From: Vitreimonas sp.
Lineage (GTDB): Bacteria > Patescibacteriota > Microgenomatia > UBA1400 > PJMF01
DNA length: 64,000 nucleotides
Assembly: GCA_035627515.1 (NCBI GenBank)
Contig: DASPLQ010000012.1
Location: 842,331-906,330, forward strand
Direction of reading: 5' to 3'
Part shown: positions 1 to 64,000 of the stretch, piece by piece
Position numbering within the stretch: position 1 is the first letter of the stretch
Layout of the letters: each line of letters starts with the position of its first letter
The notes under the pieces: model-generated
Told to the model about the DNA's origin: nothing
The model's input: the letters and a program-made list of their open reading frames with translations, nothing else
Database searches by the model: none
Position numbers and translations under genes: made by a program

Positions 1-943
1 ATACACCCGCTTTTTGTCAGTCCCATTAGCCGTGGTGCAAAGTATCTCGGTGTTATCACTTTTAAATTCTCAAGCTTTATTACAAACCACGGAGCCACTA
101 GCGGTGGTAGCTATTATTAGTACTTTGGTAGCCGGTTCGATGATTCTGATGTGGCTCGGCGAGTTAGTGAGTTTATACGGAATTGGGAATGGTATTTCGA
201 TGGTATTGTTTGCAGGTATTGTCAGTCAATTTCCGATTGCGATGGCTCAAACCTTATCTGTAGCTTCCTCACAACAATTTTTGCGGTTGGCTACTTTTGG
301 CGCGGTGTTCTTAGTAGTGATTGGTTTTATTGTGTTTATGAACGAGGCGATCCGCAAAGTCCAAATCCAGTATGCCAAGCGGGTGCGAGGAAGTCGCATG
401 TACGGCGGTCAAACTACCCACTTACCAATCCGCGTCAACGTCACCGGCGTGTTGCCAATTATCTTTGCCGTTTCACTGATGTTGATTCCATCTTTTGCTT
501 CACAATTGATGATTCGTTCTGGCAATGGCATGTTGCTGGATTGGGGACAAAAATTGACGATTTGGTTCAATCCCACGTCACCAATTTATATGATCACGTA
601 CTTTGTGATTGTGTTTTTCTTTACCTTTTTCTCAGCGTTGATTTTCTTTAATGCCCAAGATATTTCTGAAGAATTAAAAAAGAGTGGCGCGTTTGTGCCC
701 GGTATTCGCCCTGGTGGCCCCACCAAAAAATTCCTAGAGTACGTGGTGACACGGATCACCTTAGCAGGTGCCATTTTCTTAGGCTTCATTGCGATTTTGC
801 CTTCTTTAGCACAAAGCTTTACAGGTATTCAATCGTTAGCGATTGGTGGTACGAGTGTTTTGATTGTAGTCTCAGTTGTTTTGGAAACTGCCAAACAAGT
901 TCAAAGTTTATTAGTTGGTCAAAATTACGACCAATATAGTTAG
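1..943 (+). CDS. secY: Preprotein translocase SecY, C-terminal ~310 aa; the 5' end lies upstream of the window
   Basis: ORF 14..943 is open to the window edge. It encodes multiple TM helices and the SecY-like motif GNGISMVLFAGIV. It sits immediately upstream of adk-map-infA, as in canonical spc/alpha clusters. Confidence 0.85.
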   Translation, partial: YTRFLSVPLAVVQSISVLSLLNSQALLQTTEPLAVVAIISTLVAGSMILMWLGELVSLYGIGNGISMVLFAGIVSQFPIAMAQTLSVASSQQFLRLATFGAVFLVVIGFIVFMNEAIRKVQIQYAKRVRGSRMYGGQTTHLPIRVNVTGVLPIIFAVSLMLIPSFASQLMIRSGNGMLLDWGQKLTIWFNPTSPIYMITYFVIVFFFTFFSALIFFNAQDISEELKKSGAFVPGIRPGGPTKKFLEYVVTRITLAGAIFLGFIAILPSLAQSFTGIQSLAIGGTSVLIVVSVVLETAKQVQSLLVGQNYDQYS

Positions 944-999
944 TAATAGACCCCGCTAAGCGCGGAGTGATCAAGCTGAGCTTGGTCAAAGGAGAAACC

Positions 1000-1536
1000 A
1001 TGAAATTGATTTTAATCGGCATTCAAGGTGCTGGTAAGTCAACTCAAGGCAATATGCTCTCTGCTGCCTTGGGGATTCCTTACTTATCTTCAGGTCACGT
1101 GTTTCGAGAGATGGCTAAAGATAAATCAGAGATTGGCCGCTGGCTTAAAGAAACCTTAAATGCTGGCGCCTTAGTTCCTGACAAAGAAACTTTAGAGATT
1201 ATCTTAACGTACTTAGCCAAGCCTGAATATGCTAAAGGGTATATTTTAGATGGTTTTCCTCGTACGGTTCCTCAAGCTGAGGCTTTTGGTGATGAAGCAG
1301 GTAAAGTTGTTTACCTCGATGTTTCAGACCGCGAAGCCTTATGGCGTATTTCTGGCCGTGTCAGTGATCGTCAAGATGAGACGTTGCACGCTATCCGCAA
1401 ACGCATTGAGTTATTCCATGAAAAAACTGAGCCAGTGATCGAGTATTATCGTGATCAAGGTAAGTTGATTCAAGTAAATGGTGAAATGGAAGTCCAGGCC
1501 GTGTTTGATGACATCATGAAGCATTTGCAGAAGTAA
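1000..1536 (+). CDS. adk: Adenylate kinase, short form (~178 aa)
   Basis: Begins MKLILIGIQGAGKSTQG, a P-loop. Contains the GFPRTVPQAEAF segment typical of Adk. I take the internal ATG at 1000 as the start rather than the ORF-track start at 967. Confidence 0.9.
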   Translation: MKLILIGIQGAGKSTQGNMLSAALGIPYLSSGHVFREMAKDKSEIGRWLKETLNAGALVPDKETLEIILTYLAKPEYAKGYILDGFPRTVPQAEAFGDEAGKVVYLDVSDREALWRISGRVSDRQDETLHAIRKRIELFHEKTEPVIEYYRDQGKLIQVNGEMEVQAVFDDIMKHLQK

Positions 1537-1554
1537 AGTTTTAATTGAGTTTTT

Positions 1555-1587
1555 AAAAGCCCCTGCCGTGAAGGTGAGGGGCTTTTT
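1555..1587 (+). terminator. Rho-independent terminator after adk
   Basis: AAAAGCCCCT-(12-nt loop)-AGGGGCTTTTT: a perfect 10-bp GC-rich stem followed by a T-run, 19 nt after the adk stop codon. Confidence 0.75.
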
Positions 1588-1708
1588 AGTGGTCTGCGAT
1601 ATTTTTTGTCTTAAACTTGCAGAGGGTAAATTTGATATAAGTTTACACACCTTCATAGGTAATTACTTTAGAAGTGTATCTGGACAGTGTCCATTGTGTA
1701 CAACATGC

Positions 1709-1778
1709 ACATTTTGACTGTAATGACGTGCATCCAGATGAGCTTCTAAACAGCGAGAAAGTAAGGTCAGGGGGGGTG
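1709..1778 (+). promoter_or_regulatory. Copy 1 of a conserved intergenic element (TTTTGACTGTAATGAC...CTTCT...AAGTAAGG...GGGGG)
   Basis: Aligns by eye with 36987..37046; the 16-nt identical core is at 1712-1727. Confidence 0.4.
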
Positions 1779-1812
1779 GTTTGATATAATATGTTAAATA
1801 AGGGGAAAATAT

Positions 1813-2034
1813 ATGACAAAAGAATACGGTAAAACACCAGTAGATTTCGACCAATTACTAAAGAATTCAGAGGCGAAATTTCAAAGATATTTCGAGTTAT
1901 TGAATCTTTTTGATCTTCATGGCACTGCTGAAGAAAAAGCAGAAGCGCAAACTTTGATAGCTGCTCATGATCCTGAAAAAATATTTAACTTTTTAATAAG
2001 AATTGAGCAGCGCGTTAAAGAAGCCAACAAATAA
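1813..2034 (+). CDS. Hypothetical small protein (73 aa) inserted between adk and map
   Basis: Intact ORF with a strong SD (AAGGGGAAAATAT-ATG). Charged, helical-looking, no recognisable family. Confidence 0.55.
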   Translation: MTKEYGKTPVDFDQLLKNSEAKFQRYFELLNLFDLHGTAEEKAEAQTLIAAHDPEKIFNFLIRIEQRVKEANK

Positions 2035-2037
2035 TCT

Positions 2038-2781
2038 GTGAATTTAGACTCTGTTAAAATCACTGCCATGCGTGAAGGCGGCAAAAAGCTAGCTCGAGTT
2101 CGTGATGCGCTGGCAGTTTATGTGAAAGTGGGGAGCACTTTTGAAGAAATTGAAGCTGAAGCCCAGCGGTTAATTAAAGCCGAGGGAGCCGTCCCGAGCT
2201 TTTCTACAGTCGAAGGTTATGATTGGGCCACCTGTCTGATGCGCAATGAAGAAATGTGTCATGGCATTCCCCAAGGCAAAAAAGTCGAGGATGGTGATGT
2301 CATTAAAATTGATGTGGGTTTGATTTGGCAAGGGTATCACTTGGATACTACCACCACGGTAGTATCTGGCACTTCTTCGCCGGAAAAAGATGAGTTTCTA
2401 GCAGTCGGCAAACGCTCACTGGAAAAAGCCATCGGTCGAGCCACGCTGGGTAATACCGTTTATGACATCAGTGCTGCGATGCAAAAAGTAGTTGAACGTC
2501 ATGGTTATAGTTGTGTCTATCAGCTATGTGGTCATGGCATTGGTAAAAAACTCCATGATGAACCTGAGATACCCTGTTTAGCCCAGCGCCGCGACAAAAA
2601 AGAAAAACTGTATGAAGGCCAAACTGTAGCGATTGAAATTATGTACGCTGTCGGTAATGCCTTTTTAGAATTAGCTCCCGACGGCTGGACCTACAAAACT
2701 GCCGATAACTCCTTGGCAGGCATGTTTGAAGAAACAGTGCTGATTACTAAAGATGGTCCTGAGATTCTGACCCGTATATAG
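2038..2781 (+). CDS. map: Methionine aminopeptidase type I
   Basis: 247 aa; the VKITAMREGGKKLARVRDALAVYV segment aligns by eye to the MetAP type-I N-terminal region, and the ORF sits at the canonical map position between adk and infA. GTG start. Confidence 0.85.
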   Translation: MNLDSVKITAMREGGKKLARVRDALAVYVKVGSTFEEIEAEAQRLIKAEGAVPSFSTVEGYDWATCLMRNEEMCHGIPQGKKVEDGDVIKIDVGLIWQGYHLDTTTTVVSGTSSPEKDEFLAVGKRSLEKAIGRATLGNTVYDISAAMQKVVERHGYSCVYQLCGHGIGKKLHDEPEIPCLAQRRDKKEKLYEGQTVAIEIMYAVGNAFLELAPDGWTYKTADNSLAGMFEETVLITKDGPEILTRI

Positions 2782-2796
2782 GGTATAATCCGCCCC

Positions 2797-3936
2797 ATGT
2801 CAGGTCAAACTGAAAAAGCCACCGTTCCATTAGAGCGGACCCAGCCTCATTTCAATCGTGAATTATTAGGTTTTAATACCTTGGGTATAAAGCAAATGAA
2901 GATTGGCAGTGACCAACTTAAAACAGTTGCTGATGCGCCAAAATTGGAGAAGCTCTTCACTATTATCAATATTATAGATTTAGTAACTCAGCTTGGTCCT
3001 TTTTTAGAGCTAGCTATTAAAAAAAATGGTGTCTTGACCATTAAAGAAATAGAGCAATTCCTACCGACCTTTTTAAAATTGCTTCGTTTTTCTGATATTA
3101 AGGATGTAATTCGTTTAGATCACAAAACTAAAAATCAATTAGAACTAATTGAGGGCGCTTTTCTCTTGCCGTTTATTCCAGGTTTGTTAATGTTTTGCTT
3201 AGTACTTAATTACACAGAGAATATTGCATATGTTTGTTGTTTACCAGCTATATTATCTACAGTACCAGCGATGGCGATCGGAATGCTGGCAGAGTCTAAA
3301 AAAGAACAGAAAGTGAGTCAGGCTATTCAACAGTATTTACCACAAGGCTTAAATAAGCTAGCAGAAGCATTAAGTCAATTTACACACACAGAAGCTGTGA
3401 ATGAGATCATGAAGAGGTTTCCCAACCCGCGTCAAGCTTTATCAAACGATACACATCGATTGTTAACAAAAATAATTTCCACACCAAATTTAAATCAAAA
3501 AAAATTCATAGAGATAATGTGTAACGAATTTAACCTTATGATTTACCAAAGGAATTTGCGTTCAGAGTCAAATGAATACCCCTTTTTGAGTAGCATCATA
3601 AAGTTGTTCCCCAATGTTGAAAGTATGGTAATTAAGAAGCTTCCTGACTTTAAGGTTATTTTAGCTGCTCCAGACATTATGGAAGCCCTAGCGTGTGTTG
3701 CTAATAGACCAAATGAGCATGTTCGCCACTTAGTCCATCGATGGCGAAATGAATGGTCTCTTAAAGGTTATGTAAGGGACGTCACTGAGGAAAAATTTTC
3801 AACAGTAAGCTTTGGTTTAAATAACTTAGCTAAAGGGGCACTTCTGGCTCTTCCCGACGATACTCAAAAAGTTACCACTCAAGTTGAAGAATTAATTAAT
3901 CGCCTTCAAGCTGCTGCAGACCCCAACAGCAATTAG
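2797..3936 (+). CDS. Hypothetical protein (379 aa), AT-rich insertion in the ribosomal cluster
   Basis: Long intact ORF between map and infA with no recognisable domain. Local GC (~30%) is clearly below the flanking ribosomal genes. One hydrophobic segment (CCLPAILSTVPAMAIGML). Confidence 0.6.
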   Translation: MSGQTEKATVPLERTQPHFNRELLGFNTLGIKQMKIGSDQLKTVADAPKLEKLFTIINIIDLVTQLGPFLELAIKKNGVLTIKEIEQFLPTFLKLLRFSDIKDVIRLDHKTKNQLELIEGAFLLPFIPGLLMFCLVLNYTENIAYVCCLPAILSTVPAMAIGMLAESKKEQKVSQAIQQYLPQGLNKLAEALSQFTHTEAVNEIMKRFPNPRQALSNDTHRLLTKIISTPNLNQKKFIEIMCNEFNLMIYQRNLRSESNEYPFLSSIIKLFPNVESMVIKKLPDFKVILAAPDIMEALACVANRPNEHVRHLVHRWRNEWSLKGYVRDVTEEKFSTVSFGLNNLAKGALLALPDDTQKVTTQVEELINRLQAAADPNSN

Positions 3937-3970
3937 CCTTTTAGCCCCCTTTCTGCTATAATTACCAGAT

Positions 3971-4300
3971 ATGGGTAAAGTTCAAGAACATAAACGCGCT
4001 GCCAAAGCTAAACGCCAAGTAGATTTAACGAGTGATTCAGCCGATCGAGACGATCGCTTCGAAGTCGAAGGTATTGTTGAAGATTGTTTACCCAACACCA
4101 TGTTTCGCGTCAAAGTCACCTCGAGTCCAGTTCCCCAGATGGTGGGCCGTACTTTGATTGGTACCTTAGCTGGAAAGATGCGTTTATTCCGGATTCGCGT
4201 TATGCCAGGCGACGGCGTCAAGGGTTATGTCAGTAAATATGACCTCGAAAAGTGTAAAATTACCTTTAGATCAGCAAAAAGAGAGTCGCAGTCAATTTGA
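3971..4300 (+). CDS. infA: Translation initiation factor IF-1 with an N-terminal ~35-aa basic extension
   Basis: Core VEGIVEDCLPNTMFRVKV...GKMRLFRIRVMPGDGV...YDLEKCKITFR matches the IF-1 S1-fold. The extra Lys/Arg-rich N-terminus and an internal insertion are unusual. Confidence 0.85.
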   Translation: MGKVQEHKRAAKAKRQVDLTSDSADRDDRFEVEGIVEDCLPNTMFRVKVTSSPVPQMVGRTLIGTLAGKMRLFRIRVMPGDGVKGYVSKYDLEKCKITFRSAKRESQSI

Positions 4301-4360
4301 GACTTGCTGAACTAAACAACTTGAGGTATATTTCACTTCTGTCTAAAATTGGATTACATC

Positions 4361-4474
4361 ATGAAAGTTAGATCTTCAGTCAAAACCATGTGCATGAATT
4401 GCAAACTCATCAAACGCAGAGGTGTGTTGCGTGTAGTCTGTAGTAATCCTAAACATAAACAACGACAAGGATAA
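4361..4474 (+). CDS. rpmJ: 50S ribosomal protein L36 (37 aa), missed by the >=60-aa ORF track
   Basis: Hand translation gives [37 protein letters not shown], with the CxxC...C...H zinc-ribbon pattern of L36. It lies in the canonical position between infA and rpsM. Confidence 0.85.
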
Positions 4475-4482
4475 TTGCGCGT

Positions 4483-4890
4483 ATGCCACGTATTGCCGGT
4501 CTCGACCTTCCAGAACATAAAAAAATTCGCTTTGCTTTACGCTATTTATATGGTGTTGGTCCAACCAATGCTGATGAAATTTTAACTGAAGCTCAAGTCA
4601 ACCCTGACAAGCGCGCTCGTGAATTAACCACTGACGAAGTCGGTCGGATTCAACGCGTGTTGGAAAAACACAACATCGAAGGTAACTTGCGCCGCTTAGT
4701 TAATGACAACATTGATCGCTTGAAAAGAATTAAAGCATATCGAGGTTTACGCCACATAGCAGGTTTGCCTTCTCGTGGTCAACGCACTCGTTCTAATAGT
4801 CGTACTCGCCGTGGTGGTAGTCGTAAGACTGTGGGAGCCATGACTAAAGAAATGGCAGCCAAGCTCGATGCAGCAAAGAAAACTAAGTAA
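4483..4890 (+). CDS. rpsM: 30S ribosomal protein S13
   Basis: MPRIAGLDLPEHKKIRFALRYLYGVGPTNADEIL... matches the S13 N-terminus; basic C-terminal tail. Confidence 0.95.
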   Translation: MPRIAGLDLPEHKKIRFALRYLYGVGPTNADEILTEAQVNPDKRARELTTDEVGRIQRVLEKHNIEGNLRRLVNDNIDRLKRIKAYRGLRHIAGLPSRGQRTRSNSRTRRGGSRKTVGAMTKEMAAKLDAAKKTK

Positions 4891-4911
4891 CTAAACAACT
4901 AAAATAAAATC

Positions 4912-5313
4912 ATGTCACAACCAACGAAAAAAGCACCTATCGGCAAAAAAACTATCGCTCGCAGTATTCCTAAGGGCAGAATTTACATTACTGCTACTTT
5001 TAATAGTACCTTAGCAAGTGTGACTGATGAAACAGGTAATGTGTTGTGCTGGTCAACTACTGGTGAGTCTGGTTTTTCTGGTTCACGCAAATCTACTCCC
5101 TATGCTGCGACCATCACAGTCGAAAACGCGATTAATAAAGCTCGTGCTTACGGTATGAATCAAATGGATGTATTTATTAAAGGTCCAGGGCCTGGCCGCG
5201 ATGTGGCACTCAGAGTGTTACGCGCTCAAGGTATCAGAGTTGGCATGATTGCTGATATGACACCGATGCCTCACAACGGAACCAAACCACGTAAGGCCAA
5301 ACACAATAAATAA
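4912..5313 (+). CDS. rpsK: 30S ribosomal protein S11
   Basis: GRIYITATFNSTLASVTDETGNVLCWSTTGESGFSGSRKSTPYAA is the S11 signature region. Confidence 0.95.
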   Translation: MSQPTKKAPIGKKTIARSIPKGRIYITATFNSTLASVTDETGNVLCWSTTGESGFSGSRKSTPYAATITVENAINKARAYGMNQMDVFIKGPGPGRDVALRVLRAQGIRVGMIADMTPMPHNGTKPRKAKHNK

Positions 5314-5322
5314 GGAAAAACG

Positions 5323-5350
5323 TAATTACTTAATTACTAAATTACTCAAT
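5323..5350 (+). repeat. Three tandem octamers TAATTACT/TAATTACT/AAATTACT directly upstream of the rpsD ATG (no SD sequence present)
   Basis: Read directly at 5323-5346. The same AATTACTN octamer array recurs upstream of rmlB at 41599-41638 (minus strand). Confidence 0.6.
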
Positions 5351-5352
5351 CT

Positions 5353-5961
5353 ATGGCACGTTACACAGGACCAAAAAACAAATTAGCTCGAAAAGTTGGC
5401 GAAGATCTTAATTTAAAGACTAACGCTATCAAGAGTAACAAGCGAATTTCCATTCGCCCTGGTCAACACGGCAATAAAGGTCGTAAAAAATTATCAGGCT
5501 TTGGTCAACAATTAAAAGAGAAACAAAAATTGAAGTATGTGTATGGGGTGTTGGAAAAACAACTGCGCAACTTATATGAAGTAGCCAGTAAGAACCCTAC
5601 CGCCACTGGTGCTGCTTTACTGGGTTTGTTAGAACGCCGCTTAGATAATGTCGTTTACCGTTTAGGTTGGGTGCCTACCCGAGCTGCTGCTCGCCAATTA
5701 GTGGCACATGGTCATGTTGTCGTTAATGACCGCAAGGTCTTAGCTCCTTCATATCGAGTCAAAGTCAAAGATGTCATTATGCTTCGTCAAAAGGCCACCT
5801 CGATTCCGACGGTATCAGCCTTATTAAAAGATGAAGTATCCAACATCCCAACTTGGCTGAAGCGCAAAGGTCCAGCTGGCTCAATTGAGCGCTTACCTGA
5901 GCGAACCGATATTGATTCCAATATCGATGAACAATTAATTGTGGAGTTCTATTCCCGCTAA
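5353..5961 (+). CDS. rpsD: 30S ribosomal protein S4
   Basis: MARYTGPKNKLARKVGEDLNLKT is the S4 N-terminus; S4 domain with LDNVVYRLGWVPTRAAARQLVAHGHVVVNDRKV. Confidence 0.95.
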   Translation: MARYTGPKNKLARKVGEDLNLKTNAIKSNKRISIRPGQHGNKGRKKLSGFGQQLKEKQKLKYVYGVLEKQLRNLYEVASKNPTATGAALLGLLERRLDNVVYRLGWVPTRAAARQLVAHGHVVVNDRKVLAPSYRVKVKDVIMLRQKATSIPTVSALLKDEVSNIPTWLKRKGPAGSIERLPERTDIDSNIDEQLIVEFYSR

Positions 5962-5969
5962 CGTGGGAT

Positions 5970-6000
5970 GAGGAGCGTCGCGCTCAGCGAGACACTCCTC
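5970..6000 (+). promoter_or_regulatory. GC-rich imperfect hairpin between rpsD and rpoA. No T-run follows, so it is not a classic intrinsic terminator; possible processing or attenuation stem.
   Basis: GAGGAG-cGTCGCGctcaGCGAGACa-CTCCTC, read directly. Confidence 0.3.
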
Positions 6001-6085
6001 AAGTAATAAGTAAATTATTAATTATCCGGCTACGGATTCCATAAATCGTAAAGGTTTACGGGAGGCGAAACAAGGAAAACAGTAT

Positions 6086-7030
6086 ATGGTACAAGACGTC
6101 ACTCTTTATTCAACAGCTAACCCTAGCTTTCACATCGAAGAAAAAGCAGAGGGCATGACTCATGCTGTGTTAAGCATCGAACCTTTAGAGCAAGGCTATG
6201 GCCACACTTTAGGTAATGCTTTACGCCGCGTGTTGTTAAGTTCTTTGCCAGGTAGTGCTATCACTTCCGTGCGCATTCAAGGTGTTGATCACCAATACAC
6301 TACTTTAGAAGGCATGAGTGAAGATGTGGTGGAATTGATCTTAAACTTAAAGCAATTGCGCATCAAAGCAGATGCTGATCGTTCTGGTGTGTTACGCCTT
6401 AACGTCACTGGTGCTAAAGAAGTGACCGGTGCTGATATCGAAGCCGAAGCTGGTTTCGAAGTCGTTAATCCTGAACTTCACATCGCTAGTTTAGCCAAAG
6501 GTAAATCATTAGTAGTGGAAATGACAGTAGAACCAGGTAATGGTTATGTCATGGCTGCTGATCGCAAATCAAACATCATTGGTGAAATTCCTCTTGATGC
6601 TTTATTTTCACCTGTGGTCAAAGTTTCTTATCAAGTCGAAGCCACCCGGGTGGGTCGCCGCACTGACTATGATCGCTTAATTTTAGACATTCAAACTGAT
6701 GGCACTTTGTCACCAATGGATGCTTTAAAACAGTCAGCTAAAATCTTAGCTCGCCAATTTACACAGGTTTTTGATCCAGTGATGAGTGAAACCCCGACTG
6801 AAGACAGTAAACTCAGTCCTGAAGAAGCTGAAGTCTTAAAATTAACGGTAGAAGAATTAGATTTACCAACTCGGATTGCTAACGCCCTGCGTAAGGGTGG
6901 TTTCAAAACCGTTGGCGACTTAGTTGGTGCTCCACGCAACACCGTTGCTAAAGTTAAAAACTTAGGCGAAAAGAGTGTGGACGTGATTAATGAAGCACTG
7001 ATGAAAAAGGGCGTGACATTGGGCGAATAA
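6086..7030 (+). CDS. rpoA: DNA-directed RNA polymerase alpha subunit
   Basis: 314 aa. The N-terminal domain has GYGHTLGNALRRVLLSSLPGSAITSVRI. The alpha-CTD has LDLPTRIANALRKGGFKTVGDLV. SD GGGAGG lies upstream. Confidence 0.95.
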   Translation: MVQDVTLYSTANPSFHIEEKAEGMTHAVLSIEPLEQGYGHTLGNALRRVLLSSLPGSAITSVRIQGVDHQYTTLEGMSEDVVELILNLKQLRIKADADRSGVLRLNVTGAKEVTGADIEAEAGFEVVNPELHIASLAKGKSLVVEMTVEPGNGYVMAADRKSNIIGEIPLDALFSPVVKVSYQVEATRVGRRTDYDRLILDIQTDGTLSPMDALKQSAKILARQFTQVFDPVMSETPTEDSKLSPEEAEVLKLTVEELDLPTRIANALRKGGFKTVGDLVGAPRNTVAKVKNLGEKSVDVINEALMKKGVTLGE

Positions 7031-7039
7031 GGGAGCATC

Positions 7040-7591
7040 ATGAGACATCGAATTGCACATAAACACTTTAACCGCGATACCAATCATCGCAAGGCTTTGT
7101 TGAAAAACTTAGTCCGATCTTTGATAGAGCAGGGCGAGATTACCACTACCGTGGAAAAAGCTAAAGAAGTCCGTCGCGTGGCTGATAAATTAATCAGTCA
7201 AGCTAAAGAAGGTTCGATGGCTGTCCGCCGTACCTTACACCGGTTCTTTGGTCGTCGTGACGCTGTCAACACCTTAGTTGATCGCGTGGCTCCGGCTTTA
7301 AATGATCGCACTTCTGGTTTTACTCGCCTGAGTGTGAGTGGCAAGCGCCGTGGCGACAATGCTACTTTAGCCACCTTAACACTAGTGAACAAACCAGCAA
7401 CTTTGGGCACATTGAAGAGTGGTCAAGAGTTTGTAAAGCCAGCTGCCACAACCAAGAAAGCTGAGCCTAAAGCCGAAGTTAAAGCTAAAGCTAGTAAAGT
7501 GGCCTCACCAGCTGTAAAAGCTGCGCCTGCTAAAGCTACTAAACCAGCCGCCAAAAAAGCTGCTGCTAAGAAAACAGAAAAGAAATCATAA
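7040..7591 (+). CDS. rplQ: 50S ribosomal protein L17 with a ~60-aa Ala/Lys-rich (histone-H1-like) C-terminal tail
   Basis: N-terminus MRHRIAHKHFNRDTNHRKALLKNLVRSLIEQGEITTT is L17. The C-terminus is KPAATTKKAEPKAEVKAKASKVASPAVKAAPAKATKPAAKKAAAKK. Confidence 0.9.
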   Translation: MRHRIAHKHFNRDTNHRKALLKNLVRSLIEQGEITTTVEKAKEVRRVADKLISQAKEGSMAVRRTLHRFFGRRDAVNTLVDRVAPALNDRTSGFTRLSVSGKRRGDNATLATLTLVNKPATLGTLKSGQEFVKPAATTKKAEPKAEVKAKASKVASPAVKAAPAKATKPAAKKAAAKKTEKKS

Positions 7592-7593
7592 GT

Positions 7594-8019
7594 ATGACGA
7601 ATACCAATACGTACCAACAAAAACCAGCTGAAGTCACTCGCGAATGGCTCGTGGTAGATGCCAAGGGTCGAGTCTTGGGTGAAGTTGCTTCAGAAATTGC
7701 TTTTAAATTGATTGGCAAACACAAAGTTACATACACTCCGCACGTAGATGGTGGTGATTATGTGGTGGTGATCAATGCTAAAGAAGTCGAAGTGAGTGGT
7801 ACTAAAGCTACCAACAAAGTGTACTATCGCTACTCCGGTTATCCCGGTGGTTTGAGTAAAAAGACGTTTGCTGAGGTCCAAGCTGATCGCCCAGAACGAA
7901 TTATCGAACAAGCCGTTTATAATATGTTACCTAAGAATAAATTGCGCACTTTCCGCATGGATCGATTAAAAGTCTATGCCGGTGCCGAGCATAAGCACCA
8001 GAGTCAGGTGAAAGGTTAG
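7594..8019 (+). CDS. rplM: 50S ribosomal protein L13
   Basis: EWLVVDAKGRVLGEVASEIAFKLIGKHKVTYTPHVDGGDYVVVINA is the L13 signature. It immediately follows rplQ, with no truA/ecf genes between. Confidence 0.93.
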   Translation: MTNTNTYQQKPAEVTREWLVVDAKGRVLGEVASEIAFKLIGKHKVTYTPHVDGGDYVVVINAKEVEVSGTKATNKVYYRYSGYPGGLSKKTFAEVQADRPERIIEQAVYNMLPKNKLRTFRMDRLKVYAGAEHKHQSQVKG

Positions 8020-8025
8020 ACCATC

Positions 8026-8547
8026 ATGGCACGAAAACTTGCTAAAAAAAATTCGACTAAAGTTCAGAAGGTAGTGAAAAAAGCTCGCCCTGAAGTTCAG
8101 ACCGGCGTGGCCAAAAACAATCGCGCTGCCGAAGTTAACTTCATCGCTCCTACCGGTGAGTATACTGAAGGAGTAGGTCGTCGCAAAACCGCTACTGCTC
8201 GTGTGCGCTTGTATCACCAAGCTGGTGATTTCATCGTCAATGGTAAAGCTGCCGGTCAATACTTTGCGACTGTGCCTAACTCACAAACCTTATTTAACCA
8301 ACCTTTTGTAATTACTAATACTAAAAACCAATTCACCGTCTCAGTCAAGGTAAGTGGTTCAGGTCCACACGCTCAGTTAGAAGCCATGATTCATGGTATT
8401 TCACGAGCTCTTAATAAATTTGATCCACAGTTGCACGATGCACTCAAAAAAGCTGGTTACTTAACTCGCGATGACCGCATGAAAGAAACCCGCAAAATTG
8501 GTTCCGGTGGTAAAGCTCGCCGCAAACGCCAATCACCCAAACGGTAA
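8026..8547 (+). CDS. rpsI: 30S ribosomal protein S9 with a ~45-aa basic N-terminal extension
   Basis: GVGRRKTATARVRLY...GGKARRKRQSPKR matches the S9 core and C-terminus. 173 aa versus the usual ~130. Confidence 0.9.
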   Translation: MARKLAKKNSTKVQKVVKKARPEVQTGVAKNNRAAEVNFIAPTGEYTEGVGRRKTATARVRLYHQAGDFIVNGKAAGQYFATVPNSQTLFNQPFVITNTKNQFTVSVKVSGSGPHAQLEAMIHGISRALNKFDPQLHDALKKAGYLTRDDRMKETRKIGSGGKARRKRQSPKR

Positions 8548-8568
8548 ACTTTGTGATACAGTAACTAA

Positions 8569-10659
8569 ATGTTGCCTGTGGCCGTGTTTCCTTTGGTATC
8601 TCTAGACTTTTTAATCAGCACCTTCTTATTTGTGGTGGGGTGGGGTAGCTTGGTAGCTTTGAGTTGGTTGTGTCTGCAGTATTTATTTCCTGAGTTATCG
8701 ACAAAAGATACCAGCTATCGGTGGTTAATTACATCCGTGGTCGCTATTGTCGTCTTTACCGGTAGTGCTTATATCATGGGTTACGCTCAACTAAGGTGGT
8801 TACAGCTGTTGTATATTCCGGCAGGATTGAGAGCGGTGTATAAGTGTTTACTGGCTGTTAAGTGGCGTGAGAACTCAAAGTGGTTTGATTTTCAAAAAGG
8901 GGACTGGTGGAGTTGGGGAATTTCTATAGTGGGAATTCTCTGTCAGCTACTTACCATTAGTACCTCAGGCATTTTATCAAATAAAGGCCTGACTTTTTTT
9001 CGCCTCAATGGCTGGGATGGCATGTTGCACTTAAGTTTTGCTGAGTTTATGAAGGTTGAGTTTCCTCCTCAGCAGCCGGGAGCCGTAGGATTAGCTCTGA
9101 CTAATTATCATTACTGGGCAGATTTATTTGTGGCTGAGTTTAGTCGTTTATTTGCGGTACCAGTGATTCACGTTTATTTTCATTTTATACCTTTTGTCGT
9201 AGCAATTCTGATTGCTATAGCTGTATATCAGTTGGCAAAAGTCTGGGGTGGTTCAGTAGTAGTCAGAAGATGGGCACTCTTCTTTTATTTTTTTGCCGGC
9301 AATGCTACCTATCTGTTTATGTGGCTTTTGCACCAAGGATTCGGGTGGAACTCACCAGCCATTGATCACGGTTTACTGTTGTTTTTAAACATGCCGCAAG
9401 CTTTTGCGAGGTTGGGTTTATTGACAGGTCTGATCTTAATTGCAGAATGGTTGCAAACGAAACAACTTAAGTGGCTGGTATTAAGTTGTATTATTTTAGC
9501 GAGTTTGTTTGGGTATAAAATTTACTTTGGTTTATTTGGAGCAATCGGATTAGGAAGTTTACTTGCAGTCAAATTGACATACAGTTTTGTGACAGAACTT
9601 TATCAGCAGCGCAGTTTGAGGGCGTTTAAAACCTTTTTCGCTCATCACTATCCAGTGGTATTGATTGGGGTGCTTTTCGTGGTCATGTCTCTTGCCATCT
9701 TTTTACCACCTAATCGCCAAAGTGGAGGATTATTTTTAGCACCGCTGGTATGGCCCAAAATTTTATTGGGACAAACTAATTTAGATTGGAATGAGTGGTG
9801 GTTACGGCGACAAGTATATGAAGCTTATAGCAACACCCGTAACCTCATAATTATGGATGGCATTGCCATTGCTGTTTTCATGTTATCTATTTATGCCACC
9901 CGCCTGATTGGTATGTTGCCTACGCTCAATTTAATAAAGCGTGATTATGGTGCTTGGTTACTGTTAGTATGGTGGCCGATGTGGCTCTTCACTTTTTTAG
10001 GTATGAATACTTTGCAATCTTCGGGTGGAGCAAATGTTTTTAATTTTTTTATTGTAGCTTTGGTAGTAGGAGGTATTACTACCGCGTTTTGGATAGAAAA
10101 AGTGCTGCGCTGGCCGATGTGGTTGAGCTGGCCGTTACTGATGATAGTTGTGCTTATCTCTTTACCTCGCCCGCTCCAGGATACGTATTTGTTTATAAAA
10201 AGTGCGGCGGTAGGCGAGGAATCCTTAGTGATTTCACCTGATGAGTTAAAAGCCCTGAGTTTTATTAAAACAGCTACTCCCCGCCAGGCTGTTATTCAGA
10301 CGCATCTTAAGAATCATATTGATGCCGAGACGCCATATGGTTCGTACCTTAGTCAGCGTTATTCGTATGTCAGTGGACGGGGTATATTACGTAGTCACAA
10401 CCAACCCGTCACTGAACGCGAGGCTGTGTTATTAGATTTAAGTATGCCTAGTTTGAAGATGAGTTTAGGAGAACGTTTAGTTCATGCCGGCATTGATTAT
10501 TACATAGTCAGAAAAGACAAAAATAATTTCGAACAACTGTGGTTTCCTTGGCAGTATGCTCTACAAGAAGGAGTAGAGGTGGTTTATCAAAATGAGACGG
10601 TGACAGTAGTTAAACCACGGTTACAGGCGGCTGCTACACGTTTTGTGTGTGGCAATTAA
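8569..10659 (+). CDS. Large polytopic membrane protein (696 aa, >12 predicted TM) with a ~200-aa C-terminal soluble domain; possibly a GT-C-like glycosyltransferase or polymerase
   Basis: Hydrophobicity pattern read from the translation; no unambiguous family motif. Confidence 0.45.
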   Translation: MLPVAVFPLVSLDFLISTFLFVVGWGSLVALSWLCLQYLFPELSTKDTSYRWLITSVVAIVVFTGSAYIMGYAQLRWLQLLYIPAGLRAVYKCLLAVKWRENSKWFDFQKGDWWSWGISIVGILCQLLTISTSGILSNKGLTFFRLNGWDGMLHLSFAEFMKVEFPPQQPGAVGLALTNYHYWADLFVAEFSRLFAVPVIHVYFHFIPFVVAILIAIAVYQLAKVWGGSVVVRRWALFFYFFAGNATYLFMWLLHQGFGWNSPAIDHGLLLFLNMPQAFARLGLLTGLILIAEWLQTKQLKWLVLSCIILASLFGYKIYFGLFGAIGLGSLLAVKLTYSFVTELYQQRSLRAFKTFFAHHYPVVLIGVLFVVMSLAIFLPPNRQSGGLFLAPLVWPKILLGQTNLDWNEWWLRRQVYEAYSNTRNLIIMDGIAIAVFMLSIYATRLIGMLPTLNLIKRDYGAWLLLVWWPMWLFTFLGMNTLQSSGGANVFNFFIVALVVGGITTAFWIEKVLRWPMWLSWPLLMIVVLISLPRPLQDTYLFIKSAAVGEESLVISPDELKALSFIKTATPRQAVIQTHLKNHIDAETPYGSYLSQRYSYVSGRGILRSHNQPVTEREAVLLDLSMPSLKMSLGERLVHAGIDYYIVRKDKNNFEQLWFPWQYALQEGVEVVYQNETVTVVKPRLQAAATRFVCGN

Positions 10660-11453
10660 CTACTCGCACTACTGTATCTTTGTAAACCCCAGGCCCAGAT
10701 TTTTAAGGTAATCCAAAAGAACACGACACCAATCCCCAACGTGACAGGAATGCTAAAGCTCAGTGGGCTTCCTAATAGTACTTGGGCTGGGATGGTATAC
10801 ATAAAACCTACTGGCAGAATAAAAAAGAGGGCGGTTCTGAGTGGTTCCACATACATCGTGACCGGAAATTGGCCCAAGCGTGTGATATCACGATAGGTCC
10901 AGATGATGTTGTCTACTTCGGTAGTCACAATTCCCACCACTAATACTAAGATATGCAACCCGGTGGCAATTAACAAGCTATTGATGATGACCACTAGGTA
11001 CAACAGCACCGAACTAACGGTGATGCTGAGTGGTAACTGTGCTATTAACCATATGCTTAGCACTGTAGAAGGGACCAGAAAAAAAACATCGTTAATATCT
11101 GGTTCTCCAGTTAGAGACCTAAAAAGGGCACTTATTGGTCTGGCTAAATAAAAATCAAACTCACCTGATTTGATCAGTCGTCCAAAGTTATAGACACCGC
11201 GATACAAAACTTGAGCTACTATATCAATAAATTGATACGTTAGAAAAAAGACAATCACTTGATCTGTGGTATAACCCGCGATTGTGATGTTTCTTTCTTT
11301 TAATAAATACAAAAACAGCAAGGACATCCCTAACCGCAAGACTTTGCCTAAGATAAATAAGACGTTTGTCCAGCGATTAACAAAGGCACGTTGGAGCGCG
11401 TTGCTGGCAGTGATAAACCATACCTGATAGTAGGTCTGCAAATGTTTTAACAT
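10656..11453 (-). CDS. ABC-2-type transporter permease (pair A, second member)
   Basis: 265 aa, 6 TM-like segments. C-terminal RYSSASS motif shared with 13329..14141. Paralogous to five neighbouring permeases. Confidence 0.6.
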   Translation of the reverse strand: MLKHLQTYYQVWFITASNALQRAFVNRWTNVLFILGKVLRLGMSLLFLYLLKERNITIAGYTTDQVIVFFLTYQFIDIVAQVLYRGVYNFGRLIKSGEFDFYLARPISALFRSLTGEPDINDVFFLVPSTVLSIWLIAQLPLSITVSSVLLYLVVIINSLLIATGLHILVLVVGIVTTEVDNIIWTYRDITRLGQFPVTMYVEPLRTALFFILPVGFMYTIPAQVLLGSPLSFSIPVTLGIGVVFFWITLKIWAWGLQRYSSASS

Positions 11454-11456
11454 CTC

Positions 11457-12257
11457 TTATTGTCCGGTAGCTTCATAACCACTGAGGCCTTTTTTCCAAG
11501 CTCGGTGGGCTAACCACCAGCTTAATACTGTCCAAAAAGCTAATCCAAATGAATAAAGGTAGATTTGACCCAGATCTAAACGTTGTAAAAATAACTGAAT
11601 TTGCACATATGAAAAGTAAGGAAAAGGGGTCAATAAAATGAGTTGCTGGATGGCAGTAGGAAAGATATCCAGAGGATACAGTTTGCCAGCGGTGAAATCA
11701 AGAAACATAAAAAATAAAAATTTTGGCCCCCAGCTATCTGGCGTCCAAAACCCTAAGGTCCCAAATAAGATGGTGATGTAAAAGTGAATTAGAATTCCAG
11801 CTAGAACCCACAGAGAAAATAATAAAATGATACCAAGACTAGGAATGAGTAAGCTGGGTTTAAAAATTAACCATAAAATACCTATTTCGAGGCAGCTAAA
11901 AACCGCATTTTTGAGTTTGTCTGCAGCTTCCACAGCGCCAAAAGATAAAAACAATTTTTCTGGTTTTAAAAAATGGTGGGTAATACCTCCTGAGTAAATT
12001 TCGCCTGCTAAGCCATGTAGGCTACTCGCCAAAATTAGGCTTTGCAGTAGAGAAATCAATAATACATATCCTGCCATTTCTGATTGAGTATAGCCAAAGG
12101 CAGAAGCTTGCGAATTGAAAATCACGTTCCAGACAGTTAGGGCCATGACTGTAGAAAGAAACTGTCGGAAGCGCCAAATAAATAAGCTCGTACGGTAAAC
12201 GAAACTATTTTGCCACGCTAACTTAAAAATGTACCAATACTTAATCATGAGAACCAT
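11457..12257 (-). CDS. ABC-2-type transporter permease (pair A, first member)
   Basis: Multi-TM; C-terminus GYEATGQ resembles the HSYESTGI end of 14122..14904. I take the start at the internal Met (MVLMIKYWYIF), which avoids overlap with the upstream ATPase. Confidence 0.55.
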   Translation of the reverse strand: MVLMIKYWYIFKLAWQNSFVYRTSLFIWRFRQFLSTVMALTVWNVIFNSQASAFGYTQSEMAGYVLLISLLQSLILASSLHGLAGEIYSGGITHHFLKPEKLFLSFGAVEAADKLKNAVFSCLEIGILWLIFKPSLLIPSLGIILLFSLWVLAGILIHFYITILFGTLGFWTPDSWGPKFLFFMFLDFTAGKLYPLDIFPTAIQQLILLTPFPYFSYVQIQLFLQRLDLGQIYLYSFGLAFWTVLSWWLAHRAWKKGLSGYEATGQ

Positions 12258-12270
12258 GTCTATATGCCAG

Positions 12271-13281
12271 TTATTTTTTAGTGGCTTTGACTTTACCAGC
12301 TTGGGTTTGGAAGACTTCACGGATGATGGCTTCAATCGGTGGCTCCTCGATGTTAACATCCTGAACTGGTAAAGTACTTAAAATTTTACCTGCAACTTGA
12401 GCAGCTTTAGTTCGTGGTACTAACAAAGTCACCTTAGGGTGATCAAAGTCTTTCAACTCTCCGTATTTTTTGAGTTCTTTTTCACTAACTTTACCTGAGA
12501 GGACTAATGACAAAATTTTATTACGAGCGTACTTATCAATAATATCTTGCAAAGCACCATCAAAGATTTTGTGACCATGGTCAATAATAATGGCGCGCTC
12601 ACAGAGCTCTTTGACATCTTCCATGTAGTGACTGGTAAGGATAATGGTTGATTTGAACTCTTTATTGTATTCTTTAATGAAGTCACGCAACACTTTTTGC
12701 ATCACCACATCTAAACCAATGGTAGGTTCATCTAAGAACAAGACTTTGGGGTTGTGCAGTAGAGCAGCAATCAGCTCACACTTCATACGTTGACCAAGTG
12801 ACAACTTCCGGACTTGGACTTTCAGAATATCTTGCACTTCTAATAACTCCACAAGTTTATTGAGTGTTTTGTTATATTGGGCATCGGGAATTTCATAGAT
12901 GGCTTTGTTGAGAAGGAATGTTTCCAAGGCCGGCAAGTCCCACCAAAGCTGGTTTTTTTGGCCCATCACTAAGGCGAACTGTTTCTGAAATTCAGGTTTG
13001 CGGTCCCAAGGGTTATAACCCAAGACACTGACCTGCCCATGAGTGGGATATAACAACCCAGACAAGACTTTTAAAGTGGTGGTTTTTCCCGCCCCATTTT
13101 GGCCAATGAAACCCACGATCTCACCTTGTTCAATACTAAATGAAACGTCATCAACAGCTTTGACTTCTTCATACTCTCGGTGCCAAAGTGATTTGATTGA
13201 ACCCCATAAACCTGGTTCTTTTTTATAGACTTTGAAGTATTTACTGAGATTTTGTACTGAGATAACCGGGGCACTGGACAT
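12271..13281 (-). CDS. ABC transporter ATP-binding protein with an extra C-terminal domain
   Basis: Walker A GQNGAGKTTTLKVL, signature LSLGQRMKCELIAAL, Walker B VLFLDEPTIGLD. 336 aa. Confidence 0.9.
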   Translation of the reverse strand: MSSAPVISVQNLSKYFKVYKKEPGLWGSIKSLWHREYEEVKAVDDVSFSIEQGEIVGFIGQNGAGKTTTLKVLSGLLYPTHGQVSVLGYNPWDRKPEFQKQFALVMGQKNQLWWDLPALETFLLNKAIYEIPDAQYNKTLNKLVELLEVQDILKVQVRKLSLGQRMKCELIAALLHNPKVLFLDEPTIGLDVVMQKVLRDFIKEYNKEFKSTIILTSHYMEDVKELCERAIIIDHGHKIFDGALQDIIDKYARNKILSLVLSGKVSEKELKKYGELKDFDHPKVTLLVPRTKAAQVAGKILSTLPVQDVNIEEPPIEAIIREVFQTQAGKVKATKK

Positions 13282-13328
13282 AGAATCCTATTATAACTAA
13301 CTTTACTATCTATAGACACCCAATTTGA

Positions 13329-14141
13329 TCATGAACTAGCGGAAGAGTAAGATCTGAGACCGATTGACCACATGTATTTACAGATCAAGGTTAAGACACA
13401 GGCAAATCCGCCACTGAGCAGAATTAATCCATAGCTAGGAGTATTCAATAATACTTGAACGGGAATAAACACTAAGTAAGCTGCTGGCATGACAGTGTAA
13501 AGAATAGCACGAATGCCCCAAGGATAAATTTTGGGTGGGTAATAACACTGATCGTTAACTGACTGCAAGGTGCGAATGATTTGACTGCCTTTGGTGATAA
13601 AAAAAGCTAACGAAGCATAAATTGCAAATGTCATAAAGAAAATATAAATGCCCACTATATACAACCCGCCATAAATTAAAAGGCCAATCCATGTCCAACT
13701 CTCAGCCAGTAAAAATAATTCATAACCCATAAATAGAACCATAAACACTAAATACAAAAATGATTCTAAGCGTGGATAACTGAAAGCAATCATAAAAAGA
13801 GGATTAAGGGGTTTAGTGAGGACTTTATCAAATTCTCCGGTCGCAATACTTCTGATCATGAAGACTTTAAACCCATCAAAAAAAAGAGCTTCCATTAATG
13901 ACCAGGCACTCATCGAAGTAGCATACATTAAATAAATTTGGTTCTTGGAGTAACCTCCTACAGTTTGAGTTTTGCTGAAAACTGTTTCTAACAGTAAAAA
14001 TACCCCAGCAATGAACACAAAAGCATAGAGAAACCGGATGACCACATCCCATCGGTACTCTAATAACAGCTTCACTGTTAACTGCCATAACTGAAGATAA
14101 ACGCGCCAGTAATAAAGGAGTCTAGATGCCAGTACTTTCAT
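13329..14141 (-). CDS. ABC-2-type transporter permease (pair B, second member)
   Basis: 270 aa multi-TM, ends LRSYSSASS. Confidence 0.55.
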   Translation of the reverse strand: MKVLASRLLYYWRVYLQLWQLTVKLLLEYRWDVVIRFLYAFVFIAGVFLLLETVFSKTQTVGGYSKNQIYLMYATSMSAWSLMEALFFDGFKVFMIRSIATGEFDKVLTKPLNPLFMIAFSYPRLESFLYLVFMVLFMGYELFLLAESWTWIGLLIYGGLYIVGIYIFFMTFAIYASLAFFITKGSQIIRTLQSVNDQCYYPPKIYPWGIRAILYTVMPAAYLVFIPVQVLLNTPSYGLILLSGGFACVLTLICKYMWSIGLRSYSSASS

Positions 14142-14904
14142 ATGAATGGGTTGCTAATCGCCAAATAATTACGCGAAAAATAGTAAAGACAAGCATCCAC
14201 GTTATTAGTATTCCTAATCCCCTCAGACCATCAGGAAATGACAGCTGATTTTTAATAATTTGAATAGGCGTGAATGCATAGTGTGAGAAAGGTAACCACC
14301 ACAGTATTTTTTGAAAAAAATCTGGGAAAAAAAGTGCGGGTATAAAGATACCTGATAAGTATCTGCCGATAAATAAAACACTCATCCGAATTGATTCAAC
14401 TTGGGTGAGCCAAAAGCCTAAAGTACTCAGGCCAAAATAAATTGAAAAGGTGGTGTAAAAAATAAGTGGCAGATAAATAAGGAATAAACTTAGTGAAAGC
14501 CAACTCACTTGAAAAGTGTAGCCCAAAAACCACAGTAGGGGTATCAGAACTAAGGATTTAATTGTGATATCAAAAAGCGCAGTAGCTGCTTCATGAAAAA
14601 AGTAGTACCAGAAAGGTGAGATTGGTTTCAGTAGAAACTTAGAAATGTGTCCTAGCCGAATGTCTTCTTCCACATAATCCAAATGGTAATTTGACAGCCC
14701 ATAGACAATGGCAGAAAATAAATAATAGATTACTAGTTCATTCGCAGTAGTATTTAATTGTGTGGTTTCTTTACTAACTGCTATCCACAACATCATTACA
14801 AAAGTTACCATGATCACGTAACGAAAGAGTCGTAAGATATTGTCCACGCGATATTCAAGAATATCGAGCAATGATAGTCGAAATACTAGCCAATATTTAC
14901 TCAT
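14122..14904 (-). CDS. ABC-2-type transporter permease (pair B, first member)
   Basis: 260 aa multi-TM, ends HSYESTGI. Confidence 0.55.
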   Translation of the reverse strand: MSKYWLVFRLSLLDILEYRVDNILRLFRYVIMVTFVMMLWIAVSKETTQLNTTANELVIYYLFSAIVYGLSNYHLDYVEEDIRLGHISKFLLKPISPFWYYFFHEAATALFDITIKSLVLIPLLWFLGYTFQVSWLSLSLFLIYLPLIFYTTFSIYFGLSTLGFWLTQVESIRMSVLFIGRYLSGIFIPALFFPDFFQKILWWLPFSHYAFTPIQIIKNQLSFPDGLRGLGILITWMLVFTIFRVIIWRLATHSYESTGI

Positions 14905-14923
14905 GTTGTTATTCTAACACTGC

Positions 14924-15769
14924 CTAATTAGCCACACCGCTATATTTGCGGACTGATATGGAAAAAAACCAGCGACTAAACAAGGTGACCCCAATCGTAA
15001 AAATAAATAAGTGTCCTAGCCAAAGTAGGCTGGGTCTACCTAATAGTAACTCAGCGGGCACTGAACTAATCAAACCCAGCGGTAATATCAAGGTTAATAA
15101 CGTGGATGTGGCGCCACTATAAACGCTGCGAGGGAGTTGCCAAAGCCGACGGAAAGCCGGAAAAACTTCATTGATATTATCAAGTTTATCCACCCAAAAA
15201 GCACAAGTACTACAACAAAACCACGAGATATACACTAGATAACCAGCTAAACACAAAGCTATTACAAACCAACCTAAGCTCGCTATGGTGAGGTGGTAAG
15301 GTAATTCTTGGGCACCCCACCCGATAATGAGAAAGCCCAAAATAAAACGAAAGATATTACTATAACTATTATTTTTAATCATCAGCATCACTTGGGTATC
15401 AACGGGTTTAGTCAGCCAAGTATTAAGTGTGCCATCGAAGATCGAGCGTGTGTACTCGGTCATGTTGTGATAGAAAAACGACCATGTAAAGGCATCAATA
15501 ATATTAAATACTCCTAGTAAGACTTTCATTTCACCGCGGCTCCACCCTGCAATGTGGCCCGTAGTTCCCGTCACTAAATCAAAGAAAAAAACATTAAAAA
15601 TAGTCCACATCGCTGAAATACCGCCCCAGAATAAAAAATTGGCTCGGTACTCGAACATGCGCTGTAAATGCATTCGTCTCAGTAACCAAAATAAATGCCA
15701 GTATTTGTAGATCCCATTCATATTTTCTATCCTCCCGATGAGGCGTAATGTCTGACGGCAAATTTCCAA
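14924..15769 (-). CDS. ABC-2-type transporter permease (pair C, second member); the true start may be the internal Met at ~15721
   Basis: Multi-TM, ends VRKYSGVAN. Confidence 0.5.
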   Translation of the reverse strand: MEICRQTLRLIGRIENMNGIYKYWHLFWLLRRMHLQRMFEYRANFLFWGGISAMWTIFNVFFFDLVTGTTGHIAGWSRGEMKVLLGVFNIIDAFTWSFFYHNMTEYTRSIFDGTLNTWLTKPVDTQVMLMIKNNSYSNIFRFILGFLIIGWGAQELPYHLTIASLGWFVIALCLAGYLVYISWFCCSTCAFWVDKLDNINEVFPAFRRLWQLPRSVYSGATSTLLTLILPLGLISSVPAELLLGRPSLLWLGHLFIFTIGVTLFSRWFFSISVRKYSGVAN

Positions 15770-16536
15770 ATGATGGCAATTAATCCCATCAGGCCAAATA
15801 AGAAGCCTGCCATCACTACTAAGTCACCCCACTCTAACACCGCTGAGGATTGCACAATGCTAATTGGGACGGCATACATATACTTGAGTGGCAGTGCCCT
15901 CGTCAGCATCGCTAGCCAGTTGGGCATAAAAGCGATGGGGATCATTGAACCACTAAATAAGGTGATCACAATCCATTTGAAGTGTTCTAAGCCCTCCGCA
16001 CCTTCAAACCAAAAACCCAGTAGCACAATCAAGGTTCCGATCATGAATTCTGTTAAATATGCGTAGAAAAGTAAGCCAATAAATACCAGCGCTTGGTTGA
16101 CACTGAGCGCTGGAATCGAAAACTCAAAAATGGTGGTGATTGCCATCACTAACAGTAGATAAAAGGGCAGCCACATCAGAAAATATAATGATTTACCACC
16201 CACATCGTGCAAAAACATTTCTTTGACAAAGCCGAGTGGTTTGATTAAAAAAAAGTCGATTTTACCTTCACGAATTTGTTGGACGCGCCAACTTTCAAAA
16301 TGGACCCCACATAATGAGTTGATAACTAAACCGATGAAGTAATACTGAAGGACTTGATCTAGAGTTAAACCTTTGACGGTAGTATGTGTGGCATAAATGC
16401 TGCTCCACACCACCATTAAAATGATCACTGGCACTGCATCCAGCACTAGCCACAAACTAATTTCTGACCGATAGGTGAGACTTTTGATAAAAGAACGTTT
16501 GGCAATTTCCCAGTACTTAACCAACATACTGGTCAT
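15727..16536 (-). CDS. ABC-2-type transporter permease (pair C, first member)
   Basis: 269 aa multi-TM, ends VRHYASSGG. Confidence 0.55.
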   Translation of the reverse strand: MTSMLVKYWEIAKRSFIKSLTYRSEISLWLVLDAVPVIILMVVWSSIYATHTTVKGLTLDQVLQYYFIGLVINSLCGVHFESWRVQQIREGKIDFFLIKPLGFVKEMFLHDVGGKSLYFLMWLPFYLLLVMAITTIFEFSIPALSVNQALVFIGLLFYAYLTEFMIGTLIVLLGFWFEGAEGLEHFKWIVITLFSGSMIPIAFMPNWLAMLTRALPLKYMYAVPISIVQSSAVLEWGDLVVMAGFLFGLMGLIAIIWKFAVRHYASSGG

Positions 16537-16572
16537 TGTAACATCGAGAGAGTAAACAGCTGGAACTTAAAC

Positions 16573-16848
16573 TTACCAGACTGCTTTTTTAAGTGGTTTC
16601 CCCACGCGGAAATTAACTACGCGGTGACCTTTAATCGTTTGACGTTTCTCTTCTTTGCCAAAGGGGACAACTTGTTTGTCTTTCACTTTCCCCAGGTAAA
16701 AAGTGCCGAAACCAGATACCACCACTTTGTCACCTTTTTTTAAGGCACGGATAATTTCTTCAAACATTGACTCCACTGCCTCTTCAGAAGCGCGTTTAGT
16801 CAAATGGGCTTTTTTAGAAACGATTGCGATTAATTGTGATTTTGTCAT
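16573..16848 (-). CDS. hup: DNA-binding protein HU
   Basis: MTKSQLIAIVSKKAHLTKRASEEAVESMFEEI...VSGFGTF...RNFRVGK is the HU/IHF fold signature, including the arm region. Confidence 0.9.
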   Translation of the reverse strand: MTKSQLIAIVSKKAHLTKRASEEAVESMFEEIIRALKKGDKVVVSGFGTFYLGKVKDKQVVPFGKEEKRQTIKGHRVVNFRVGKPLKKAVW

Positions 16849-16917
16849 AAGACCTTTCTATTATTTTTTCATTCCATCAAAACTTACTCACTACCAAGCA
16901 CACAACAGACACAAGCA

Positions 16918-17304
16918 TTAAATAAATTTATAAACGCGGAGCAGTACTATCAAAGCGCCTAATAAGTCGTACCCTATATCTCTAAAAGTAGCGGATCTCC
17001 CGGCTACCCAAGATTGGTGCCACTCATCACTGGCCGCGTAGAGTAACGTCAGCAGCACGGGTAAGCTCCAGTGTAATTTCTCATATTTGGGGCCAGTAGT
17101 CAAGCTAATTCCGCGGTGTAATAAAAAATACAACACACCATACACAAACATATGGGCTACTTTCTTCAAGATGAAGTCAAGTTCAGAGGCTTCCACTGAT
17201 GGCAATGCGTGTTGTGAAGAAAACAAAAAAATCACTCCCGCCCAGAGGAATGGTGGCAAAAAGGCATTAGCCCAGGTGAAAAGTGGGGTGGTTGACCATC
17301 GCAT
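16918..17304 (-). CDS. VanZ-like family membrane protein
   Basis: 4 TM segments and the conserved ASDEWHQ motif. The ORF track extends to 17358; I take the internal Met start. Confidence 0.65.
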   Translation of the reverse strand: MRWSTTPLFTWANAFLPPFLWAGVIFLFSSQHALPSVEASELDFILKKVAHMFVYGVLYFLLHRGISLTTGPKYEKLHWSLPVLLTLLYAASDEWHQSWVAGRSATFRDIGYDLLGALIVLLRVYKFI

Positions 17305-18571
17305 ATAAACACCAGCTACTACCTCCTGACAAAAGTGACCCAGTAAGTATAGCACCAATGGTTAGGAGTTTAGAGGGAGTCTGGCGTTCCAGATTACTGA
17401 CAGGCCCAGCTAGACGAGCAGAACTTGAGGCTAAGAGTGGAGAGGGCAGAAGTTGCAATTGAGCTAGGTCGAGCTGCTGGGATACAAAAGAACTAGAACG
17501 AGGAGATACGTTAGTACTATCTAGACTGGCTGAGCTATTCATGGGTGTATTTAACTCAGCCTCTATCACTTTCTCCACTGCTGAAAAATTACCGTTGGGT
17601 GATGGCGATGGAGTGGGAAAAGGAGAGGGGCTCGAACTGATGTTATCTATGATATTACTGATATTTTTTGTTGGTACCAAGGTTTCTGCCCAACTTCCTT
17701 GATAAAGTACGAAGCTTCGACCACTGTTACAGCTGCCAAACTGTACCGTAAACAATGTATGACCCTCAGGAGTTTCCAAACTGATGCTATCGCCGGAATT
17801 ATTCAACAAACTTCCCGACCAACTCAGTGCTACCCACCCTTGAGCTGGTACCAGGCCGGAGACAAAGCGTGAACTCCCGCTTTGGTCTCTCACGCGCCAA
17901 TTGGTGAGCGTAAAACTGACATTGGCAGAGTTATAAATTTCTAGCCACTCAGTTTCACCTTCACTAGGGCAGGCTACGATCTCAGAAGGCGTGAAGTGCG
18001 TGGGGTAGGAAACAGGAGAAGGAGACGGTGACGGAGTTGGGGTGGCACTCGGCAGGGGAGAAGCAATGGGACTAGAAGAGGGCACAACTGATGGTGACGG
18101 GTTCGGGCTAGGACTTGGCAGTGCTGGATTAGGGTAGCTACGGCTAGGAGCTTGCAATTTAAACTCTGCTACCACTTCGCCATTTGGCGACCGGGCCCAA
18201 CTCATGTCGGTTTGAGTACTGCTATAGCTGACACCATCCATATTTATCAGAGCTGGTGTCTTTAAGCTGATGTTATCACCGCCATTGTTTAGTTTGTTAC
18301 TCACCTCTACCACATGATAACTATGGGGTGCCAAGAGCAAGCCACTTTCTAGAGTATGGATTAAACTCGGGACACTGATCGCATCCCACAGTTGCCAACC
18401 AGATAGGTCAACCGTCTCCGGGCCGGTGTTGTATAACTCAATCCACTCTTCGCCTGTGCTAGGGGCCGGATGCAGTTCATTGATGATCACAGCTGCCTTA
18501 ACACTTCCTGGGGCAGTCATCAGGAAAAAAGAGACGAGGAGTGAAAATAACAAGAATTTAGTCATGAGCAA
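17267..18571 (-). CDS. Secreted/membrane-anchored protein with two lamin-tail (LTD) domains, a Pro/Ser/Thr-rich linker and a C-terminal TM anchor
   Basis: Signal peptide MLMTKFLLFSLLVSFFLMTAPGSVKA. LTD signature 1: VIINELHPAPSTGEEWIELYNTGPETVDLSGWQLWD. LTD signature 2: EGETEWLEIYNSANVSFTLTNWRVRD. Linker PSPSPNPSPSVVPSSSPIASPLPSATPTPSPSPSP. Hydrophobic C-terminus. Confidence 0.7.
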   Translation of the reverse strand: MLMTKFLLFSLLVSFFLMTAPGSVKAAVIINELHPAPSTGEEWIELYNTGPETVDLSGWQLWDAISVPSLIHTLESGLLLAPHSYHVVEVSNKLNNGGDNISLKTPALINMDGVSYSSTQTDMSWARSPNGEVVAEFKLQAPSRSYPNPALPSPSPNPSPSVVPSSSPIASPLPSATPTPSPSPSPVSYPTHFTPSEIVACPSEGETEWLEIYNSANVSFTLTNWRVRDQSGSSRFVSGLVPAQGWVALSWSGSLLNNSGDSISLETPEGHTLFTVQFGSCNSGRSFVLYQGSWAETLVPTKNISNIIDNISSSPSPFPTPSPSPNGNFSAVEKVIEAELNTPMNSSASLDSTNVSPRSSSFVSQQLDLAQLQLLPSPLLASSSARLAGPVSNLERQTPSKLLTIGAILTGSLLSGGSSWCLYAMVNHPTFHLG

Positions 18572-18737
18572 CCTTTCAGACTGTTACTAGGCATAAAGAG
18601 GGCTTTTTCAGCCTGCTCAAGGCTCATTTTAGCCCTCAAACCTTGCATAAAGCGTAGGAAGGGGGTGTTTGCTGGCTATGGCGGAGGAAAGTAATTTGAC
18701 CGTGTTGTCCTCCCTGGAGTTTGTTTATACTTAATAC

Positions 18738-21700
18738 ATGTTTTTGGGAAATAAGCTGCTCGCGTGGGTTACAAAAAACTGGGCTTTGGCATTATTAGTC
18801 TGTTTTTTGATGGCAATTTGTGTTGCTAATCTCAAACCTAGTTTTTACTTAATGGGCTGGGATAACTTTAGTGTCTCGCTCGATTTAAGACTCAATCTTC
18901 CTCGCACTTTTTTTGCTACCTGGAGAGAATACAGAGGATTTGGAGTTGCAAGTGATTCGGAAGTTGTAGACGTATTTAGACAGATGATCTTATTAGCTTT
19001 AGATCTACTTTTGCCGATTAATCTTGTGGAACAGATTTACTATTTGATGATGTTTAGTTTGGGGGGGATTGGGGCATTCCTATTAGTAAAACATGTGATT
19101 TCCAGCTCGTATGACACAGGTAGACCTCATATTATCCAAACATCCTCATTAATTGGAGCACTTTTTTATATTTCCAGTGTTAATACCCTCGATGTTTTTT
19201 ACTTACCAATTGTGATGTACATTGTCCGGTTCGCGTTATTTCCCTGGATTGTGTTTGTATTTTTATCTCTTTTATCGTCGCCTAAACTAAATAAAGGTCT
19301 TTTATTATTATTTGCCATTATTACCTTGTTTGGAACCCCAGCCTATCTCACGGCCACAATTTTTATTACGTTAATAATTTTATTAGGAACAACACTCTTT
19401 TCTTGTCCCGAAAAAATTGTGCGTTACTTTTTATTAATCAGTATTTTCTTGTTATTGAATACCTTTTGGTTGTTGCCATTTATCAATTACACAGTTAATA
19501 AATCCGATCGAATCGCACAGTCTGCTACTTTCTCACTTATCAATGAAGGTCTACTGAATCAATTTGCTGAAAGGTTCGCGCCAGGCAGAATTCTAAGTTT
19601 TTCTGCTGAAATATTTGCAGGGATGCCTTTTAGCTTTCTGGACTCTGGGAAGTTTTTTGAAATTCATGATGGGGTGCATTACACACAAATAAATAACCCC
19701 GTTCCTTATTATTTATTTTTGCCCCTGCTATTAGCTTTAGCAGGTTTAACTATATTAATTATTACTAGTGTAGTGAAAAAATCACCCAAGCTAATTTGGG
19801 TTGTACTATTATTTAGTGTCGCAACTTTTTTCCTTTTTAAAGAATACCAATCGTTAGGATTCTTATTTGATTCCTTATCACAGTATGTGCCGGTGGTAAA
19901 AATCATATTCCGTTTCGCCGGCACCAAGTTTTATATCCTCCTCACTATGGCTTTTATGTTATTAATTGCCATTACTGTTTTTTGGCTCCTTAATTTTATT
20001 CATGACTCCACTCCATCTAGTTTTAAAAAAGTATTGCAGTGGCTATTTTCAGCTTGGTTAATTGTAGCCATTTCGTGGTCAACATTTTTTTATCTACAAG
20101 GCAAGCTAACTTTTGATTTATTGTTCGTAGATCTTCCAGCTCCATATCATGAGATTGCCGAGACTATTAATAATGACCCTACTTTTGCTCGAGTTGTTCA
20201 CTTACCCTCTAATCAGCTTAATTATTGGAAAGTGTACGAATGGGGATATTATGGTTCAGCTTTTCTTAACTTCATGCTCGATAAACCATTAATTGATAAA
20301 ACCTTTTCACCCGCCAGTTTAGAAAACGATCAATTTTATTCAGCATTAGAAGACCTTAACAAAAACTTTACCAACTTAACTGCGCAGGATCAAAAAGCAA
20401 GAGCTCAGCAGGTATACAGTTTGTTTCATACTGCAGGGGTAAAGTATGTGATTAATGATGAAACTGTTGATATTAGTAATCTTACGGCCAAAAATATTAA
20501 AACCTGGGACTATTCGCAAACATTCGATATGACGCCATTGGTTATCAAGATGAAGGAAGAGGGTTTGTTGCAAGAAATTATAAAAAGAAATATTAATATT
20601 ACTGAATTTACTCAAAAATACGGGTTAATTCCAGAACAAGTAGGGCAAAATGCTCACCAGGATAGGGCTATTACTCTTTTTGCTCTTTCCAACTTTGAGA
20701 CGTCTTCAGTGAGGTCAGTGCCCAGTGTTACTAATTATGATGCCAACATGGAGAATGCACTGTTATCGTTAGCAACTGATGACGAGCAAACATTTACTCA
20801 AAACGAAAAAGCTGAAGCTGGCTATTTACCATTTTTGACTACACATAAAAACGTTACTAAGCAAAAAGATCACTGGGAATTCGGTAATCCTTCAAATACT
20901 CCACTTGAGTTTGCGTTTAATACAGCCACTGTTTCAGCAAAAAATGTCTCTGAAGCATATGATATTTTTCTGCAAAAAAATGATAAAAATTTAACAATCT
21001 TTGCCCAAAGAACCCAATTACCTTTTGAGAAGAAATTCCGCCCGGAAGCTGCTAAAGAGTTGCTAGTGGTTCCAATGACGCGGTTAAATTGGAAGCAGAT
21101 TCAAAAAGGAGCCTTTACGAATCAGTACGCAAATGATTGGCACATGTTAGGGCTGCGTCCAGTCAGTAATTATCGGTTACAAATTGGTGATTTAGTTTTG
21201 CCCATTCCTATGGACGTTTATGAACAACCCAGTTATTTAAGTACAATTCTTAGTAGCTCGGAAACCAATATTTCCATACTTGAACATGATCAGAAAGATG
21301 AAGCGGCTGCAGCTCTCAAATTAGATACTCTTGGGTTTCTGCCCGAACCTAATTGTTACCCTGATAAAAAATCTAGTTTCGAAACTAGCATTGATGCCAA
21401 TGAAAACAACTTAGTTTGGAAAACGAAAGATGGCACCAGCTGCTTATCACTTCCGCTGGGTTTTGAAGTCAACCAAGCTGATGCAGAAGGCTTCCAAAGC
21501 TATCTGGAGTTAACATTAACTACTACTCATCAAACTACTGAGAGTGAGATTGAAAACCAACAATTCTCACCTTTAAAAATTCAGCGAGCTATTCGCGGTG
21601 AAGTAGCGGATCTCCCCAACTATACAAGTCTGGAATATTGTTTTGCAGATAGTGATGACCAGCGCTGTCTTAATTATCGGCAAGCACTGAGAACTTTATC

Positions 21701-22922
21701 AAAAGAAAGTACGGTGACTATTACTAGTCAACGCACACTTAATCAACCTAATGGCTATGTCACGTTAATTTTGCCGCGTATAAACGAAGAAGAACATACT
21801 GTGAATATCTCTCAATTAGCGCTCAATACTTTTTCACCTTTAGTGACTACAAATGTGACCTTGCCCAGCGCTATTAATACTGGCACTAGACCAAAGATAA
21901 CTTCAGCATTGTCCTTGCCCTATGTGCTCTCCACCAGTTCTTATTTTTTCAATCCTCAAGTGGAGGCATTGCAGTTGCGGTTTAGAAGTAGCTGTGAACA
22001 TGGATCAGGTGACCATCGCTTACAAAGAGTGAGAATGGCCAAAGAGGGGACAAATAATTCTGTATTGAGTTATGTTGACGATTGTTATCAAAGCATTTTT
22101 ACGGTGATTCCTTTTAATCCTCATAATCTCTATTTCTTAGGTACACAGTATCATGTTTACACTGGCAATCAACCACAATGGATAGCTAGCCAGGATTATG
22201 CACTCAAACATGAATTATTGTCACGTTATGACTATTACCCAAATATGCCTAACTTCAAAACCCTGCAGCACGCAGATCGGTTTTTGAGCACGGTATCTTC
22301 GGCACGGGAAGAAGTTAAAAAAGAGCTTAATAAATATGCTTCTCTAGCCGCTTATACTACCGTCCAGCCGGTAGGAAACACCTTAACCAAAGATCAGTTC
22401 ATTGAAATTCATCACCCAGTTGGGAATCAAGGCTTGATGCAGTTGTGGGATTTGACCATTATGGCATTACCTGCAAGCTGGGGTTCAGTTAAGCTAACGC
22501 CACCTAATCCCGAACAACGCTTTGATGAAGTGCAAGTAAAAACGATTACTCGAGTTTTGCCTTCGCTGTGGAAAGCTGAGATAGAATTGCCTCGCGAATG
22601 GAAATATGGCCGAGCTTTTCTAGAATTTGGCCAGGCATATGATCAGCAATGGCAGTTTTTTGTAGCTCGTTCACCATGGCAAGTCTTTTTTAATAAAGGC
22701 CATTTGCCGGTTGAGCCTGTGAAAGTTAATGGTTGGGCTAATGGTTTTATAATTGCCAAAGAGCAGTTGCCAACCACAAATTCGTCTTTAACCGTTTACT
22801 TCTTTTATATCCCAGAAAGATTAGCAATTGTGGGCTGGATGATCACCATTACTACTGTGATGGCAGTAATTCTTTACTGTGAATGGGCAAAGCTAAAAGC
22901 TTTGTTCAGATTTAAGCGGTAG
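18738..22922 (+). CDS. Giant (1394 aa) membrane protein: N-terminal ~450-aa multi-TM GT-C-like domain, ~900-aa extracytoplasmic domain, C-terminal TM helix (AftD/DUF3367-like architecture?)
   Basis: Translation shows ~12 TM segments at the N-terminus, a long hydrophilic Asn/Thr-rich region, and a terminal TM (LAIVGWMITITTVMAVILY). Family assignment is by architecture only. Confidence 0.5.
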   Translation: MFLGNKLLAWVTKNWALALLVCFLMAICVANLKPSFYLMGWDNFSVSLDLRLNLPRTFFATWREYRGFGVASDSEVVDVFRQMILLALDLLLPINLVEQIYYLMMFSLGGIGAFLLVKHVISSSYDTGRPHIIQTSSLIGALFYISSVNTLDVFYLPIVMYIVRFALFPWIVFVFLSLLSSPKLNKGLLLLFAIITLFGTPAYLTATIFITLIILLGTTLFSCPEKIVRYFLLISIFLLLNTFWLLPFINYTVNKSDRIAQSATFSLINEGLLNQFAERFAPGRILSFSAEIFAGMPFSFLDSGKFFEIHDGVHYTQINNPVPYYLFLPLLLALAGLTILIITSVVKKSPKLIWVVLLFSVATFFLFKEYQSLGFLFDSLSQYVPVVKIIFRFAGTKFYILLTMAFMLLIAITVFWLLNFIHDSTPSSFKKVLQWLFSAWLIVAISWSTFFYLQGKLTFDLLFVDLPAPYHEIAETINNDPTFARVVHLPSNQLNYWKVYEWGYYGSAFLNFMLDKPLIDKTFSPASLENDQFYSALEDLNKNFTNLTAQDQKARAQQVYSLFHTAGVKYVINDETVDISNLTAKNIKTWDYSQTFDMTPLVIKMKEEGLLQEIIKRNINITEFTQKYGLIPEQVGQNAHQDRAITLFALSNFETSSVRSVPSVTNYDANMENALLSLATDDEQTFTQNEKAEAGYLPFLTTHKNVTKQKDHWEFGNPSNTPLEFAFNTATVSAKNVSEAYDIFLQKNDKNLTIFAQRTQLPFEKKFRPEAAKELLVVPMTRLNWKQIQKGAFTNQYANDWHMLGLRPVSNYRLQIGDLVLPIPMDVYEQPSYLSTILSSSETNISILEHDQKDEAAAALKLDTLGFLPEPNCYPDKKSSFETSIDANENNLVWKTKDGTSCLSLPLGFEVNQADAEGFQSYLELTLTTTHQTTESEIENQQFSPLKIQRAIRGEVADLPNYTSLEYCFADSDDQRCLNYRQALRTLSKESTVTITSQRTLNQPNGYVTLILPRINEEEHTVNISQLALNTFSPLVTTNVTLPSAINTGTRPKITSALSLPYVLSTSSYFFNPQVEALQLRFRSSCEHGSGDHRLQRVRMAKEGTNNSVLSYVDDCYQSIFTVIPFNPHNLYFLGTQYHVYTGNQPQWIASQDYALKHELLSRYDYYPNMPNFKTLQHADRFLSTVSSAREEVKKELNKYASLAAYTTVQPVGNTLTKDQFIEIHHPVGNQGLMQLWDLTIMALPASWGSVKLTPPNPEQRFDEVQVKTITRVLPSLWKAEIELPREWKYGRAFLEFGQAYDQQWQFFVARSPWQVFFNKGHLPVEPVKVNGWANGFIIAKEQLPTTNSSLTVYFFYIPERLAIVGWMITITTVMAVILYCEWAKLKALFRFKR

Positions 22923-23821
22923 CGAAACGTGTATTTTTTAATCGTCAACAGATTCTGTTTGAGATAACTCATGAATAAGTGGTTTTGGATCTTACGCAGG
23001 ATACGATAGACCCACCAGTTGAATTGCGCAGGGAATAATAAACCAGCTACCACTTGTGCTACCCAAAACGTTTTTTCAAACCAGGTAGGTTGCTGAATCA
23101 TCTCGGCAGCCCATTCATGGACAGCCCAGGTTTTTTGCATTTGGCGGTGATGACTCTTAATGGAACCACAATGGTCGTGCCAGCGCACTTTAGTCATGAT
23201 ACTAGGCAGATTGGCCATTTTACCGACACTGCCCAATTGATACCACATGTGAACGTCGTCTGCTGGCCAGAAGTACTGACTATAACCTTCGGTTTGTTCC
23301 CAAGCAGATTTTAAGTACATCACAGTAGGATCTGAGTAAGGACTTAAGATCATCCATTGCTTGCGGATGGCTTTATCAGTTAAAGGAAAGCGGATAATAT
23401 CAAATTTAGCTTCTGTGTTAGTAAACAACTGGATAGTACCACCGACGACCACGTGTTCAGGGTGGGTTTCTAAGAAAGCCACTTGTTTCTCTAAACGGTC
23501 TTTGACCATGATATCGTCTTGGTTGATCCGAGCAATGTATTTACCATTAGCTTTCTTAACACCAAAGTTAAGACAGCGGGTCATACCTCGGTTTTTACGG
23601 AAACCATAATAATGAATATTGGAGTATTTCTCAGCGTACTCTAAACACTTTTGGCGACTTTTATCGGTACTACCGTCATCAACTAAGATAATCTCAAAAT
23701 TCGTATAAGAACTATTTAAGACGGATTGAATAGCTTCATCTAAAAATTCAGTACCGTTATAAACAGGAATCAAAACAGACACTAACGGCTGATTAGAATT
23801 ATTGGGCAGTTTTTTACTCAT
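22874..23821 (-). CDS. Family 2 glycosyltransferase
   Basis: LVSVLIPVYNGTEFLDEAIQSVLNSSYTNFEIILVDDGSTD is the GT-A DxD/Rossmann signature. Start taken at MSKKLPNN. Confidence 0.85.
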   Translation of the reverse strand: MSKKLPNNSNQPLVSVLIPVYNGTEFLDEAIQSVLNSSYTNFEIILVDDGSTDKSRQKCLEYAEKYSNIHYYGFRKNRGMTRCLNFGVKKANGKYIARINQDDIMVKDRLEKQVAFLETHPEHVVVGGTIQLFTNTEAKFDIIRFPLTDKAIRKQWMILSPYSDPTVMYLKSAWEQTEGYSQYFWPADDVHMWYQLGSVGKMANLPSIMTKVRWHDHCGSIKSHHRQMQKTWAVHEWAAEMIQQPTWFEKTFWVAQVVAGLLFPAQFNWWVYRILRKIQNHLFMSYLKQNLLTIKKYTFRYRLNLNKAFSFAHSQ

Positions 23822-23885
23822 ACAAGATCTAAATATATCATAAAATATCACTAAAGTCAATGTTATAGGACTCTTTAAGGCAAAG

Positions 23886-23915
23886 AAAAGCCCCGGGATG
23901 GTTACCGGGGCTTTT
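23886..23915. terminator. Bidirectional intrinsic terminator
   Basis: AAAAG-CCCCGG-(8-nt loop)-CCGGGG-CTTTT, read directly; downstream of the minus-strand gene 23944..24750. Confidence 0.7.
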
Positions 23916-23943
23916 GACAAGGTTATAGGTTTTTTTGGTGGCA

Positions 23944-24750
23944 CTACTGGAGTGCTACCGCCCAGAATACACCTCCTTCGCACCCACTGAATGAGCGGAG
24001 TGAAGGGTCTGGGGGCAAATCGTAATGACTTGCCGGTGACCAGATGAAAATTTGTCCCCAACCCAGGTGGTCAGCCTTGAGCGGGTAAGCAACATCTGCG
24101 GGAGTGCTAACCCGTGAAGCGTTGCTGCACCAGACCAGCCAGGTTGTCTGGAAAGGAAGGGTAAGCTCCGCCCCCTCCAAGCGGGTGGCATTTGCGACTG
24201 CCGCCTGAGTCTGGATTGCCTGTATTGCAGCAACCATTGCGTTTTGGGCTGCTTCATTGCTTCCAGCGTCCCAAACGCCTGACTGGGCTTGTCGGACGAA
24301 AATAGCTGCTAACGTGGATTGTCCGGCTGCAAGTCCACGTCCTTGTTCGTCGTATCCGAGGGCGACGATCCCTGTTGTCCCATTTGCAGCAGGGACTTCC
24401 TGCTGTGCAACTTGACCCTGTTGCGAGGGAAGAGCGGAGCCGCCGCTCATATCTGCTGCCGGTTGGTTATTCAGGGCGGCGACTGTGTTGTTACTCCCCG
24501 GAACAGGTGTGGACGCGGGGGTAGTAGCAACTGTCGGCGTAGCGTCCTTTGCTGTAATCGCTGCATAGGCTTGATCCCCCTGATCTTTAACAAAGGGAAT
24601 CATCATGAGCGTAAGCCCACAGCCCAGCAGTAACAGCGGGACGGCGCAACCGAAAAAGCAAGCGCATCCTATCAGATTATTTCCCAGCCAATAAATTGGC
24701 ATGAAGAGATAATCGAAGAATCCAAGCTCACTGTTACCTCTGTTTTCCAT
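23944..24750 (-). CDS. Membrane-anchored Ala/Gln/Thr-rich low-complexity protein (268 aa)
   Basis: Strong SD: GAGGAGG 7 nt upstream of the ATG. Two N-terminal hydrophobic segments, then an Ala/Gln/Gly/Pro-rich sequence, which explains the local ~58% GC. Confidence 0.6.
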   Translation of the reverse strand: MENRGNSELGFFDYLFMPIYWLGNNLIGCACFFGCAVPLLLLGCGLTLMMIPFVKDQGDQAYAAITAKDATPTVATTPASTPVPGSNNTVAALNNQPAADMSGGSALPSQQGQVAQQEVPAANGTTGIVALGYDEQGRGLAAGQSTLAAIFVRQAQSGVWDAGSNEAAQNAMVAAIQAIQTQAAVANATRLEGAELTLPFQTTWLVWCSNASRVSTPADVAYPLKADHLGWGQIFIWSPASHYDLPPDPSLRSFSGCEGGVFWAVALQ

Positions 24751-25270
24751 TAGTACCTCCTCACGGACTCGCTAGACCTAAATCGGCCATCGCTATCCGC
24801 ACCACAGTAAGCACAAAAAGTTATGCCCACGGTGATGCGGATAAATCCGCCAAGGAAGTTTTTTCAAACCTATATGCCTTGTTAAGGTACCCTTTATCTT
24901 TAAAGGTCAATTGGCCGAGGCCGCATGGCTTCATTGATAAAGTATCCTAGTTTTGCTGCTTCTTCATGTGTGCCGAGAAAGTGAGTCAGCGATGACTCGG
25001 TCCCGGCGGGACGTGTTTCTGCAGCGTGATATCTTTTTAGTGGGAAAATGTGAAAAAGAGATGGACGCTACAGACACAGCCTATTGCGTTTTAAAGAAGA
25101 CTTGGGCAGTCATTTTTCATCATATTTAATTGTAATAACTTTAGCATAAAAGGCCTATAATGTCAAGTATATGGGCCTAAATTAGGTATATTGGATAAGT
25201 ATTATATCATGGTGCACTCGAGGAAAGATCCTGATGAACTCAGATTAGGCATGAGTTACAATACAGCCCT

Positions 25271-26017
25271 ATGTCTGAAAGAATTTCCCTTAAAGTTGTT
25301 AAGTACTGGTTAGTGCAGCAAGAACGCTTTAATTCTCCAGCAGCAGCCACTAAAGCTATAGAAGTTTTAATGGAGAAATATCATTCTGCAGAGACACCGT
25401 ACTTTGAGTTTGATTATCAGGCTCAGGATTGGTACGTGACACAAGTGGGACTCGAGTTTTTAGCACAAGCCAGGGATTTATCAGAGAAATCTCAGGTGGT
25501 AGTAGCGGCCATGTTAAAACTAGCCGGCACTCCCGAGATAGTAAAAAGTGATAAGAGTCCTGAAGATGGTCAAGAGAGCTTGGAAAGCAGTCTGGCCAGT
25601 ATTCCCTCGGTGTTAGAAGCCGCGGCATTATTGAAGGCTGAGTCCCAGTTACCAGTGGCGGCCACGCGTAGATTACTAAACATGCTTTTTAACGTTAATA
25701 AGGATATAGAAATGATGGACAAGGTTAAACAACTATCCGATACAGATGTGGAAAGCATTGCCCGCTACTGGACCTGGTTGATGACCGAAGCTACTCAGCT
25801 TACCAAACCACTTAAGTTCGATGAGAGAACTATTCCCGTTTTAGTAGGCTTATATGGAACTGCCCAACCACGACCATTGACAATACTTGGCAATGAATTA
25901 AATCCGCCAGCTAATCCCAATGCAGTACGGCAAATCAACCAAACCACGCTCCGTCGGTTGCTCAGCCCCGCCTTGTTATTGCCGGTGAAGGAGTTTATCA
26001 CTCGTTCCGGTCATTAA
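25271..26017 (+). CDS. Hypothetical protein (248 aa)
   Basis: Intact ORF, no recognisable domain. Confidence 0.45.
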   Translation: MSERISLKVVKYWLVQQERFNSPAAATKAIEVLMEKYHSAETPYFEFDYQAQDWYVTQVGLEFLAQARDLSEKSQVVVAAMLKLAGTPEIVKSDKSPEDGQESLESSLASIPSVLEAAALLKAESQLPVAATRRLLNMLFNVNKDIEMMDKVKQLSDTDVESIARYWTWLMTEATQLTKPLKFDERTIPVLVGLYGTAQPRPLTILGNELNPPANPNAVRQINQTTLRRLLSPALLLPVKEFITRSGH

Positions 26018-26456
26018 TTACATTTGTCAAAGCTTCGAGTAGATTTTGCAGGGCTTGATCACTGAGGGCCATGGTTCTGATCATGCCAGCTTTGTCAGGG
26101 TCATCCAACCAACGATACGCAACTCGGTGAAGTACCTGGAACCACCGCTGGTCTTGAGGAATATTTAAGTAAATTTGTACGAGTAAGTGCCAAAATTCCA
26201 GCTCTTCCCACTTTTCCACAATTGGTTCCCAGTTAGCTACTGACCACTCTTCACTCAGCATCAAGTATTGGTATTCATGGGGAGGAAGTAAGAGATGTTT
26301 TTGAGAAAATAGTTCAGGGGGAGGAGCAGTTCCTGCGGCTTCCTCAGCCATAATTTCCGCATTGATGAGCCTTGCTTTGGCCTGAAAGGCGAGCCAGTTA
26401 GCAGCGGACATTGAGGGTTGATCACTTTCTAAAGACATTTGGGTATTGTAGCTCAT
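25998..26456 (-). CDS. Hypothetical acidic protein (152 aa)
   Basis: Intact ORF, Trp/Glu-rich, no recognisable domain; lies between the flanking plus-strand genes. Confidence 0.4.
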   Translation of the reverse strand: MSYNTQMSLESDQPSMSAANWLAFQAKARLINAEIMAEEAAGTAPPPELFSQKHLLLPPHEYQYLMLSEEWSVANWEPIVEKWEELEFWHLLVQIYLNIPQDQRWFQVLHRVAYRWLDDPDKAGMIRTMALSDQALQNLLEALTNVINDRNE

Positions 26457-26482
26457 TTTCGCTTGGTATTTACACCTCTATT

Positions 26483-27211
26483 ATGTACAATAGCGGCGTG
26501 AAAGAAAAAGTATCCCTTATCAAAGTCAGAGATCATTTAGTTGCGGCTGAGGTATATAAACATACTGCTACCGCTACTGCCGGTCTCAATACGTTTAGAA
26601 GAAATCATTTGAAGCCACATGAGGGGCCAGAATCTTTTATTTGGGACAGCCCTAAACAACTATTGTTAATTGGAGAGCAGGGAAGAATCTACCTGGAGGA
26701 CTTGATCACAGAGGGTGATCCAGTGACCTGCAGTATTGCCAGTGCTCTGTTGTTGTTAGCCGAAACTGCCGAAATATCGCTGATAGAAAAACAAAAATAT
26801 ACTGCAGGAATTACTGTCCGAGAAGGTGCTACTCGCTGTGGGGTAGAGAATCCCCTATCCGAGGCTGCTACGCTATTGTTTTTAAAAGATTTATTTAGGA
26901 AGGAGCCAATTCCAACGCGCAATTTGAACAGACTAGGGCTTGAGCACTTGAGTATGCTCGGTAAATACTTAAGTTGGGTTTTTTCTGAATATAATAAATG
27001 GCCAGTCAACTTTCATGAGTGCACATTAGCCATTTTGAAATTAAGATACGAGAATGGTGCTTCGATGACTCATAAAGAAATTGCCCAAAAGATGAACAAC
27101 GGCATGGCAGATCATACTATCGGGCAGATTCTTAAGAAAACTAAGCTTAATATGCGGCAAATGCCTATTCGTGAGCCATTAATTGATTATCTTTTGTTCC
27201 CTGAGAAATAG
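26483..27211 (+). CDS. Putative sigma-70-family-like regulator with a C-terminal region-4-type HTH
   Basis: C-terminal HECTLAILKLRYENGASMTHKEIAQKMNNGMADHTIGQILKKTKLNMRQ matches the sigma-70 region 4.2 pattern. DLITEGD resembles region 2. Start taken at the internal Met, not the ORF-track start at 26411. Confidence 0.45.
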   Translation: MYNSGVKEKVSLIKVRDHLVAAEVYKHTATATAGLNTFRRNHLKPHEGPESFIWDSPKQLLLIGEQGRIYLEDLITEGDPVTCSIASALLLLAETAEISLIEKQKYTAGITVREGATRCGVENPLSEAATLLFLKDLFRKEPIPTRNLNRLGLEHLSMLGKYLSWVFSEYNKWPVNFHECTLAILKLRYENGASMTHKEIAQKMNNGMADHTIGQILKKTKLNMRQMPIREPLIDYLLFPEK

Positions 27212-27280
27212 CTGGAGTGGAGTTTACCTCCAGATACAAAACCGCGTCTGCCTGTTTCTTAACGAAAGCGAGGCAGACGC
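27212..27280. terminator. Pair of hairpins between the convergent genes (bidirectional terminator)
   Basis: Hairpin 1: CTGGAG-N10-CTCCAG. Hairpin 2: GCGTCTGCCT-N17-AGGCAGACGC, a 10-bp perfect stem. Confidence 0.6.
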
Positions 27281-27303
27281 ATCAGTAATCTTCAAAGAAG
27301 GTC

Positions 27304-27678
27304 TTAGGCGACGCGGTTTTTGAGTTTGAGGACAGCGGCGGTTGAACCCGTCATAACTGTACCTAAGACAGTGACGATGGAATACATGTCCATACCGGTA
27401 TTAGCGGTAGTGTGCACGTAGACTAAGGTGCCGTCAGCGCGACGACGCACTTGTCTGTTTTCCATGCGTTGGTACTGTCGACCGTAAGCACTGCCTGCAG
27501 CTTCAGCAGTACAAGTACTGCTTTGGCCGTATGCGCCGGTGGTACAGTTGACTCTGACGTTGTTATCAACACGTTGTTCTTGGTTCTGTTCCATTACTTG
27601 GGCAGAAGCCAAAGAAACCATGCTGAGCGTCAAAGCAGCGGCTAAAGTGGTCGCTGTCATGAGTTTCATGATACTCAT
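27304..27678 (-). CDS. Small secreted protein (124 aa): signal peptide plus a hydrophobic C-terminal segment
   Basis: MSIMKLMTATTLAAALTLSMVSLASAQV signal peptide. C-terminus SIVTVLGTVMTGSTAAVL. Confidence 0.5.
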   Translation of the reverse strand: MSIMKLMTATTLAAALTLSMVSLASAQVMEQNQEQRVDNNVRVNCTTGAYGQSSTCTAEAAGSAYGRQYQRMENRQVRRRADGTLVYVHTTANTGMDMYSIVTVLGTVMTGSTAAVLKLKNRVA

Positions 27679-27793
27679 GGAGTCCTTTAATCCACTATGA
27701 TGTGGATATAATAATTAATAACTTCCTGGAATAATACTATAAGACTATCCCAATGTCAATAGTTATAGGGATGTTGAATCTGGGAGTAAAGCT

Positions 27794-29053
27794 TTAAGAG
27801 TTATTTGTTGGTTGTGTAAAAAACCTGCCAATAGCCCACATTATCAAGCTAATTGGCACTGCTGACCAGGTGATCATTTTTTGATGAAGCAAGACGCTGC
27901 CATCGAAGTTGCCGGCGTGGAAGTATGGTATGTATCGGTATAGCGAGGTAACTGAAAGCGTGATCAAGAAAATACTCCACCAGCGCGTCAGCTGAAATAA
28001 GGGTTTAGGAGTGGTTAAACTAGGGAAAAACGGCAGCCAGATGAGTGTCCAGGTCAAATACCAGGGGTGGAACTGTTGGGAGCGTAAGGTCAGGAGCGGG
28101 ATAAACATCAGTACGGAAGCCGCCACAGGCCACCAGGGTAAAAGAGATTTAAACGGCAGATTCTTGAAAAAGCTGCTGAGTAACAAGATGATCCAGATTG
28201 GAATCAAGACAATTGTAGCAAGTTTCATCGAGATGGAAAAAGCTAAGAGAACGATAGAAGCCAGAATTTTGAGCGCAGACGCAGTGAAATTTTTCTTGTT
28301 GAGACCAGTTAAAAGCAACAGTGAGCTAAGAGCAGGGACCATCATCCACAGGTCGTTATGAGAATTTGTGATGATCTCGAGGAGGACTAAAGGATTAAAG
28401 AGTACTATACAGATCCGCAAAGCATTTTCACTCTTTTTTAGGTACATCCACGCCAACAGCCACAGGCTGACCAAGCTAAAACCTCTAAACAAGAACCAAG
28501 TCAGCAGAAATTTCTCTTGACCAAGGTAGTACGGGATCAGGGACAAAGCTGTCCAGCCATAACCATATGGAGCTGGCGTGTGCGTGTTGTGCATAAACCG
28601 CGTCCAGTCATCATAGTAGTAATCCAAAGCCACTTTGACGTGGGGATTAGCCTGGTAGACTGCCACCATTTTGGCGTTAAAAATATAATTAAAAACGTCA
28701 TAAGACAGGGCATTATTAGCGAAAAGCAGAGGCAGAGTAAACAGACAGTAAGCTGAAAAAAGGAAGTATTTTGAGTAATTAAGTAATCGAGTCCGCCAGC
28801 TGGCGGATGAGTAATTGAGTGAATATATCAACCAGAAGTAACTTAGCCAGAGCGTGGATATTAAAGCTGCATAGGTTGGGATCAGTAGCTCACGATCATT
28901 GAAGAAGGTTTTCCACATGTACAGCTGGAAGCGCCAGTACGGAGTCCAGGAAGTCAGGATCAGATTAGGAGCGGTAAGGCTGTAAGAGAAAACGACGTAA
29001 ACCAGCAACAGAGCAAAGTAAAGACCGAGGCAGAAAATGATTTTTTTGCTCAT
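27794..29053 (-). CDS. Polytopic membrane protein (419 aa), GT-C-like (GT87/DUF2029-like?)
   Basis: ~10 TM segments; conserved-looking loop DYYYDDWTRFMHNTHTPAPYGYGW. Confidence 0.4.
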   Translation of the reverse strand: MSKKIIFCLGLYFALLLVYVVFSYSLTAPNLILTSWTPYWRFQLYMWKTFFNDRELLIPTYAALISTLWLSYFWLIYSLNYSSASWRTRLLNYSKYFLFSAYCLFTLPLLFANNALSYDVFNYIFNAKMVAVYQANPHVKVALDYYYDDWTRFMHNTHTPAPYGYGWTALSLIPYYLGQEKFLLTWFLFRGFSLVSLWLLAWMYLKKSENALRICIVLFNPLVLLEIITNSHNDLWMMVPALSSLLLLTGLNKKNFTASALKILASIVLLAFSISMKLATIVLIPIWIILLLSSFFKNLPFKSLLPWWPVAASVLMFIPLLTLRSQQFHPWYLTWTLIWLPFFPSLTTPKPLFQLTRWWSIFLITLSVTSLYRYIPYFHAGNFDGSVLLHQKMITWSAVPISLIMWAIGRFFTQPTNNS

Positions 29054-29061
29054 GAAGAAAT

Positions 29062-29829
29062 TTATCCGGCTTTTTTATAATGCCCCTGTAGGTCGGCTAA
29101 TCTTACCCGCAGGATATCTCGCAACATGCGCAGAGAGTCTTTGACCGGACTGACTCGATCAGTTTCATGGTGTTTCCAGAGGATAGGCACTTCTTTAATT
29201 TGGTAATCAAATTTGCGCGCTAAAAACAGCATCTCTACGTCAAAGGCGCCGGTAAAGGCATCGCTGCGTTCTTGTTGTCGACCATAGACATGGAGGCGGC
29301 TGAAAAGCTCAGTGGTGGCCTCAGATGAGAGTAACTTAAAGCCACATTGGGTGTCATAAATGCCAGGAACAGCAAGGAGTTGCACCAGCCAATTAAACCC
29401 CCGACCCATCAGGTGGCGGTACCACGGTTCATCATCGCGGTGTGCTCCGGAACCTTCCCGTGAACCAATCACAATTTCATATCCCTGAGTGGCATAGCTC
29501 ATCAGCTTTTCAACTTCAGACAGTGGAGTTGATTGATCAAAGTCAGTGAACAGGCGCCATTGACCTTGGGCAGCCAGCATCCCAGACTGCACCGTGGGAC
29601 CCTTCCCCGCATGTAGATTATCAAGTACGCGCACTTGAGCATGTTTTTTAGCAAAAGCTTGGAGGTGTTCTAGTGTGTTGTCACTCGATCCGTCATCGGA
29701 AAGAATGACTTCCCAAGTGTACGATTGCTTCTTGAGATAGTTCACCACTTCATCCAGGACGCCGCGCTCGAGGTTTTTACGCTCGTTGTAGGAAGGAATG
29801 ACGACGGAAAGAAAAGGAACTTTTGACAT
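29062..29829 (-). CDS. Polyprenyl-phosphate sugar synthase (DPM1/GtrB/ArnC-like GT2)
   Basis: LSVVIPSYNERKNL...ILSDDGSSDNT...GSREGSGA...YDTQCGFKLL are the hallmark motifs of dolichyl/undecaprenyl-phosphate glycosyltransferases. Confidence 0.85.
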   Translation of the reverse strand: MSKVPFLSVVIPSYNERKNLERGVLDEVVNYLKKQSYTWEVILSDDGSSDNTLEHLQAFAKKHAQVRVLDNLHAGKGPTVQSGMLAAQGQWRLFTDFDQSTPLSEVEKLMSYATQGYEIVIGSREGSGAHRDDEPWYRHLMGRGFNWLVQLLAVPGIYDTQCGFKLLSSEATTELFSRLHVYGRQQERSDAFTGAFDVEMLFLARKFDYQIKEVPILWKHHETDRVSPVKDSLRMLRDILRVRLADLQGHYKKAG

Positions 29830-29843
29830 GAGTAAACTTTAAA

Positions 29844-31373
29844 TTAAGTCCTTCTAAATATAAGGATTTCTGGGCCGCCGTCAATACGAAACGTTTCTGA
29901 AGGCGTTTTGTTAGGAAAGATAACTATTTCATAAATCGGCAGATCCATGGGTTTGAGCAAGTGTTGTTCATTGATCACCACCAGGGTGGAAGCATCGCCG
30001 GCTTTTTCTGGAGCGAGAGGTGGGTGATCGGTGGTGGATAAGAAATAATAGTAGTTTTGGGCGTAAATATCTTTCGATTCAGATAACAGAATCACGGTGT
30101 ACGTTTCTTCCGGCTTGAGGTGGGTGACAATTTCTTCTGCCGTGTGGCGGATGTCGCGCACGGTCCAGTCCTGGCTCTGCGGTAGTTTAGGGAGATTAAT
30201 GGCAATAAAAATGATTAATAATCCACCAACTAGTAAACGGCCGGTGGTTTTTTGGGCTAGCCAATCACCCGCAATGCCATAAAGTAAAAAGGTGACAGGA
30301 AACAAATACGCAATATAGTGATGAAAGATGGTGTGTTCGTAGACAGCTGTGCCCATGATGCCGGTGAGTAAATAACTCGCCACTACAGCGTAGCCCACTC
30401 GACTGGACTTTGATTGATTGAAGTACTGGCGAATTACAATAGTGAGCAAGATAATCACAAAGACTGTATTAGCTGTCCGCTGATGGCCTAGATTATATTC
30501 AGCTAAAATGTGGAGCGAGCGACCATGAGTTTCACGCAGCACGCGGCCAATGCGGAGTGGTAGAGAGTCGTCATTGCTGACTTTAAAACTTTGTTCTTTG
30601 ACAAATAAGTTTTTGAAAGCTGTGGCATTCAACCAGTTGTGTTTGTAATCGAAGAGCATAAGTGGCGTGAGTGAGAGGGCAAAAACGATGATGGCTACCC
30701 CGGTGGCGGTTCCCAGTTTAACTACGGATGCCCAGCGAGGAGCTTTTTTGGAAGCTGGAGTGGTGGCAAGTTTCCAGGTTTGAAAAAGCCAGACTAAGCC
30801 GGCTCCGGCGCCTGCTAATAATGTCAGGTAATGGAGTTGGATTAAAATACTGAAGCAGATCGAGACTACTACCCAGTACCAAACATTTTTGGTGATAGCG
30901 CGGTGAGTAGCCCAGATCATGACCAATGATACTAAGGGGGCTGGGTTGGGGTTCCAGCTGAACCGCGTATACTCGATGACTACGGCTGCAAAAGTGTAGA
31001 ACATGGTTGCAATTAGCGCGGCTCGTTCACCAATTAATTCCTTGCCTAAGTAATACAGCAACCACACCGTGATAATCCCTAAACCCGCCACAGCGTAGAC
31101 AGGGCCCATCGGACTAGGATAGCTGAGCCATAAAAAAGGCATCATGAAGTAGTAATAAAAGGGACCCAGGTACATGTTGCCCACACTGGTGACTGGACCA
31201 ATAAAAACAGGGTCAAAGTTACGGAAAATATTGGCCACGATCAAGGCATCACGGCCTTGATCACCTTGAAACTGGAGGGTGTCGACTAAATTATAGAGGC
31301 GCAAAAAACTGGCTACGCTCAGCAGGATGATTAAAAAAACGTGGGTTAGGGTCAGCTTTTTCCACCAGGTCAT
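29844..31373 (-). CDS. ArnT/PMT-like GT-C membrane glycosyltransferase (509 aa)
   Basis: ~12 TM segments; first loop FQGDQGRDALIVANIF. Paralogous to 37222..38814, which has the SYDQGRDMYVL motif. Confidence 0.55.
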   Translation of the reverse strand: MTWWKKLTLTHVFLIILLSVASFLRLYNLVDTLQFQGDQGRDALIVANIFRNFDPVFIGPVTSVGNMYLGPFYYYFMMPFLWLSYPSPMGPVYAVAGLGIITVWLLYYLGKELIGERAALIATMFYTFAAVVIEYTRFSWNPNPAPLVSLVMIWATHRAITKNVWYWVVVSICFSILIQLHYLTLLAGAGAGLVWLFQTWKLATTPASKKAPRWASVVKLGTATGVAIIVFALSLTPLMLFDYKHNWLNATAFKNLFVKEQSFKVSNDDSLPLRIGRVLRETHGRSLHILAEYNLGHQRTANTVFVIILLTIVIRQYFNQSKSSRVGYAVVASYLLTGIMGTAVYEHTIFHHYIAYLFPVTFLLYGIAGDWLAQKTTGRLLVGGLLIIFIAINLPKLPQSQDWTVRDIRHTAEEIVTHLKPEETYTVILLSESKDIYAQNYYYFLSTTDHPPLAPEKAGDASTLVVINEQHLLKPMDLPIYEIVIFPNKTPSETFRIDGGPEILIFRRT

Positions 31374-31388
31374 ACAGAGTTCACTCTT

Positions 31389-32579
31389 TTATTTACTGGC
31401 CGGTTTTTTCCATACCAGCCGACTATACGCAAAGAAATTCCAAAACATGCCGATTAAAATACCCATCACGGCATAAACTAAACCAGTATCAATCGCCAGG
31501 TTAATAATGGGTAAGGTAAACAACGTAAACAAACCAATGCCTTTTTCACCCGCGGTGCTCAAAATGAATTGAATAATTAATGAGCCCATCGAAGCGATGT
31601 TGAATTGAACGAACTTACCAGGCAGCTGAATGGCAGACAGTTTGCGATCAGCAAACGTCCAGAGGTTATTCAAGATGAAGTTACTAATAATTGCTGTTTC
31701 AATACTCAGCAAAGTAGCCCACTGGAAGCCAGATAACCCCCAGCCCCCGTTGCCGGTCAAGGCACGGTAAAGCTGTAGTGAACTGAGCTGTATCAATGCC
31801 CCGAGGCCGCCCACTACCACAAACTTAAAGATGCGATGGTTTACGATTTCCTGGAGCCGAACTTTAAAAATGTAAATCAAAGTATTTTTGATATATTCGG
31901 GACCTAATTTGGATTGGCCAATCGTCCGGTCCACAAACTTAAATGGCACTTCAGCAACTTTAAAGCCTTTGCGGACTGTTTTGTGAAGGAAGCCAATTTG
32001 AAACGTGTAGCCACTGAAACGTTCAGAGTGAAGCTCGGGATGAACGGCTTCGTAGACCTGCCTGGTAATGGCGCGATAGCCTGCGGTCCAGTCGCGAATA
32101 CTGAAATCTGTAAAGACCAACATAATAATCAGGTTACCCACTTTACTAAGAAACTTGCGATGCCAACCCCAATCATCAGGAATGCCACCACCTTTGACAT
32201 ACCGAGAGCCTAATACCAAATCATACCCATCCTCAATTTTTTGCAGCAAGGCTGGGATTTTAGTTGGGTCGTGAGACAGATCAGCATCGAACTCGAACAC
32301 GACGTCAGCTTTAAGTTTGCCGAAAGCTTCAGCCATACCCTTGAGATAGGCGCCCCCTAAGCCGGCTTTATTAGGATTAATGACTAGGTGCAGATTTTTG
32401 TGTTTTTTCTGCAGTTGCTGGACGGTTTCGTACGTTTTATCTGGCGAAGTATCGTCCACTACCAAGATGTGCATGTCCCAGTTTTTGATGTTTTTGAAGA
32501 CATCTTGCAACACAGGGACAACCTTTTGGATGTTTTCTTTCTCATTATAAGTAGGAATGATGACAATGGCTTTTTTCAT
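31389..32579 (-). CDS. Polyprenyl-phosphate sugar synthase (GT2) fused to a C-terminal GtrA-like 4-TM domain
   Basis: N-terminus IVIIPTYNEKENI...VVDDTSPDKT...GSRYVKGGG...AGYRAI. C-terminus has 4 TM segments with a GtrA-like pattern (FKFVVVGGLGALIQL...). Confidence 0.85.
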   Translation of the reverse strand: MKKAIVIIPTYNEKENIQKVVPVLQDVFKNIKNWDMHILVVDDTSPDKTYETVQQLQKKHKNLHLVINPNKAGLGGAYLKGMAEAFGKLKADVVFEFDADLSHDPTKIPALLQKIEDGYDLVLGSRYVKGGGIPDDWGWHRKFLSKVGNLIIMLVFTDFSIRDWTAGYRAITRQVYEAVHPELHSERFSGYTFQIGFLHKTVRKGFKVAEVPFKFVDRTIGQSKLGPEYIKNTLIYIFKVRLQEIVNHRIFKFVVVGGLGALIQLSSLQLYRALTGNGGWGLSGFQWATLLSIETAIISNFILNNLWTFADRKLSAIQLPGKFVQFNIASMGSLIIQFILSTAGEKGIGLFTLFTLPIINLAIDTGLVYAVMGILIGMFWNFFAYSRLVWKKPASK

Positions 32580-32594
32580 ACCTGATAGGCAAAA

Positions 32595-33566
32595 TTATTT
32601 TTTACTCTCTGCTTCTAAATCAGCATTCACCATCAGCTCCACTAGTTGTGCAAAAGTAACGCTTGGTTTCCATCCTAATTTGGTTTGGGCTTTAGTAGGA
32701 TCCCCAATTAGGAGATCAACTTCTGCAGGGCGGTCGAATTTAGGATTGTGTTTATATACTGATTCCCAGTCCTTGATGCCAGCTGCCTCACAAGCTAATT
32801 GTAAGAATTCCCGGACAGAGTGGGTTTCGCCAGTGGAGATCACAAAGTCATCAGCTTGATCTTGTTGCAGCATCAACCACATCGCTTCTACATAGTCTTT
32901 AGCATAACCCCAGTCACGTTTGGCTTCGAGGTTGCCGAGCTCCACGTGTTGTTGTTTACCGAGTTTGACTCGGGCCACGGCATTGGTAATTTTGCGGGTC
33001 ACAAACTCTAAACCACGGCGTGGTGATTCATGATTAAACAAAATACCTGAGACGGCAAACATGTTGAATGACTCTCGATAATTGACAGTAATCCAGTGAC
33101 CATAGACTTTAGCCACACCATAGGGTGAACGAGGATAAAAGGGAGTACTCTCGGTTTGAGGTACTTCTTGGACTTTGCCAAACATTTCTGATGAACTGGC
33201 TTGATAAAACTTAGCTTGTGGACAGACGAGACGGACCGCTTCGAGCATCCGGGTGACGCCAATGGCAGTAAACTCACCGGTGAGCACGGGTTGATCCCAA
33301 CTTGTTTTGACGAAAGACTGAGCGGCTAAGTTATAGACCTCATCGGGTTGGACATCTTTGAGTGCCATGGTTAACGAGTGTTGATCCAACAAGTCACCTG
33401 AAATGAGCTCCAGATTAGGGTGATGGACAATTTGCTCAATTCGCTCGAAGTTTTGGGTACTCGTGCGACGAGTCAAACCGTAGACTTTGTAGCCTTTTTC
33501 GAGCAATAACTCTGCTAAATAGGAACCGTCTTGACCGGTAATACCGGTGATAAAAGCTTTTTTCAT
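32595..33566 (-). CDS. gmd: GDP-mannose 4,6-dehydratase
   Basis: [22 protein letters not shown]...[19 protein letters not shown]...[10 protein letters not shown] is the classic Gmd SDR signature. Confidence 0.93.
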
Positions 33567-34525
33567 GCTTGTTCTCTCCAATAACTGAGTACGCGTGATA
33601 ACGTTTGTTGCAGCGGAATACTTGGTTGCCATCCCAGCTTGGCAATTTTCCCATTATCCGCAATGATGATCGGAACATCAAGAGGACGAAGTTTGGTGGG
33701 GTCTGTTACGATCGGGACTTCAATCTGGGCCAGTTGGCGCATCATCTCTAAAACACTTGCCATTTGGTAACCTGTGCCACTGCCAATGTTGTATACCTCA
33801 CCAGCTTGACCATGAGCCATCAACAAGGCATAGGCTTTGACCATATCTTTGACATCAGTAAAATCACGGACGCCGCTCAGTTCGCCCACCCGAAGTTCAG
33901 CTTGCAAGCCGCGCTCGATGGCCACAATTTGTTTGGCAAAACTGGGGATCGAGAAATCGGGTGATTGGCGCTCGCCGATATGGTTAAAAGGTCGGGCGCG
34001 GACAATATCGAGTTTATATGACACCGTGTAAGTAAAGGCCAGTAAATCTTGTGAAACTTTAGAAACGGCATACGGATTAGCAGGATTAAGCGGAAACTCT
34101 TCATTAATTTTTTGACCAGGTTGGAGAGTGAGTACGCCATATTCTTCGGCACTGCCTATGACTAATAACCGGGCTTGAGGAGTATGAAGCCGAGTGGCTT
34201 CGAGGACATTGAGTTGTAACGTGATGTTATTTTGTAAAACTGATTTGGCTTTCTCGAAACTGTTGCCCACTACCGCAAAAGAGGCCAGGTGGTAAATATG
34301 AGTAGGTTGTAGTTCTTGCCAGAGGTGGTTAACAGCTGCTGTATCAGTTAGATCGAGAGTATGAATCTGGGCAGTGGGGTGAGGAGGATTGACTTGAGCA
34401 CCAAAACTAGTGACGTGAAGATTAGTAAAACCTTGAGCTGTGAGTTCTTCAACTAAGTGTGAGCCCGCAAAGCCAGTGCCACCAGTAATTAAAATCGTTG
34501 GTTGAGTCTCGATTGCAGTCTGCAT
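33563..34525 (-). CDS. rmd: GDP-4-keto-6-deoxy-D-mannose reductase (Rmd-like)
   Basis: [14 protein letters not shown] Rossmann motif. YAVSK active site. [50 protein letters not shown] closely matches the Rmd family as I recall it. Overlaps gmd by 4 bp. Confidence 0.75.
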
Positions 34526-34539
34526 GTCAAATTATCCGG

Positions 34540-35853
34540 CTAAAGTGAGCGACCGACCCCTATGTATTGATAACCCCAGGCACTCACAGTCTGAGGCGAG
34601 AATTGGTTGCGCGCATCGATAAACCACTGGGGTTGATCACGCTTCACCTTGGAAAAATCATACGACACAATTTCAGGCCACTCGATCAAAGCTAAGATGA
34701 CATCAGCGTCAGCACAGGCAGCAGCCAAATCAGTAGTGTAAGTGACGTTTTTTTGGTCAGGCATAAAGTACTTCACCACTTCTAAAGCTTTTGGATCAAA
34801 GCCGGTGACGTTTCCACCCGCAGTTACGATATGTGGAATGACTCTCAAGCTTGGGGCTTCACGCATGTCATCAGTATTGGGTTTGAAAGATAAGCCGAGA
34901 ACAGCTACTTTTTTGCCCTGCCAGCCGCCAATCTTTTGATCGTACTCGTTCATTAAGCGGGGAATACGTTCTTCATTGAGTTCATTAATCTTGTTAAACA
35001 AATTGTTGGGTTCATTCACGCTGCGCGAGTAAGCGGCCAGTTCCTTGACGTCTTTGGGGAAACACGAACCACCATAGCCAAAACCAGGATACCAATAATG
35101 ACTCCCAATACGTTGATCATAGCCAATAGCTTGAATAACTTCTTGGACATCAGCTTGGTTTTTTTGACACAAATCAGCAATTTGGTTGATGAAGGTGATG
35201 CGAGTAGCAAGATAAGCATTGGCGGCATACTTCGCCATTTGAGCGGAAGAGGGCGATACCTTGACTACGGGAGCATTCAAAGGTTTGTGAAGTGTTTCCA
35301 GTCTATCGAATACGCTGGCTTCAGTGGCACCTAGTACGATCCGATCAGGGTTAAGCGTGTCGTGGACAGCACTGCCTTCACGCAAGAACTCAGGGACTGA
35401 GGCCATGTGAAATACTAGCTCAGGGGCGCCACTCTCTTGTCGAGCTTGTTTGATGACGTCAGCAACTTTATCGAGAGAACCAGGCGGAACTGTGGACTTG
35501 ACCACTACAATTGCTTCAGGTTTAAGATGCGGAGCCAACGCTGTGGCAGCACTAAAGACAAACTTCATGTCGGCCTGACCATCAGCCGCTGACGGTGTGC
35601 CCACAGCAATAAAAATGATGTCAGCAGTGGTGATGGCTTGTTGATAATCGGTAGTAAATGATAAGTGGCCTTTGGCTTGTTGTTCGAGGAGGAGAGTTTC
35701 TAGATTAGGCTCGTAGAAAGGTACTTTACCTTGGCGGAGGGACTGAACTTTTTTTTCATCTATGTCTAAGCCCACCACTGTATGTCCAAAAGATGCGTAG
35801 ACGGCTGCCGAGACCACCCCGACAAAACCTGTCCCAATAATCGTAATGTTCAT
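34540..35853 (-). CDS. ugd: UDP-glucose 6-dehydrogenase
   Basis: MNITIIGTGFVGVVSAAVYA...GGSCFPKD catalytic Cys motif. 437 aa. Confidence 0.9.
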   Translation of the reverse strand: MNITIIGTGFVGVVSAAVYASFGHTVVGLDIDEKKVQSLRQGKVPFYEPNLETLLLEQQAKGHLSFTTDYQQAITTADIIFIAVGTPSAADGQADMKFVFSAATALAPHLKPEAIVVVKSTVPPGSLDKVADVIKQARQESGAPELVFHMASVPEFLREGSAVHDTLNPDRIVLGATEASVFDRLETLHKPLNAPVVKVSPSSAQMAKYAANAYLATRITFINQIADLCQKNQADVQEVIQAIGYDQRIGSHYWYPGFGYGGSCFPKDVKELAAYSRSVNEPNNLFNKINELNEERIPRLMNEYDQKIGGWQGKKVAVLGLSFKPNTDDMREAPSLRVIPHIVTAGGNVTGFDPKALEVVKYFMPDQKNVTYTTDLAAACADADVILALIEWPEIVSYDFSKVKRDQPQWFIDARNQFSPQTVSAWGYQYIGVGRSL

Positions 35854-35885
35854 AGCGGTCAGTATATCACGGTATACTACAGTTT

Positions 35886-36545
35886 ATGCAGATCAATATC
35901 CTCACCCTTTTTCCCGAGTACTTTGACTCGATTTTGGCGACTTCAATCCTGAAGCGAGCTCTGGCCAGTGGCCTGATAACCGTGAACATTATTAATATTC
36001 GTGACTTTGCGAGTGATAAGCACCAAGTCACTGATGATCGACCGTTTGGTGGTGGTCCGGGCATGGTGATGAAAGTGGAGCCAATTTATCTGGCGCTGGA
36101 GTCTCTGGGGCAAGTTACATCCCAGCCAGGAATGAAACGGATCTTAACCTCAGCCAAAGGTCCAGTTTTTACTCAAGCTAAGGCTGGAGAATTAGCCAAA
36201 CTTGAGCAGTTAACTTTAATCTGTGGACATTATGAAGGTGTGGATGAACGAGTGGCAGAAAATCTCGTTGATGAAGAAATGAGAATTGGTGATTACGTGC
36301 TGACCGGCGGTGAGCCAGCAGTAGCAGTGATTATCGATGCGGTGTCGAGGTTAATTCCTGGCATTTTGGGCAATGAAGAAAGCAACAAAAATGAGTCACA
36401 TTCCCAACCCGGTAAACTAGGTTTTCCGGTCTATACTCGGCCGGAAGAATTTAATGGGTGGCGCGTACCTGAAGTATTGTTAGGTGGACACCATGCTGAG
36501 ATTCAGAAATGGCGTGAGATGCAGAGTAAACTGAGTGAGAATTAA
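35886..36545 (+). CDS. trmD: tRNA (guanine37-N1)-methyltransferase
   Basis: MQINILTLFPEYFDS...RPFGGGPGMVMK...TGGEPAAVAVIDAVSRLIPG are the TrmD SPOUT signatures. Confidence 0.93.
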   Translation: MQINILTLFPEYFDSILATSILKRALASGLITVNIINIRDFASDKHQVTDDRPFGGGPGMVMKVEPIYLALESLGQVTSQPGMKRILTSAKGPVFTQAKAGELAKLEQLTLICGHYEGVDERVAENLVDEEMRIGDYVLTGGEPAVAVIIDAVSRLIPGILGNEESNKNESHSQPGKLGFPVYTRPEEFNGWRVPEVLLGGHHAEIQKWREMQSKLSEN

Positions 36546-36904
36546 TAATCTCTGAGGTCGGTATCAGTCATATCTGGTCGAGATAAATGGCTAATAACAT
36601 CTTTTAAGGTCCAGACACTTTGATCATGATGGGTAGTCTCTTGTCTATTAGGGCGATCGAAGTTGTAGACTTTATTATCAGATTCAAGGCTGATTTTGAT
36701 TACTTCGCTAGGAAGTGCTGACCAGATGCAGCCATTGATTAGTAACCGGGCAACGTCGCGTTCAAGTTGTTGGAGTTGCTGGTTGAGAAGGCGTTGAATT
36801 TCCTGAGCTGCTTTAAGCTTGTCTCGTCGACTACAGTTTTGATGAACCCAGCCACCATAATTAATATGATGACCATCTTTGTGAAAATCTTCGGAACGAG
36901 ACAT
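36542..36904 (-). CDS. Hypothetical protein (120 aa)
   Basis: Intact ORF, no recognisable domain. Confidence 0.4.
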   Translation of the reverse strand: MSRSEDFHKDGHHINYGGWVHQNCSRRDKLKAAQEIQRLLNQQLQQLERDVARLLINGCIWSALPSEVIKISLESDNKVYNFDRPNRQETTHHDQSVWTLKDVISHLSRPDMTDTDLRDY

Positions 36905-36986
36905 ATTTATGTGTAATTAATACGCACAAGAATGAAGTATGCTCCTCAAACAAAAAAAATGCAAGCGGTGGGTTTGATGAAAAGGT

Positions 36987-37046
36987 ACGTTTTGACTGTA
37001 ATGACCTGTCACCAGAGTAACTTCTGAAGTAAGGGTTAAGGGGGAG
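36987..37046 (+). promoter_or_regulatory. Copy 2 of the conserved intergenic element
   Basis: Identical 16-mer TTTTGACTGTAATGAC at 36990-37005. CTTCT, AAGTAAGG and a G-run follow in the same order as copy 1. GGTGGGTTTGAT upstream matches GGTGGTTTGAT downstream of copy 1. Confidence 0.4.
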
Positions 37047-37221
37047 ATAGCTTAGATGCCTTTAAGAAGGTTCATTAGTAGGCGTGAAAAAAGGGTTTTA
37101 TCTTTTTTTGTTTGATAGTGGTTGCTCAAAAAGTGGATTTTGTCTGCGTTGTATGATTTTTGCCAATATTCATACAAGGAAAAAAACAAGAGCTTTAGTT
37201 TAAGGGTTCCCCAGTAAGGTG

Positions 37222-38814
37222 TTATTGAGCGACGCGTCGACAGTGCTCCACACTAATAATCCCAAACTGGTGTGGCTCGCCACAGCTCACCCCTTGGGTC
37301 ATTTCCGCATACCAAGGATCAAAGAAAATAGTTTTAGTGCCGTGAAAGGGTTCATAAAGCAAAAAGTATTCTTGATGTTTAGCCTCAACTTGAAAATCAA
37401 CTGGCCTCTCGCCTTGGGTGCGAGCCAGCCATTCATTGAGATATTGATAATTGATGGGCACCAAATTTGGCACTCGGGCGGCGATGGCAATCGGCTCGGT
37501 AGTGGTCATAGTGCGGATGTTACGAAGAGCTCGGAGTTGATGCCCAATGGTGTACTGCAAGGTGCTGGGATGATAAATAGCACTGACGTAGTGCCAGGTT
37601 CCCAAACTCCACAACATGATCATGATGACGCTAGCTGTTTTACGCCACGGATAGCGATGTAAAGCAAAAATGAGGGCCATAATAATTGGTAAATAATGGG
37701 CAGTAATGTAGTAATTAAAGAAATAACCATAATTTCCCCGGTGAAGTAGCATGCCCACTAAGGGAGAAATCACCAACAACAGTACGAACCATTCATGTTT
37801 GGTTTTGCGAAGCTGCACCGCTAAGTAGGTTAGGAGACTAATGACCAACCAGACCCCAAGTTTAGAAAGAGTCTGTAAAGCAAATAATGTGTTTTGGAGC
37901 TCAGCAAACATCAGGAGTGGTCGCTCACGCCAAATCTGCATTAAGGGGACTTGTTTAGATGTATCTGACATTTCTTTTAGCAAAGAGTTGGTCATCAAAA
38001 ATTGATTCCGGAACTCAAATAAGGCTTGGGGGGCTACCGTGACAGCAAAAGCTACACACCCGATGATGAGCGTTTGCCACGAGAAAATGGATGAAGCTTT
38101 GGTCTGTGTCCACCGATTTCGAATCAGCGTATATAGTGGAGAATGAATAAATACCCACCAGCCCACTACCGGAGCTAAAAAGATGGCGTAGGCAAACTCT
38201 GTTTGTAAACTCAGGCCATAGCAAAAAAGGCCCAGTGCCAGCCACAGTGGTTGCCAGCGGCTAGAGCGGATCGAGGTGAATAACGACCATGTCATCAGAA
38301 TTAACACTGGAGCTACCCACGAAGGGTTCCAGATGTTTCGGGCTTGGCTTAAGGCACCAGGGGTGAGAGCAAATAAAACGAGTGCTAACCATGCTAGATA
38401 AGGCTTAACAAATGGTTTGAGGGTGTAATATAAAACCGGCAAAGTCGCTACGATAATAAACATTTGCCATATGACCACCCCGATGGGGCTGCCATTACTG
38501 ATAATGAACCCAGGCAGCAAGGCATAATAGAAAAAGGGTCCTAAGAAAAAGCCAGGTAAGCCAGTAGTCGGCCCAATCAAGGTCACGTCGCCGCGGGTGA
38601 TTTGTTGCAAGACATACATGTCTCGACCTTGGTCATAACTAAAAATCATGAGTTCGGAGATGTTGTAAACTCGAAGCAAAAAGGCGGCCAGACAGAGAGC
38701 CAAGAGAAGTAAGTTTTCACGCGTGAAAAGTGAAGACAGTTTATTGAGCATAGGTGCTGGCGACTTCGGCCAGGGCTTCTTTAATACTATGAAGTTTGAA
38801 ATCGAGTTGGCCAA
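37222..38814 (-). CDS. ArnT/PMT-like GT-C membrane glycosyltransferase (about 510-530 aa)
   Basis: ~12 TM segments; first loop FSYDQGRDMYVLQQITRGDVTLIGPTTGLPGFFLGPFFYY, paralogous to 29844..31373. The start may be the internal Met at ~38751. Confidence 0.55.
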   Translation of the reverse strand: MANSISNFIVLKKPWPKSPAPMLNKLSSLFTRENLLLLALCLAAFLLRVYNISELMIFSYDQGRDMYVLQQITRGDVTLIGPTTGLPGFFLGPFFYYALLPGFIISNGSPIGVVIWQMFIIVATLPVLYYTLKPFVKPYLAWLALVLFALTPGALSQARNIWNPSWVAPVLILMTWSLFTSIRSSRWQPLWLALGLFCYGLSLQTEFAYAIFLAPVVGWWVFIHSPLYTLIRNRWTQTKASSIFSWQTLIIGCVAFAVTVAPQALFEFRNQFLMTNSLLKEMSDTSKQVPLMQIWRERPLLMFAELQNTLFALQTLSKLGVWLVISLLTYLAVQLRKTKHEWFVLLLVISPLVGMLLHRGNYGYFFNYYITAHYLPIIMALIFALHRYPWRKTASVIMIMLWSLGTWHYVSAIYHPSTLQYTIGHQLRALRNIRTMTTTEPIAIAARVPNLVPINYQYLNEWLARTQGERPVDFQVEAKHQEYFLLYEPFHGTKTIFFDPWYAEMTQGVSCGEPHQFGIISVEHCRRVAQ

Positions 38815-39631
38815 TCAACTTTTCACAATTGAGTGCGGTATTTCGTTGGTACGGTCGTTGGGTGCTTTTTAAATACTCGTTTATGTCACCTTTTTTGACC
38901 ACTTTGTTTAAGTAAAGTGCTTCATTAATAGCGGACGCGAAGTCATAATCATTCCAGCTTTCATTGTTGGTAGTATGAAATAAACCCTCTGTATTTGTAC
39001 GAATTACCCAGTCAATGACTTTGACAAAATCATCAATATACGTAGGCCCAAAGAAATGGTTAGTAAATTGGGGATACAGGGTTTCTTGTTTTAATCCGGC
39101 AATAATACGATGGACGGCATCCAGCTTGGGAAACTCATCGGACCGAAATGGTTGATCAATTCTTAAAATAGTCCACGGGACAGTAGCTTTTTGGACCACT
39201 TCCTCGGCCCAGACTTTGGTTTGACCATACCATTCAATCGGGGAAGTAGGGTCAGTTTCTAAGTACGGTGCGGCTTTGTTACCATCAAAGACATAGGCGG
39301 TGGAGATGTGAATTATGTGTTTATTGGTGGCTTCAGCAGCTTTGACGATATTTTCAGTGCCAACCACATTTACTTGGTAGGCGATGCTCGTTTTGTCACC
39401 AGTTTGTTGCCAGGCACCGGTGACGTCAGTATAAGCAGCAAAGTGAACAACGTGGGTCGCAGCACTGTCTTGAAAGGCTTGGAGTACCTGTGAATAGTCA
39501 GTAATGTCAGTGGGGGCGGTAGGATGTGCTCGGTCCAAGTTTACGAAATCATATTTGTCTTCGAAGTCGGTGGCAAGTTTGGAGCCAACGAGGCCATTTA
39601 AACCGGTAGTGATGAGGGGAAGTTTTGGCAT
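38741..39631 (-). CDS. rmlD: dTDP-4-dehydrorhamnose reductase
   Basis: 296 aa; N-terminal GLNGLVGSKL Rossmann motif; YGQTK active site; RmlD substrate-binding-domain-like C-terminus. Confidence 0.8.
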   Translation of the reverse strand: MPKLPLITTGLNGLVGSKLATDFEDKYDFVNLDRAHPTAPTDITDYSQVLQAFQDSAATHVVHFAAYTDVTGAWQQTGDKTSIAYQVNVVGTENIVKAAEATNKHIIHISTAYVFDGNKAAPYLETDPTSPIEWYGQTKVWAEEVVQKATVPWTILRIDQPFRSDEFPKLDAVHRIIAGLKQETLYPQFTNHFFGPTYIDDFVKVIDWVIRTNTEGLFHTTNNESWNDYDFASAINEALYLNKVVKKGDINEYLKSTQRPYQRNTALNCEKLIGQLDFKLHSIKEALAEVASTYAQ

Positions 39632-39636
39632 AAGTG

Positions 39637-40020
39637 TTACACATTGGCCAGGTGAGAAGATTTAGAAATATTATTATTAAATTCACTGAGAATATCGACC
39701 AGCCTTACCGCAGTGGCTCGCACGCCACCGGTAGTCTCATAGACTGGTAAACATTCGCGCATAAAAGCAATCAGTAAGGAAGTTTCAAGAAAAAAATCAG
39801 GGTTGTCATCGGGGTTGGTAGGAGAAACCTCTCGTTTGAGAAGAAAAAAACTATCAACATGTGAATGCGTGGGAGGTGAACTGAAGATCACTTTATCACT
39901 GGCAGGTAAGCAGTCCCACACGGCAGTAAAAACTCTGAGCAACATAGTTTCTTCGATGTGATTTTGTTCACTGATACTCACTAAGATTGGCCAATCAATA
40001 AACTTGATTTCCCTAGCCAT
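39637..40020 (-). CDS. Hypothetical protein (~127 aa) inserted between rmlD and rmlC
   Basis: Intact ORF. I take the start at MAREIKFIDWPI to avoid overlap with rmlC. No recognisable domain. Confidence 0.4.
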   Translation of the reverse strand: MAREIKFIDWPILVSISEQNHIEETMLLRVFTAVWDCLPASDKVIFSSPPTHSHVDSFFLLKREVSPTNPDDNPDFFLETSLLIAFMRECLPVYETTGGVRATAVRLVDILSEFNNNISKSSHLANV

Positions 40021-40540
40021 TTTTTGGTCCCCACATTTCAGGTAAAACGCAGTCCCAGGTAAACTTGAATTCATCAGCAGCATCATATGGATGGGATTGG
40101 AAGTTAACGACAATACTTTCGGTGGTGCCTAAAGCTTTCCAACCATGCATGATCCCGGGGGGAATTTTGAGGTAGCGAGGTTTTTGAACACCGAGGATGA
40201 CGCTGTTAGCGTGGCCAAAAGTGGGTGACCCTTCGCGAATATCTACTAAGCACACTTGGAGCTTACCACGAGTGACAGTGAATTGATCAGTATGAGTGCC
40301 GTGTAAATGCCAGCATTTGACCACTCCGGGGTCGGTGGCACTTTGATAGGCATGAAGGGTAGGAATGACTTTGCCTTCTTGGTACTCAGGCCAAGCTGTG
40401 CTCCAGAGTTCAATCACATCGCCACGATCGTCAAGGAGCGTGGTTAAATCTTTCAAAAAAGTGCCTTCAATCGTCAGGCCTTTGTGAATTTGAAATTGTT
40501 GTTGTTGTAACCACTGTTCAGTGATGTTCTGGACTTCCAT
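40013..40540 (-). CDS. rmlC: dTDP-4-dehydrorhamnose 3,5-epimerase
   Basis: Cupin motifs: DDRGDVIELW, QSATDPGVVKCWHLHGTHTDQFTVTRGKLQVCLVDIREGSPTFG, and KIPPGIMHGW. Confidence 0.88.
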   Translation of the reverse strand: MEVQNITEQWLQQQQFQIHKGLTIEGTFLKDLTTLLDDRGDVIELWSTAWPEYQEGKVIPTLHAYQSATDPGVVKCWHLHGTHTDQFTVTRGKLQVCLVDIREGSPTFGHANSVILGVQKPRYLKIPPGIMHGWKALGTTESIVVNFQSHPYDAADEFKFTWDCVLPEMWGPKNG

Positions 40541-40555
40541 ACGCTCCTTTATTAA

Positions 40556-41575
40556 TTATTTGCCATAGTTCTGCTGGAAAAAACCTTGAGCACGTTCTTT
40601 GAGTGGTCGCCACCATTCTTGGCGCATTTGATACCACTCAATAGTTCTTCTCAAGCCTTCTTCTAAGGTCACCGATGGTTGCCACCCCAGCTCGCGGTTA
40701 ATCTTTGACCACTCTACTGCATAGCGGCGATCATGACCGGCGCGATCTTTGACGAACTCAATCATCTCTTCTGATTGATTCATAATTTTAAGCATTAATT
40801 TGACGACTTCAAGATTGGAAATATCACCTACTAAGCCGCCAATGAGATACGTTTCACCTTCTTTGCCATCAGTCAGGACACGATCAATAGCTGAGCAGTG
40901 ATCTTGAACATACAACCAATCGCGGACATTGAGGCCATCTCCATAGACAGGAACTTTTTTACCTTCAATTAAGTTAGTGATCGCTAGTGGGAATAATTTC
41001 TCTGGAAAGTGGTACTCGCCATAATTATTAGAACAATTGGTGAGCGTGAATGGTAAACCGTAGGTTTCGCCATACGCGCGGACTAAGTGATCAGAACCAG
41101 CCTTACTGGCAGAATAAGGGCTACGGGGATCATATGGTGTATGTTCAGTAAATTTTGCCTCAGAACCCAGCTCCAGTGAGCCAAAGACTTCGTCAGTAGA
41201 GATGTGGTGGAAACGTTTGACCTTATTTTTTAAGGCTGCATCTAATAAAACTTGGGTGCCTAAAATATTAGTTTCCAGAAAAATGCCCGGATTTAAAATA
41301 GAGCGATCCACGTGAGATTCTGCTGCAAAATGGACGACTATATCTACCCCGGCCATCAGTGACTCCACTAGGGCACGATCATTAATACTACCCTGGACAA
41401 AACGATACTGTGGATTGCCTTCTACGTCACGCAAACTTTCCAAGTTGCCGGCATACGTGAGGGCATCTAGGTTAATAACTTTATCGCTGGGGTACTTTTT
41501 CAACCAATAATGAACAAAGTTGGAGCCAATAAAACCGGCGCCACCAGTGACGAGAAGAGTGCGAGATACTGACAT
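40556..41575 (-). CDS. rmlB: dTDP-glucose 4,6-dehydratase
   Basis: LLVTGGAGFIGSNFV...HFAAESHVDRS...TDEVFG...YSASKAGSD are the RmlB SDR motifs. 339 aa. Confidence 0.93.
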   Translation of the reverse strand: MSVSRTLLVTGGAGFIGSNFVHYWLKKYPSDKVINLDALTYAGNLESLRDVEGNPQYRFVQGSINDRALVESLMAGVDIVVHFAAESHVDRSILNPGIFLETNILGTQVLLDAALKNKVKRFHHISTDEVFGSLELGSEAKFTEHTPYDPRSPYSASKAGSDHLVRAYGETYGLPFTLTNCSNNYGEYHFPEKLFPLAITNLIEGKKVPVYGDGLNVRDWLYVQDHCSAIDRVLTDGKEGETYLIGGLVGDISNLEVVKLMLKIMNQSEEMIEFVKDRAGHDRRYAVEWSKINRELGWQPSVTLEEGLRRTIEWYQMRQEWWRPLKERAQGFFQQNYGK

Positions 41576-41598
41576 AAACGGATTATACTGTAAGTTAA

Positions 41599-41638
41599 GT
41601 AATTGAGTAATTGAGTAATTGAGTAAATAAGTAATTAG
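41599..41638 (-). repeat. Five tandem octamers (AATTACTY on the coding strand) in the rmlB 5' leader
   Basis: Plus strand reads GTAATTGA x3, then GTAAATAA, GTAATTAG; the same unit recurs upstream of rpsD at 5323-5350. Confidence 0.6.
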
Positions 41639-41808
41639 TTATTTTTGAGTTGTGGCTGTTGCTGAGCACCTTTTAATTTATAAAAATTATTACGCCATGA
41701 TTGAGCGGCACTGTGATAATAGCCGGCTGCTAAAGCCAGGACAACAATGATAATGACGAGTAAGCGCGTCACATTTTGGGCAGAGAGTGGTGGTTTAATT
41801 GTGGACAT
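41635..41808 (-). CDS. Possible small single-TM protein (57 aa), below the ORF-track size cutoff
   Basis: Hand translation: MSTIKPPLSAQNVTRLLVIIIVVLALAAGYYHSAAQSWRNNFYKLKGAQQQPQLKNN*. Overlaps the LCP stop and the octamer repeat. Speculative. Confidence 0.25.
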   Translation of the reverse strand: MSTIKPPLSAQNVTRLLVIIIVVLALAAGYYHSAAQSWRNNFYKLKGAQQQPQLKNN

Positions 41809-42955
41809 TAAGGCCTAATTTTTGAGCAACTTCTAACTTAAATTGTTCGCTGTCCCGAACCTGATATATCCATTGGTTTTGATACCGAGCGGTGAGTGGG
41901 GGATTGATTAGCACTCCCTGTGGGTCATCGGGATAAACACTCAAGCTATTGCCAGTATACGTGATCGCATCCTTGTGTGGCCATAAGCTTTTAGCGGTCG
42001 CTAGGCCTTCCTCAATACTGACAGCTCGACCAAATTGAGTCTGATAAAACTGATACAGCTGGCCTAGTTTTTTGGGTTGTTTAATCAAATTAGGATCGGT
42101 AGCCTTAGCCAAGATGGCTTTGATGACTTGCTGCTGGCGCCGGGCACGAGCATTATCGTCACCTTCATCACCCATACTATGGCGGCTGCGGATATATTTG
42201 AGAGCTGTTGCACCATTCATCGTTTGAGGCCCAGCTTTAAACTCCACAGTTTCATACAGCTTAGCAGGGTCACGCTCGGTAGTTACATCCACGTCACTGC
42301 GCGGGAAGAGTGGATCTATAAAAGCGGTTTCGACACTCACCTCGATTCCTCCCAACATATCAATAACTTGTGCCACTTGGTCCATAGATATCAAGACTGT
42401 GTGATGAATAGGTACTCCAGTTAATTGTTCAATAACTTCCTTTGAAAAGCGTTCCGGTTCAGTGGGATAACGGTCACGGCCATACGCATACAAAGCATTA
42501 ATTTTAGTTTGAAAATCTTCACTATAGATATCACGAGGCAAAGGTAAACTGCGGATCTGGCCGGTCTCTAAATTAACAGAGACCAGCATCATTGTGTCAG
42601 TTAGGGGTGGGACATCTCCCCGGGTTTGGAGGGTATCCACTCCCAGCAGTAAAACATTTTTATGATGGTTGGTGTGGATGGGAGTTTGATTCCAGCCTGT
42701 CGTCAGTGTTTGATAAAGTTGACGAGGAGTAGTGCCAGCAGCCGTGGTAAAAGTCGTCAAGCGATGGTAGGCAAAAAGAGCCACCGCCAGGAAAGTGATC
42801 GCCAGGAAAATCACTACAAATAGTAATGTCAAAAGCTGAGCGGCAATAAAAGGGTGGCGATTGATAAATCCAAGCCGTGGCTCCATATGAAGTGAGGGGG
42901 TCATACTCATCGAAGAAGTTTCGGCTGGAATCGGCGTTAGTTTTGCTTTGGCCAC
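41795..42955 (-). CDS. LytR-CpsA-Psr (LCP) family cell-wall glycopolymer ligase
   Basis: N-terminal TM anchor, then LLLGVDTLQTRGDVPPLTDTMMLVSVN and an RSRH motif, characteristic of the LCP domain. Confidence 0.85.
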   Translation of the reverse strand: MAKAKLTPIPAETSSMSMTPSLHMEPRLGFINRHPFIAAQLLTLLFVVIFLAITFLAVALFAYHRLTTFTTAAGTTPRQLYQTLTTGWNQTPIHTNHHKNVLLLGVDTLQTRGDVPPLTDTMMLVSVNLETGQIRSLPLPRDIYSEDFQTKINALYAYGRDRYPTEPERFSKEVIEQLTGVPIHHTVLISMDQVAQVIDMLGGIEVSVETAFIDPLFPRSDVDVTTERDPAKLYETVEFKAGPQTMNGATALKYIRSRHSMGDEGDDNARARRQQQVIKAILAKATDPNLIKQPKKLGQLYQFYQTQFGRAVSIEEGLATAKSLWPHKDAITYTGNSLSVYPDDPQGVLINPPLTARYQNQWIYQVRDSEQFKLEVAQKLGLNVHN

Positions 42956-43061
42956 GATGACTCATTGTACAAAATTTGTCAGCTTTGAAAAGCACAGCCT
43001 CACTAACTAGATCGTTCTGATATAATTCGGAGTAAGAAGTGTGTAGAGAAAGTCACGTCAT

Positions 43062-43943
43062 ATGATTAGAGATAGAGAGCGACTGTCCCCAAGAATTGCC
43101 AGTCCTGAAAAATTTTGGGAGTTTGGACCACTTGGTTTACTAAATTTCCTTACCAAGCCTCGCTATCAAATTGAAGTTGAGAGGAAAGAGATTATTAGAC
43201 GAGAAATGGTTAATAATCCCGGATTACACGACAGTTTCCATCCCGTTTTTGATGGTGAGGGAAAATTAGTCAAAAATGATTTAACTTCATATCCCGTCAA
43301 AGTTCTCCGAAATATTCCGGCAGGGAAGGAAATCGTTCGGGTTGACGCAGACACCATTCATGAGGAAATCCAAACAGCTTTGAATAATGCTCGCATCTCA
43401 AGAGAGCAGTTGCTCAGAGAAGGAAAATTGATTCTGTCAGATGAAATGGGTGAAGACGAAACTCAAAAAAGATGGTGTGAATTGCGTGAATTATTTATCA
43501 ATTTGGCTAAGCCCATTATCGGTTCACAGCGAGAAAATTGTTACTTTCTGAATCCAGATTTCACTCTACAAGTTCAGGTGGTAGACTTGGGCAATAACAC
43601 CGCTTCTATTCGTTTAATTGAATGGCCAAAAGGCTTTGAACCCAAGAAAAAAGAGCGAAATGTTAAAGAATTAAAACAAGATGAAAATATGCCCTGTATG
43701 AAACGCCTCTACGAAGTTGTAGTGGGAAAAGCAATAAATAGGAAAGATGGCACCAATAATTATGGAATTTCTCGAGCTGGGCAGGTGGATATAAGGGAAA
43801 CTATGGCAAGTAAAAATGGAGTGGTTTATTTCGAAAGCAGTGCTGTTGATGCTCATAACAGAGACATGCAAACCGGCAATTTTACTCTCGCTCAAAAACA
43901 AACCTTTATAGAAACTTTTGGAAAGTTACCTTTTTATGAATAA
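43062..43943 (+). CDS. Hypothetical cytoplasmic protein (293 aa); tandem paralog 1 of an unknown family
   Basis: Intact ORF; blocks of similarity shared with the next gene. Confidence 0.5.
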   Translation: MIRDRERLSPRIASPEKFWEFGPLGLLNFLTKPRYQIEVERKEIIRREMVNNPGLHDSFHPVFDGEGKLVKNDLTSYPVKVLRNIPAGKEIVRVDADTIHEEIQTALNNARISREQLLREGKLILSDEMGEDETQKRWCELRELFINLAKPIIGSQRENCYFLNPDFTLQVQVVDLGNNTASIRLIEWPKGFEPKKKERNVKELKQDENMPCMKRLYEVVVGKAINRKDGTNNYGISRAGQVDIRETMASKNGVVYFESSAVDAHNRDMQTGNFTLAQKQTFIETFGKLPFYE

Positions 43944-45141
43944 AGATCTCGCTCCACGCAAAAACCTCATTCCACAGGATCAATATTGGGGCTTAGGTTC
44001 AATTAGTTTTTTAGATTTTTTAACTAGATTGCGTTATCCAGTCAATCTCGAGGTAAATAAATTGGAAAAAACTAAGTCGGGAACTGGTGAGTTTGTGAGT
44101 AAAAGAAATGGAGTGCGCAGTATCTTAGCAGATGCGGATACTATCCATAACACGATTAAAGGAAAGCTGGCACATGATAAAGCGATGAAAGAAGCGCAGT
44201 TGAAATCAAAGTTGTTAGTTCTTGATGAGCAACCACCCGAAGGTGAAGCCGCAGAAGCAGAGATTGATAAACGTTGGCGGAGTGTAAAAGCTAAATTACT
44301 TGAAATGATCAAGCCGCTGATGCCTAATAACAAACAAAGCACTCATCAAATTGAAGTTGATGGTCAGATTCACCAGGTTCAGATTATCCCTAATAAAGAG
44401 TTACATAATGTCACCATTCGCTTTTATGCATGGCCAAAAGGATATAAGCCTAAAGAGTTAATTAGTGTTTCACGATGGAGTGAGATTGATAAAAGTGCTA
44501 TTAGCAATGCTTACGAAGTGGTGATTGTTAGAGATCCTGTTCAAAAGGACAATTGGAATAATGAGCTCGTGGTGCAATCTGCTGCCCAGGTGGATATCGC
44601 TACATCTCAGGCTAACTCTGTGTATTTTCTCAGCACACAGTTTGCCAACCTGAGTAAGTATGAGCATGAATTATCAACGGCTGAAAAGTTTGCTTTTCTA
44701 CAGAATTTTGAACACCGCGTGGAAAATGTCCATTCTTTAGTAACATATGAACATCAATTTTCCCGAGTGGTTGAGTTAATCAGAGCATATAGCAATCCTA
44801 AAGAAAAATCTCAATTAGTTATTGAAAACGATACCTCAAAAGTAACTATACAGATTAAACCTCATCTGGAAACTCAGGGCACACTATGCAAGTGGTCGGT
44901 TGATATCAATTCAACGAGTAAAAAAGATCAGATTGAGAAAATGATCACTATTGATTTAAAGCCTGCAAAAAAAGGTAAGCTGATGATTGCTCAGCCTATT
45001 ATTTTAAGAAATGGATTAGCTCAAAATCGCCAAATGTCTTCACTCGTTCCTAATTACCAAGGTGAACTCAATCGATCAGATCAACTAAAATTTGCTCAGT
45101 TTATGGCTGAGGTTTTTCCTGTTGTCTCTCACTCTAGCTAA
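43936..45141 (+). CDS. Hypothetical cytoplasmic protein (~401 aa); tandem paralog 2 with an extra C-terminal ~120 aa
   Basis: Shared blocks with 43062..43943: FWEFGPLGLLNFLTKPRY / YWGLGSISFLDFLTRLRY; DADTIH in both; KRW; IEWPKGFEPK / YAWPKGYKPK; AGQVDI / AAQVDI. Confidence 0.5.
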   Translation: MNKDLAPRKNLIPQDQYWGLGSISFLDFLTRLRYPVNLEVNKLEKTKSGTGEFVSKRNGVRSILADADTIHNTIKGKLAHDKAMKEAQLKSKLLVLDEQPPEGEAAEAEIDKRWRSVKAKLLEMIKPLMPNNKQSTHQIEVDGQIHQVQIIPNKELHNVTIRFYAWPKGYKPKELISVSRWSEIDKSAISNAYEVVIVRDPVQKDNWNNELVVQSAAQVDIATSQANSVYFLSTQFANLSKYEHELSTAEKFAFLQNFEHRVENVHSLVTYEHQFSRVVELIRAYSNPKEKSQLVIENDTSKVTIQIKPHLETQGTLCKWSVDINSTSKKDQIEKMITIDLKPAKKGKLMIAQPIILRNGLAQNRQMSSLVPNYQGELNRSDQLKFAQFMAEVFPVVSHSS

Positions 45142-45168
45142 TTTTCTAGCCTCGATTACAATTGAGGT

Positions 45169-46947
45169 ATGTTGAAGCAAGTTGCTGTTTATTTAGTGCT
45201 GGCTGTGATTTTTTTGGCGTCTTCGTGGTCATTACTTCATAGTAGCTTTTTCCGCATCCATGACTATGTGCACGCAGCGCGGATTGTAGAGATGTCCAAG
45301 GCGGTGCAAGAAGGTCACATCCCACCCCGGTGGAGTGCTAACTTTGGTTATGGATACGGCATGCCACTGTTTGAATTCTATGCACCTTTGCCTTATTTTG
45401 CGGGGGCGTTGTTGTATATAGCTGGTGTACCCATGATCACGACATTGAAGATTTTGTTCGCCGGGTGTTCATTACTGACGATGATTGGGGCTTACTATTT
45501 AGGGCGAAAATTGTATGGCAGGAGTAGTGGGTTGGTAGTAGCGGCAGCTCTGACCTTGGCGCCGTATCGCTCAGTGAACTTATTTGTGCGTGGTGCCTTA
45601 TCAGAAGCATGGGGTATCATGGCCTTACCGTGGATTTTACTCGGTATCATTAAAGTTATTCGCAACGAAGACAAAGGATGGTTGATTTTAGTCAGTGGCT
45701 TAGTAGTGTTGATGTTGAGTCATAACATCACCACCTTGTTATTTGTCCCTCTCAGTGTGATCTTTGCTGTCGGTTATTGGTTGATTTGGAACTGGTCGCA
45801 ATTGAGTGCTAAAGAGAGTTGGCGCAATATTTTTTCGCGCCCAAAATTGCAGCAGCTCCCGTTATTAGCCGGATCATATTTAATGGCCATCGGTGTGAGC
45901 GCTTTTTATTTGTTTCCAGCTTTGGCAGAGAAAAATTTCACCCAAGTGGAGCAGATTTTTGGTGGTTACTTTCATTACTCTCACCACTTTTTGTATATTC
46001 GCCAATTCCTGAAACCCTTTTGGGGTTATGGCGGCTCTGAGTGGGGACCCAATGATGGCATTTCGTTTTTCTTTGGTTGGGGACAGCTAGTGGGGTTATT
46101 AATTGCGGGGATGGTGATGGGGAGAGAGAGTTTATTATGGCTAAAATCTAAATTCCAAAACACACATTCCAAAAAATCTACCATTCAATCTTTGGGATTT
46201 GGAGCTTGGGTATTTGTGATTGCTCTTTCCCTCATGGCCTTTGCCTGTTTCATGAGTTTATTGCGCTCCAAATTTATTTGGGATGCAATTCCTTTTTTGG
46301 CATTTGTGCAGTTTCCATGGCGGTGGTTAGCAGTTGCTATCACCTTTTTAAGTGTAGCCATGGTCAGTGGTTTGGCGAGTTTGCGTTTTGAGAAAGTTCG
46401 CTGGGGGCTGTCTGCGTTGGTGATTGTTATTATCATTGCAGCTAATTGGTCATACTTCAAACCAGAGTCATATTTAGATGACCCGACAGAATTTTATTAC
46501 ACTGATCCAGCTTTGATCCGGGCTCAAATGAGCTCAATTCTTCCTGATTATATCCCCCAAGCTATGGGTAAACTTGAAAAGCCTCCAGAGGTACCTTTCT
46601 TATTACCTTTAGGTTTAGATAAAGAAGTAAGTACGCTCATCGATCGTGGTCATGAAAAGTTGTATAAAACTACTTTTGCCCACGAAACAAAATTGAGCTT
46701 ATCGCTGGCGGACTTTCCAGGCTGGCAATTTGAGATCGATGGTCAGTCAGCTCCCAAAGTGCCTGGAGATGTAGCCGGCACCTTAGCCGTGATGGTGCCC
46801 GCTGGCGAACACTTGGTAGGAGTACAGTTTGGTGGTACACCTGTCAGAAACATCTCTGATATAGTGAGTGCCTTGAGTTTAGTGCTCGTTTTGTATTGTT
46901 TACTGCCCGTCGCTGCTCAATCAAAAGACCGCCATGCCAAAGCTTAA
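45169..46947 (+). CDS. Polytopic membrane protein (592 aa), GT-C-like glycosyltransferase candidate
   Basis: ~13 TM segments; first loop HDYVHAARIVEMSKAVQEGHIPPRWSANFGYGYGMPLFEFYAPLPY. SD GAGG upstream. Confidence 0.45.
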   Translation: MLKQVAVYLVLAVIFLASSWSLLHSSFFRIHDYVHAARIVEMSKAVQEGHIPPRWSANFGYGYGMPLFEFYAPLPYFAGALLYIAGVPMITTLKILFAGCSLLTMIGAYYLGRKLYGRSSGLVVAAALTLAPYRSVNLFVRGALSEAWGIMALPWILLGIIKVIRNEDKGWLILVSGLVVLMLSHNITTLLFVPLSVIFAVGYWLIWNWSQLSAKESWRNIFSRPKLQQLPLLAGSYLMAIGVSAFYLFPALAEKNFTQVEQIFGGYFHYSHHFLYIRQFLKPFWGYGGSEWGPNDGISFFFGWGQLVGLLIAGMVMGRESLLWLKSKFQNTHSKKSTIQSLGFGAWVFVIALSLMAFACFMSLLRSKFIWDAIPFLAFVQFPWRWLAVAITFLSVAMVSGLASLRFEKVRWGLSALVIVIIIAANWSYFKPESYLDDPTEFYYTDPALIRAQMSSILPDYIPQAMGKLEKPPEVPFLLPLGLDKEVSTLIDRGHEKLYKTTFAHETKLSLSLADFPGWQFEIDGQSAPKVPGDVAGTLAVMVPAGEHLVGVQFGGTPVRNISDIVSALSLVLVLYCLLPVAAQSKDRHAKA

Positions 46948-48433
46948 CCAAACCGCTATCGATACTACTTTAGACGCCGAAGAAGCCTTAACTACCCAAG
47001 AGTTGCATACTATCAAAAAGCGATCTATTGCCGGAGTGATTTCTTTTTTCTTTCGCGGCATCGTCATTACGCTGATTGGCATAGTGGCCTCAGGTGTACT
47101 GAGCGCATATTTATCCCCAGCTGACTTTGGAGTTTTTGGATTGGTGACTCAGATTATTGCCCTGCTGACCTTTTTTTCTGATATTGGTTTAGCTGCTTCC
47201 TTAATTCAAAAAAAAGATGAACCAACCGAAGCCGAGTACCGGACAGCTTTCACTGTCCAGCAATTATTAGCCTGGGTGATTTTTGCGATCGCGCTAATGT
47301 TAGTAGCCAGTGGGGTGGTGCAGCCTAAGATTGGCACCGCTGGTGCGTGGGTGCTGCTCAGCTTAGCTTTTTCGTTTCCCTTAGCGACATTCAAAACTAT
47401 TTCGCACCTCAAGCTTGAGCGGCGACTAGAATTTGGCAAAGCGGTTTTGCCTCAGGTTTTTGAGCAACTCATTTTTAATGTCTTACTGATTGTCTTGGCT
47501 TGGAGAGGGATGGGGGTCATGGCCTACACCTACGCGATCTTAGCCCGGTCGGTAGTGGGTATAGTCGCTATTCAATACTTGATGCCTTGGCAACCAGCTT
47601 TGGCATGGGAACAATCAGTCTTAAAAAATCTCTTGAGTTTTGGGGCTAAATTTCAAATTAATGATTTCTTAGCACGTGTCAAAGATTCTTTATTTTATTT
47701 AGTGTTGGGCATTTATTTACCGCTCGATCAGTTTGGGTATATTCAATGGGGGAAAAATTGGTCGCAGTATCCGTACACCTTGACTGTCCAGCACATTACA
47801 GCGGTGACCTTTCCCACCTTTGCCCGGTTGCAAGGAAGCAAGCCGGCTTTGGCACGGGCTATTGAAAAAACCTTATTTTTTATTTCACTGGTCATTTTCC
47901 CGATCTTAGTGGGGATGTGTGTCTTTATTTTTCCCTTAGTAGTTTTAGTGCCTGATTATCATAAGTGGCAGCCGGCTTTATTAAGCTTTGTGTTGTTCTG
48001 TTTATCAATTGGTTGGGGTGCCATTTCCACGCCGTTAACTACGACTTTGAATGCCATTGGAGAAATTAATAAAACTCTTAAATTGATGATTATGTGGACG
48101 AGCTTGACCTGGATTTTAACTCCAGTGGGCATTTACCTGTATGGATACAATGGCGTGGCCATAGCTGCCTTTGTGATCGCTTTCACTTCGGTGGCGCCTA
48201 TGTATTATGTGGCTCAGATTCTGCCGGTCAAAATTTGGGAACAGGTTTGGCGGCAGTTGACCGCAGCCAGTGTGATGGGCTTGGTGGGGTGGATTGGTTT
48301 AGAGTGGTGGCAACAAAGCTTACAGATGATGGTAGTTGGTATGGCTACAGTTGGTAGTTCATATATACTCACCATCGCCGTGGTGGGTAAAGATAAACTG
48401 TGGGCGGAAATCAAAAGTTTACGTAAAGTCTAG
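46934..48433 (+). CDS. Wzx-like polysaccharide/oligosaccharide flippase (MOP superfamily)
   Basis: 499 aa, ~14 TM segments. N-terminal region KKRSIAGVISFFFRGIVITLIGIVASGVLSAYLSPADFGVFGLV is typical of the Polysacc_synt family. Confidence 0.7.
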   Translation: MPKLNQTAIDTTLDAEEALTTQELHTIKKRSIAGVISFFFRGIVITLIGIVASGVLSAYLSPADFGVFGLVTQIIALLTFFSDIGLAASLIQKKDEPTEAEYRTAFTVQQLLAWVIFAIALMLVASGVVQPKIGTAGAWVLLSLAFSFPLATFKTISHLKLERRLEFGKAVLPQVFEQLIFNVLLIVLAWRGMGVMAYTYAILARSVVGIVAIQYLMPWQPALAWEQSVLKNLLSFGAKFQINDFLARVKDSLFYLVLGIYLPLDQFGYIQWGKNWSQYPYTLTVQHITAVTFPTFARLQGSKPALARAIEKTLFFISLVIFPILVGMCVFIFPLVVLVPDYHKWQPALLSFVLFCLSIGWGAISTPLTTTLNAIGEINKTLKLMIMWTSLTWILTPVGIYLYGYNGVAIAAFVIAFTSVAPMYYVAQILPVKIWEQVWRQLTAASVMGLVGWIGLEWWQQSLQMMVVGMATVGSSYILTIAVVGKDKLWAEIKSLRKV

Positions 48434-48434
48434 G

Positions 48435-50225
48435 TTAATCTTTAGTCAGTAATGCCCGACAGAACTCAGGTGTATCTAACTTTTCTACTTGTAGATGTTT
48501 CAGATCAGTAATTTGGCTAAAACCTTGCATGGTTTCTGTACTACACAGCTGATCATTATAAACTTTATAAATGGCGCCACTGTCAAACAGCGAAGGGATA
48601 TTTGTGACGCTGATGGCAGTAGGTACGTCAGCTTTAGTGCCACTATTACAAAATGTATTACTGGCTTCAGAAATAATGGTGGTAGTATCATTTAGTTGGG
48701 TGAGATCAATACAATCAGTCACAAATCGTACGTTGCCCAATTGGTATGAGTGATCACTCATTGTTTGCTGAATAGCTGGCATATTGTCTGCCGTAATTAA
48801 ACGATTAAAAAATAAATAACTATTGAAACGAAACTCAGACTCATCGCCGAGGACAATGAACCGGTGCTGAGGATGATCCTTTTGTACCCGCGCCACGTAG
48901 TTATTGACCACGCGCTCTGCCAAAGCACTGCCCTTGGTACTAATGATTGGGTAACGGACCCAGTATTGGTACTGAAACCACACCACGCAGCCACTATAAA
49001 TCAATACAATGCCTGCAAAGAGCCACAGTTTTTTATGATTGCGTAGTAACTCCAAGCCTAATGCTGCTAACATAATCAGTAAGGGAAAAAGGAATGATGA
49101 GCGGAACATGATCCATGAATCTAGTGAATTCACAGCCGAAGGCAAGGGTGCAATTAAAATTAAGGCTGTAATGAAGTAAGCTTGTGGACGCCACTTGGTG
49201 ACATGCCATACATAAAATAAACCGGCGCCAATTAACAAAATATCTATAGGATAAAAAATGCCAGCCGTCCACACTGAGAAAGGGTTGCGGACATTTTCAC
49301 CTGTTAAAAACAGATGATAAGGCTCAAAAGCCCGTGCATACTTTAATAATAATTGATAACCAATAACGGTCGCTTTATTAGAGAATAAGGTATTGAGTGG
49401 TGAAACTAGTGATAACCGGCGTTCTTCATTCACTAAACTGCTGACGTAATCTTCATTAAAAAAGATCATGTCACCAACACGCTGGCTGGCTGATTGTGAA
49501 GCTAAATTGGCGATATACCATAAGAAAATAGCTGCACAACACAGCACGATCAATAAGTCCGGTAAATAATTACTCAACTGAGTTTTTAATTTATTCCAAC
49601 TGAGTTTTTTAATACTGATGGCAGTAATCGCTTCTCGACAGTCATAAACTAAAGTGATGGCAATAAGCGCAGGGAAAATAATTTTCAAACCTTGATATTG
49701 AAAAAAGCCGAGTATTAATAAAGGTAGAGCCCACAGTTTGTGCCACTTGGGAGCTGCTAGCCACACATAAATGCCACTGAAATAGAAAAATAAACTAAAA
49801 ATGGCATCGAAGCTGAGGCGGGAAAATTGAAACAGCCAGGGATTAAGTACCGCTAACACTGCCGTAGTTAAAGCCACGGATTTATTTTTGAAGAGGTGGT
49901 AAGAAAGCCCAGCTAAAATAAAGGGTAACAATGAACCGATGATTGCCTGAGCAGCACGAGCTGCAACAAGCGGGTCAGAAATGATCACCGCGGCCGGGGC
50001 CATCACTGTCGCTGGGAGCTCGGCATACAAAATATGGGCTGGCCGAAAGTGCCACGGACGCCAAGTGCCAGTGAGATCGCTGCCGCTGACGGCGATGCTT
50101 TGGGCTTGGGCTGCATAAATGATTTCGTCGTGAACCACGGTAGCAGGGATACTACCTAACTGCCAGAAACGCATCACTACGGCGACGACCCACAAACCTA
50201 GCCACAAAAGCGTCTCTTTTTTCAT
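48435..50225 (-). CDS. PMT/ArnT-family (GT39/83-like) phospholipid-carrier-dependent glycosyltransferase
   Basis: First periplasmic loop VVHDEIIYAAQAQSIAVSG, a DE motif. Multi-TM; 596 aa. Confidence 0.65.
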   Translation of the reverse strand: MKKETLLWLGLWVVAVVMRFWQLGSIPATVVHDEIIYAAQAQSIAVSGSDLTGTWRPWHFRPAHILYAELPATVMAPAAVIISDPLVAARAAQAIIGSLLPFILAGLSYHLFKNKSVALTTAVLAVLNPWLFQFSRLSFDAIFSLFFYFSGIYVWLAAPKWHKLWALPLLILGFFQYQGLKIIFPALIAITLVYDCREAITAISIKKLSWNKLKTQLSNYLPDLLIVLCCAAIFLWYIANLASQSASQRVGDMIFFNEDYVSSLVNEERRLSLVSPLNTLFSNKATVIGYQLLLKYARAFEPYHLFLTGENVRNPFSVWTAGIFYPIDILLIGAGLFYVWHVTKWRPQAYFITALILIAPLPSAVNSLDSWIMFRSSFLFPLLIMLAALGLELLRNHKKLWLFAGIVLIYSGCVVWFQYQYWVRYPIISTKGSALAERVVNNYVARVQKDHPQHRFIVLGDESEFRFNSYLFFNRLITADNMPAIQQTMSDHSYQLGNVRFVTDCIDLTQLNDTTTIISEASNTFCNSGTKADVPTAISVTNIPSLFDSGAIYKVYNDQLCSTETMQGFSQITDLKHLQVEKLDTPEFCRALLTKD

Positions 50226-50227
50226 GA

Positions 50228-51982
50228 TTGCCTATGTTGTATCATGCATCAGCACAAAACTCTATGTTAGCTTTTTTGTCTTCGCTGCGACGTGAATGGA
50301 AATCAAGTCTAGTTCTACTAGCTATTGTTATTTTCGCCTTTGGTATCCGATTATTACAGTTAGATCAAGCTCCTAAAGGAGCCTTGATTGATGAAGCCCA
50401 CTTTGGCTATTTAGCCTACTCACTCTTAGAAACTGGTAAAGACGAGCATGGGGTGTCCTGGCCGATTATTTTCAAAGGTTTTGGTGACCAAAAGTTACCT
50501 GGGTATGGGTACGCATTGTTACCGTTTGTGAAGGTATTGGGTTTATCGACATTTACCATCAGAATTCCTTCCTTATTAGCCGGGACATTTTTAGTCTTAG
50601 CAGTGTACTTACTAATTAAAGAATTACGCTTAGATACCCGATGGGCTTTATTTGGTGCCTTTGTGACTGCTGTCGCTCCCTGGTCATTTTTTCTGAGTCG
50701 CATGGGCTTTGAATCTAACCTCGCCCTCGTTTTTTGGGTTTTTGGGCTGTGGGCGGTGGTGCGGGCTGTAAACCTAAAAACTAAAACCGGCTGGTGGATA
50801 ACGGCCGCAATTTTAATCGCTTTGACTTGGTATTGTTATATAGCGTATCGCCCGGTGACGGTGGCAGTAGTGGGAGCATTTTTACTTACCGCTTGGTGGC
50901 TGAAGCAAATTACTTGGCAAAAAATTGCTGTGTTTGGGGTCAGCTTTGTGATTGCGGTTTTCCCTTTATTCTTACCCTCAGCAATCGGGAGCAATGCCAC
51001 ACGTTTCAACCAGGTTGGATTATTTGCTGATCGCGGTTTGACCGCCGAAATCAATGAAAATCGCACCTTTTGTGATTTTAAGTTGCCGCGTTTATTTTGT
51101 TATGCGATTTGGAATAAGGGAACTATTTTTTCACGGTTATTAATTGAGCGTTATATTTATACGTTTGCCCCTCAATATTTAGGTACCAAAGGTGAAGATG
51201 GTTTAATCTTTTTAACTGTCAAAGATTATGGCCAGTTTTATTTCGTACTCTATCCTTTTTTTATTTTAGGATTGTTGGCCTTAATTAATCCACCTAAAAA
51301 ATTTAATTTAGACTTACAAAATAAAGTATTATTAGGAGCCGGTTTAGCCTTTGCGCCCATTCCTACTATCTTAGTTGGCGAAGCCCAAAAAGTGAGAATT
51401 TCTTCGTTGTTTCCTTTTATTCTGATTATTATTGTCTTGGGAGTGTCTGTGTTTGTGACCTACCTCAAAAAAGAGTGGTTGCAAAAATTATTTTTGACGG
51501 GTTTGGTGAGCTTCATTATGATTAGTGCCGTGGCACACTTCGTGGCTTTTTTCACTGTTCATACCGTCAAGAATGATTACTACTATCAAACTTATTTACC
51601 CGACGCCTTTCAGTATCTTTCTGAATATGGCCGAGATACCGATATTATTATCAAACCGTTCTTTTCCGATCCATTGATGTTTTATGCTTATTACGCTAAG
51701 TTAGATCCCGCCTTTTATCAACAGAACGCAGTTTTGGGTGAACAAGAGCCTGGTGGTTTCCAACACACCATCAAGCTAGCTAATTACAGTGTGGAAGATA
51801 CGTCGCTCAAAACCGTTGCCTGCAAAGTGGCTAAAACTGGTAAACCCACTGTCTTTGTCAGTAATATTGAAGAAGATGGCGATTATAAATACACCGTGTA
51901 CTCTCTGAACGGCTCATTACGTTATATTTTTATTTATGATATTCAACGTTATTTAGCCAAACGCCCTGGCTTGTGTGAGTAA
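50228..51982 (+). CDS. PMT/ArnT-family glycosyltransferase (584 aa)
   Basis: LIDEAHFGYLAYSLLETGKDEHGVSWPIIFKGFGDQK is the canonical DE loop of PMT_2-type enzymes. The ORF track starts on TTG at 50228; the true start may be the ATG at 50234 or 50264. Confidence 0.7.
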   Translation: MPMLYHASAQNSMLAFLSSLRREWKSSLVLLAIVIFAFGIRLLQLDQAPKGALIDEAHFGYLAYSLLETGKDEHGVSWPIIFKGFGDQKLPGYGYALLPFVKVLGLSTFTIRIPSLLAGTFLVLAVYLLIKELRLDTRWALFGAFVTAVAPWSFFLSRMGFESNLALVFWVFGLWAVVRAVNLKTKTGWWITAAILIALTWYCYIAYRPVTVAVVGAFLLTAWWLKQITWQKIAVFGVSFVIAVFPLFLPSAIGSNATRFNQVGLFADRGLTAEINENRTFCDFKLPRLFCYAIWNKGTIFSRLLIERYIYTFAPQYLGTKGEDGLIFLTVKDYGQFYFVLYPFFILGLLALINPPKKFNLDLQNKVLLGAGLAFAPIPTILVGEAQKVRISSLFPFILIIIVLGVSVFVTYLKKEWLQKLFLTGLVSFIMISAVAHFVAFFTVHTVKNDYYYQTYLPDAFQYLSEYGRDTDIIIKPFFSDPLMFYAYYAKLDPAFYQQNAVLGEQEPGGFQHTIKLANYSVEDTSLKTVACKVAKTGKPTVFVSNIEEDGDYKYTVYSLNGSLRYIFIYDIQRYLAKRPGLCE

Positions 51983-52892
51983 CATGTCAAAACTCTCCCT
52001 CACTGCCCTTGTTCACACCAAAAACTCAGCTTCCACGTTGGAGAAGTGTTTAGAGTCTCTCCGGTTTGCCGATACGATTATCTTGGTAGACATGCACAGT
52101 GATGACGATACTCTCAAAATTGCGCGCCGTTATACAAAAAACATTTTTGAGTTTGAAGATGTAGGCTTTGTGGAACCGGCTCGGAACTTTGGATTAAGTA
52201 AAGTTGCTACCGACTGGGTGGTCATCGTCGATGCCGACGAAGAAGTTAGTGAAGATTTGGCGGGTGTGTTGAGTGAGATTGTGACTGGAAGGTATGGCTT
52301 GGCGGCCGACGCATATTATTTGCCGCGCAGAAATGTAATTTTTGAGCATGCTTTTGAGCACACCGGGTGGTGGCCAGACTATCAACTGCGATTATTTAAA
52401 AAGGGCGTCGTAACCTGGTCTGATAACATTCATGCCGTGCCACAGATTAAGGGCAAGTCTGAGAAATTACCAGCTCAAGAAAAAGGCGCTCTCATTCATC
52501 ACAATTATCAAACTATTGAGCAATATCTAGACCGCTTAAATCGCTATACGAGTATTACGGCACAGCAACAACAGGCAACCACTTTGACGAGTGAAGAAGT
52601 CTGGCAGTCGTTTTCAGGTCAATTCCTAGCGCGCTTTTTTGCTCAACAAGGCTATCGTGATGGAGTACATGGTTTATCACTCTCCCTTTTACAATCAATG
52701 TATCAACTGGTGACGCAACTCAAGCGTTGGCAAGCTCAAGGTTTTCCTAAAGCTGATATTACATCTCAAACTATGGCTGCCATCAGGAAATCCCAGCGAG
52801 AATTTAATTATTGGTTAGCTGACTACCAGGTGCAGCAAAGCTCAGGTCTGAGCCGTTTATATTGGCAGATCAGGCGGAAGTTGAAAGTTTAA
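51975..52892 (+). CDS. Family 2 glycosyltransferase (paralog of 54716..55528)
   Basis: SLTALVHTKNSASTLEKCLESL...IILVDMHSDDDTLKIA...VIVDADEE are GT-A motifs. Confidence 0.8.
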   Translation: MSNMSKLSLTALVHTKNSASTLEKCLESLRFADTIILVDMHSDDDTLKIARRYTKNIFEFEDVGFVEPARNFGLSKVATDWVVIVDADEEVSEDLAGVLSEIVTGRYGLAADAYYLPRRNVIFEHAFEHTGWWPDYQLRLFKKGVVTWSDNIHAVPQIKGKSEKLPAQEKGALIHHNYQTIEQYLDRLNRYTSITAQQQQATTLTSEEVWQSFSGQFLARFFAQQGYRDGVHGLSLSLLQSMYQLVTQLKRWQAQGFPKADITSQTMAAIRKSQREFNYWLADYQVQQSSGLSRLYWQIRRKLKV

Positions 52893-52897
52893 TCTCA

Positions 52898-53752
52898 TTA
52901 ATGAGGTAGCATTCGAGCTCGTAAGCCTTGCCACATTTTTTTCATTGAAGACAAGAGGTTTGTATAGGGTGATTCTTCAAATTTGATTTGCAAGGTGAGT
53001 AATTTTTTAAGAAATTTTTCTAGTTCATTAAATGAGATGTAGTCGTTTCCTTTGCGAGAAAAACCCATTACATCCCATTGCTCATAAAAATTCCTTAGTT
53101 CTTTTTTTACATCTGTTGAGATGTCATTTTGGTAAGGGTCGGTAGTGGCAAGGGTATGAAGTGTTTCTACCACCACACAAATGTTATGAGCAAATTCACT
53201 ATTATTGCTGAGCAATTCTTGAGTATTTATTGTGCCTTTTCGCTCTTTTAAGTTAATAGACTTATCAATATAGGGAGTTTTATTTACTAAATCTTTGACC
53301 GCGCCTAGGTCGACTTGCATAACCTGATATGACCAGCTTGAAGGCTTAGATTCATGAGGTACAAGTTTTATAAGTATGTTAAGAATATTTCGATCGATTA
53401 ATAAAATACCATAATTTTCTACTAATTCCCTCATCTGTTGCAGTGTTTTTATGGCTACTTCTATGTGGTCTTGGCCAGAAAAATGCAAAACCCGACCATC
53501 TTTATATATTTCCTTTTTTCTTAAGAGATCTGCCCATTGAAAGCCATGTACCTTTTCCACAGGGTAAACATCATACCCAGCTTCGAATTGTTCACCCCAG
53601 GCCTTGTCAATCTTAGTATCGGGCACAACTACTTGAGGAATGACACCAGGCACTACCTCACCAAGATGAAGCTGATTAACAAAGCGAGGATTTGAGTAAC
53701 TAGCCTCACCTTTCTCAAAGTGGATATCATTGACAGTTAATTTTTTTTCCAT
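52898..53752 (-). CDS. Hypothetical AT-rich protein with a protein-kinase-like catalytic-loop signature (speculative)
   Basis: ILLIDRNILNILIKL has D-x4-N spacing like the HRDLKPENIL catalytic loop, followed ~25 aa later by QVDLGAVKD, which resembles a DFG motif. Start taken at MEKKLTVND. Local GC ~33%. Confidence 0.4.
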   Translation of the reverse strand: MEKKLTVNDIHFEKGEASYSNPRFVNQLHLGEVVPGVIPQVVVPDTKIDKAWGEQFEAGYDVYPVEKVHGFQWADLLRKKEIYKDGRVLHFSGQDHIEVAIKTLQQMRELVENYGILLIDRNILNILIKLVPHESKPSSWSYQVMQVDLGAVKDLVNKTPYIDKSINLKERKGTINTQELLSNNSEFAHNICVVVETLHTLATTDPYQNDISTDVKKELRNFYEQWDVMGFSRKGNDYISFNELEKFLKKLLTLQIKFEESPYTNLLSSMKKMWQGLRARMLPH

Positions 53753-53791
53753 TATTAACCATATTCTAGCCCTTTCAGGTATAATACGTCT

Positions 53792-54706
53792 ATGGATCAT
53801 ATTTCCATTGTCATTGTTCATTACAACACCGATAAAGATACGCGTGAGTGTTTGCAGTCATTAGCGAAAATTGAGACACGTGGTTTCAATTATTCAGTAG
53901 TTGTGGTTGATAACGCATCAAAAAAACCTTTGCATCTCCCGCAACAAGTTTTGAACAAAAATATTGAAGTCTTGCGCAGTGAGTCTAATTTGGGTTTCAC
54001 AGGCGGCAATAATTTGGGTATTAAGTATGCCGTCGAAAAATATAACTCTGAGTTTGTGTTGTTATTAAACAGCGATACATTAGTAGCTCCAGAGTTTCTA
54101 TCTGAGTTGTATACCTGCGCTAAAAACAGTTCCAAGCGTGGCATCACAGTGCCCAAAATTTACTTTGCTAAAAACTATGAATTTCACCAAGATAGTTACA
54201 CTGCCACACAAAAGGGAAATGTACTATGGTTTGCGGGCGGTACGATTGATTGGACCACTCTCTCAGCATTTCACCGTGGCGTAGACGAGGTTGATCGCGG
54301 GCAGTTTAATCACTCCACAGACACTGACTTTGCCACGGGTTGTTGTATGCTCATTGCCCGTGAGGTACTGGAAACGATTGGTGGTTTTGATAATCGTTAT
54401 TTTCTGTATTTAGAAGACGTTGACCTGAGTATGCGAGCACGCCTCAACGGTTTTTCAGTCACTTTTTGTCCCAGTTCTCAAGTCTGGCATAAAAATGGGG
54501 GTTCCAGTGGTGGGTCGGGTTCTATTTTGCAACAGTACTATTTAGTTCGTAACAGGGTTTGGTTTGCATTTCGCTATGCTTCATGGCGAATTAAGTTAAC
54601 CACCATCAGATATGCTGCCCAGCTACTTTGGAGTGGCAATACTATCGAACGACGCGCTATGATAGATGTACTCTTTGGTCGCTTAGGTAAGCAACCAATT
54701 TTATAA
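53792..54706 (+). CDS. Family 2 glycosyltransferase
   Basis: ISIVIVHYNTDKDTRECLQSL...VVVVDNASK...LLLNSDTLV...YLEDVDLSMR are GT-A DxD-type motifs. Confidence 0.85.
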   Translation: MDHISIVIVHYNTDKDTRECLQSLAKIETRGFNYSVVVVDNASKKPLHLPQQVLNKNIEVLRSESNLGFTGGNNLGIKYAVEKYNSEFVLLLNSDTLVAPEFLSELYTCAKNSSKRGITVPKIYFAKNYEFHQDSYTATQKGNVLWFAGGTIDWTTLSAFHRGVDEVDRGQFNHSTDTDFATGCCMLIAREVLETIGGFDNRYFLYLEDVDLSMRARLNGFSVTFCPSSQVWHKNGGSSGGSGSILQQYYLVRNRVWFAFRYASWRIKLTTIRYAAQLLWSGNTIERRAMIDVLFGRLGKQPIL

Positions 54707-54715
54707 CCCTGCTTT

Positions 54716-55528
54716 ATGACACCTAGTCTCACCGCCATTGTCATTGCTCGAAATGAAGAAAGCATGATTGCTAACTGCTTAGAAACGTTGCGGTGGTGCG
54801 ATGAGATTATTGTCATTAACAACGACTCCAGTGATGCGACTGTTAGTATTGCTCATCGCTCGGGGGCTCGAGTGATTACGCTCAGCGGTGGGTTTGCTGA
54901 ACTGCGGACAGAGGGCTTAAAACGTGCCAAGACTGATTGGTTATTGTATATAGATGCTGACGAGCGTGTCACACCGGCGTTAGCTGCCGAAATTCGCGAG
55001 ACCATCGGTATGCCCGCGCACCCTGCCTATGCCATTGGCCGGACTAATGTTTTATATGGTCAGCATATGCAACACGGTGGCTGGAATCAAGATCAGGTAG
55101 TGCGCTTATTTAACAGAGCAACCTTACAAGGATGGGATGGGGAAATACATGAACATGCTGTAGTGACTGGTTCGACGGGCGAACTGCAACAATCTTTAAT
55201 TCACTTCACTCATCGAGATGTGATCAGTGGGCTTAAAAAAACAATTGAATGGACACCGATCGAGGCTACGTTGTTAGCCAACTCGAAAATTCCTCCTGTG
55301 ACCTTATGGACGCTACTGCGTAAAGGTGGCATGGAAGTTTTTCGGCGGGCTATACGCGAAAAAGGTTACAAAGATGGTTTGGCAGGCTGGATTGAAGCTC
55401 TCATTCAAGGAATGAATCGGATGCTGGTTTATATTCAAGTTTGGGAGTTACAGCAAAAACCATCTCTAAGTGAACAATACCAACATCATGAGACAGCGAT
55501 TGCTCGATTGTGGAAAAATGCTAAATGA
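54716..55528 (+). CDS. Family 2 glycosyltransferase (paralog of 51975..52892)
   Basis: LTAIVIARNEESMIANCLETLRWCDEIIVINNDSSDAT...LYIDADERV. Ends with a TGA stop overlapping the next start (ATGA). Confidence 0.8.
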   Translation: MTPSLTAIVIARNEESMIANCLETLRWCDEIIVINNDSSDATVSIAHRSGARVITLSGGFAELRTEGLKRAKTDWLLYIDADERVTPALAAEIRETIGMPAHPAYAIGRTNVLYGQHMQHGGWNQDQVVRLFNRATLQGWDGEIHEHAVVTGSTGELQQSLIHFTHRDVISGLKKTIEWTPIEATLLANSKIPPVTLWTLLRKGGMEVFRRAIREKGYKDGLAGWIEALIQGMNRMLVYIQVWELQQKPSLSEQYQHHETAIARLWKNAK

Positions 55529-56634
55529 AAATCTGTCTATATTCTCCTTATGTTCCTAAACACGTAGGTGGTGGTGAAAAGTATTTTTTCGATGTGGCGC
55601 GCTTGTTAAGTACTGAGCATAGGGTACAAGTTGCTATCCCACATTTTGAGGGCACACCTAAAGCTATTCAAGCAGTCCGCGAAAAATATGAACAGTTTTT
55701 GGGTCAATCATTGGCTAAAATAGAATTTATTTCCACTCCTTTGAATACAACTGCCCCCTGGTGGTTAAAAATAGCCTGGACGCGACAATTTGATGTTTTA
55801 TATTACTTAACTGATGGGAGTTTGTTTTTTTCGTTAGCCAAAAGAAATATTTTGCACATCCAAATTCCTTTTACGACACCAAAAACTAGTTTTAGTGATC
55901 GAATGAAATTACAAAATTGGCAAGTTAAAAATACTAACTCTGCTTTCACCAAAAAAATAATTGAAAAAAACTGGCACACTAAAATTGACGTCGTGCACTG
56001 GCCTATGGTAGATGTGGGCAGCGAGCTAAAGGCGGCAGGACTAAAAAGTGATCATAAACAAAAAGTGATTTTGCATGTCGGGCGGTTCTTCCGTCAGTTA
56101 CATTCTAAGCGCCAAGACGTACTCGTGAATATTTTTAAAGAGTTACTTACTCTTTATCCTCAGCAAACGAAAGGTTGGAAACTGGTTTTAGTTGGGGCTG
56201 TCGAGGATGAAGCCTATGCTGCGGAAGTCAAAAAACGTAGTCAGGGCTTGCCAGTAGAAATGTATCATAATTTGAATCGACAAGAGTTATTAGAGTGGTA
56301 TGCTAAAGCTAGCATCTATTGGCACGCAACTGGTTTCGGTTGTGATGAGCTGGCTGAGCCGGAAAAAATGGAACATTTTGGGATTAGCACTGTGGAGGCA
56401 ATGGCAGCCGGGTGTATCCCGATTGTGATCAATAAAGGTGGTCAGCCAGAAGTGTTGGGTGAATCATTAGCTTCTGGTCTGTGGAATGATGAAAGTGAGT
56501 GCATAGCTAAAACCATCACGGTTATACAAAATGAGGCATCGCAGACTATTTTGAAAAAAGCTGCTCGTGAGCAGGCAGCAACTTTTGGATCAGCTCAATT
56601 TATAGACACATTACAAAAAATGATCACATCATAA
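55525..56634 (+). CDS. Family 4 (GT-B) glycosyltransferase
   Basis: EHFGISTVEAMAAGCIPIV is the EX7E retaining-GT motif. 369 aa. Confidence 0.85.
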   Translation: MKICLYSPYVPKHVGGGEKYFFDVARLLSTEHRVQVAIPHFEGTPKAIQAVREKYEQFLGQSLAKIEFISTPLNTTAPWWLKIAWTRQFDVLYYLTDGSLFFSLAKRNILHIQIPFTTPKTSFSDRMKLQNWQVKNTNSAFTKKIIEKNWHTKIDVVHWPMVDVGSELKAAGLKSDHKQKVILHVGRFFRQLHSKRQDVLVNIFKELLTLYPQQTKGWKLVLVGAVEDEAYAAEVKKRSQGLPVEMYHNLNRQELLEWYAKASIYWHATGFGCDELAEPEKMEHFGISTVEAMAAGCIPIVINKGGQPEVLGESLASGLWNDESECIAKTITVIQNEASQTILKKAAREQAATFGSAQFIDTLQKMITS

Positions 56635-56635
56635 T

Positions 56636-57511
56636 ATGGCTAAATACTTAAAAGTTTCAGCTGTCATTCCCACCTACAATGGTCTTCATTTATTGAGAAA
56701 AAACTTGTCTGCGGTATTAGAGTGTTTACGACCAAATGATGAGTTGGTTATCGTAGATGATGCCAGTAACGATGAGACTCTAGAGTGGCTGAAGCATAAA
56801 TTTGGTTTAGCGACTGCGACCGCAGTCATCACTGGCGCAGATCTTTCAGAAGGTATGTATCGTCAGGGCCAAAAAAAAGTAGTGGTAAAAGTTGTAGCTA
56901 ATCATCAGAACCAGCGATTTGCGGTGAGTTGTAATCGTGGGGTGGCGGCTGCCACACACCCAATTATTTTTGTACTCAACAATGATGTCAGTCCCTATCC
57001 CGATGTTATTAAACAGGCCCTACCTCACTTTCAAGATCCAGAAGTTTTTGCCGTGGGTTGTTTAGAACATGAGCAAGCTGAGGGGGAAGTAGGTGGTAAG
57101 AATCGTCTCTGGTTTGAACGTGGCTTATTTCGCCATGCCCGAGCCAGCGATTTTAGCACTGGACCCACAGCCTGGGTGAGTGGTGGGAGTGGCTTCTTTG
57201 ATCGTGAGAAATGGCTACAATTAGACGGCTTTGATCCGCGATATTATCCTGCCTATTGGGAAGATACCGACCTTTCATTTAGGGCTCGGCAACAAGGTTG
57301 GAAAGTGGTCTTTGATGCTCAAGCTCAAGTTGACCACAACCATGAAAGCACGAATCAGACCACGTTTGGTAAGCAACACATTATGAAGATGAGTTGGCAG
57401 CACGCTCACATATTCACTCGACAGCACGCAACATGGTGGCAATTAGTACAATACGGAGTGTGGTTCCCTTATAACTGGTGGCATTTTCAACAATTGATGC
57501 GACACGTTTAG
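56636..57511 (+). CDS. Family 2 glycosyltransferase
   Basis: VSAVIPTYNGLHLLRKNL...LVIVDDASNDET...VLNNDV...YWEDTDLSFRA. Confidence 0.85.
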   Translation: MAKYLKVSAVIPTYNGLHLLRKNLSAVLECLRPNDELVIVDDASNDETLEWLKHKFGLATATAVITGADLSEGMYRQGQKKVVVKVVANHQNQRFAVSCNRGVAAATHPIIFVLNNDVSPYPDVIKQALPHFQDPEVFAVGCLEHEQAEGEVGGKNRLWFERGLFRHARASDFSTGPTAWVSGGSGFFDREKWLQLDGFDPRYYPAYWEDTDLSFRARQQGWKVVFDAQAQVDHNHESTNQTTFGKQHIMKMSWQHAHIFTRQHATWWQLVQYGVWFPYNWWHFQQLMRHV

Positions 57512-59580
57512 TTGGTAGGCTGACCAATAATCTCGGCTGCAGTCTGGGGAATAATCACGTCCACTCCGGCTTCAGGATTTTTTTCAAAGATGACGACTTC
57601 ATTATTAGGCTCAAGCTGAGGTTGTGGGAGATGCACGATTTTACCACCGGGTTTGGCAGAAAGTTCAGGATGCTCGCTAATTAAGCGAGTGATATAGGCC
57701 TCTTGGTTAGCTTTTAATACTTCTGGGCTAAAGATACGATGTGGCCGAGTAATAATTTTGACACTAGCAAAACCTTTCAGCTGGTCAAGTTTACTTTGAT
57801 TATATTTTTGAACCACAAAACCAATAGGAATCGGTTCACTGCCGATGCTGCTGACCAGTAATCTTTCTTCCAAATTAACTTCAGATTGCCCGGTTAGTTC
57901 ACCTAATAATTTGAGAAATTCCGGGGTATTAGTCATTAATTGAGGTGTGACTAAAATGAAAGGATGATCATTGACGGCCGAGAGTGTTAACTTATCACTA
58001 GTACTCAGTACACCGCTGGGCGCATAGGCTTCTCGTAACTCAACTTTACTTTGCGCTGTAAAGTGTGGCACTACCATCTCCCAATCCCATTGCCAATACC
58101 AGTAGTTATTGCGCCTCGTCAGTATGACTGGACTGTAAGTAGTAATTTCACCAATTGGAGTTTGAAAACGAGTGGTGATGTTAGTAGCGACTTGATTTTG
58201 CCACGGCCAGACTCTGGGTAAATTGAGCTCAGCTGAGCGCGTACTGACTTGAAGCTCGCCTTCGAATTTCTTGAGAGTTAAGAAAAAATCTCGCCGGGTA
58301 GGTGGAGATTCCGCAGGCAAACTCAAAAAAGAATAAACGTCTTGATAATGTCCCCGATTCCAGTTTTGGATTGCAAACGGTAAGTTGGTTTGTGGCCGCG
58401 CGGGTAAAAACCAGAAGGCTTGGACAATAATTAAACCAATTATGAGCTGATGGAGTGGTTTCTTCCCTTGTAGATGTGGTACCAAAAAGATAATCATCAG
58501 AGGGAGTATCACTAAGAAGTAGCGCGCCCAAAACGGAGTCAGACTTTGAAGGCCTAAGATACCTAAAGTTATTAAGGCTACATAATCTAGTGAGGGCGAG
58601 AGGGTTTTCGGACGTGACACCACTCGCCTGTGGACCCATACCAGCATTGCAACTAGACTAAGTGGCCACAAAATACTCCATTCCTGAATACTTTCCCAAT
58701 TGGAAGTGTTCCACCACCCTACGTAATGTCCGGTTAAGGTACTAAACCAGACCATCAAAGGGACGGTTTTAATTCCTGATTGGGCATAAAAGTTAATCAT
58801 CCATTTTTGTGTTCCAATCCACTCGAGCAAGGTGTGGCCAGATAAGAAATATGACCAGTACAAGGCTAAATATGTCAGTCCGGCAATGGCTAAAATACTG
58901 AACCACTCTAACCAGCGTTTTCGGCCCAGCATCCATCCAGCGGCTAGCACTAGAACAGGAACATACAGCGGTGCTTTGGTAGCGGTAAAAAGTCCAAGGC
59001 CGACCCCAGCTCCAATTACTAACCACCCGGTTTGAAGCGTTCGCGTTTTGACATTAAGTAATAAGGTGAGACAAGTACTATGAATTAATAGAGCTAATAA
59101 AAGTGGTAAATCCATCATGGTCTGTGATAGCTGGGAGAAAAAAAGAGGAGTAATAGCTAACAGCCCTACAGCCAGCCAGACTTGCTGATCAGTATGAAGC
59201 AGTGCTCGACATAAGCAGTAATAACAGCCTAACGCAATCATAAACATCATTAACGATGCCCAGTAAGGGTTGCCTAGCCATGTGGCAGCGAGGCCATAGG
59301 CCCATTTTCCAAAAGGAGGAACTTCAGGATTAGTGGTAAAGTAATCCTGCTGATTCACTAACCGATATCCAGCCACTTGATAGAGCTCATTATCAGAAAT
59401 GATACGTGTACTCAAGGGAATTCGCCATTGTGATTGATCATAGAGATCTGACAGGTAGGAATATTCGAAAGGTTGAACAAAGACTCGACGACTAGCAATG
59501 ACCACTAGCGCAAGCCATGCCACCAACAAAAACCACCGCAGTTTATACCACATAGCTACCTTTATACCGTGTTTCCCCAA
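57508..59580 (-). CDS. PMT/ArnT-like GT-C membrane protein with a ~300-aa C-terminal extracytoplasmic domain (690 aa)
   Basis: EVPPFGKWAYGLAATWLGN resembles the PMT hPPhGK loop. ~11 TM segments, then a hydrophilic C-terminal domain. Confidence 0.5.
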   Translation of the reverse strand: MGKHGIKVAMWYKLRWFLLVAWLALVVIASRRVFVQPFEYSYLSDLYDQSQWRIPLSTRIISDNELYQVAGYRLVNQQDYFTTNPEVPPFGKWAYGLAATWLGNPYWASLMMFMIALGCYYCLCRALLHTDQQVWLAVGLLAITPLFFSQLSQTMMDLPLLLALLIHSTCLTLLLNVKTRTLQTGWLVIGAGVGLGLFTATKAPLYVPVLVLAAGWMLGRKRWLEWFSILAIAGLTYLALYWSYFLSGHTLLEWIGTQKWMINFYAQSGIKTVPLMVWFSTLTGHYVGWWNTSNWESIQEWSILWPLSLVAMLVWVHRRVVSRPKTLSPSLDYVALITLGILGLQSLTPFWARYFLVILPLMIIFLVPHLQGKKPLHQLIIGLIIVQAFWFLPARPQTNLPFAIQNWNRGHYQDVYSFLSLPAESPPTRRDFFLTLKKFEGELQVSTRSAELNLPRVWPWQNQVATNITTRFQTPIGEITTYSPVILTRRNNYWYWQWDWEMVVPHFTAQSKVELREAYAPSGVLSTSDKLTLSAVNDHPFILVTPQLMTNTPEFLKLLGELTGQSEVNLEERLLVSSIGSEPIPIGFVVQKYNQSKLDQLKGFASVKIITRPHRIFSPEVLKANQEAYITRLISEHPELSAKPGGKIVHLPQPQLEPNNEVVIFEKNPEAGVDVIIPQTAAEIIGQPTN

Positions 59581-59625
59581 GTGAAGCTAGGTCTAATCCG
59601 CTCCTCAACCTCGACAGGTTAGTGT

Positions 59626-61314
59626 ATGATAAATGAGTTGCAAGCTATGTTACGAGCTTTTTTTACTAAACAGTGGTATTACATTTTGATAGCAGCTATT
59701 GTTGTGGTAGCTGCAGGACTCCGCTTTTATCAACTAGGAGGAGTTCCTCACGGAATGACATGGGATGAGGCTGCCATTGGTTACAATGGATACGCCGTTA
59801 TTTCCACGCGGCGTGATGAGTGGCTGGTGAAGTTGCCGGTGTCGTTTAAGTCTTTTGGTGATTACAAAGCGCCCTTAGCCATTTATATCAATGGCTTTTT
59901 TACCTATGCCCTAGGTATGGAGTTATGGGTGGTGAGATTGCCTTTTGCTTTAGCTGGAGTGATGGCAGTGCTAGGGATGATATTGTTAGTGGAAAAGATC
60001 TGGCAAGATGTTGATGAACCTCGAGCACGCTTAGTAAGCTTGTTGGCTGGAGTAGGACTGGCTTTTTCACCGTGGCATTTGCACTTTTCCCGGGTGGGTT
60101 TCGAATCAGCAATGGCTTTAAGTTTTCTCATTTGGGGCATCTATTTCCTCATGAAAATGGTGAACGAATCTAAAACGGTCTTGAAATACTTGTGGATGAT
60201 GAGTACGGCGGTGATGCTGGTTGCCAGTATTTATACCTATCACAGTGCCAAGCTAGTTGTACCCTTGGTGACAGCGCTTATTCTCTTCTGGCAGCTACGA
60301 AAAGCTCTCAAAAACGTAGTCTTATTAGGTGTCACTGGAGCGCTATCGACAGTCATGTTATGCCCACTGCTAAGTGATTTATTGTGGGCTAGCGGTAGCG
60401 AGCGATTTCATCAAGCTACACTGTTTAATAAAGGCTATGAAGTTTCACAATTATTGTCAGTCCTGATAGCTCATTTTGTAGCACATCTTGATCCGCGATT
60501 TTTAGTTTTAGGCAAAACTGATACGTTACGGCATGGTGATGGAGTATGGGGAATTTTGTTACCAACTACTTTCACATTGGCCCTGATAGGGTTGGCGTTT
60601 TTAATATTTTATACTCTGAAAAGCACAGTTGAAAAGAAAGCACATTCATATAAACAACTCTTATGGTTAGGATTAGGTTGGGCAATAATTGGCATTGTTC
60701 CCGCTATGCTCGGCGTTGATGCCCCGCATAGTAATCGGGCTTTGCTCGCACTACCCGGATTTTTATTGTTAGCACTGGGGGGTCTAGTGATGATCACTGA
60801 GGGTATTAAAAATTCTCAGCTTAATAAAAATATTCAGGGAACACATGGTGAAAAGAATATGGTTCTCAAAGCAGTTATTGGCGGTATAGTTTTGGTTCAT
60901 AGTTTATTTGTTCTCAGTTACTTGCAGCATTACTATACGGCTTTTGCTGCCCAATCTGCGGATGACTTCAAAGATGGGTATCTTGAAACCTTGCGATATG
61001 TTATTCCTTATGAGAAGGGTCTCGAGCGGCGACCCAAAGTCGACCAAATTTTATTTACCAATAAATATGGTCAACCCTATATTTATACATTGTTTGCTCG
61101 TCGTACCAATCCCATTTGGTATCAAGGCGGAGTATTAAACACGTATTTATTTACCGACTTGATCAGGCCCAGTGATTTAGAGCGACCAAATACCCTGATT
61201 GTAGCTGCTGCTGATGATCCATTACCGATCGAGAAAGCTGAAAAAATTGTGTATGGAAGTGATGGCAAAGTGAAGTTTAAAATTTATTATACTGGTTCAT
61301 CTTTCTTACCATGA
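59626..61314 (+). CDS. PMT/ArnT-family glycosyltransferase (562 aa)
   Basis: MTWDEAAIGYNGYAVISTRRDEWLVKLPVSFKSFGDYKAPL is a DE loop paralogous to 50228, 61311 and 48435. Confidence 0.7.
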   Translation: MINELQAMLRAFFTKQWYYILIAAIVVVAAGLRFYQLGGVPHGMTWDEAAIGYNGYAVISTRRDEWLVKLPVSFKSFGDYKAPLAIYINGFFTYALGMELWVVRLPFALAGVMAVLGMILLVEKIWQDVDEPRARLVSLLAGVGLAFSPWHLHFSRVGFESAMALSFLIWGIYFLMKMVNESKTVLKYLWMMSTAVMLVASIYTYHSAKLVVPLVTALILFWQLRKALKNVVLLGVTGALSTVMLCPLLSDLLWASGSERFHQATLFNKGYEVSQLLSVLIAHFVAHLDPRFLVLGKTDTLRHGDGVWGILLPTTFTLALIGLAFLIFYTLKSTVEKKAHSYKQLLWLGLGWAIIGIVPAMLGVDAPHSNRALLALPGFLLLALGGLVMITEGIKNSQLNKNIQGTHGEKNMVLKAVIGGIVLVHSLFVLSYLQHYYTAFAAQSADDFKDGYLETLRYVIPYEKGLERRPKVDQILFTNKYGQPYIYTLFARRTNPIWYQGGVLNTYLFTDLIRPSDLERPNTLIVAAADDPLPIEKAEKIVYGSDGKVKFKIYYTGSSFLP

Positions 61315-63050
61315 GTAAGCATCTTTTTTCTATTGCGCTAAGCTTGATCCTGTTGGGAGCAGTATTTTTGAGACTTTATAGATTAGACTCACTGCCAGCT
61401 TCACTATATTGGGAAGAAGCGGCATTAGGTTATGACGCTTACTCGATGTGGCAAACGGGTCGTGATCATCATGGTAATGCCTGGCCGATAGTAGCCTTTG
61501 AATCATTTGGCGACTACAAACCAAGTCTCTATTTTTATGCCATTGTGCCGTTTGTGGCCACTCTAGGTCTTAATGAGTGGGCTGTTCGGTTACCTTCAGC
61601 TGTAGCAGGCATGGCCACTGTCGTGGCCGTGGGTTTAATTGCTCAACTCTTAGCAAAAAAATGGTTTTCGAATTCTAAAGCTCAATACTTATTATTAATC
61701 GCAATGGCAGTAGCTGGTATTTCACCGTGGGCGTTGGTTTTTTCTCGTGGGGGCTGGGAAGTCAACTTAGCGACTGCTTTGATCAGCTGGGGGATGTATT
61801 GTGGGTTGCGTTATGAGTCACAGTTGAGAGAAGTAAAAGGGACTGACCTTAAGTGGCTGGTGGGCAGTGTCATAGCTTTAGTCTTATCAATGTATGCCTA
61901 TCATGCCACCCGGTTGCTTGCACCATTACTTGGTATGTGTTTAGTGATGATGTGGAGTGCAACTGTGTTGAGCAATAAAACGAGTAGGTCATTAGCTATG
62001 ATAGCTAAACAGTGGTTAATAGCTGGTTTATTGAGTGTCTTATTATTAATGCCGATTCTTAGTTCTTTAGGCAATCAAAGCACATCTCAACGTTTTGCCG
62101 AAACCAGCATTTTAAATGATGTGACCTTTGTAGAGGAAAGTAATCTCAGACAGGAGCGAGCCGGCCACACCTTAGCCAGTAAACTTCTTTATCATCGTTA
62201 CTGGTTTTATGGCAAAGCCATTGCACTTAATTATTTTTCGCACCTCTCTATAGATTTCATGTTTGTGGCAGGTGATGCAAATCCGCGGCACTCAGTACAA
62301 TTTTTTGGGCAGCTCTATCATATTGAATTTATTTTTTTGTTAGCAGGAATCTATGTTGCTATTCGGAAGGGTGATAGGTATAGCTGGTTATTATTTGGTT
62401 GGTTAGTATTAAGTATCTTACCGGCCGCGATCACTAAAGCATCTCCACATGCTTTGCGCATCTTGCCGGGTTTACCAGTGTGGTTAGTACTGATTTCGGT
62501 AGGCATTGTTGAGTTGCACACGTATGTGGTTAATGGTCTTCAGGGTTTATTGAAGTCATGGAGAATTAAAAAAATCACACTTGCTTTAGGCCTAGGTGCA
62601 GCAATTGCCGTGTTATACCTGATTGAACTCACTGTTTTTTGGCGTTTTTATTCAAAAGTCTATGCTGTCATTTATGCCAGTGAGTGGCAGTATGGATACG
62701 AACAAATGGTACAAGCGGTCAGCCGCTCACAATTAGCCAATGATCAGTTGCCCGTTTATATTACACGCGAACAAGGCCGGCCAGCAATGTATTATTGGTT
62801 CTACACTCAAGCCAATCCGGCTAAAGTTCAAGCAGCTGATGCCGCTGCTAAACAAGACCAAGGTGAGTATATCGAATTTGAAAATATTAAGTTTCCTAAT
62901 ACCGTTAATGAAGTGGGTAACTCCCCAGCTATAGTAGCTTCTTCCCAAGAAGGTTTTACACAACTCTCATCACGCCATCGCGTGGAAGTGATAGAAGAAG
63001 TTAATGATTTGCGAGGCAAGACGGTGTGGGTAGTGTATAAGATTCTTTAA
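61311..63050 (+). CDS. PMT/ArnT-family glycosyltransferase (579 aa)
   Basis: LYWEEAALGYDAYSMWQTGRDHHGNAWPIVAFESFGDYKPSLYFY. 4-bp overlap with the upstream paralog. Confidence 0.7.
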   Translation: MSKHLFSIALSLILLGAVFLRLYRLDSLPASLYWEEAALGYDAYSMWQTGRDHHGNAWPIVAFESFGDYKPSLYFYAIVPFVATLGLNEWAVRLPSAVAGMATVVAVGLIAQLLAKKWFSNSKAQYLLLIAMAVAGISPWALVFSRGGWEVNLATALISWGMYCGLRYESQLREVKGTDLKWLVGSVIALVLSMYAYHATRLLAPLLGMCLVMMWSATVLSNKTSRSLAMIAKQWLIAGLLSVLLLMPILSSLGNQSTSQRFAETSILNDVTFVEESNLRQERAGHTLASKLLYHRYWFYGKAIALNYFSHLSIDFMFVAGDANPRHSVQFFGQLYHIEFIFLLAGIYVAIRKGDRYSWLLFGWLVLSILPAAITKASPHALRILPGLPVWLVLISVGIVELHTYVVNGLQGLLKSWRIKKITLALGLGAAIAVLYLIELTVFWRFYSKVYAVIYASEWQYGYEQMVQAVSRSQLANDQLPVYITREQGRPAMYYWFYTQANPAKVQAADAAAKQDQGEYIEFENIKFPNTVNEVGNSPAIVASSQEGFTQLSSRHRVEVIEEVNDLRGKTVWVVYKIL

Positions 63051-63748
63051 ATCTCTTTTTGTAGTTTAAACACGATTGCATTGGGCAAACGATATTTTTC
63101 TTCGGGCCAGTTTTTATATTTTTTTGAGATGGTGGTTTCTACCATGTTAAGAAGTTTAAAGTTGTGTTTATTAATCAGTTGAATATATGTATCCAAAGGC
63201 TCGTAATAATTAAAAATTTCAACATCGTAAGAATTAATTGGAAACCATACTTTTTGTGAGCGTGAAAAATCGATATTTTGTACATGATTAAATAACCACA
63301 CCGGATGCGGAATAGAAAAAGTAAAAACACCTTGAGGTTTTAACCAAGAGTTAACATTGGTAAATAGTAAGTCGAGCTGGGTGGAATAAGTCAGTGTAAA
63401 ACTAGCATTAATGACGTCAAAGGAGCTTGGTTCAAAAGAAACTGTTTCGTGTTCTGCTCTGAAGAAATAGCCTTTATTTCTACATAAAGTTTGAGTTATT
63501 TTAACCATTTTTTCACTGGCGTCGTAACCGGTAACATTGGCACCACTTTTAATAAACTCATGAGCATGTTTACCTAAACCACAACCCATATCGAGAACAT
63601 TTTTACTTTTTAAATCGCCCAGTAACTTCATGACTGCTGGCAGCTCTGTGACATCATTAGAAGCTTTATTACGGTTAGCAGAATATTTCTGTGAAATCGC
63701 GTTATATAGTGACCGAGGTGAGCGATACTTCATTTTAGAATCTGTCAT
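63047..63748 (-). CDS. Class I SAM-dependent methyltransferase
   Basis: VLDMGCGLGKHAHEF is motif I; ASFTLTY... are downstream methyltransferase motifs. 233 aa. Confidence 0.8.
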   Translation of the reverse strand: MTDSKMKYRSPRSLYNAISQKYSANRNKASNDVTELPAVMKLLGDLKSKNVLDMGCGLGKHAHEFIKSGANVTGYDASEKMVKITQTLCRNKGYFFRAEHETVSFEPSSFDVINASFTLTYSTQLDLLFTNVNSWLKPQGVFTFSIPHPVWLFNHVQNIDFSRSQKVWFPINSYDVEIFNYYEPLDTYIQLINKHNFKLLNMVETTISKKYKNWPEEKYRLPNAIVFKLQKEI

Positions 63749-63963
63749 CTAAACTTTACATTCTTCCGTGGTGGTGTAACTTTTAAATGACGTTTGTCGC
63801 TACTGGATATGTCCACTGGCAGCCAAAAGTACTGATAGGCAACATACACCCAGCCCACACTCATTATCACGATCATCAACACTCGCCACAGACCGACCAA
63901 AATAGGAACAGTTAAAAAGCCAACTTCATCATTAGATGCTTGGCTAAGAGTGACCCAAATCAT
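63745..63963 (-). CDS. Small membrane protein (72 aa, 2 TM segments); the upstream extent is uncertain near the window edge
   Basis: ORF-track translation; hydrophobic segments VGFLTVPILVGLWRVLMIVIMSVGWVYVAY. Confidence 0.35.
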   Translation of the reverse strand: MIWVTLSQASNDEVGFLTVPILVGLWRVLMIVIMSVGWVYVAYQYFWLPVDISSSDKRHLKVTPPRKNVKFR

Positions 63964-64000
63964 GAGGGTTGAGGGTACTGTAAAGGCCAGTTGGTGTTTG

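Follow-up and report, generated by a model that had tools for sequence, protein, structure and literature searches.

A short imperfect-palindromic sequence in two spacers of a Patescibacteria-like genome, possibly a lineage-specific intergenic repeat

What is a short non-coding sequence that recurs, 35.3 kb further on, in a second spacer of the same genome, both times beside an orphan gene? The question is raised by two loci in the 64-kb stretch of DNA analysed here as a whole (the window). An earlier note on this DNA had drawn attention to them and offered four options: a small RNA, a cis-regulatory or riboswitch-like leader, the operator of a regulator or a miniature repeat family. The metagenome-assembled genome (MAG) carries the label Vitreimonas, which is an alphaproteobacterium. 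The nearest genomes as judged by the methionine aminopeptidase Map, as well as the organisation of the operons, are those of Patescibacteria, and the taxonomic label appears to be wrong.

The identical 16-nt core, TTTTGACTGTAATGAC, is present at 1712-1727 and at 36990-37005, on the plus strand in both cases, and a third match is absent from the window even when three mismatches are allowed. By itself an exact repeat of this length is unremarkable, as simple arithmetic predicts some 0.5 direct pairs in 64 kb. The likeness goes beyond the core, however. The unit reads core, CCAGA-N4-CTTCT, AAGTAAGG and G-run, and the order of CTTCT, AAGTAAGG and the G-run reported earlier was recovered at both copies in an alignment with a single 10-nt indel. 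Copy 1 (1702-1776, plus strand) and copy 2 (36980-37044, plus strand) are identical at 48 of the 65 aligned positions, which bears out the claim of a conserved non-coding element, with a unit of approximately 65-75 nt. The indel corresponds to a 10-nt insertion, AAACAGCGAG, at 1748-1757 (plus strand) in copy 1, and a repeat finder lists the ungapped part (1702-1750 versus 36980-37028) as a direct repeat of 49 nt with 76% identity. With a profile built from the two copies, nhmmer returned copy 1 with E=8.5e-23 and copy 2 with E=4.1e-17. Over all pairs of intergenic sequences in the window the extended match is the top local alignment (score 19.5; runner-up 13.5), while 1000 shuffles of both spacers scored 9.3 +/- 1.15 and reached 16 at the most. 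A chance resemblance of two AT-rich spacers, which the expected frequency of a lone 16-mer might suggest, is refuted by this shuffled-spacer control; AAGTAAGG and the G-run trailing the core in a common order also speak against it, and we give it hardly any credence. No similarity was detected between the flanks of the two copies on either side of the shared unit. The similarity of the two spacers is real and sharply bounded.

The differences between copy 1 and copy 2 comprise 8 transitions, 9 transversions and the 10-nt indel, and involve all bases. The divergence looks to be without an obvious selective pattern, and the perfect run of 16 nt is borderline unusual given an overall identity of 74% (p=0.06). 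A template/variable pair of a diversity-generating retroelement (DGR) was considered and rejected: the substitutions are of mixed type and not confined to adenines. A tandem array of the CRISPR or TIGR kind was likewise discarded, no head-to-tail array being found at either locus.

At the first locus, copy 1 is flanked by adk and by a gene of 73 codons, ORF73 (HYD35286.1; 1813-2034, plus strand), and map starts 3 nt after ORF73. The adk gene is followed by an intrinsic terminator at 1555-1590 (plus strand), a GC-rich hairpin with a subsequent UUUUU (-19.8 kcal/mol, z=-2.9). Pattern searches gave an extended -10 promoter, TGATATAAT, at 1782-1790 (plus strand), 6 nt past the G-run of copy 1, which from its sequence and position is likely to be the promoter of ORF73-map. 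A weaker promoter-like sequence, TGATATAAG, which has no final T in its -10 hexamer, is located upstream of the palindrome described below (1633-1641, plus strand). Judging from this arrangement, sense transcription of the element would come solely from TGATATAAG or from read-through. The earlier note had placed copy 1 in the 5' leader of ORF73. The element does lie upstream of this gene, but its placement in a leader is doubtful because the best promoter, TGATATAAT, is located downstream of it. Further examples of the TGnTATAAT form closely precede infA (3954) and other genes, and the form is present in relatives too. A near-leaderless arrangement, in which TGnTATAAT is followed after 1-3 nt by CCAG(A/G) and by an ATG within about 8 nt, was observed before infA and map; it is conserved, being present at 3954-3973 of the window and upstream of map or infA in the related loci L055, L056 and L093.

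At the second locus, copy 2 is situated in a spacer of 317 nt between a GT-C-like gene and the 120-codon ORF120 (HYD35324.1; 36542-36904, minus strand), an orphan gene that is transcribed away from copy 2. Both genes are on the minus strand, and no plus-strand gene is present downstream of copy 2, as had been stated. The reading frame described there as a 6-codon ORF, MPLRRFI*, turned out to have 19 codons, MPLRRFISRREKRVLSFFV*, at 37056-37115, and its codon usage is not coding-like. The element has opposite orientations relative to the genes at the two loci: it is sense to adk and ORF73, and antisense to the GT-C-like gene and ORF120.

Two further ideas concern short motifs in or beside the shared sequence. 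The block GGTGG(G)TTTGAT, which lies on different sides of the two copies and had led to the suggestion of a circularly permuted unit, was indeed found at 1775 and 36967; at copy 1 it shares bases with TGATATAAT, the extended -10 promoter. A further occurrence, at 54380, falls within the coding sequence of a glycosyltransferase. The permutation idea rests on a short block that is in part a promoter motif and that occurs by chance in a coding region. The second idea, that the similarity stems from a duplicated sigma-70 promoter with TTGACT as its -35 hexamer, fails: there is no promoter call at the core of either locus, and no -10-like hexamer stands 16-18 nt from TTGACT (GATGAG and GAGTAA are found at 17 nt). 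An enrichment of TTTGACT in one of the relatives was traced to antisense codon bias and does not reflect promoters.

Searching the window with the two-copy profile and with a covariance model revealed nothing beyond copy 1, copy 2 and one partial copy. The latter, copy 1', is a decayed unit on the minus strand at about 1644-1716 that stands head-to-head with copy 1. It is the third-best match of the profile in the window (nhmmer E=0.6; cmsearch 10.9 bits). In a three-way alignment it has kept TnTTG..AATG from the core and CCAGA-N4-CTTCT-N-AAGTAA, and like copy 2 it does not have the 10-nt insertion. Because two units stand head-to-head, the locus contains an inverted repeat of 18 nt, the left arm of which, TTTAGAAGTGTATCTGGA, is at 1667-1684 and the right arm of which, TCCAGATGAGCTTCTAAA, lies within copy 1 at 1733-1750. 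The arms are 83% complementary and are separated by 48 nt. Their duplex has a calculated energy of -21.1 kcal/mol; none of 2000 shuffles and 0.14% of the windows of real sequence did as well. Folding of 1660-1756 gave -27.9 kcal/mol (z=-2.9) for the plus-strand RNA and -22.5 kcal/mol (z=-1.5) for the minus-strand RNA, the former being more stable because two of the three mismatches in the arms are G-U pairs on the plus strand.

A comparable hairpin is not evident at the second locus, where the region of copy 2 folds no better than shuffled sequence (z=+0.1). A segment at 36934-36944 (plus strand), GAAGTATGCTC, pairs with 37015-37024 in the minimum free energy fold and might be a vestigial left arm of copy 2, albeit one that is not statistically supported (duplex p=0.13-0.23). 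This outer stem, with its two compensatory-looking pairs, was set aside since the duplex does not rise above the controls.

Some other repeats were seen in these and in further spacers. A 13-bp palindrome, TGGACAGTGTCCA, at 1681-1693 overlaps the inner end of the left arm at the first locus and has no counterpart in copy 2; its pairing in RNA competes with that of the long stem, and the DNA could be a putative dimer-binding site. A second intergenic repeat consists of tandem octamers, AGTAATTG or TAATTACT, in 3.5-4.9 copies at 5323-5350 and 41598-41636, in opposite orientation, and is also seen at 28808-28825. The octamer spacers form a long-range inverted pair of 43 nt with 81% complementarity, and GTAATTAC of the octamer repeat recurs at 1659-1666, beside copy 1.

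Comparison with related genomes sets the first locus apart from theirs. In the closest relatives available, whose Map proteins are 73-76% identical, the gap between adk and map measures only 28 nt (L056), 3 nt (L057 and L058) or 2 nt (L094). Since adk abuts map in these genomes, 1537-2037 (plus strand) is an inserted segment; it holds the terminator, the promoter-like sites, ORF73 and the element, and the first locus is demonstrably inserted relative to the nearest relatives. Searches of 11 related loci, 115 kb of syntenic DNA in all, with the profile and the covariance model returned no copy of the element. One candidate from this comparison was the adk-map spacer of L093 (9925-9950), in which GAAGTAAGG and CGTTTTGAC are present; it was rejected, as the local alignment is not significant. 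These two sequences are 9-mers of copy 2 that appear in L093 in reverse order, and GAAGTAAGG spans the adk stop codon there; the adk gene of the window itself ends in AGAAGTAAAG.

In the ribosomal protein operon, the junctions between adk and map and between map and infA repeatedly hold different lineage-specific ORFs, which are mutually unrelated by blastp. In the window these are ORF73 (junction 1537-2037) and the orphan ORF379 (junction 2782-3970). In the relatives they are ORFs of 153, 228 and 355 amino acids without a Pfam family, together with a Fic gene, located at 9492-9953 in L026, at 9325-10011 and 11091-12158 in L092 and at 824-1282 in L055.

Synteny also settles the possibility that the two copies are the attL and attR repeats at the ends of an integrated element of 35 kb, with the 16-mer as the crossover core. 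The two direct repeats, 35.3 kb apart, do have a perfectly identical core inside more diverged flanks, in keeping with this possibility. To the right of copy 1, however, follow map, infA, rpsM, rpsK, rpsD, rpoA, rplQ, rplM and rpsI, which are contiguous with adk in the relatives. As this block of ribosomal protein genes and rpoA is syntenic with adk, the DNA between the copies belongs to the core chromosome rather than to an island, by which the att reading is refuted; we consider it scarcely credible.

Searches further afield gave no other occurrence of the element. The exact pattern TTGACTGTAATGAC-N6-CCAGA has 0 matches in 185,579 species genomes, and the TTGACTGTAATGAC core with a spacing of N4-9 has 25 matches in the JGI metagenomes, all of them in unrelated coding sequences. 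Three pattern scans of viral contigs yielded chance matches only, and there was no blastn match to the element in the plasmid and phage collections. The comparison with Rfam suggested earlier gave 0 matches at the gathering threshold when the whole window was searched against Rfam 15, and noise only around both copies at E<=10. Elsewhere in the window, two long stretches, 11454-12270 (817 nt) and 24634-25270 (637 nt), contain no ORF of at least 60 amino acids on a crude gene map; they gave no Rfam or tRNA match either.

These results bear on the reading of the element as a structured RNA, which would comprise, at copy 1, a cis leader of ORF73-map made from the weak upstream promoter and, at copy 2, a paralogous small or antisense RNA. 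The 16-nt core would then lie in a hairpin loop, the stems alternating between pairings. The higher stability of the plus-strand hairpin of copy 1 (the sense strand for ORF73) fits such a leader, and overlapping GAAG/CUUC segments in the first locus permit alternative pairings. Copy 2 keeps part of the core-flanking stem in register, with a single two-sided change, and the outer stem of that copy would carry two compensatory pairs, but copy 2 folds no better than shuffles and this outer stem is not significant. The consensus fold, derived from two sequences only, is weak (-4.2 kcal/mol, with the one two-sided change). Copy 1 has a strong terminator before it and the strong promoter TGATATAAT after it, a consensus scan found neither a plus-strand promoter nor a plus-strand terminator at copy 2, and there is neither a match in Rfam nor a homologue in the relatives. 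We regard a structured RNA of this type as unlikely. Riboswitches and other cis-regulatory leaders in Rfam do resemble the element in that they are located upstream of a gene and have conserved, single-stranded-looking blocks between possible helices; they differ from it in that the element has no Rfam match, a weak consensus fold, its main promoter downstream and no conservation found beyond the genome of the window, the syntenic loci of the relatives having been searched. On the same grounds the riboswitch-like leader proposed earlier is not supported. Nor is a stand-alone small RNA at copy 2, for which the consensus scan offered no plus-strand promoter or terminator.

The alternative of a cis-regulatory DNA site, in which the core would bind one regulator that controls the promoters of both orphan genes, draws on the spacing of the two copies. 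The core is exactly 86 nt away from both start codons, that of ORF73 (1727 to 1813) and that of ORF120 (36990 to 36904), and both copies are located upstream of likely promoters. The core contains a direct repeat, TGAC-N5-TGAC, the conserved positions cluster in it (p=0.06), and the 10-nt indel amounts to one helical turn, so that the blocks would still face the same side of the DNA. The 65-nt unit is asymmetric, however, and is inverted relative to the two genes, and its proximal edge is 8 nt from the putative -10 in one case but about 58 nt in the other. There is no adjacent regulator gene, the core is not a promoter of the sigma-70 type and no conservation is seen in the relatives. Nor do the products of the two genes offer a candidate: their predicted folds have no significant counterpart among solved structures, so that there is no evidence that either of them binds DNA. 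A shared operator seems to us an improbable, albeit not far-fetched, explanation.

Both orphan genes have coding-like codon usage (0.34 for ORF73 and 0.20 for ORF120, against 0.30 +/- 0.11 for the genes of the window). No homologues of either were found among 5.8 billion protein clusters, and neither has a Pfam or PHROG family or viral relatives. An exhaustive HMMER search with ORF73 returned only ankyrin or helical-repeat artefacts. ORF73 is predicted to be a three-helix bundle (pLDDT 86) and ORF120 a helix with a small sheet (pLDDT 74); neither predicted fold has a significant match among solved structures. The first 38 residues of ORF73 (1813-1926) resemble residues of about 463-493 of the GT-C-like ORF (37336-37428, minus strand), with 16 identities in 38 positions (G..PVDF...EAK.Q.YF.L..F.HGT; E=0.005 against the six-frame translation of the window). 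This match is in the reading frame of the GT-C-like gene, is inverted relative to the element and has no counterpart at the DNA level. The library-wide HMMER search with ORF73 gave no GT-C-like protein, and the likeness has no independent support.

Of the four options offered in the earlier note, the miniature repeat fits best, although the word family extrapolates from a window of 64 kb. The reading we favour, with a confidence a little short of even, is that of a lineage-specific, non-coding, imperfect-palindromic intergenic repeat of the ERIC, Correia or MITE kind. The inverted partial copy, the palindrome, the two orientations, the context of an insertion and the absence of a copy in the relatives all support it. 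At the first locus, a well-kept unit on the plus strand and a decayed unit on the minus strand together make up a palindrome of roughly 105 nt, which would form a long hairpin either in the DNA when single-stranded or in RNA transcribed across it. At the second locus a single good unit appears to persist, its partner being reduced to a vestige at best. The copies occupy terminator-promoter spacers beside orphan genes, and the unit may have spread by duplication or by a transposition-like insertion, either along with newly acquired genes or next to them. Expression would be affected only incidentally, if at all, by the hairpin, acting on the stability or processing of the transcript, or by the promoter sequence that adjoins the element; the element presumably does not sense a ligand.

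ERIC sequences, also known as IRUs, are non-coding, intergenic imperfect palindromes of about 100 nt that are found in either orientation and differ from copy to copy by internal insertions or deletions. The element resembles them in these respects and in its position in spacers between genes on the same strand. There is no sequence similarity to them, and the host here belongs to a different, Patescibacteria-like phylum; the window holds two to three copies, and copy 2 has lost practically all of its left half. Correia elements, the repeat-enclosed elements of Neisseria, are small hairpin-forming repeats near promoters that occur as insertions relative to related genomes and can form a long double-stranded RNA stem. 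Like these and other MITE-like sequences, the element adjoins promoters, lies within an insertion and could form such a stem, but its shared unit is not delimited by inverted arms, and neither a target-site duplication nor a cognate transposase has been identified. Repetitive extragenic palindromic (REP) sequences and BIMEs are likewise intergenic, palindromic and present in either orientation. REPs, in contrast, are 20-40 nt long, very numerous and linked to RAYT transposases. The features that the element does share with ERIC and REP sequences are an imperfect palindrome, an intergenic location and occurrence in either orientation relative to the flanking genes.

Several observations weigh against the repeat reading. 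The window contains just two good copies and one decayed one. On the right, the similarity between the copies carries on beyond the arm of the inverted repeat and takes in AAGTAAGG and the G-run; on the left, it already ends deep within the arm. The arms do not delimit the unit and are therefore unlike the terminal inverted repeats of a classical MITE, and the element is no classical MITE. At its boundaries there is no clear target-site duplication, AGGT and AGAAGTAA recurring ambiguously, and no linked transposase or RAYT gene is known. The hairpin of copy 2 is not significantly stable by either of the measures given above, and the equal distances of 86 nt from core to start codon hint at a regulatory role.

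A more elaborate version, to which we assign a rather slim chance, holds that the element is a portable expression adaptor of a hitherto undescribed kind, composed of hairpin plus promoter, that travels with newly acquired orphan genes or recruits them into the conserved operons of Patescibacteria, the core acting in RNA. As copy 2 is antisense to the GT-C/ORF120 mRNA and copy 1 is sense to that of ORF73/map, the two mRNAs could then pair through the core.

In conclusion, the element is ordinary in kind, new in sequence and lineage-restricted as far as has been searched; its function is putative. At present it is a modest, lineage-restricted curiosity. If it were an operator or an RNA, it would define a very small regulon made up of orphan genes. 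Should the whole genome show the palindromic repeat to be a true family, it would be one of the very few small dispersed elements so far described for Patescibacteria, with their reduced genomes, and would mark the entry points of lineage-specific genes into otherwise rigid operons.

Follow-up and report, generated by a model that had tools for sequence, protein, structure and literature searches.

The locus lies within a window of 64 kb, i.e., the whole stretch of DNA that was analysed, and comprises seven minus-strand genes directly downstream of hup (16573..16848, minus strand; PF00216, 73 bits), which encodes an HU DNA-binding protein. In transcription order, they encode permease C1 (15727..16536, 269 aa), permease C2 (14924..15721, 265 aa), permease B1 (14122..14904, 260 aa), permease B2 (13329..14141, 270 aa), an ABC ATPase (NBD; 12271..13281, 336 aa), permease A1 (11457..12257, 266 aa), and permease A2 (10656..11453, 265 aa), and all open reading frames of the C1-C2-B1-B2-ATPase-A1-A2 array described in the initial annotation were present. 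The mechanical ORF of A1 reaches 12359 and would overlap the ATPase gene; the start is most likely the ATG at 12257 instead, because a database protein (P0241) of the same length (266 aa) matched it with 100% identity and coverage. Similarly, for C2 the ATG at 15721 (265 aa) is the most likely start instead of the TTG at 15769, to which its mechanical ORF extends. The successive gaps from hup to A2 are 36, 5, 19, -20, 47, 13, and 3 nt: the 36 nt between hup and C1 contain no terminator-like site, C2 begins 5 nt past the C1 stop, and the first 20 nt of B2 are also the last 20 nt of B1. No intergenic terminators were found in the scan, compatible with one operon, and the promoter scan returned fewer promoter-like sites than shuffled sequence (10 vs 18.8). 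The seven genes appear to form one operon that is expressed jointly, and hup is probably co-transcribed with them.

All six permeases (6/6) matched PF06182 (ABC2_membrane_6), a family of the ABC-2 clan, over essentially the whole profile, with scores for C1, C2, B1, B2, A1, and A2 of 60, 141, 57, 115, 70, and 129 bits, respectively (E 4e-15 to 8e-41; gathering cut-off, 22 bits), confirming their assignment to an ABC-type transmembrane family. PF01061 (ABC2_membrane) was found only in B1, and weakly (19.4 bits vs the 26.9-bit cut-off), so that no permease reaches its threshold, and none of the six had an NCBIfam match. Phmmer comparisons inside the window resolved two subfamilies, T1 (C1, B1, and A1) and T2 (C2, B2, and A2), whose members found only each other (E 1e-8 to 1e-16), and the same split was recovered in a neighbour-joining tree, the six paralogues sharing 20–26% pairwise identity. 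The C-terminal endings that had been noted for the two kinds of permease are real (Y-x-[AS]-x-G-x in T1 and Y-[ST]-[SG]-[AV]-[SG]-[SNG] in T2, with a Tyr at -6 from the C-terminus in 209/225 T1 and T2 sequences), but they are family-wide signatures, also carried by Deinococcus and Prochlorococcus homologues, rather than specific to this locus. In addition, a putative coupling helix with the motif G-x5-L-x-[KR]-P between TM2 and TM3 is common to all six permeases, and conservation over the 225 sequences (mean top-residue frequency) peaked at this helix (0.56) and the C-terminal tail (0.52) compared with ~0.28 elsewhere.

AlphaFold models were obtained for one member of each subfamily, A1 for T1 (pLDDT 93.3, pTM 0.90) and A2 for T2 (pLDDT 95.1, pTM 0.91). 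In Foldseek searches, the best PDB matches of the A1 model were Wzm structures (TM 0.64–0.72), those of the A2 model were Wzm, KpsM, TarG, and ABCG25 (TM 0.53–0.63), and all significant PDB matches of both models were type V transporters (TM 0.53–0.72). Both subfamilies are thus confidently modelled with the type V ABC-exporter transmembrane fold; the models have an N-terminal interface helix and six transmembrane helices, TM2 being followed by a short coupling helix and TM6 preceded by re-entrant helices. A PDB sequence search with B2 returned no match, and no solved structure was found within PF06182.

The ATPase (PF00005, 98 bits) has intact motifs, including Walker A (GQNGAGKT), the signature (LSLGQ), Walker B (VLFLDEP), and the H-loop, and consists of a DrrA/ABCA-like core (~residues 35–250) and a C-terminal domain of ~85 aa. 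Its best NCBIfam match, TIGR01188 drrA (207 bits), falls under the 312-bit subfamily cut-off, and the protein is therefore DrrA-like but not a DrrA equivalog. The closest solved NBDs by sequence are those of ABCA3/7/4/1 (E 1.6e-46 to 4e-37), and the C-terminal domain can be aligned to its counterpart in PmtA (residues 37–312 of the query matched). Among the protein clusters listed, the best 119 others are 76–87% identical to this ATPase, and those with a named source were from Patescibacteria. Moreover, its conservation exceeded that of RpoA, S4, L17, L13, and S9 in 98–100% of 91 genome pairs (median identity 75% vs 53–66%), and a segment including the Q-loop (residues 101–120) was as conserved (0.92) as Walker A and Walker B. 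No second ABC ATPase was detected at E ≤ 0.01 within the 64-kb window (genome size, 1.41 Mb).

A survey of 72 related genome loci (12 of them non-CPR) placed this arrangement in context. All 12 non-CPR loci (12/12) had the layout ATPase-T1-T2, a single-pair operon seen in Deinococcus, Paenibacillus, Tumebacillus, and Prochlorococcus, and this canonical 2:1 permease:ATPase ratio was also found in some CPR loci. In CPR relatives, a single ATPase was accompanied by one to four pairs, pair numbers above one were seen only in CPR lineages, and no second ATPase of the same type (>200 bits) was present within ±10 kb at any surveyed locus. The untruncated loci included 13 C-ATP-A, 4 B-ATP-A, 8 C-B-ATP-A (taking in variants and leaving out the window itself), and one four-pair arrangement; the C-B-ATPase-A order of the window, and with it the 6:1 permease:ATPase layout, is common to at least eight other species. 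The view in the initial annotation that one ATPase for three permease pairs is unusual therefore holds against the 12 non-CPR loci but not within Patescibacteria, where multi-pair layouts are common. No description of the multi-pair arrangement was found in the literature on PF06182/DUF990, their COGs, and CPR.

The initial annotation had also raised a large hetero-oligomeric complex, in which the six permeases and several ATPase dimers would act as a single machine. The co-directional, tightly packed genes of one operon and their order, kept in the other species, would fit such an assembly, but relatives possess one, two, three, or four pairs, with B or C missing, so that no pair is obligatory to a fixed assembly; the solved type V ABC structures matched above also comprise, as far as is known, two transmembrane domains and two NBDs, and the single machine is highly improbable. 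T1 and T2 occurred together, with T1 first, at all surveyed loci, including the non-CPR single-pair ones, except at contig ends, in frameshift-split ORFs, and where genes were displaced by insertions; this co-occurrence and order would be expected if the heterodimers are obligate.

The pairs A, B, and C represent separate orthogroups, each forming a pure clade in the neighbour-joining tree, and the distances between them are as large as those to non-CPR homologues. Because the orthogroups are separate and deeply diverged, the triplication is, on sequence comparison, ancient. A recent tandem triplication was ruled out, as the paralogues are only 20–26% identical and each has its own orthologues. 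The triplicated permease module of the initial annotation thus stands as three T1/T2 pairs around one ATPase gene, but it is not peculiar to this genome, with the A, B, and C orthogroups present in relatives. Orthologues of C1 (38–46% identical) lie upstream of the ATPase gene in relatives, those of C2 are 39–50% identical, those of B1 (34–55%) are restricted to some relatives, where they invariably adjoin the ATPase gene, and those of A2 (35–60%) lie downstream of it in nearly all CPR relatives keeping the downstream pair. All three orthogroups were kept across genomes whose ribosomal proteins are just 50–70% identical, indicating that all three pairs are under purifying selection.

This retention bears on the suggestion that only the universal A pair works, the upstream pairs, especially B, being redundant, decaying, or regulators that compete for the ATPase. 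The A pair, downstream of the ATPase gene in most CPR relatives, is indeed the most conserved (~50% identity), and B2 is the fastest-evolving member, with orthologues just 22–47% identical. However, B2 retains the residues invariant across the six window paralogues, as do all B and C genes, which are intact and have full-length Pfam matches; B and C persist as orthogroups over deep divergence, and three loci (L007, L044, and L048) retain upstream pairs without a downstream pair, making redundancy or decay of the upstream pairs quite unlikely. One of these loci, L007, has C and B pairs and no A pair within 10 kb, and another locus, L009, has ~7 kb of unrelated genes between C1 and C2; the arrangement is therefore not rigid. 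In 44 related loci, the gene immediately upstream of the ABC cluster, and on its strand, encodes HU, and the neighbourhood conserved in relatives consists of hup, VanZ, an LTD surface protein, and the ribosomal-protein cluster (rpsI-rplM).

On top of the gene content, subfamily structure, orthology, predicted fold, and conservation pattern demonstrated above, we consider it fairly likely that the products of the locus form an ABC-2 exporter system with the type V fold, in which A1A2, B1B2, and C1C2 heterodimers share one ATPase dimer. The highly conserved single ATPase probably powers several exporters, a sharing deduced from the presence of one ATPase gene per cluster. The usual unit of one ATPase and one presumed T1/T2 heterodimer would have been expanded to three paralogous heterodimers, and the ATPase homodimer would probably dock alternately on each pair, through elements common to the six permeases, namely the coupling-helix motif and the C-terminal Tyr tail. 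The result would be three transporters with one motor and different membrane cavities, and thus probably different substrates. The coupling-helix motif and the Tyr tail are present in single-pair lineages too; together with the high ATPase conservation, they are compatible with ATPase sharing but non-specific to it. Considering the type V fold, the ABCA/DrrA-like NBD, and the absence of a binding-protein gene from the cluster, amphipathic or hydrophobic molecules would most likely be exported or flipped outwards.

The single ATPase, together with the putative ATPase-contact motifs and the fold common to all T1 and T2 permeases, would also accommodate a combinatorial transporter set, in which any T1 pairs with any T2, so that as many as nine heterodimers could use the one ATPase dimer. 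Such free pairing is unlikely, however: B1 was found only alongside B2 and C1 only alongside C2, gains and losses over 60 loci always involved whole pairs, and the identities of B1 and B2 to the window copies co-varied across loci, suggesting cognate partners.

Among known systems, the six permeases belong to the same permease family (PF06182/DUF990) as EvrABC of Synechocystis PCC 6803, i.e., the Ethyl Viologen Exporter (DUF990) family, TCDB 3.A.1.141. To our knowledge, EvrABC is the only characterised member of this family, which uses a COG4586 ATPase with COG4587 and COG3694 permeases. As in EvrABC, two different permease subunits are combined with one DrrA/NatA-like ATPase, a likeness at the level of the family: T1 and T2 are two distinct subunits encoded together, like an EvrB/EvrC-type pair, and a DrrA/NatA-like ABC-2 ATPase gene is adjacent. 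In contrast to the canonical ratio of one ATPase gene to two permease genes, the ratio in the window is 1:6, which makes the locus a variant of the PF06182/DUF990 family and does not exclude it from that family. The window further differs from EvrABC in having three pairs around one ATPase gene (one to four in relatives), in its gene order, with pairs upstream of the ATPase gene, in its linkage to hup and the ribosomal-protein cluster, and in the unusual conservation of the ATPase. The TCDB 3.A.1.141 entry for EvrABC is cited in PMC5417439. Some Firmicutes operons of the DUF990 family sit behind ppGpp riboswitches (PMC6003355); no Rfam families, and hence no ppGpp riboswitch, were detected in the window.

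It is established that type I importers can share an NBD (a 'multitask' NBD), as with MsmX (PMC7658222), and MsmX, MsiK, FhuC, and the group II ECF energising module each provide one ATPase that drives several membrane modules (PMC7658222, PMC10147376). By analogy, the single ATPase of the window would work like that of the MsmX/MsiK systems for several modules, without being a member of them: those are importers with binding proteins or S-components, whereas the window system is of the ABC-2 exporter type, and its cluster lacks a binding-protein gene. In multitask and ECF systems, the gene for the shared ATPase is usually unlinked from the permease operons, whereas the single ATPase gene of the window lies mid-operon among all its presumed partners. 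Genes for ABC exporters normally couple an ATPase to a fixed set of membrane domains, and the present cluster represents a lineage-wide operon case of a single ATPase gene among one to four different membrane modules, presumed to be heterodimeric. If the sharing is real, it would provide a natural system to study how one motor recognises several membrane partners, and the multitask ATPase concept would then cover type V exporters in addition to type I importers.

Wzm-Wzt, TarGH, KpsMT, and ABCG2/ABCG25 have the transmembrane fold predicted for the window permeases (TM 0.53–0.72), but their sequence identity to them is just 8–20% and they belong to a different Pfam family. In addition, the solved bacterial type V exporters, as far as is known, use transmembrane homodimers, whereas the window permeases are expected to form heterodimers. 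The nearest solved folds being Wzm, TarG, and KpsM (TM up to 0.72), and the window harbouring many glycosyltransferases, sugar-nucleotide enzymes, and an LCP ligase, with a glycan locus that starts ~6 kb from the transporter cluster, the system might be a lipid-linked glycopolymer exporter of the Wzm-Wzt/TarGH/KpsMT kind that serves the neighbouring envelope-glycan genes. The initial annotation had likewise proposed glycolipids or lipid-linked sugars as substrates on account of the flanking glycosylation genes. This proposal was not borne out and the glycan-exporter reading was downgraded to improbable, because the glycan locus has its own Wzx-type flippase (46934-48433) and the linkage to glycosylation or glycopolymer synthesis genes is not conserved in relatives, whose conserved neighbours are of other kinds. 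Further evidence against it is that the permeases fall under the PF01061 threshold, that the ATPase carries a C-terminal domain aligning with that of PmtA and no carbohydrate-binding domain detectable by profile search, and that single-pair family members also occur in unrelated bacteria (Deinococcus and Prochlorococcus).

The cluster ranks with the most conserved loci in the sample, and its position next to hup and the ribosomal-protein operon is fixed. It is a priority target in Patescibacteria, since the ATPase is conserved above RpoA and four ribosomal proteins at a fixed location, in organisms with unexplained membrane and envelope supply lines. A more specific and rather doubtful proposal is that the multi-pair cluster might be a core, near-essential membrane system with which Patescibacteria acquire, flip, or sort lipids or lysolipids of host origin, with one lipid class per T1/T2 pair and the ABCA-like ATPase driving all. 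ABCA1/3/4/7 lipid transporters, to which the closest solved NBDs belong, are of the same type V fold class, but they are eukaryotic full transporters that consist of a single chain and have large extracellular domains, and the resemblance was compared for the NBD alone. Patescibacteria cannot synthesise lipids and no mechanism of lipid uptake has been identified in them (PMC11665869), a stated gap in lipid supply that the lipid proposal, if true, would fill. The type V fold, the ABCA-like NBD, the conservation of the ATPase above ribosomal proteins, and the CPR-only expansion of pairs are compatible with a role in lipid handling.

Seven ORFs occupy positions 10656-16536 of the window, all on the minus strand and transcribed in the order C1-C2-B1-B2-ATPase-A1-A2, in which six permeases form three pairs around one ABC ATPase (12271-13281). 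The first members of the pairs, C1 (15727-16536), B1 (14122-14904), and A1 (11457-12257), are referred to as T1, and the second members, C2 (14924-15721), B2 (13329-14141), and A2 (10656-11453), as T2. The most likely starts of A1 (ATG at 12257) and C2 (ATG at 15721) differ from the mechanical ORF list, the former because it gives 266 aa, the length of a 100% identical database protein (P0241). The hup gene, encoding HU (16573-16848, minus strand, PF00216), lies upstream of C1, and the successive gaps from hup to A2 are 36, 5, 19, -20, 47, 13, and 3 nt, with no terminator-like site detected by the site scan in any intergenic gap. The seven transporter genes look like one operon, of which hup may be part.

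All six permeases matched the whole Pfam profile PF06182 (ABC2_membrane_6, formerly DUF990) with 57-141 bits (cut-off, 22 bits), and the remaining gene encodes an ABC ATPase (PF00005) with intact Walker A, signature, Walker B, and H-loop motifs, whose top NCBIfam match was a DrrA subfamily model, scoring below that model's cut-off. A phmmer search with the ATPase against every ORF in the 64 kb window recovered only the query, so that no second ABC ATPase was detected there, and the same search with each permease recovered only its own class, {C1, B1, A1} or {C2, B2, A2}; BLASTP identities among the six were 20-26%. By every sequence feature tested, the locus belongs to the PF06182/EVE (Ethyl Viologen Exporter) family, but it departs from that family in stoichiometry and gene order. 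To our knowledge, EvrABC is the sole characterised member. EvrABC is a viologen exporter (TCDB 3.A.1.141; cited in PMC5417439).

AlphaFold2 models of A1 (pLDDT 93.3, pTM 0.90) and A2 (pLDDT 95.1, pTM 0.91) shared one architecture, with an interface helix at the N-terminus, six TM helices, a short helix following TM2, and re-entrant helices ahead of TM6. The meaningful Foldseek matches in the PDB were all type V ABC transporters (Wzm, KpsM, TarG, ABCG25/ABCG2, NosY, and PmtCD), with TM-scores of 0.53-0.63 for A2 and up to 0.72 for A1; a PDB sequence search with B2 found no solved PF06182 structure. The closest solved nucleotide-binding domains (NBDs) to the ATPase by sequence were those of ABCA3, ABCA7, ABCA4, and ABCA1. 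Across 225 T1 and T2 sequences, the most conserved permease segments were G97-x5-L-x-K-P106 (A2 numbering, 0.56) and the C-terminal tail (0.52), against an average of about 0.28 elsewhere. As the former corresponds to the short helix after TM2 in the models, it is placed at a putative coupling-helix position. Residues invariant across the six window paralogues fell in these two elements and in the regions of the N-terminal interface helix and the re-entrant helices.

The distinct C-terminal endings of the two permease classes, described in the initial annotation as features of this module, are real but represent family signatures rather than window-specific ones. In 209 of the 225 T1 and T2 homologues, a Tyr occupies position -6 relative to the free C-terminus (window example, 10656-10676), with Gly at position -2 in T1 and typically SASS in T2, and the pattern recurs in Deinococcus and Prochlorococcus. 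The fixed distance of this Tyr from the chain end suggests a structural role for the terminal carboxylate region, possibly at the ATPase or a partner subunit.

Among the other protein clusters listed, the best 119 shared 76-87% identity with the ATPase; few of them carried a source name, and those were Patescibacteria (CPR). A scan of species-representative genomes with ATPase peptides yielded 72 loci, whose six-frame ORFs were searched with T1 and T2 profiles derived from the window sequences; each permease was assigned to A, B, or C by best BLAST hit with a margin of at least 40 bits over the second-best. Among untruncated loci, the layout ATPase-T1-T2 was found in all 12 non-CPR loci (Deinococcus, Tumebacillus, Paenibacillus, Prochlorococcus, Clostridia, and Elusimicrobia). 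The CPR relatives carried ATPase-A (5 loci), C-ATPase-A (13), B-ATPase-A (4), two pairs upstream and none downstream (3), or both pairs downstream of the ATPase (L065, Gottesmanbacteria), while the window-like C-B-ATPase-A was present in eight other species when layouts in which a member is frameshifted or weakly assigned are counted. Moreover, an Amesbacteria locus (L033, 5121-12278) held four T1/T2 pairs around one ATPase, and one of the three loci without a downstream pair (L007) had C-B-ATPase with no A pair within 10 kb downstream. Gain and loss across loci proceeded by whole pair; alongside this variation, a single supercomplex of all six permeases appears highly improbable.

In a neighbour-joining tree of the 225 sequences, A1, B1, C1, A2, and C2 formed pure clades and the B2 clade additionally took in two unassigned T2 sequences, with between-group distances (2.3-2.7) as large as those to non-CPR homologues. 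Together with the whole-pair gain and loss, these sequence relationships indicate that the three pairs are ancient paralogues, differentially retained. A recent triplication is ruled out by the ortholog clades and the distances. In one relative (L009, 1966-9150), about 7 kb of unrelated genes (cupin, M19 dipeptidase, APH-family kinase, and others) separate C1 from C2, showing that a cognate pair can be split without losing either gene.

What the analysis establishes is the gene content, the two subfamilies, the orthology, the fold, and the conservation of the putative ATPase-contact elements. The most economical reading of the locus is that the three T1/T2 pairs would form alternative heterodimeric exporters of type V sharing one ATPase homodimer. 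Heterodimers are suggested by the strict co-occurrence of T1 and T2 and by analogy to EvrB/EvrC; the same co-occurrence leaves a mix-and-match arrangement, in which any T1 pairs with any T2, rather unlikely. Sharing of the ATPase is likewise suggested by the single ATPase gene per cluster, and export is the probable direction, since the fold is type V, the NBD is DrrA/ABCA-like, and the cluster lacks a binding-protein gene. One NBD serving several membrane modules is known in type I importers, e.g., MsmX and FhuC (PMC7658222, PMC10147376), and no description of several pairs around one ATPase was found in literature on the PF06182 family or Patescibacteria.

Across 14 genomes carrying all markers (91 pairs), median pairwise identities were 75% for both the ATPase and HU, 66% for S4, 62% for RpoA, 59% for L13, 57% for S9, and 53% for L17, and the ATPase was more conserved than each of the five information-processing proteins in 98-100% of pairs. 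The loci were picked through ATPase peptides, which biases the sample, but the consistent gap of 9-22 percentage points is larger than this bias could account for. Across CPR, the NBD core was 81% identical and the C-terminal domain 49%; residues 101-120, including the Q-loop, reached a conservation of 0.92, equal to that of Walker A and B. The putative ATPase-contact motifs of the permeases and the high conservation of the ATPase are found in lineages with a single pair as well, and so fit ATPase sharing without being a specific sign of it. Permease identity was far lower than that of the ATPase (A, ~50%; C, ~42%; B1, ~40%; B2, ~28%), and the alternative that the upstream pairs are redundant or decaying is considered improbable.

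Regarding the substrate, a large envelope-glycan locus extends from ~22.8 to 63 kb (22874-63748), with about seven GT2 genes, one GT1, two PMT_2 (GT-C) proteins, one GT2-GtrA fusion, three GDP-mannose-dehydratase-like enzymes, one UDP-glucose dehydrogenase, RmlD, an LCP ligase (41795-42955), and several 400-690-aa ORFs without a Pfam match. The glycolipid-type substrate initially proposed from these flanking genes is unsupported, because the glycan locus has its own Wzx-type flippase (46934-48433) and glycosylation genes are not conserved neighbours in relatives; glycopolymer export is accordingly improbable. A multi-specificity system for lipid acquisition or flipping is similarly a long shot; if true, it would bear on a published gap, namely that no route of lipid uptake is known for Patescibacteria (PMC11665869). 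Operons of unassigned function that combine a natA-like ATPase gene with COG3694 and COG4587 permease genes are found behind ppGpp riboswitches in some Firmicutes (PMC6003355); no Rfam family was detected in the window.

The neighbourhood is also conserved, the order in relatives being large membrane protein, LTD surface protein, VanZ, HU, permease pairs, ATPase, and A pair, followed by the convergent rpsI-rplM-rplQ-rpoA cluster. In 44 related loci HU directly precedes the ABC cluster, and it may be co-transcribed with the transporter operon across the lineage. VanZ (16918-17358) and the LTD protein (17267-18571), whose linkers are rich in Pro and Ser, keep their synteny with the cluster in 27-28 loci, and a 1394-aa ORF without a Pfam match (18738-22922) has only weak homologues in 13 loci, most of which it is inverted against. 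Furthermore, rpsI and A2 are separated in the window by an inserted plus-strand 696-aa multi-TM ORF (8569-10659) that matched no Pfam family and lacked homologues throughout the 72 loci; relatives carry either nothing or a small GIY-YIG gene at this place. The ORF and A2 are convergent and overlap by 4 nt at their 3' ends. Many records with such a typical Patescibacteria cluster (L005, L007-L019, L037, and the window source) bear the titles 'uncultured Pseudomonadales', 'Gammaproteobacteria', 'Vitreimonas sp.', or 'Bathyarchaeia archaeon', which very probably reflect metagenome bins given the wrong taxonomy.

Follow-up and report, generated by a model that had tools for sequence, protein, structure and literature searches.

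The 27794–63050 region (~35 kb) contains nine genes for GT-C-type membrane glycosyltransferases, accompanied by sugar-donor enzymes. With a probability of roughly 0.55, it is a cell-envelope glycan locus whose product would be a wall-linked glycopolymer made inside the cell, flipped, extended or decorated outside by the GT-C enzymes, and ligated by a LytR-CpsA-Psr (LCP) enzyme. In this tiny Patescibacteria (CPR) genome, genes for at least nine membrane sugar transferases that depend on lipid carriers are crowded into 35 kb, in an array that is a variant of known systems. The features of the window (the whole 64-kb stretch of DNA analyzed) are listed in table 1, and genes are named below by their first coordinate.

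Table 1. Features discussed in the text, by position in the 64-kb window
Position	Strand	Feature	Evidence or remark
8569..10659	+	Multi-pass membrane protein	possibly GT-C-like or other lipid-linked-glycan enzyme (candidate)
17267..18571		LTD protein, Pro/Ser/Thr-rich	one stretch 65% Pro/Ser/Thr
18738..22922	+	1394-aa membrane giant	~11 N-terminal TM helices, ~900-aa external region, C-terminal TM
22874..24061	-	GT2 (EpsE/TuaG-like), upstream of array	Pfam GT2 E 1.4e-34; EpsE 118 bits, below cut-off
27794..29053	-	GT-C, ALG3/PIG-M/PimE type, 419 aa	last gene of minus-strand operon 35853 to 27794
29062..29829	-	Soluble GT2, polyprenyl-phosphate-sugar synthase-like, 255 aa	Pfam Glycos_transf_2 E 4.6e-23
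29844..31373	-	GT-C, PMT_2 family, DQGRD subfamily (B1)	PMT_2 31.3 bits, GA 26.1
31389..32579	-	Full-length DPMS-type polyprenyl-phosphate mannose (hexose) synthase	GT2 domain + GtrA/DPMS TM domain
32595..33632	-	GDP-mannose 4,6-dehydratase (gmd)	TIGR01472 442 bits (cut-off 415); GDP_Man_Dehyd 2e-137
33563..34525	-	SDR-family nucleotide-sugar dehydratase/epimerase/reductase	Pfam Epimerase/GDP_Man_Dehyd
34540..35853	-	UDP-glucose/GDP-mannose 6-dehydrogenase	three UDPG_MGDP_dh domains, E 1.6e-63, 4e-33, 8e-25
37222..38814	-	GT-C, DQGRD subfamily (B2)	BLASTP to 29844 E 1.7e-21
38741..39631	-	dTDP-4-dehydrorhamnose reductase (rmlD-like)	RmlD_sub_bind E 1.2e-48
40013..40540	-	dTDP-4-dehydrorhamnose 3,5-epimerase (rmlC-like)	dTDP_sugar_isom E 1.5e-18
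40556..41575	-	NDP-sugar 4,6-dehydratase (rmlB-like)	Pfam GDP_Man_Dehyd/Epimerase
41795..42955	-	LCP glycopolymer-to-peptidoglycan ligase	LytR_cpsA_psr E 3.9e-31, above GA
45169..46947	+	GT-C, C45 family, conserved HD motif after TM1	hhalign to families A, B
46934..48433	+	Wzx/MOP-family flippase	Polysacc_synt_3 E 8.4e-48; Polysacc_synt E 3.7e-17
48435..50225	-	GT-C family A, divergent paralog (A48), HDE loop	BLASTP to other family A
50228..51982	+	GT-C family A (A50), IDE loop	PMT_2 41.3 bits, above GA
51975..52892	+	Cytoplasmic GT2 (g2a)	Pfam GT2 E 1.3e-13
53792..54706	+	Cytoplasmic GT2 (g2b)	Glyco_tranf_2_3 E 2.3e-22
54716..55528	+	Cytoplasmic GT2 (g2c)	Pfam GT2 E 2.3e-15
55525..56634	+	GT4 (GT-B fold) glycosyltransferase (g4)	Glycos_transf_1 E 1.8e-19
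56636..57511	+	Cytoplasmic GT2 (g2d)	Pfam GT2 E 1.7e-21
57508..59580	-	GT-C-like (P57), SDNELY loop invariant	hhalign to family B 92.5%, E 5e-7
59626..61314	+	GT-C family A, conserved anchor paralog (A59), WDE loop, C-terminal alpha/beta domain	AF2 + Foldseek
61311..63050	+	GT-C family A (A61), WEE loop	BLASTP to 59626 E 5e-49

All open reading frames listed in the initial annotation of this DNA were recovered in place. The source organism is represented by a metagenome-assembled genome only. GT-C membership was assigned from structural models (59626 and 27794), from PMT_2 scores above GA (29844 and 50228), and from BLAST or hhalign comparison (the other five), the calls for 48435, 61311, and 57508 coming solely from homology to other paralogs. 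PMT_2 was the only Pfam family above threshold among the GT-C paralogs, and Pfam searches returned no match of their own for 48435 and 57508.

The four family A proteins (48435, 50228, 59626, and 61311) are true paralogs (21–31% identity, BLASTP E 4e-7 to 5e-49), as had been proposed, and 48435 matches the other three at 4e-10, 7e-10, and 4e-7, respectively. However, the signature previously given for them, [LW][DE]EA..GY, fits only two of the four exactly: the motifs just past TM1 are HDEIIY (48435), IDEAHFGY (50228), WDEAAIGY (59626), and WEEAALGY (61311). The DE pair of 48435 is kept in 16 of 16 orthologs, and orthologs of 61311 have EE in 55 cases and DE in 42. Foldseek comparison of the AF2 model of 59626 (pLDDT 92, pTM 0.92) with the PDB gave ArnT as the best match (5ezm, E 5e-9), followed by AglB/STT3, Pmt4, ALG9/12, and Emb; relatives of this protein are present in 180 species-representative genomes. 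Both family B proteins carry the reported DQGRD motif, at residue 38 in 29844 and residue 61 in 37222, and are paralogs with 27% identity (BLASTP E 2e-21), the PMT_2 score of 37222 being only 16.6 bits and below GA. Families A and B are linked by hhalign (97.9%), the first D of DQGRD aligning with the D of WDE.

The GT-C nature suggested earlier for 27794 and 45169 was borne out. The fold of the 27794 model matches ALG3, PIG-M, and PimE, whereas 45169 is joined by hhalign to family A (95.3%, E 2.4e-8) and family B (95.9%), with weak Pfam matches to GT-C_AftD and PTPS_related and invariant H31/D32. Similarly, 57508, described as PMT-like with a C-terminal domain, is GT-C-like by its alignment to the 29844 family and by the PMT_2 domain of its homolog P0124; it has a C-terminal extracytoplasmic region of ~300 aa, a weak MecA_N/NTF2-like match (residues 404–508), and invariant columns including D63/L66/Y67. 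The initial annotation had named assignment to other families, or an inactivated catalytic loop, as grounds against its reading. All nine genes keep their GT-C family assignment, and neither ground applies: no paralog has lost the acidic first-loop motif, and orthologs retain it as well, a pattern of sequence that argues for catalysis by these proteins.

The two DPM1-like GT2 enzymes were both supported. The match of 31389 to Pyrococcus furiosus DPMS (PDB 5mlz, E 6.9e-44) spans residues 3–341 and thus extends from the Pfam GT2 domain into the C-terminal TM region called GtrA_DPMS_TM (residues 252–390). Its DADLSH motif matches DADLQH of PfDPMS (PMC5526996). On these alignments, what had been described as a GtrA fusion is the normal archaeal-type DPMS architecture. 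The top matches of 29062, which has a DFD motif and no TM domain, mix polyprenyl-P-sugar synthases with other GT2 enzymes: the best in PDB were DPMS 5mlz (5e-15), ArnC, and GtrB-like sll0501, and the best in NCBIfam were PgfS, ArnC, Dol-P-hexose transferase, and PpgS, all under their cut-offs. PgfS was the top NCBIfam model for both enzymes (62–76 bits, cut-off 500). Each gene is directly upstream of a GT-C gene (31389 before 29844, 29062 before 27794), and the four lie in one tightly packed minus-strand run.

The Wzx flippase, the LCP ligase, the GT4 enzyme, and six GT2 enzymes (29062, 31389, 51975, 53792, 54716, and 56636) were also confirmed. A seventh GT2, 22874, lies upstream of the array. 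In NCBIfam, 33563 matched LegB, RmlB, GalE, and Fcl, each under cut-off, and g2b weakly matched rhamnosyltransferase and GlfT1. The best ortholog of 40556 among related loci has 69% identity (L041). The 64 kb showed neither a recognizable phosphoglycosyl transferase for initiation (of the WecA/TagO or WbaP type) nor rmlA nor a Wzy-type polymerase.

Synteny of the cluster extends over 83 loci in related genomes, representing dozens of species, with the recurring order rmlB-LCP-C45-Wzx-GT2-GT2-GT2-GT4-GT2-A59-A61. In the 42 fully flanked loci the median number of GT-C genes is 7 per 21.6 kb, and most of these loci contain C45 (41/42), g2a (40/42), g2b (40/42), g2c (41/42), g4 (39/42), and g2d (29/42). 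In relatives the LCP gene is next to the 45169 ortholog and Wzx, and rmlB-LCP adjoins the cluster in several loci; LCP was inside the 10-kb flank in only 8 of the 42, a count which may partly stem from limited flank length. One half of the cluster is conserved (C45, Wzx, g2a, g2b, g2c, g4, g2d, A59, and A61) and the other is variable (extra A61, A50, A48, B1, B2, P57, and 8569-type genes), which suggests a common backbone with species-specific decoration. The A61 subfamily is tandemly duplicated in relatives, with a mean of 2.24 copies per related locus. Considering that the same cluster occurs in dozens of related species, it is probably the standard cell-wall sugar-polymer machinery of the lineage and not a one-off expansion. 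The expansion had been called extreme; it is indeed large relative to most bacteria, but it is typical of, and conserved throughout, this Patescibacteria (Microgenomates/Pacebacteria-like) lineage and no outlier.

The analysis showed which folds and families the proteins have, that their catalytic motifs are intact, that GT2 genes are paired with GT-C genes, and that the cluster is conserved across species; from this a possible pathway can be outlined. Nucleotide sugars would be made in the cytoplasm, with RmlB, RmlC, and RmlD performing dTDP-rhamnose steps, Gmd and the SDR protein providing GDP-mannose derivatives, and the dehydrogenase a uronic acid. Four GT2 enzymes and the GT4 enzyme would assemble a lipid-linked glycan at the inner face of the membrane, and the Wzx-type protein would flip this glycan or polyprenyl-P-sugars. 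31389, a full DPMS homolog, and 29062 would load polyprenyl phosphate with single sugars, which at least nine GT-C enzymes may use in lipid-linked form on the outer face to extend and/or decorate the polymer, each adding its own particular residue or linkage, and the LCP enzyme would ligate the polymer to peptidoglycan. What we infer here is in which order the steps occur, which sugars are used, whether the acceptor is a polymer or a protein, and how the paralogs divide the labor.

Three-component systems are known for Gram-positive wall polymers (CsbB/GtcA/YfhO, GacI-J/GacK/GacL, and L. lactis CsdAB/CD/EF), and the Wzx-type flippase GacK works with the GT-C enzyme GacL in such multi-component transmembrane glycosylation (PMC8035078). 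Our locus shares their plan, with a GT-A/GT2 enzyme for synthesis of a polyprenyl-P-sugar, a flippase of GtrA or Wzx type for its translocation, and a GT-C enzyme for transfer on the outside, as well as the adjoining GT2 and GT-C genes and the associated rhamnose-pathway and LCP genes. On the other hand, it has nine or more GT-C genes instead of one to three, its GtrA-type domain is part of a DPMS-like synthase, its families A, B, C45, and P57 have no close characterized member and are mostly under Pfam thresholds, and its host has a ~1.4-Mb Patescibacteria genome. In mycobacterial arabinogalactan/LAM assembly, cytoplasmic WbbL/GlfT GT2 steps are followed by the GT-C enzymes EmbA/B/C, AftA-D, PimE, and MptA/B, which use decaprenyl-P-sugars. 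Ligation by Lcp1 comes next (PMC4981717). Similarly, many GT-C paralogs would act here after a cytoplasmic GT2-built, rhamnose-containing primer, next to a Ppm1/DPMS-type polyprenyl-P-sugar synthase and an LCP ligase, and Emb, AftB, AftA, AftD, and PimE are among the structural matches of the modeled GT-Cs. However, a sequence-level relationship to Emb or Aft proteins is absent, arabinose (DPA) pathway genes were not seen in the locus, and the proteins are smaller, except the 1394-aa giant (GT-C nature unproven).

With ArnT (GT83) and PMT (GT39), the array shares the GT-C fold, the D-E pair opening the first external loop, and a C-terminal extracytoplasmic domain, besides the PMT_2 scores of 29844 and 50228. 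In contrast, comparison with the solved ArnT and PMT proteins, family profile included, detected no similarity in sequence, Pfam searches of all paralogs detected no MIR domain, and the genes lie in a polysaccharide locus rather than in one for modifying lipid A or beside no partners, as a solitary Pmt would. Streptococcal GT2/GT-C pairs (Pgf, GtrB/PgtC2) O-glycosylate Ser/Thr-rich protein regions (PMC12041528). The pairing of a PgfS-like GT2 with a GT-C acting outside the membrane is similar, but the streptococcal GT-Cs are YfhO-type, a Pfam match found for none of ours, adjacent adhesin genes are absent here, and both GT2 enzymes fall far short of the PgfS cut-off in NCBIfam.

Since PMT_2-type GT-Cs include true protein O-mannosyltransferases and the streptococcal pairs glycosylate proteins, some or all paralogs could act on proteins. 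It is conceivable, though we would not expect it, that their main role is protein O-glycosylation, as for bacterial Pmt or streptococcal PgtC/PgfM. They would then be supplied with polyprenyl-P-sugars by 31389 and 29062 and target secreted or membrane proteins (pili, adhesins, or the LTD protein) at stretches rich in Ser/Thr/Pro. PMT_2, alone in passing threshold, is named for protein mannosyltransferases, Pmt4 and Pmt1/2 are among the structural matches, the DAD motif of the DPMS-type synthase implies a polyprenyl-P-mannose donor (cf. actinobacterial Ppm1/Pmt), and PgfS belongs to a protein O-glycosylation pathway (PMC12041528). Nevertheless, 59626 is structurally closer to ArnT and OST than to Pmt, the MIR domain is missing, and known O-mannosylation systems need one or two GT-Cs rather than tandem arrays of 5–9. 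The initial annotation pointed to Pro/Ser/Thr-rich surface proteins encoded nearby as possible targets, and to peptidoglycan-linked glycopolymers; the LTD protein, with its rich stretch, is the only Pro/Ser/Thr-rich protein among window ORFs of at least 150 aa. Moreover, the conserved cluster around the paralogs also contains four GT2 genes, one GT4 gene, and the Wzx, LCP, and rml genes, as is typical of polysaccharide loci, and because of this synteny the gene content favors a peptidoglycan-linked glycopolymer over protein O-mannosylation.

It appears unlikely that the acceptor of the GT-Cs is a membrane lipid or a lipid-anchored glycan (lipoglycan, LTA- or LAM/LM-like) instead of a peptidoglycan-linked polymer, in the manner of ArnT with lipid A or of PimE/MptA/MptB with PIMs, LM, and LAM. 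ArnT is the top Foldseek match of 59626, and CPR bacteria generally have no lipid synthesis of their own and depend on remodeling the lipids that they scavenge; yet the acceptor is not predictable from fold similarity within GT-C, sequence-level similarity to ArnT or PimE is lacking, and the LCP ligase adjoining the cluster points to peptidoglycan attachment. It is quite doubtful that a substantial fraction of the paralogs are Wzy/WaaL-like polymerases or ligases for flipped repeat units, or non-catalytic acceptor-binding partners like PIG-U. The preserved acidic loop, which argues for catalysis, and the two dedicated polyprenyl-P-sugar synthases, each adjoining a GT-C gene, speak against such roles, and the WaaL match to 59626 is marginal (E 0.33), although Wzx is present with no Wzy or ligase of this kind recognized, and OSTs, which transfer whole oligosaccharides, rank high for 59626. 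Small GT-Cs have also been speculated to need partner proteins (PMC8035078).

8569 and the 1394-aa giant, counted earlier among the GT-Cs, are unproven members: neither has a match in Pfam, NCBIfam, or PDB, and hhalign gave 72% to family B for 8569, confined to C-terminal helices, and only 53% to family A for the giant. Relatives of 8569 comprise 775 representative clusters at E<=0.001 (DUF6541 matched by 2 of 36 relatives), and in some related loci (L001-L003) its ortholog is within the cluster, adjoining Wzx. The giant has 12 metagenome relatives, with complete ORFs of 1290–1369 aa and YLMGWDN conserved past TM1; its layout resembles that of AftD.

Finally, the 3-bp head-to-head spacing at the 50225/50228 junction was rejected as an artefact, because it depends on a TTG start of 50228 picked by the longest-ORF rule, and ortholog alignments begin only downstream of it, at residue 22–28. 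A mis-called start, one of the two alternatives offered in the initial annotation, explains this junction best. In-frame ATGs are present at 50234 and 50264, and judging from the alignments translation of 50228 probably begins at ATG 50264 (or 50234), the gap between 48435 and 50228 likely being ~38 bp.

Every open reading frame (ORF) listed in the initial annotation is present, and all-against-all BLASTP supported its grouping of the GT-C candidates: the proteins encoded at 48435, 50228, 59626 and 61311 form one family (family A, E-values of 4e-7 to 5e-49), and those at 29844 and 37222 a second (family B, E-value of 2e-21). The acidic motif (DxD, DE, DD or a variant) expected of the GT-C superfamily in the first extracytoplasmic loop after the first transmembrane (TM) helix was found in these proteins and in those at 45169, 57508 and 27794. 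In families A and B it is located just past the first TM helix; in 27794 it lies at residue 119, past several helices, and its assignment to this loop is putative. In the hhalign comparison, the Asp of WDE in family A is paired with the leading Asp of the family B motif DQGRD. The DE pair is kept in 69 of 83 orthologs of the 59626 type, 16/16 of the 48435 type and 27/28 of the 50228 type; in the 61311 type, 97 of 136 orthologs have either EE or DE. No HMM placed these proteins in an unrelated family, and their acidic loops are conserved in orthologs rather than inactivated. This conservation of the catalytic motifs also led us to reject pseudogenization of the paralogs.

Features of the window, with coordinates (gene start or range), strand and acidic loop motif of the GT-C proteins
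Position	Strand	Feature	Motif
8569-10659	+	Membrane protein, plausible GT-C
10656-16536	-	Six ABC2_membrane_6 permease genes
12271-13281	-	ABC ATPase among the permease genes
16573-17358; 26411-27211	-; +	HU-type DNA-binding protein, VanZ-like protein, weak sigma-70 region-4 match
17267-18571	-	Pro/Ser/Thr-rich protein, 434 aa
18738		1394-aa membrane protein, plausible GT-C
27794	-	GT-C candidate	SYDVFNY
29062	-	Soluble GT2
29844	-	GT-C, family B	DQGRD
31389	-	DPMS-like GT2
35886		trmD
37222		GT-C, family B	DQGRD
39637-40113	-	ORF, 158 aa
41795		LCP protein
43062-43943	+	Soluble protein
43918-45141	+	Soluble protein, paralog of 43062
45169		GT-C-like	HD
46934		Wzx/MOP flippase
48435	-	GT-C, family A (ATG start at 50225)	HDEIIY
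50228	+	GT-C, family A	IDEAHFGY
51975		GT2 (g2a)
52898-53821	-	Orphan ORF, 307 aa
53792		GT2 (g2b)
54716		GT2 (g2c)
55525		GT4 (g4)
56636		GT2 (g2d)
57508		GT-C-like	SDNELY
59626		GT-C, family A	WDEAAIGY
61311		GT-C, family A	WEEAALGY

To Pfam family PMT_2 (PF13231, GA 26.1 bits), 50228 (41.3 bits) and 29844 (31.3 bits) score above the threshold, 59626 (19.7) and 37222 (16.6) score below it, and no match was found for 48435, 61311, 57508, 45169 or 27794; many orthologs of 59626 have a precomputed PF13231 match. Pfam at E ≤ 0.01 gave nothing for 48435, 61311, 57508, 27794, 8569 and 18738, and only a weak GT-C_AftD match for 45169. An NCBIfam search of ten membrane proteins returned nothing useful, nor did PDB searches with the single sequences of 50228 and 29844 and with profiles of family A, the 45169 and 27794 families and 8569 return anything meaningful. 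Solved GT-Cs are linked to these proteins by fold comparison only. The AF2 models of 59626 (32-sequence alignment; pLDDT 92, pTM 0.92) and 27794 (pLDDT 90.5) each contain about 12–13 long helices, and a crude count of hydropathy peaks ranged from 5 to 11 across the nine GT-C proteins, which we took to be polytopic (at least eight TM helices). When the 59626 model was compared with the PDB using Foldseek, 19 GT-C chains were matched at E ≤ 1e-3, with ArnT as the best hit (E = 5e-9), followed by archaeal AglB, STT3, Pmt4, ALG9/12 and Emb, indicating three-dimensional similarity to the superfamily. This predicted resemblance to ArnT (GT83) is confined to the fold level: phmmer and profile hmmsearch against all PDB sequences, ArnT included, detected no homology at E ≤ 1, and there was no NCBIfam ArnT match.

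The 27794 model had no significant Foldseek match; we assign the protein to GT-Cs of the ALG3/PIG-M/PimE type. Homologs of 27794 have a precomputed match to Pfam family PF26314, which was not part of the Pfam set searched here. The other seven genes are tied to the superfamily by BLAST and hhalign only. Using family alignments from related loci (a single sequence against a profile is uninformative), hhalign gave 97.9% for family A versus B, 95.3% and 95.9% for the 45169 family versus A and B, and 92.5% (E = 5e-7) for the 57508 family versus B; one 57508 homolog carries PMT_2. Together, the fold evidence and profile links indicate that nine genes over 27794–63050 are GT-C or GT-C-like. No further paralogs were found among the window ORFs by hmmsearch with the family HMMs. 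The lumenal MIR (beta-trefoil) domain that eukaryotic PMT (GT39) has between TM helices was not matched by Pfam in the paralogs, with the cut-off relaxed to E ≤ 10; since bacterial Pmt is not known to have a MIR domain either, this excludes the eukaryotic PMT architecture only.

Two upstream membrane proteins, 8569 and 18738, had also been counted as GT-Cs, which is plausible for both, although hhalign similarity is weak and neither matches a family. An exhaustive HMMER search recovered 775 representative relatives of 8569; the one family annotation among them was DUF6541, matched by 2 of 36 relatives, and its weak hhalign match to family B (72%) covers the C-terminal helices only. In the 18738 protein, some 11 TM helices at the N-terminus are followed by an ectodomain of ~900 aa and a C-terminal TM helix, a layout which we take to resemble that of AftD and which offers a lead; it had no Pfam match at E ≤ 10 (GT-C_AftD, PF11847, included), no PDB match, and only 53% in hhalign against family A, and so was not identified as AftD. 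Its complete metagenome relatives are 1290–1369 aa long and have YLMGWDN after the first TM helix in common. In this genome 8569 directly follows the ribosomal protein S9 gene. Its orthologs (35–38% identical) adjoin Wzx in three related loci (L001–L003; L001:261–2324, L002:1734–3761), a site which here holds the divergent 48435/50228 pair, indicating that the locus has been rearranged.

The matching polyprenyl-phosphate-sugar synthases were examined by domain and structure searches. The 31389 protein matched the Pyrococcus DPMS structure 5mlz over residues 3–341 (E = 6.9e-44), has Pfam GT2 and GtrA_DPMS_TM (residues 252–390) domains, and shows DADLSH at the place of the catalytic DADLQH of PfDPMS; it therefore combines a GT-A domain bearing a DAD motif with a C-terminal GtrA/DPMS-type TM domain. 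The GtrA domain that had been read as a fusion is present, but because the 5mlz match extends into this membrane domain and the DADLSH motif is in place, it represents standard DPMS architecture rather than an unusual fusion. On the other hand, 29062 is a soluble GT2 with a DFD motif and no TM domain, whose best PDB and NCBIfam matches are DPMS, ArnC, GtrB-like proteins, PgfS and Dol-P-hexose transferases. The minus-strand run reads dehydrogenase, SDR, gmd, 31389, 29844, 29062 and 27794, with neighbors 8–15 bp apart or briefly overlapping; the gaps within the last four are 8–15 bp, and these four form two synthase-to-GT-C pairs. Based on the adjoining DPMS-like and ArnC/GtrB-like genes, the GT-Cs are predicted to use polyprenyl-phosphate-linked donors on the non-cytoplasmic face. 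Three relatives of 59626 (L010, P0078 and P0096; about 820 aa) contain GT2 Pfam domains, P0078 together with PMT_2, and such naturally fused GT2–GT-C proteins support the view that the two kinds of enzyme work together.

The other predicted glycan genes were also recovered: LCP (PF03816, 108.7 bits versus a threshold of 24.6), the Wzx/MOP flippase (Polysacc_synt/Polysacc_synt_3, 163.5 bits versus 23; 12 hydropathy peaks), and four further GT2 and one GT4 over 51975–57511. In addition, gmd exceeds its NCBIfam equivalog cut-off, and rmlB-, rmlC- and rmlD-like genes are supported by Pfam. An initiating phosphoglycosyl transferase, rmlA and Wzy were not recognized in the window. The gap between rmlD and rmlC is filled by the ORF at 39637, which has no Pfam match and shares ~100 bp with the 3′ end of rmlC.

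Relatives of family A were sought in genomes representing one species each and were detected in 180 of them; 83 loci (80 from this survey and three by exact-protein look-up) were analyzed. The recurrent order is (rmlB-LCP-) C45 (the 45169 family), Wzx, g2a, g2b, g2c, g4, g2d, 59626-type and 61311-type genes, followed by a variable tail of more 61311-type, 50228-type, 48435-type, family B, 57508-type or 8569-type genes. Forty-two loci had full flanks; of these, 39–41 carry each of g2a, g2b, g2c and g4, 41 carry C45 and 37 the 61311 type (mean 2.24 copies), and each variable gene is present in 7–18. These loci contain a median of seven GT-C genes per 21.6 kb (range 1–9) and the window has six in the equivalent 18 kb, implying that it is typical. 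Thus, the abundance of GT-C genes described as an extreme expansion is real, but it is conserved across the lineage rather than exceptional to this window.

Co-location of a GT2 polyprenyl-phosphate-sugar synthase, a GtrA/Wzx-type flippase and a GT-C transferase is similar to multi-component transmembrane wall-polymer glycosylation (PMC8035078), and the many GT-Cs are reminiscent of how mycobacteria assemble arabinogalactan/LAM before ligation by LCP (PMC4981717). Our favored explanation, to which we assign a probability of roughly 0.55, is that the locus makes a peptidoglycan-linked heteropolysaccharide, part of which would be built in the cytoplasm, with the GT-C paralogs then lengthening or decorating it on the outside; we infer all functional steps of this pathway. 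A bolder version, which we consider doubtful, regards the GT-C array as an arabinogalactan-style extracytoplasmic assembly line instead of a set of side-chain decorators. The main wall polysaccharide of these Microgenomates/Pacebacteria would then be polymerized outside the membrane from polyprenyl-phosphate monosaccharides by successive GT-C paralogs, the conserved half (C45 and the 59626 and 61311 types) building a common core and the variable half (extra 61311-type, 50228-type, 48435-type, family B, 57508-type and 8569-type genes) making species-specific surface glycans. If so, these glycans might mediate host attachment or phage evasion in ultrasmall episymbionts.

The main rival, which we regard as unlikely for the locus as a whole, is protein O-glycosylation as in actinobacterial Pmt or streptococcal Pgf/PgtC2 (PMC12041528), although some of the GT-C paralogs may act in this way. 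Several Pro/Ser/Thr-rich surface proteins had been suggested as nearby targets; among window ORFs of at least 150 aa, one such protein was found, at 17267, and not several. Pfam matches the Lamin Tail Domain twice in this protein, and Pro/Ser/Thr make up 65% of a 60-residue segment; it is a candidate O-glycosylation substrate.

Patescibacteria have tiny genomes that lack many biosynthetic pathways, and most are host-attached, their surface, whose chemistry is very poorly characterized, being the contact site with hosts and phages. Retention of five to nine lipid-carrier-dependent GT-C genes, donor synthases and a wall ligase in such a lineage suggests that an elaborate surface glycan is important to the organism. 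Under the heteropolysaccharide reading, the conserved-versus-variable layout predicts a shared backbone with species-specific decoration, and the locus offers a concrete gene set with predicted conserved catalytic residues for testing. The enzyme classes and logic are already known, and some members are labeled "glycosyltransferase family 39" in databases; families A and B and the 45169, 57508 and 27794 types have no characterized member. A full-text literature search found no paper joining Patescibacteria/CPR with GT39, GT83, PMT_2 or ArnT-type enzymes, and the pattern thus appears undescribed in the literature searched. In two recent Patescibacteria papers the term "glycosyl" is absent, though one of them mentions putative genes for making an extracellular polysaccharide.

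The start codons of 48435 and 50228 had been placed head to head, 3 bp apart. This spacing rests on a TTG start for 50228 under the longest-ORF rule only; in-frame ATGs occur at 50234 and 50264, orthologs align from residues 22–28 on, and one begins at the equivalent of about residue 21. A later start is therefore favored, and that at 50264 would put the two genes about 38 bp apart. Three other genomes keep the divergent pairing, and their gaps are comparably short. A promoter and terminator scan at 50225/50228 detected nothing, including any sigma-70-like promoter; the two promoters probably overlap coding sequence or are atypical.

The first 8.5 kb encode SecY, adenylate kinase, methionine aminopeptidase, IF-1, ribosomal proteins S13, S4, L17, L13 and S9, and RpoA; with trmD further on, this indicates ordinary chromosome. 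A phage or plasmid origin was set aside since such housekeeping genes flank and interrupt the region. Named relatives of 59626 (45–55% identity) are all Patescibacteria (Pacebacteria/Paceibacterota, Woesebacteria, Microgenomates), some records being titled "Pseudomonadales". We take the source to be a Microgenomates-type CPR bacterium. The NCBI label "Vitreimonas sp." of the source MAG and "uncultured Pseudomonadales" of many related MAGs look like taxonomic mislabels, in view of the gene content and the other relatives. No tRNA or Rfam elements were found in the 64-kb window.

The soluble paralogs at 43062 and 43918 (26% identity, E = 2e-21, ADADTIH motif in both) lie between LCP and 45169, a spot that is empty in relatives; neither has a Pfam match, and the 83 related loci contain no homolog of them. 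Most related loci have g2a next to g2b; here the ORF at 52898, on the opposite strand, lies between them. This ORF likewise has no Pfam match and no homolog in related loci, and comparison showed that it is not related to the 43062/43918 pair. The genes at 16573 and 26411 separate the ABC transporter array from the glycan genes. This array, directly after 8569, may export glycans or lipids, or may be unrelated.

Follow-up and report, generated by a model that had tools for sequence, protein, structure and literature searches.

A tandem pair of orphan paralogous genes inserted between the LCP ligase gene and the GT-C-like/Wzx operon of a Patescibacteria genome

Analysis of a stretch of 64,000 nucleotides of DNA (the window) revealed a tandem pair of genes, ORF1 and ORF2, that are true paralogs derived from an ancient duplication and are both maintained by protein-level selection. 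Relative to the ancestral gene order, the pair is an insertion that fills the gap between the LCP (LytR-CpsA-Psr) and GT-C-like genes, and it represents lineage-specific cargo, not a conserved assembly step of the glycopolymer pathway. To date, the family has been detected in a single genome only. This genome belongs to a Patescibacteria (Pacebacteria-like, CPR) lineage, and its label "Vitreimonas" is wrong. The features of the locus are summarized in Table 1.

Table 1. Features of the locus carrying the ORF1/ORF2 pair (positions within the window)
Feature	Position	Strand	Description
LCP (LytR-CpsA-Psr) ligase gene	41795-42955	-	PF03816, E=3.9e-31; ancestral divergent neighbour of the GT-C-like gene
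LCP-ORF1 divergent intergenic spacer	42956-43061		106 bp
Promoter-like pair facing LCP	42991-42964	-	TTTTCA-16-TACAAT; consensus match only
Extended -10-like motif	43018-43026	+	TGATATAAT; 35 nt before the ORF1 ATG; consensus match only
ORF1	43062-43943	+	293 aa, ATG start; soluble, pI 7.7; shared module alone
ORF1 conserved blocks	43116-43166; 43344-43361; 43608-43645	+	W19-Y35; DADTIH (95-100); IRLIEWPKGFEPK
ORF1/ORF2 overlap	43936-43943	+	ATGAATAA; 8 nt, ORF2 start codon to ORF1 stop codon; operon-type junction
ORF2	43936-45141	+	401 aa, ATG start, as in all public gene calls
ORF2 shared module	43936-44721	+	~aa 1-262 of 401; paralogous to ORF1; in-register DNA repeats D2, D7, D18
ORF2 conserved blocks	43987-44037; 44131-44148; 44416-44453	+	W18-Y34; DADTIH; IRFYAWPKGYKPK
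ORF2-specific C-terminal extension	44722-45141	+	~115-139 aa
GT-C-like membrane protein gene	45169-46947	+	592 aa; conserved core operon with Wzx
Wzx-type flippase gene	46934-48433	+	PF13440; overlaps the GT-C-like gene

The first-pass annotation had predicted two ORFs of 293 and ~401 amino acids at 43062-45141, the second with an extra C-terminal region of ~120 residues, and all of this was recovered, the extra region measuring ~115-139 residues. It showed no sequence similarity to the shared module, and its interpretation as an internal repeat of that module was rejected (E=3.6 and 0.64). For ORF2, a TTG codon at 43918 provides an alternative start (43918-45141, 407 aa). The ORF1 gene calls of JGI, ENA, Logan, and GEM (P0004) comprise 293 residues; NCBI record HYD35332.1 starts at M49, comprises 245 residues, and leaves out an N-terminal block conserved with ORF2. 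The 293-residue start is supported by this block together with the four other calls. In NCBI, the pair is recorded as HYD35332.1/HYD35333.1 (locus tags VD999_04655/04660). The analysis yields two practical corrections, one to the start of ORF1 as recorded by NCBI and one to the taxonomic name given to the source MAG.

The similarity between the two proteins extends over ~290 residues, with 77 of 291 positions identical in BLASTP (26%, 84 bits, E=1e-22). Their Smith-Waterman score was 220, compared to 37.1 ± 5.5 (maximum 64) for 500 shuffles (z=33), which bears out the earlier description of a tandem paralogous pair. The ordered blocks listed in that description all lie within the alignment (W..G....L.FLT..RY at the N-terminus, DADTIH, KRW...KP, IR...WPKG[FY].PK, YEVV, [AG]QVDI, and A.K..F...F), but two had been slightly mis-transcribed: the block given as I[ER] reads IR in both proteins, and the last block reads NFTLA in ORF1 but ELSTA in ORF2. 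At the 77 identical residues, 35 codons were identical, against 37.1 expected under full synonymous randomisation. As synonymous sites are saturated, the duplication is ancient. Nucleotide identity by codon position was 0.47/0.58/0.35.

The possibility that the ORFs are spurious or decaying, i.e. non-coding DNA or pseudogene remnants, is effectively refuted already. In its favour, homologs and known domains are lacking and the ORF1 start differs between NCBI and the other pipelines; against it stand two long intact ORFs in DNA of 38% GC, a paralog similarity of z=33 combined with saturated synonymous sites and a 2>1>3 codon-position pattern, and concordant predicted secondary structures of both products. 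Moreover, the only competing ORF in other frames over the pair is one antisense ORF of 102 residues.

Neither protein contains a transmembrane segment or a hydrophobic signal-like N-terminal region. The maximum 19-residue Kyte-Doolittle means were 0.54 and 0.62, in agreement with the first-pass annotation. The N-terminal block as a membrane-anchoring amphipathic helix was likewise unsupported (hydrophobic moment 0.49-0.58, negative mean hydrophobicity). No match for either protein was found in Pfam-A or NCBIfam at their curated cut-offs, nor in PHROGs, PADLOC, or PDB sequences, and the earlier statement that no domain is recognisable held for the first four of these collections. ORF1 matched nothing in Pfam-A even at E≤1; the best matches of ORF2 were Cadherin-like (13.5 bits, cut-off 24.2) and FCSD_central (11.9 bits, cut-off 27). 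NCBIfam and PADLOC yielded zero matches, and the best PHROGs match (E=0.05) was a family of unknown function. Since DADTIH contains a DxD motif, GT-A glycosyltransferase profiles were considered, and no glycosyltransferase profile matched. A type II toxin-antitoxin pair was also rejected: the genes are paralogs of 293 and 401 residues, and no toxin or antitoxin profile matched.

Relatives of ORF1 and ORF2 were not detected among ~15 billion public proteins. Each protein matched itself alone among 5.8 billion clusters, and an exhaustive HMMER profile scan of 1.84 billion representatives returned only the pair and one repeat-inflated false match (P0003, 1394 aa, E=8e-6), an unrelated repeat protein that scored through seven copies of one motif. 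This protein differs from the 1394-residue ORF of the window itself. Nucleotide collections of genomes, viruses, and metagenomes (GTDB genomes, IMG/VR, JGI metagenomes) contained no relative beyond the pair's own genes, and neither INPHARED phages (tblastn) nor PLSDB plasmids contained any. Part of this orphan status may reflect sampling, as the lineage is almost unsampled: the nearest homolog of the anchor, the GT-C-like protein, is 64% identical and comes from a 2-kb contig, and no other homolog exceeds 54% identity. The pair is new in the sense that it cannot be placed in known families, not as a demonstrated new mechanism.

In the neighbourhood, the divergent LCP gene upstream and the co-oriented GT-C and Wzx genes downstream were present as annotated before, with PF03816 and PF13440 matches for LCP and Wzx. 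The 592-residue protein remained below Pfam thresholds (GT-C_AftD, E=0.005); the name GT-C is reasonable given the tags of its homologs (PTPS_related, YfhO, PMT_2, GT-C_AftD). In 50 of 54 loci, the Wzx gene abuts or overlaps the GT-C-like gene, and in locus L019 both lie in one open reading frame.

For a syntenic comparison, 58 loci from GTDB species representatives were used, 47 of them with a detectable LCP gene. In 46 of these 47, LCP and the GT-C-like gene lie immediately next to each other in divergent orientation, with no such pair between them, which identifies the pair as lineage-specific cargo. The gap between the two genes was extrapolated to -62 to +225 bp in relatives, compared to 2213 bp here. 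A relative of ORF1 or ORF2 was found in none of the 58 loci in any frame (tblastn, hmmsearch --max, tblastx). Searches with the 2.2-kb insert (tblastx and blastn) against all syntenic loci and the rest of the window revealed no remnants and no match in other frames. Locus L060 has a gene order identical to that of the window without the pair, and the same applies to the surroundings of P0007 and P0010.

Some relatives carry other cargo. An MFS gene adjoining P0008 occupies the same LCP/GT-C junction, and extra genes occur elsewhere in the loci on the contigs of P0007 and P0010; across relatives, the kinds of cargo include MFS, GT2, and small ORFs. At the junction in locus L059, whose anchor is 64% identical, the 39-residue end of an unidentifiable co-directional gene lies 26 bp before the anchor (ENA ERZ1760229, contig FX_forest_Scaff3828321). 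This fragment was rejected as an ORF2 ortholog: its AQV.I and YQG resemblances had P=0.63 and 0.75 against shuffles, and no unfiltered profile match was obtained. A permissive intergenic site could host unrelated cargo.

The main proposal of the first-pass annotation was that the pair constitutes a novel cytoplasmic step of glycopolymer assembly within the LCP/GT-C/Wzx pathway, such as an enzyme that modifies a primer or a lipid carrier, or a chaperone-like pair. In its favour, the genes share an operon with GT-C and Wzx, and the proteins have invariant polar residues that might be catalytic (DADTIH, KRW, WPKG, YEVV, QVDI). However, the pathway occurs without the pair in all sampled relatives (0/58 loci, in addition to the L060, P0007, and P0010 contigs), and no enzyme family or fold was recognised. 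The co-occurrence check with LCP and GT-C genes, suggested together with the proposal, was thus negative (0/58 loci, and no relative in ~15 billion proteins), so that the proposal is largely refuted as a conserved step and very improbable overall. The weaker alternative given with it, a duplicated accessory factor, is viable. The main present value of the analysis is this clean negative: reasoning from the neighbourhood, by which a gene between LCP and GT-C would be a pathway member, fails the co-occurrence test.

In this genome, the geometry links the pair to the GT-C-like and Wzx genes as an operon. ORF2 is followed by a 27-nt spacer (45142-45168, + strand) with GAGG directly before the ATG of the GT-C-like gene. 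A hairpin at 45095-45111 was not credible as a terminator (MFE -7.2 kcal/mol, z=-0.53). The link that the first-pass annotation drew from co-orientation was strengthened by the 8-nt overlap, the 27-nt spacer, and the lack of a terminator between the genes. A promoter scan and a motif search found no promoter-like site on the + strand inside ORF1 or ORF2; the extended -10 motif was found upstream of ORF1 only and matches no more than a consensus, the promoters of this phylum being uncharacterised. A promoter in the 106-bp spacer would probably drive read-through transcription of ORF1, ORF2, GT-C, and Wzx. The pair is now promoter-proximal in the GT-C/Wzx operon, as judged from this presumed co-transcription.

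The origin of the pair was assessed by composition. Its GC/GC3 values (0.38/0.32) are below those of the flanking genes (0.40-0.46/0.39-0.48); its GC3, although low (ranks 4-5 of 53), is no outlier at z about -1.6. Low GC3 was rejected as proof of horizontal transfer, as values in this range also occur in a methyltransferase, an ABC-2 permease, and a GT1. The flanks contained no direct or inverted repeats beyond matches of chance size, and no plasmid match was found. The pair may have arrived by horizontal transfer already diverged, or may be old in an unsampled lineage.

A rather unlikely alternative is that the pair is foreign, has nothing to do with the envelope, and had already diverged when it was acquired from a phage, plasmid, or other mobile source that has not been sampled; it could encode something such as a defence, anti-defence, or other conflict module and owe its position to chance insertion into a permissive region between divergent genes. 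Such an origin would fit a pair that is unique to one genome yet anciently duplicated, an ancestral junction without it, the lower GC and GC3, and the unrelated cargo at the same junction in other lineages. On the other hand, PHROGs, PADLOC, IMG/VR, INPHARED, and PLSDB gave no matches, and neither these phage and defence resources nor BFVD assigned the pair. No integrase or transposase adjoins it, and searches for a target-site duplication and for terminal inverted repeats found neither. Its GC3 is shared by housekeeping-type genes, and its integration into the operon is seamless.

Structure prediction and Foldseek were uninformative owing to the absent alignment depth. The AF2 models were of low confidence (pLDDT 45 for ORF2, 36 for ORF1), and in two independent runs the secondary structure agreed at 196 of 242 aligned positions with zero helix/strand conflict. 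The predicted topology, also of low confidence, consists of two long helices, a 6-strand meander, and a long helix. In both models DADTIH opens a long helix after a disordered linker, and the helix-helix-beta-meander-helix order does not alternate beta/alpha. At the low confidence of the models, this speaks weakly against a GT-A fold, in which the DxD motif ends a beta-strand of a Rossmann-like alpha/beta/alpha fold. The ORF2 extension was predicted, with low confidence, as five beta-strands and a helix.

The pair could also be a strongly diverged version of a known fold or family, e.g. an NTF2/VirB8/TcpC-like, cystatin-like, or PUR/Whirly-like alpha+beta module, that looks new only for want of alignment depth; we consider this unlikely. 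The predicted topology is compatible with this, and the weak top Foldseek matches of ORF2 (3ub1 TcpC, E=3.6e-3; PUR-alpha, latexin, Whirly) are tandem helix-plus-antiparallel-sheet folds. However, no match reached E=1e-3, and TM was at most 0.26 from a pLDDT 45 model built without alignment depth. The ORF1 model returned an unrelated noise list, so the NTF2/VirB8/PUR-like lead was not reproduced. The BFVD viral fold search contained nothing significant (best E=1.2e-3, TM at most 0.22), and the sole match of the PDB profile search was a coiled-coil (E=2.6).

The best explanation, to which we assign about equal chances of being right or wrong, is that ORF1 and ORF2 are co-transcribed, soluble alpha+beta paralogs that form lineage-private accessory cargo at the LCP/GT-C/Wzx junction. 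The site of insertion is the interval that separates LCP from the divergently oriented GT-C-like/Wzx operon in a conserved envelope locus for a rhamnose-type glycopolymer. The paralogs could act together, probably as a heteromer via the conserved two-helix hairpin and beta-sheet core, with the extra C-terminal domain of ORF2 adding a partner-specific function; we regard this part as possible but somewhat doubtful. The charge pattern between the paralogs is weakly reciprocal (hairpin -2 vs +6; beta core +4 vs -1). Equally tentatively, the pair may modify or regulate the glycopolymer as a dispensable addition of this lineage, and not perform a core catalytic step, by analogy with the variable accessory genes of O-antigen and capsule loci. 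Position and presumed co-transcription are all that link the pair to glycopolymer synthesis. A more far-reaching and quite improbable reading is a fast-evolving two-subunit cytoplasmic module of new fold, wired before the envelope operon by one CPR lineage, that gates or re-programs glycopolymer export. If true, it could vary the cell surface for host attachment or phage evasion and would represent a class of accessory factors in envelope assembly that has not been seen before.

Among known systems, the tandem NTF2-like proteins TcpC/VirB8 (PDB 3ub1) resemble the low-confidence ORF2 model in two successive modules of a helix plus a curved antiparallel sheet (E=3.6e-3, TM 0.12-0.16, 11% identity for TcpC). 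However, TcpC and VirB8 act in conjugation and are anchored in the membrane; ORF1 and ORF2 lack transmembrane segments and have no conjugation genes nearby. Catalogued unknown families of uncultivated taxa share with the pair the lack of a reference homolog, the occurrence in CPR genomes, and purifying selection (Rodriguez del Rio et al., bioRxiv 10.1101/2022.01.26.477801). Those families recur across genomes, and 56% have transmembrane segments or signal peptides; the pair, in contrast, is soluble, confined to one genome, and has its own tandem paralog as sole relative. With ~63 unknown families per Patescibacteria genome in the same study, lineage-private unknowns are routine, and the pair is one among many in CPR genomes.

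Surface-polysaccharide loci (O-antigen, capsule, teichoic acid) similarly combine a conserved core (rml, LCP, GT-C, Wzx, GT2) with lower-GC lineage-specific inserts, a comparison drawn from general knowledge and checked by synteny alone. Their accessory genes are normally recognisable glycosyltransferases, acyl-/pyruvyl-transferases, or polymerases, none of which ORF1 and ORF2 match. If the pair acts on GT-C/Wzx, it would exemplify the tailoring of the cell surface by ultra-small episymbiotic bacteria through lineage-private genes, whose products may have a new fold.

Two genuine genes, neither DNA repeats nor chance ORFs, lie between the LCP ligase gene and the GT-C-like membrane protein gene. 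The first-pass annotation had placed a tandem pair of paralogs with ordered shared blocks here; both positions were borne out by ORF finding, and all blocks fall inside the alignment of the two proteins, apart from two small transcription slips. BLASTP aligned ORF1 and ORF2 over ~290 residues (26% identity, E=1e-22), and their Smith-Waterman score was 220, compared to 37.1 +/- 5.5 (maximum 64) in 500 shuffles (z=33). At the 77 identical residues, 35 identical codons were observed versus 37.1 expected with fully randomised synonymous sites, and nucleotide identity at codon positions 1, 2, and 3 was 0.47, 0.58, and 0.35. Hence, the duplication is ancient and has left a similarity that is maintained at the protein level. 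No third copy was found in any frame of the window.

The end of ORF1 and the ATG of ORF2, the start used in every public gene call, overlap by 8 nt (ATGAATAA). The NCBI call for ORF1 (HYD35332.1, VD999_04655; 245 aa) begins at M49 and thus omits codons 1-48, including the block W19-Y35 conserved with ORF2. The full-length ORF1 was called by the JGI, ENA, Logan, and GEM pipelines (database protein P0004).

Features of the window discussed in the text
Feature	Position	Strand	Length	Remark
Low-GC3 gene	2797-3936	+	379 aa	GC3 0.317
Large polytopic membrane protein	18738-22922	+	1394 aa	
Large polytopic membrane protein	37222-38814	-		
Small ORF	39637-40113	-	158 aa	between RmlD and RmlC-like gene
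LCP	41795-42955	-		
ORF1	43062-43943	+	293 aa	
ORF1 codons 1-48	43062-43205	+		missing from NCBI call
ORF2, ATG start	43936-45141	+	401 aa	
ORF2, TTG start	43918-45141	+	407 aa	
Candidate hairpin	45095-45111			
GT-C-like gene (anchor)	45169-46947	+	592 aa	
Wzx	46934-48433	+		
Large polytopic membrane protein	48435-50225	-	596 aa	
PMT_2 GT-C gene	50228-51982	+		
Low-GC3 gene	52898-53821	-	307 aa	GC3 0.316; directly after GT2 gene

A sequence scan detected neither TM segments nor a signal-like N-terminus in ORF1 or ORF2, as had been described, and the extra C-terminal region noted in ORF2 was confirmed (~115-139 aa, without sequence similarity to the shared module). AF2 predictions were based on an alignment of two sequences only and reached a pLDDT of 36 for ORF1 and 45 for ORF2 (~56-76 in core residues 104-280). 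Of 242 aligned positions, 196 had the same predicted secondary structure in the two independent runs, and nowhere did a helix conflict with a strand. In the shared predicted topology, a short N-terminal helix falls in the conserved W..G..L.FLT..RY block. A variable linker leads to a pair of long helices, starting at DADTIH and KRW, which are followed by an antiparallel meander of five to six strands bearing WPKG, YEVV, and QVDI and by a C-terminal helix. Five further strands and one helix are predicted, at low confidence, for ORF2.

The earlier remark that no known domain was recognised also held, as Pfam, NCBIfam, PHROGs, and PADLOC gave no meaningful match for either protein. The best hit of a profile search of PDB sequences was a coiled-coil at E=2.6, and a word-indexed search of 5.8 billion clusters returned each protein itself and nothing else. 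A two-paralog HMMER profile run against all 1.84 billion representatives recovered the pair and one 1394-aa repeat protein, which is unrelated and distinct from the window's own protein of that length; its E-value of 8e-6 stems from seven repeats of one motif. No relative was found in GTDB species genomes, IMG/VR, and JGI metagenomes (back-translated pattern scans) or in INPHARED phages and PLSDB plasmids (tblastn).

The locus consists of a minus-strand block (GT-C-like gene, RmlD, 158-aa ORF, RmlC-like gene, RmlB, LCP), a plus-strand block (ORF1, ORF2, anchor, Wzx), the 596-aa membrane protein gene (-), and the PMT_2 GT-C and GT2 genes (+). The 158-aa ORF overlaps the start of the RmlC-like ORF and hence looked spurious; a gene of 158 aa is called at the matching position (2585-3061) in the relative L060, and judged by position and length the small ORF may be genuine and conserved. 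The anchor protein itself stays under Pfam thresholds (GT-C_AftD, E=0.005); "GT-C-like" is a fair name because its homologs bear PTPS_related, YfhO, PMT_2, and GT-C_AftD tags. Among the four or five large polytopic membrane proteins in the window, only the PMT_2 protein reached a Pfam threshold, and the 596-aa and 1394-aa proteins gave zero matches. CPR genomes seem to hold a sizeable, poorly profiled GT-C-like repertoire. The whole 64 kb contains no tRNA genes and no Rfam families at the gathering threshold.

Vitreimonas is an alphaproteobacterium, and the public label "Vitreimonas sp." does not fit the evidence. All anchor relatives with an informative organism name are Patescibacteria (Pacebacteria/Paceibacterota or Woesebacteria), while about half of the relatives come from MAGs that bear the label "uncultured Pseudomonadales" or, in one case, "Gammaproteobacteria". 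These MAGs, many of them GTDB representatives, share the CPR locus and look likewise mislabelled.

The synteny set comprised 58 loci around anchor orthologs, with LCP present in 48 and Wzx in 55. The pair was found in none of them by tblastn, tblastx, or a profile search run with filters off on all six-frame segments; the co-occurrence with LCP and GT-C genes considered in the first-pass annotation thus failed to appear. A detectable LCP stood beside a complete anchor match in 47 loci (the remaining LCP match was left out, its contig fragment being too short), and in 46 of these both genes were directly adjacent and divergent, with an extrapolated gap of -62 to +225 bp. The corresponding gap in the window is 2213 bp and is occupied by the pair. 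In L060 (anchor 53% identical), the gene order is exactly that of the window, without the pair and with a 48-bp gap. The contigs of the anchor relatives P0007 and P0010 also have the ancestral junction. In 50 of 54 loci, the anchor gene adjoins Wzx or overlaps it; the two overlap by 14 nt in the window. From junction adjacency and anchor-Wzx coupling in relatives, we conclude that LCP <-> GT-C-Wzx is the conserved unit into which ORF1 and ORF2 were inserted. In one locus (L019, 1443-4778), anchor and Wzx lie within one 1111-aa ORF, possibly a natural fusion arguing for a physical GT-C-flippase unit; the ORF may also be the product of a sequencing or assembly frameshift.

This type of locus carries variable cargo. 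Beside the relative P0008 (anchor 54% identical; JGI sample 3300050046), a co-directional 390-aa MFS_1 transporter gene takes the exact slot of the pair, so the LCP-anchor junction accepts different cargo. L059, the closest anchor relative at 64% identity, is a 2027-bp contig from forest soil (ENA ERZ1760229). The end of a gene running in the direction of the anchor lies at 2-121 (+) and stops 26 bp short of it, in the geometry of ORF2; the last 39 residues of this gene resembled neither ORF1 nor ORF2 significantly (P=0.63 and 0.75). Additional genes occur elsewhere in the locus on the P0007 and P0010 contigs. Two other low-GC3 genes of the window also lack a Pfam match; the one directly after the GT2 gene of this glycan locus may represent additional cargo specific to the lineage.

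The pair is flanked by neither a target-site duplication nor terminal inverted repeats, and no recombinase lies beside it. Its GC (0.38) and GC3 (0.32) are below those of flanking genes (0.40-0.46 and 0.39-0.48); within the window, this composition (z about -1.6, ranks 4-5 of 53) is in a range common to ordinary genes. The source lineage is almost unsampled: among 5.8 billion proteins, the best anchor homolog apart from the genome's own copy had 64% identity and came from a 2-kb contig, with all others at 54% or less. The already-diverged pair may therefore have been acquired from an unsampled donor, or it may have long been resident and diverged fast within an unsampled clade.

ORF2 is separated from the GT-C-like gene by 27 nt. 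A hairpin near its end was no better than shuffles (z=-0.53), no promoter-like site was seen on the + strand within the pair, and the sole extended -10 match (TGATATAAT) lies 35 nt upstream of ORF1. The pair is probably the leading part of a transcript shared with the GT-C-like and Wzx genes. Most likely, ORF1 and ORF2 act together: the long survival of the two copies in tandem and their weakly reciprocal charges are both compatible with a heteromer. The first-pass annotation had proposed a novel cytoplasmic step in glycopolymer assembly; operon geometry with the GT-C-like and Wzx genes speaks for this idea, whereas the absence from all relatives' loci speaks against a core step. The pair would rather be an accessory of the glycopolymer locus, specific to this lineage and dispensable. 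Even this link is tentative and somewhat doubtful, and a hitch-hiking module unrelated to the locus, though itself rather unlikely, is almost as probable.

The pair is new solely in the sense that it fits no known family or fold by available tools; the novelty is one of unplaceable proteins, without a demonstrated new mechanism. Patescibacteria routinely hold ~63 unknown families per genome (10.1101/2022.01.26.477801), and an unannotatable pair would come as no surprise to a specialist. Slightly unusual is that both proteins are absent from all of ~15 billion public proteins, the sole relative of each being its own ancient tandem paralog.
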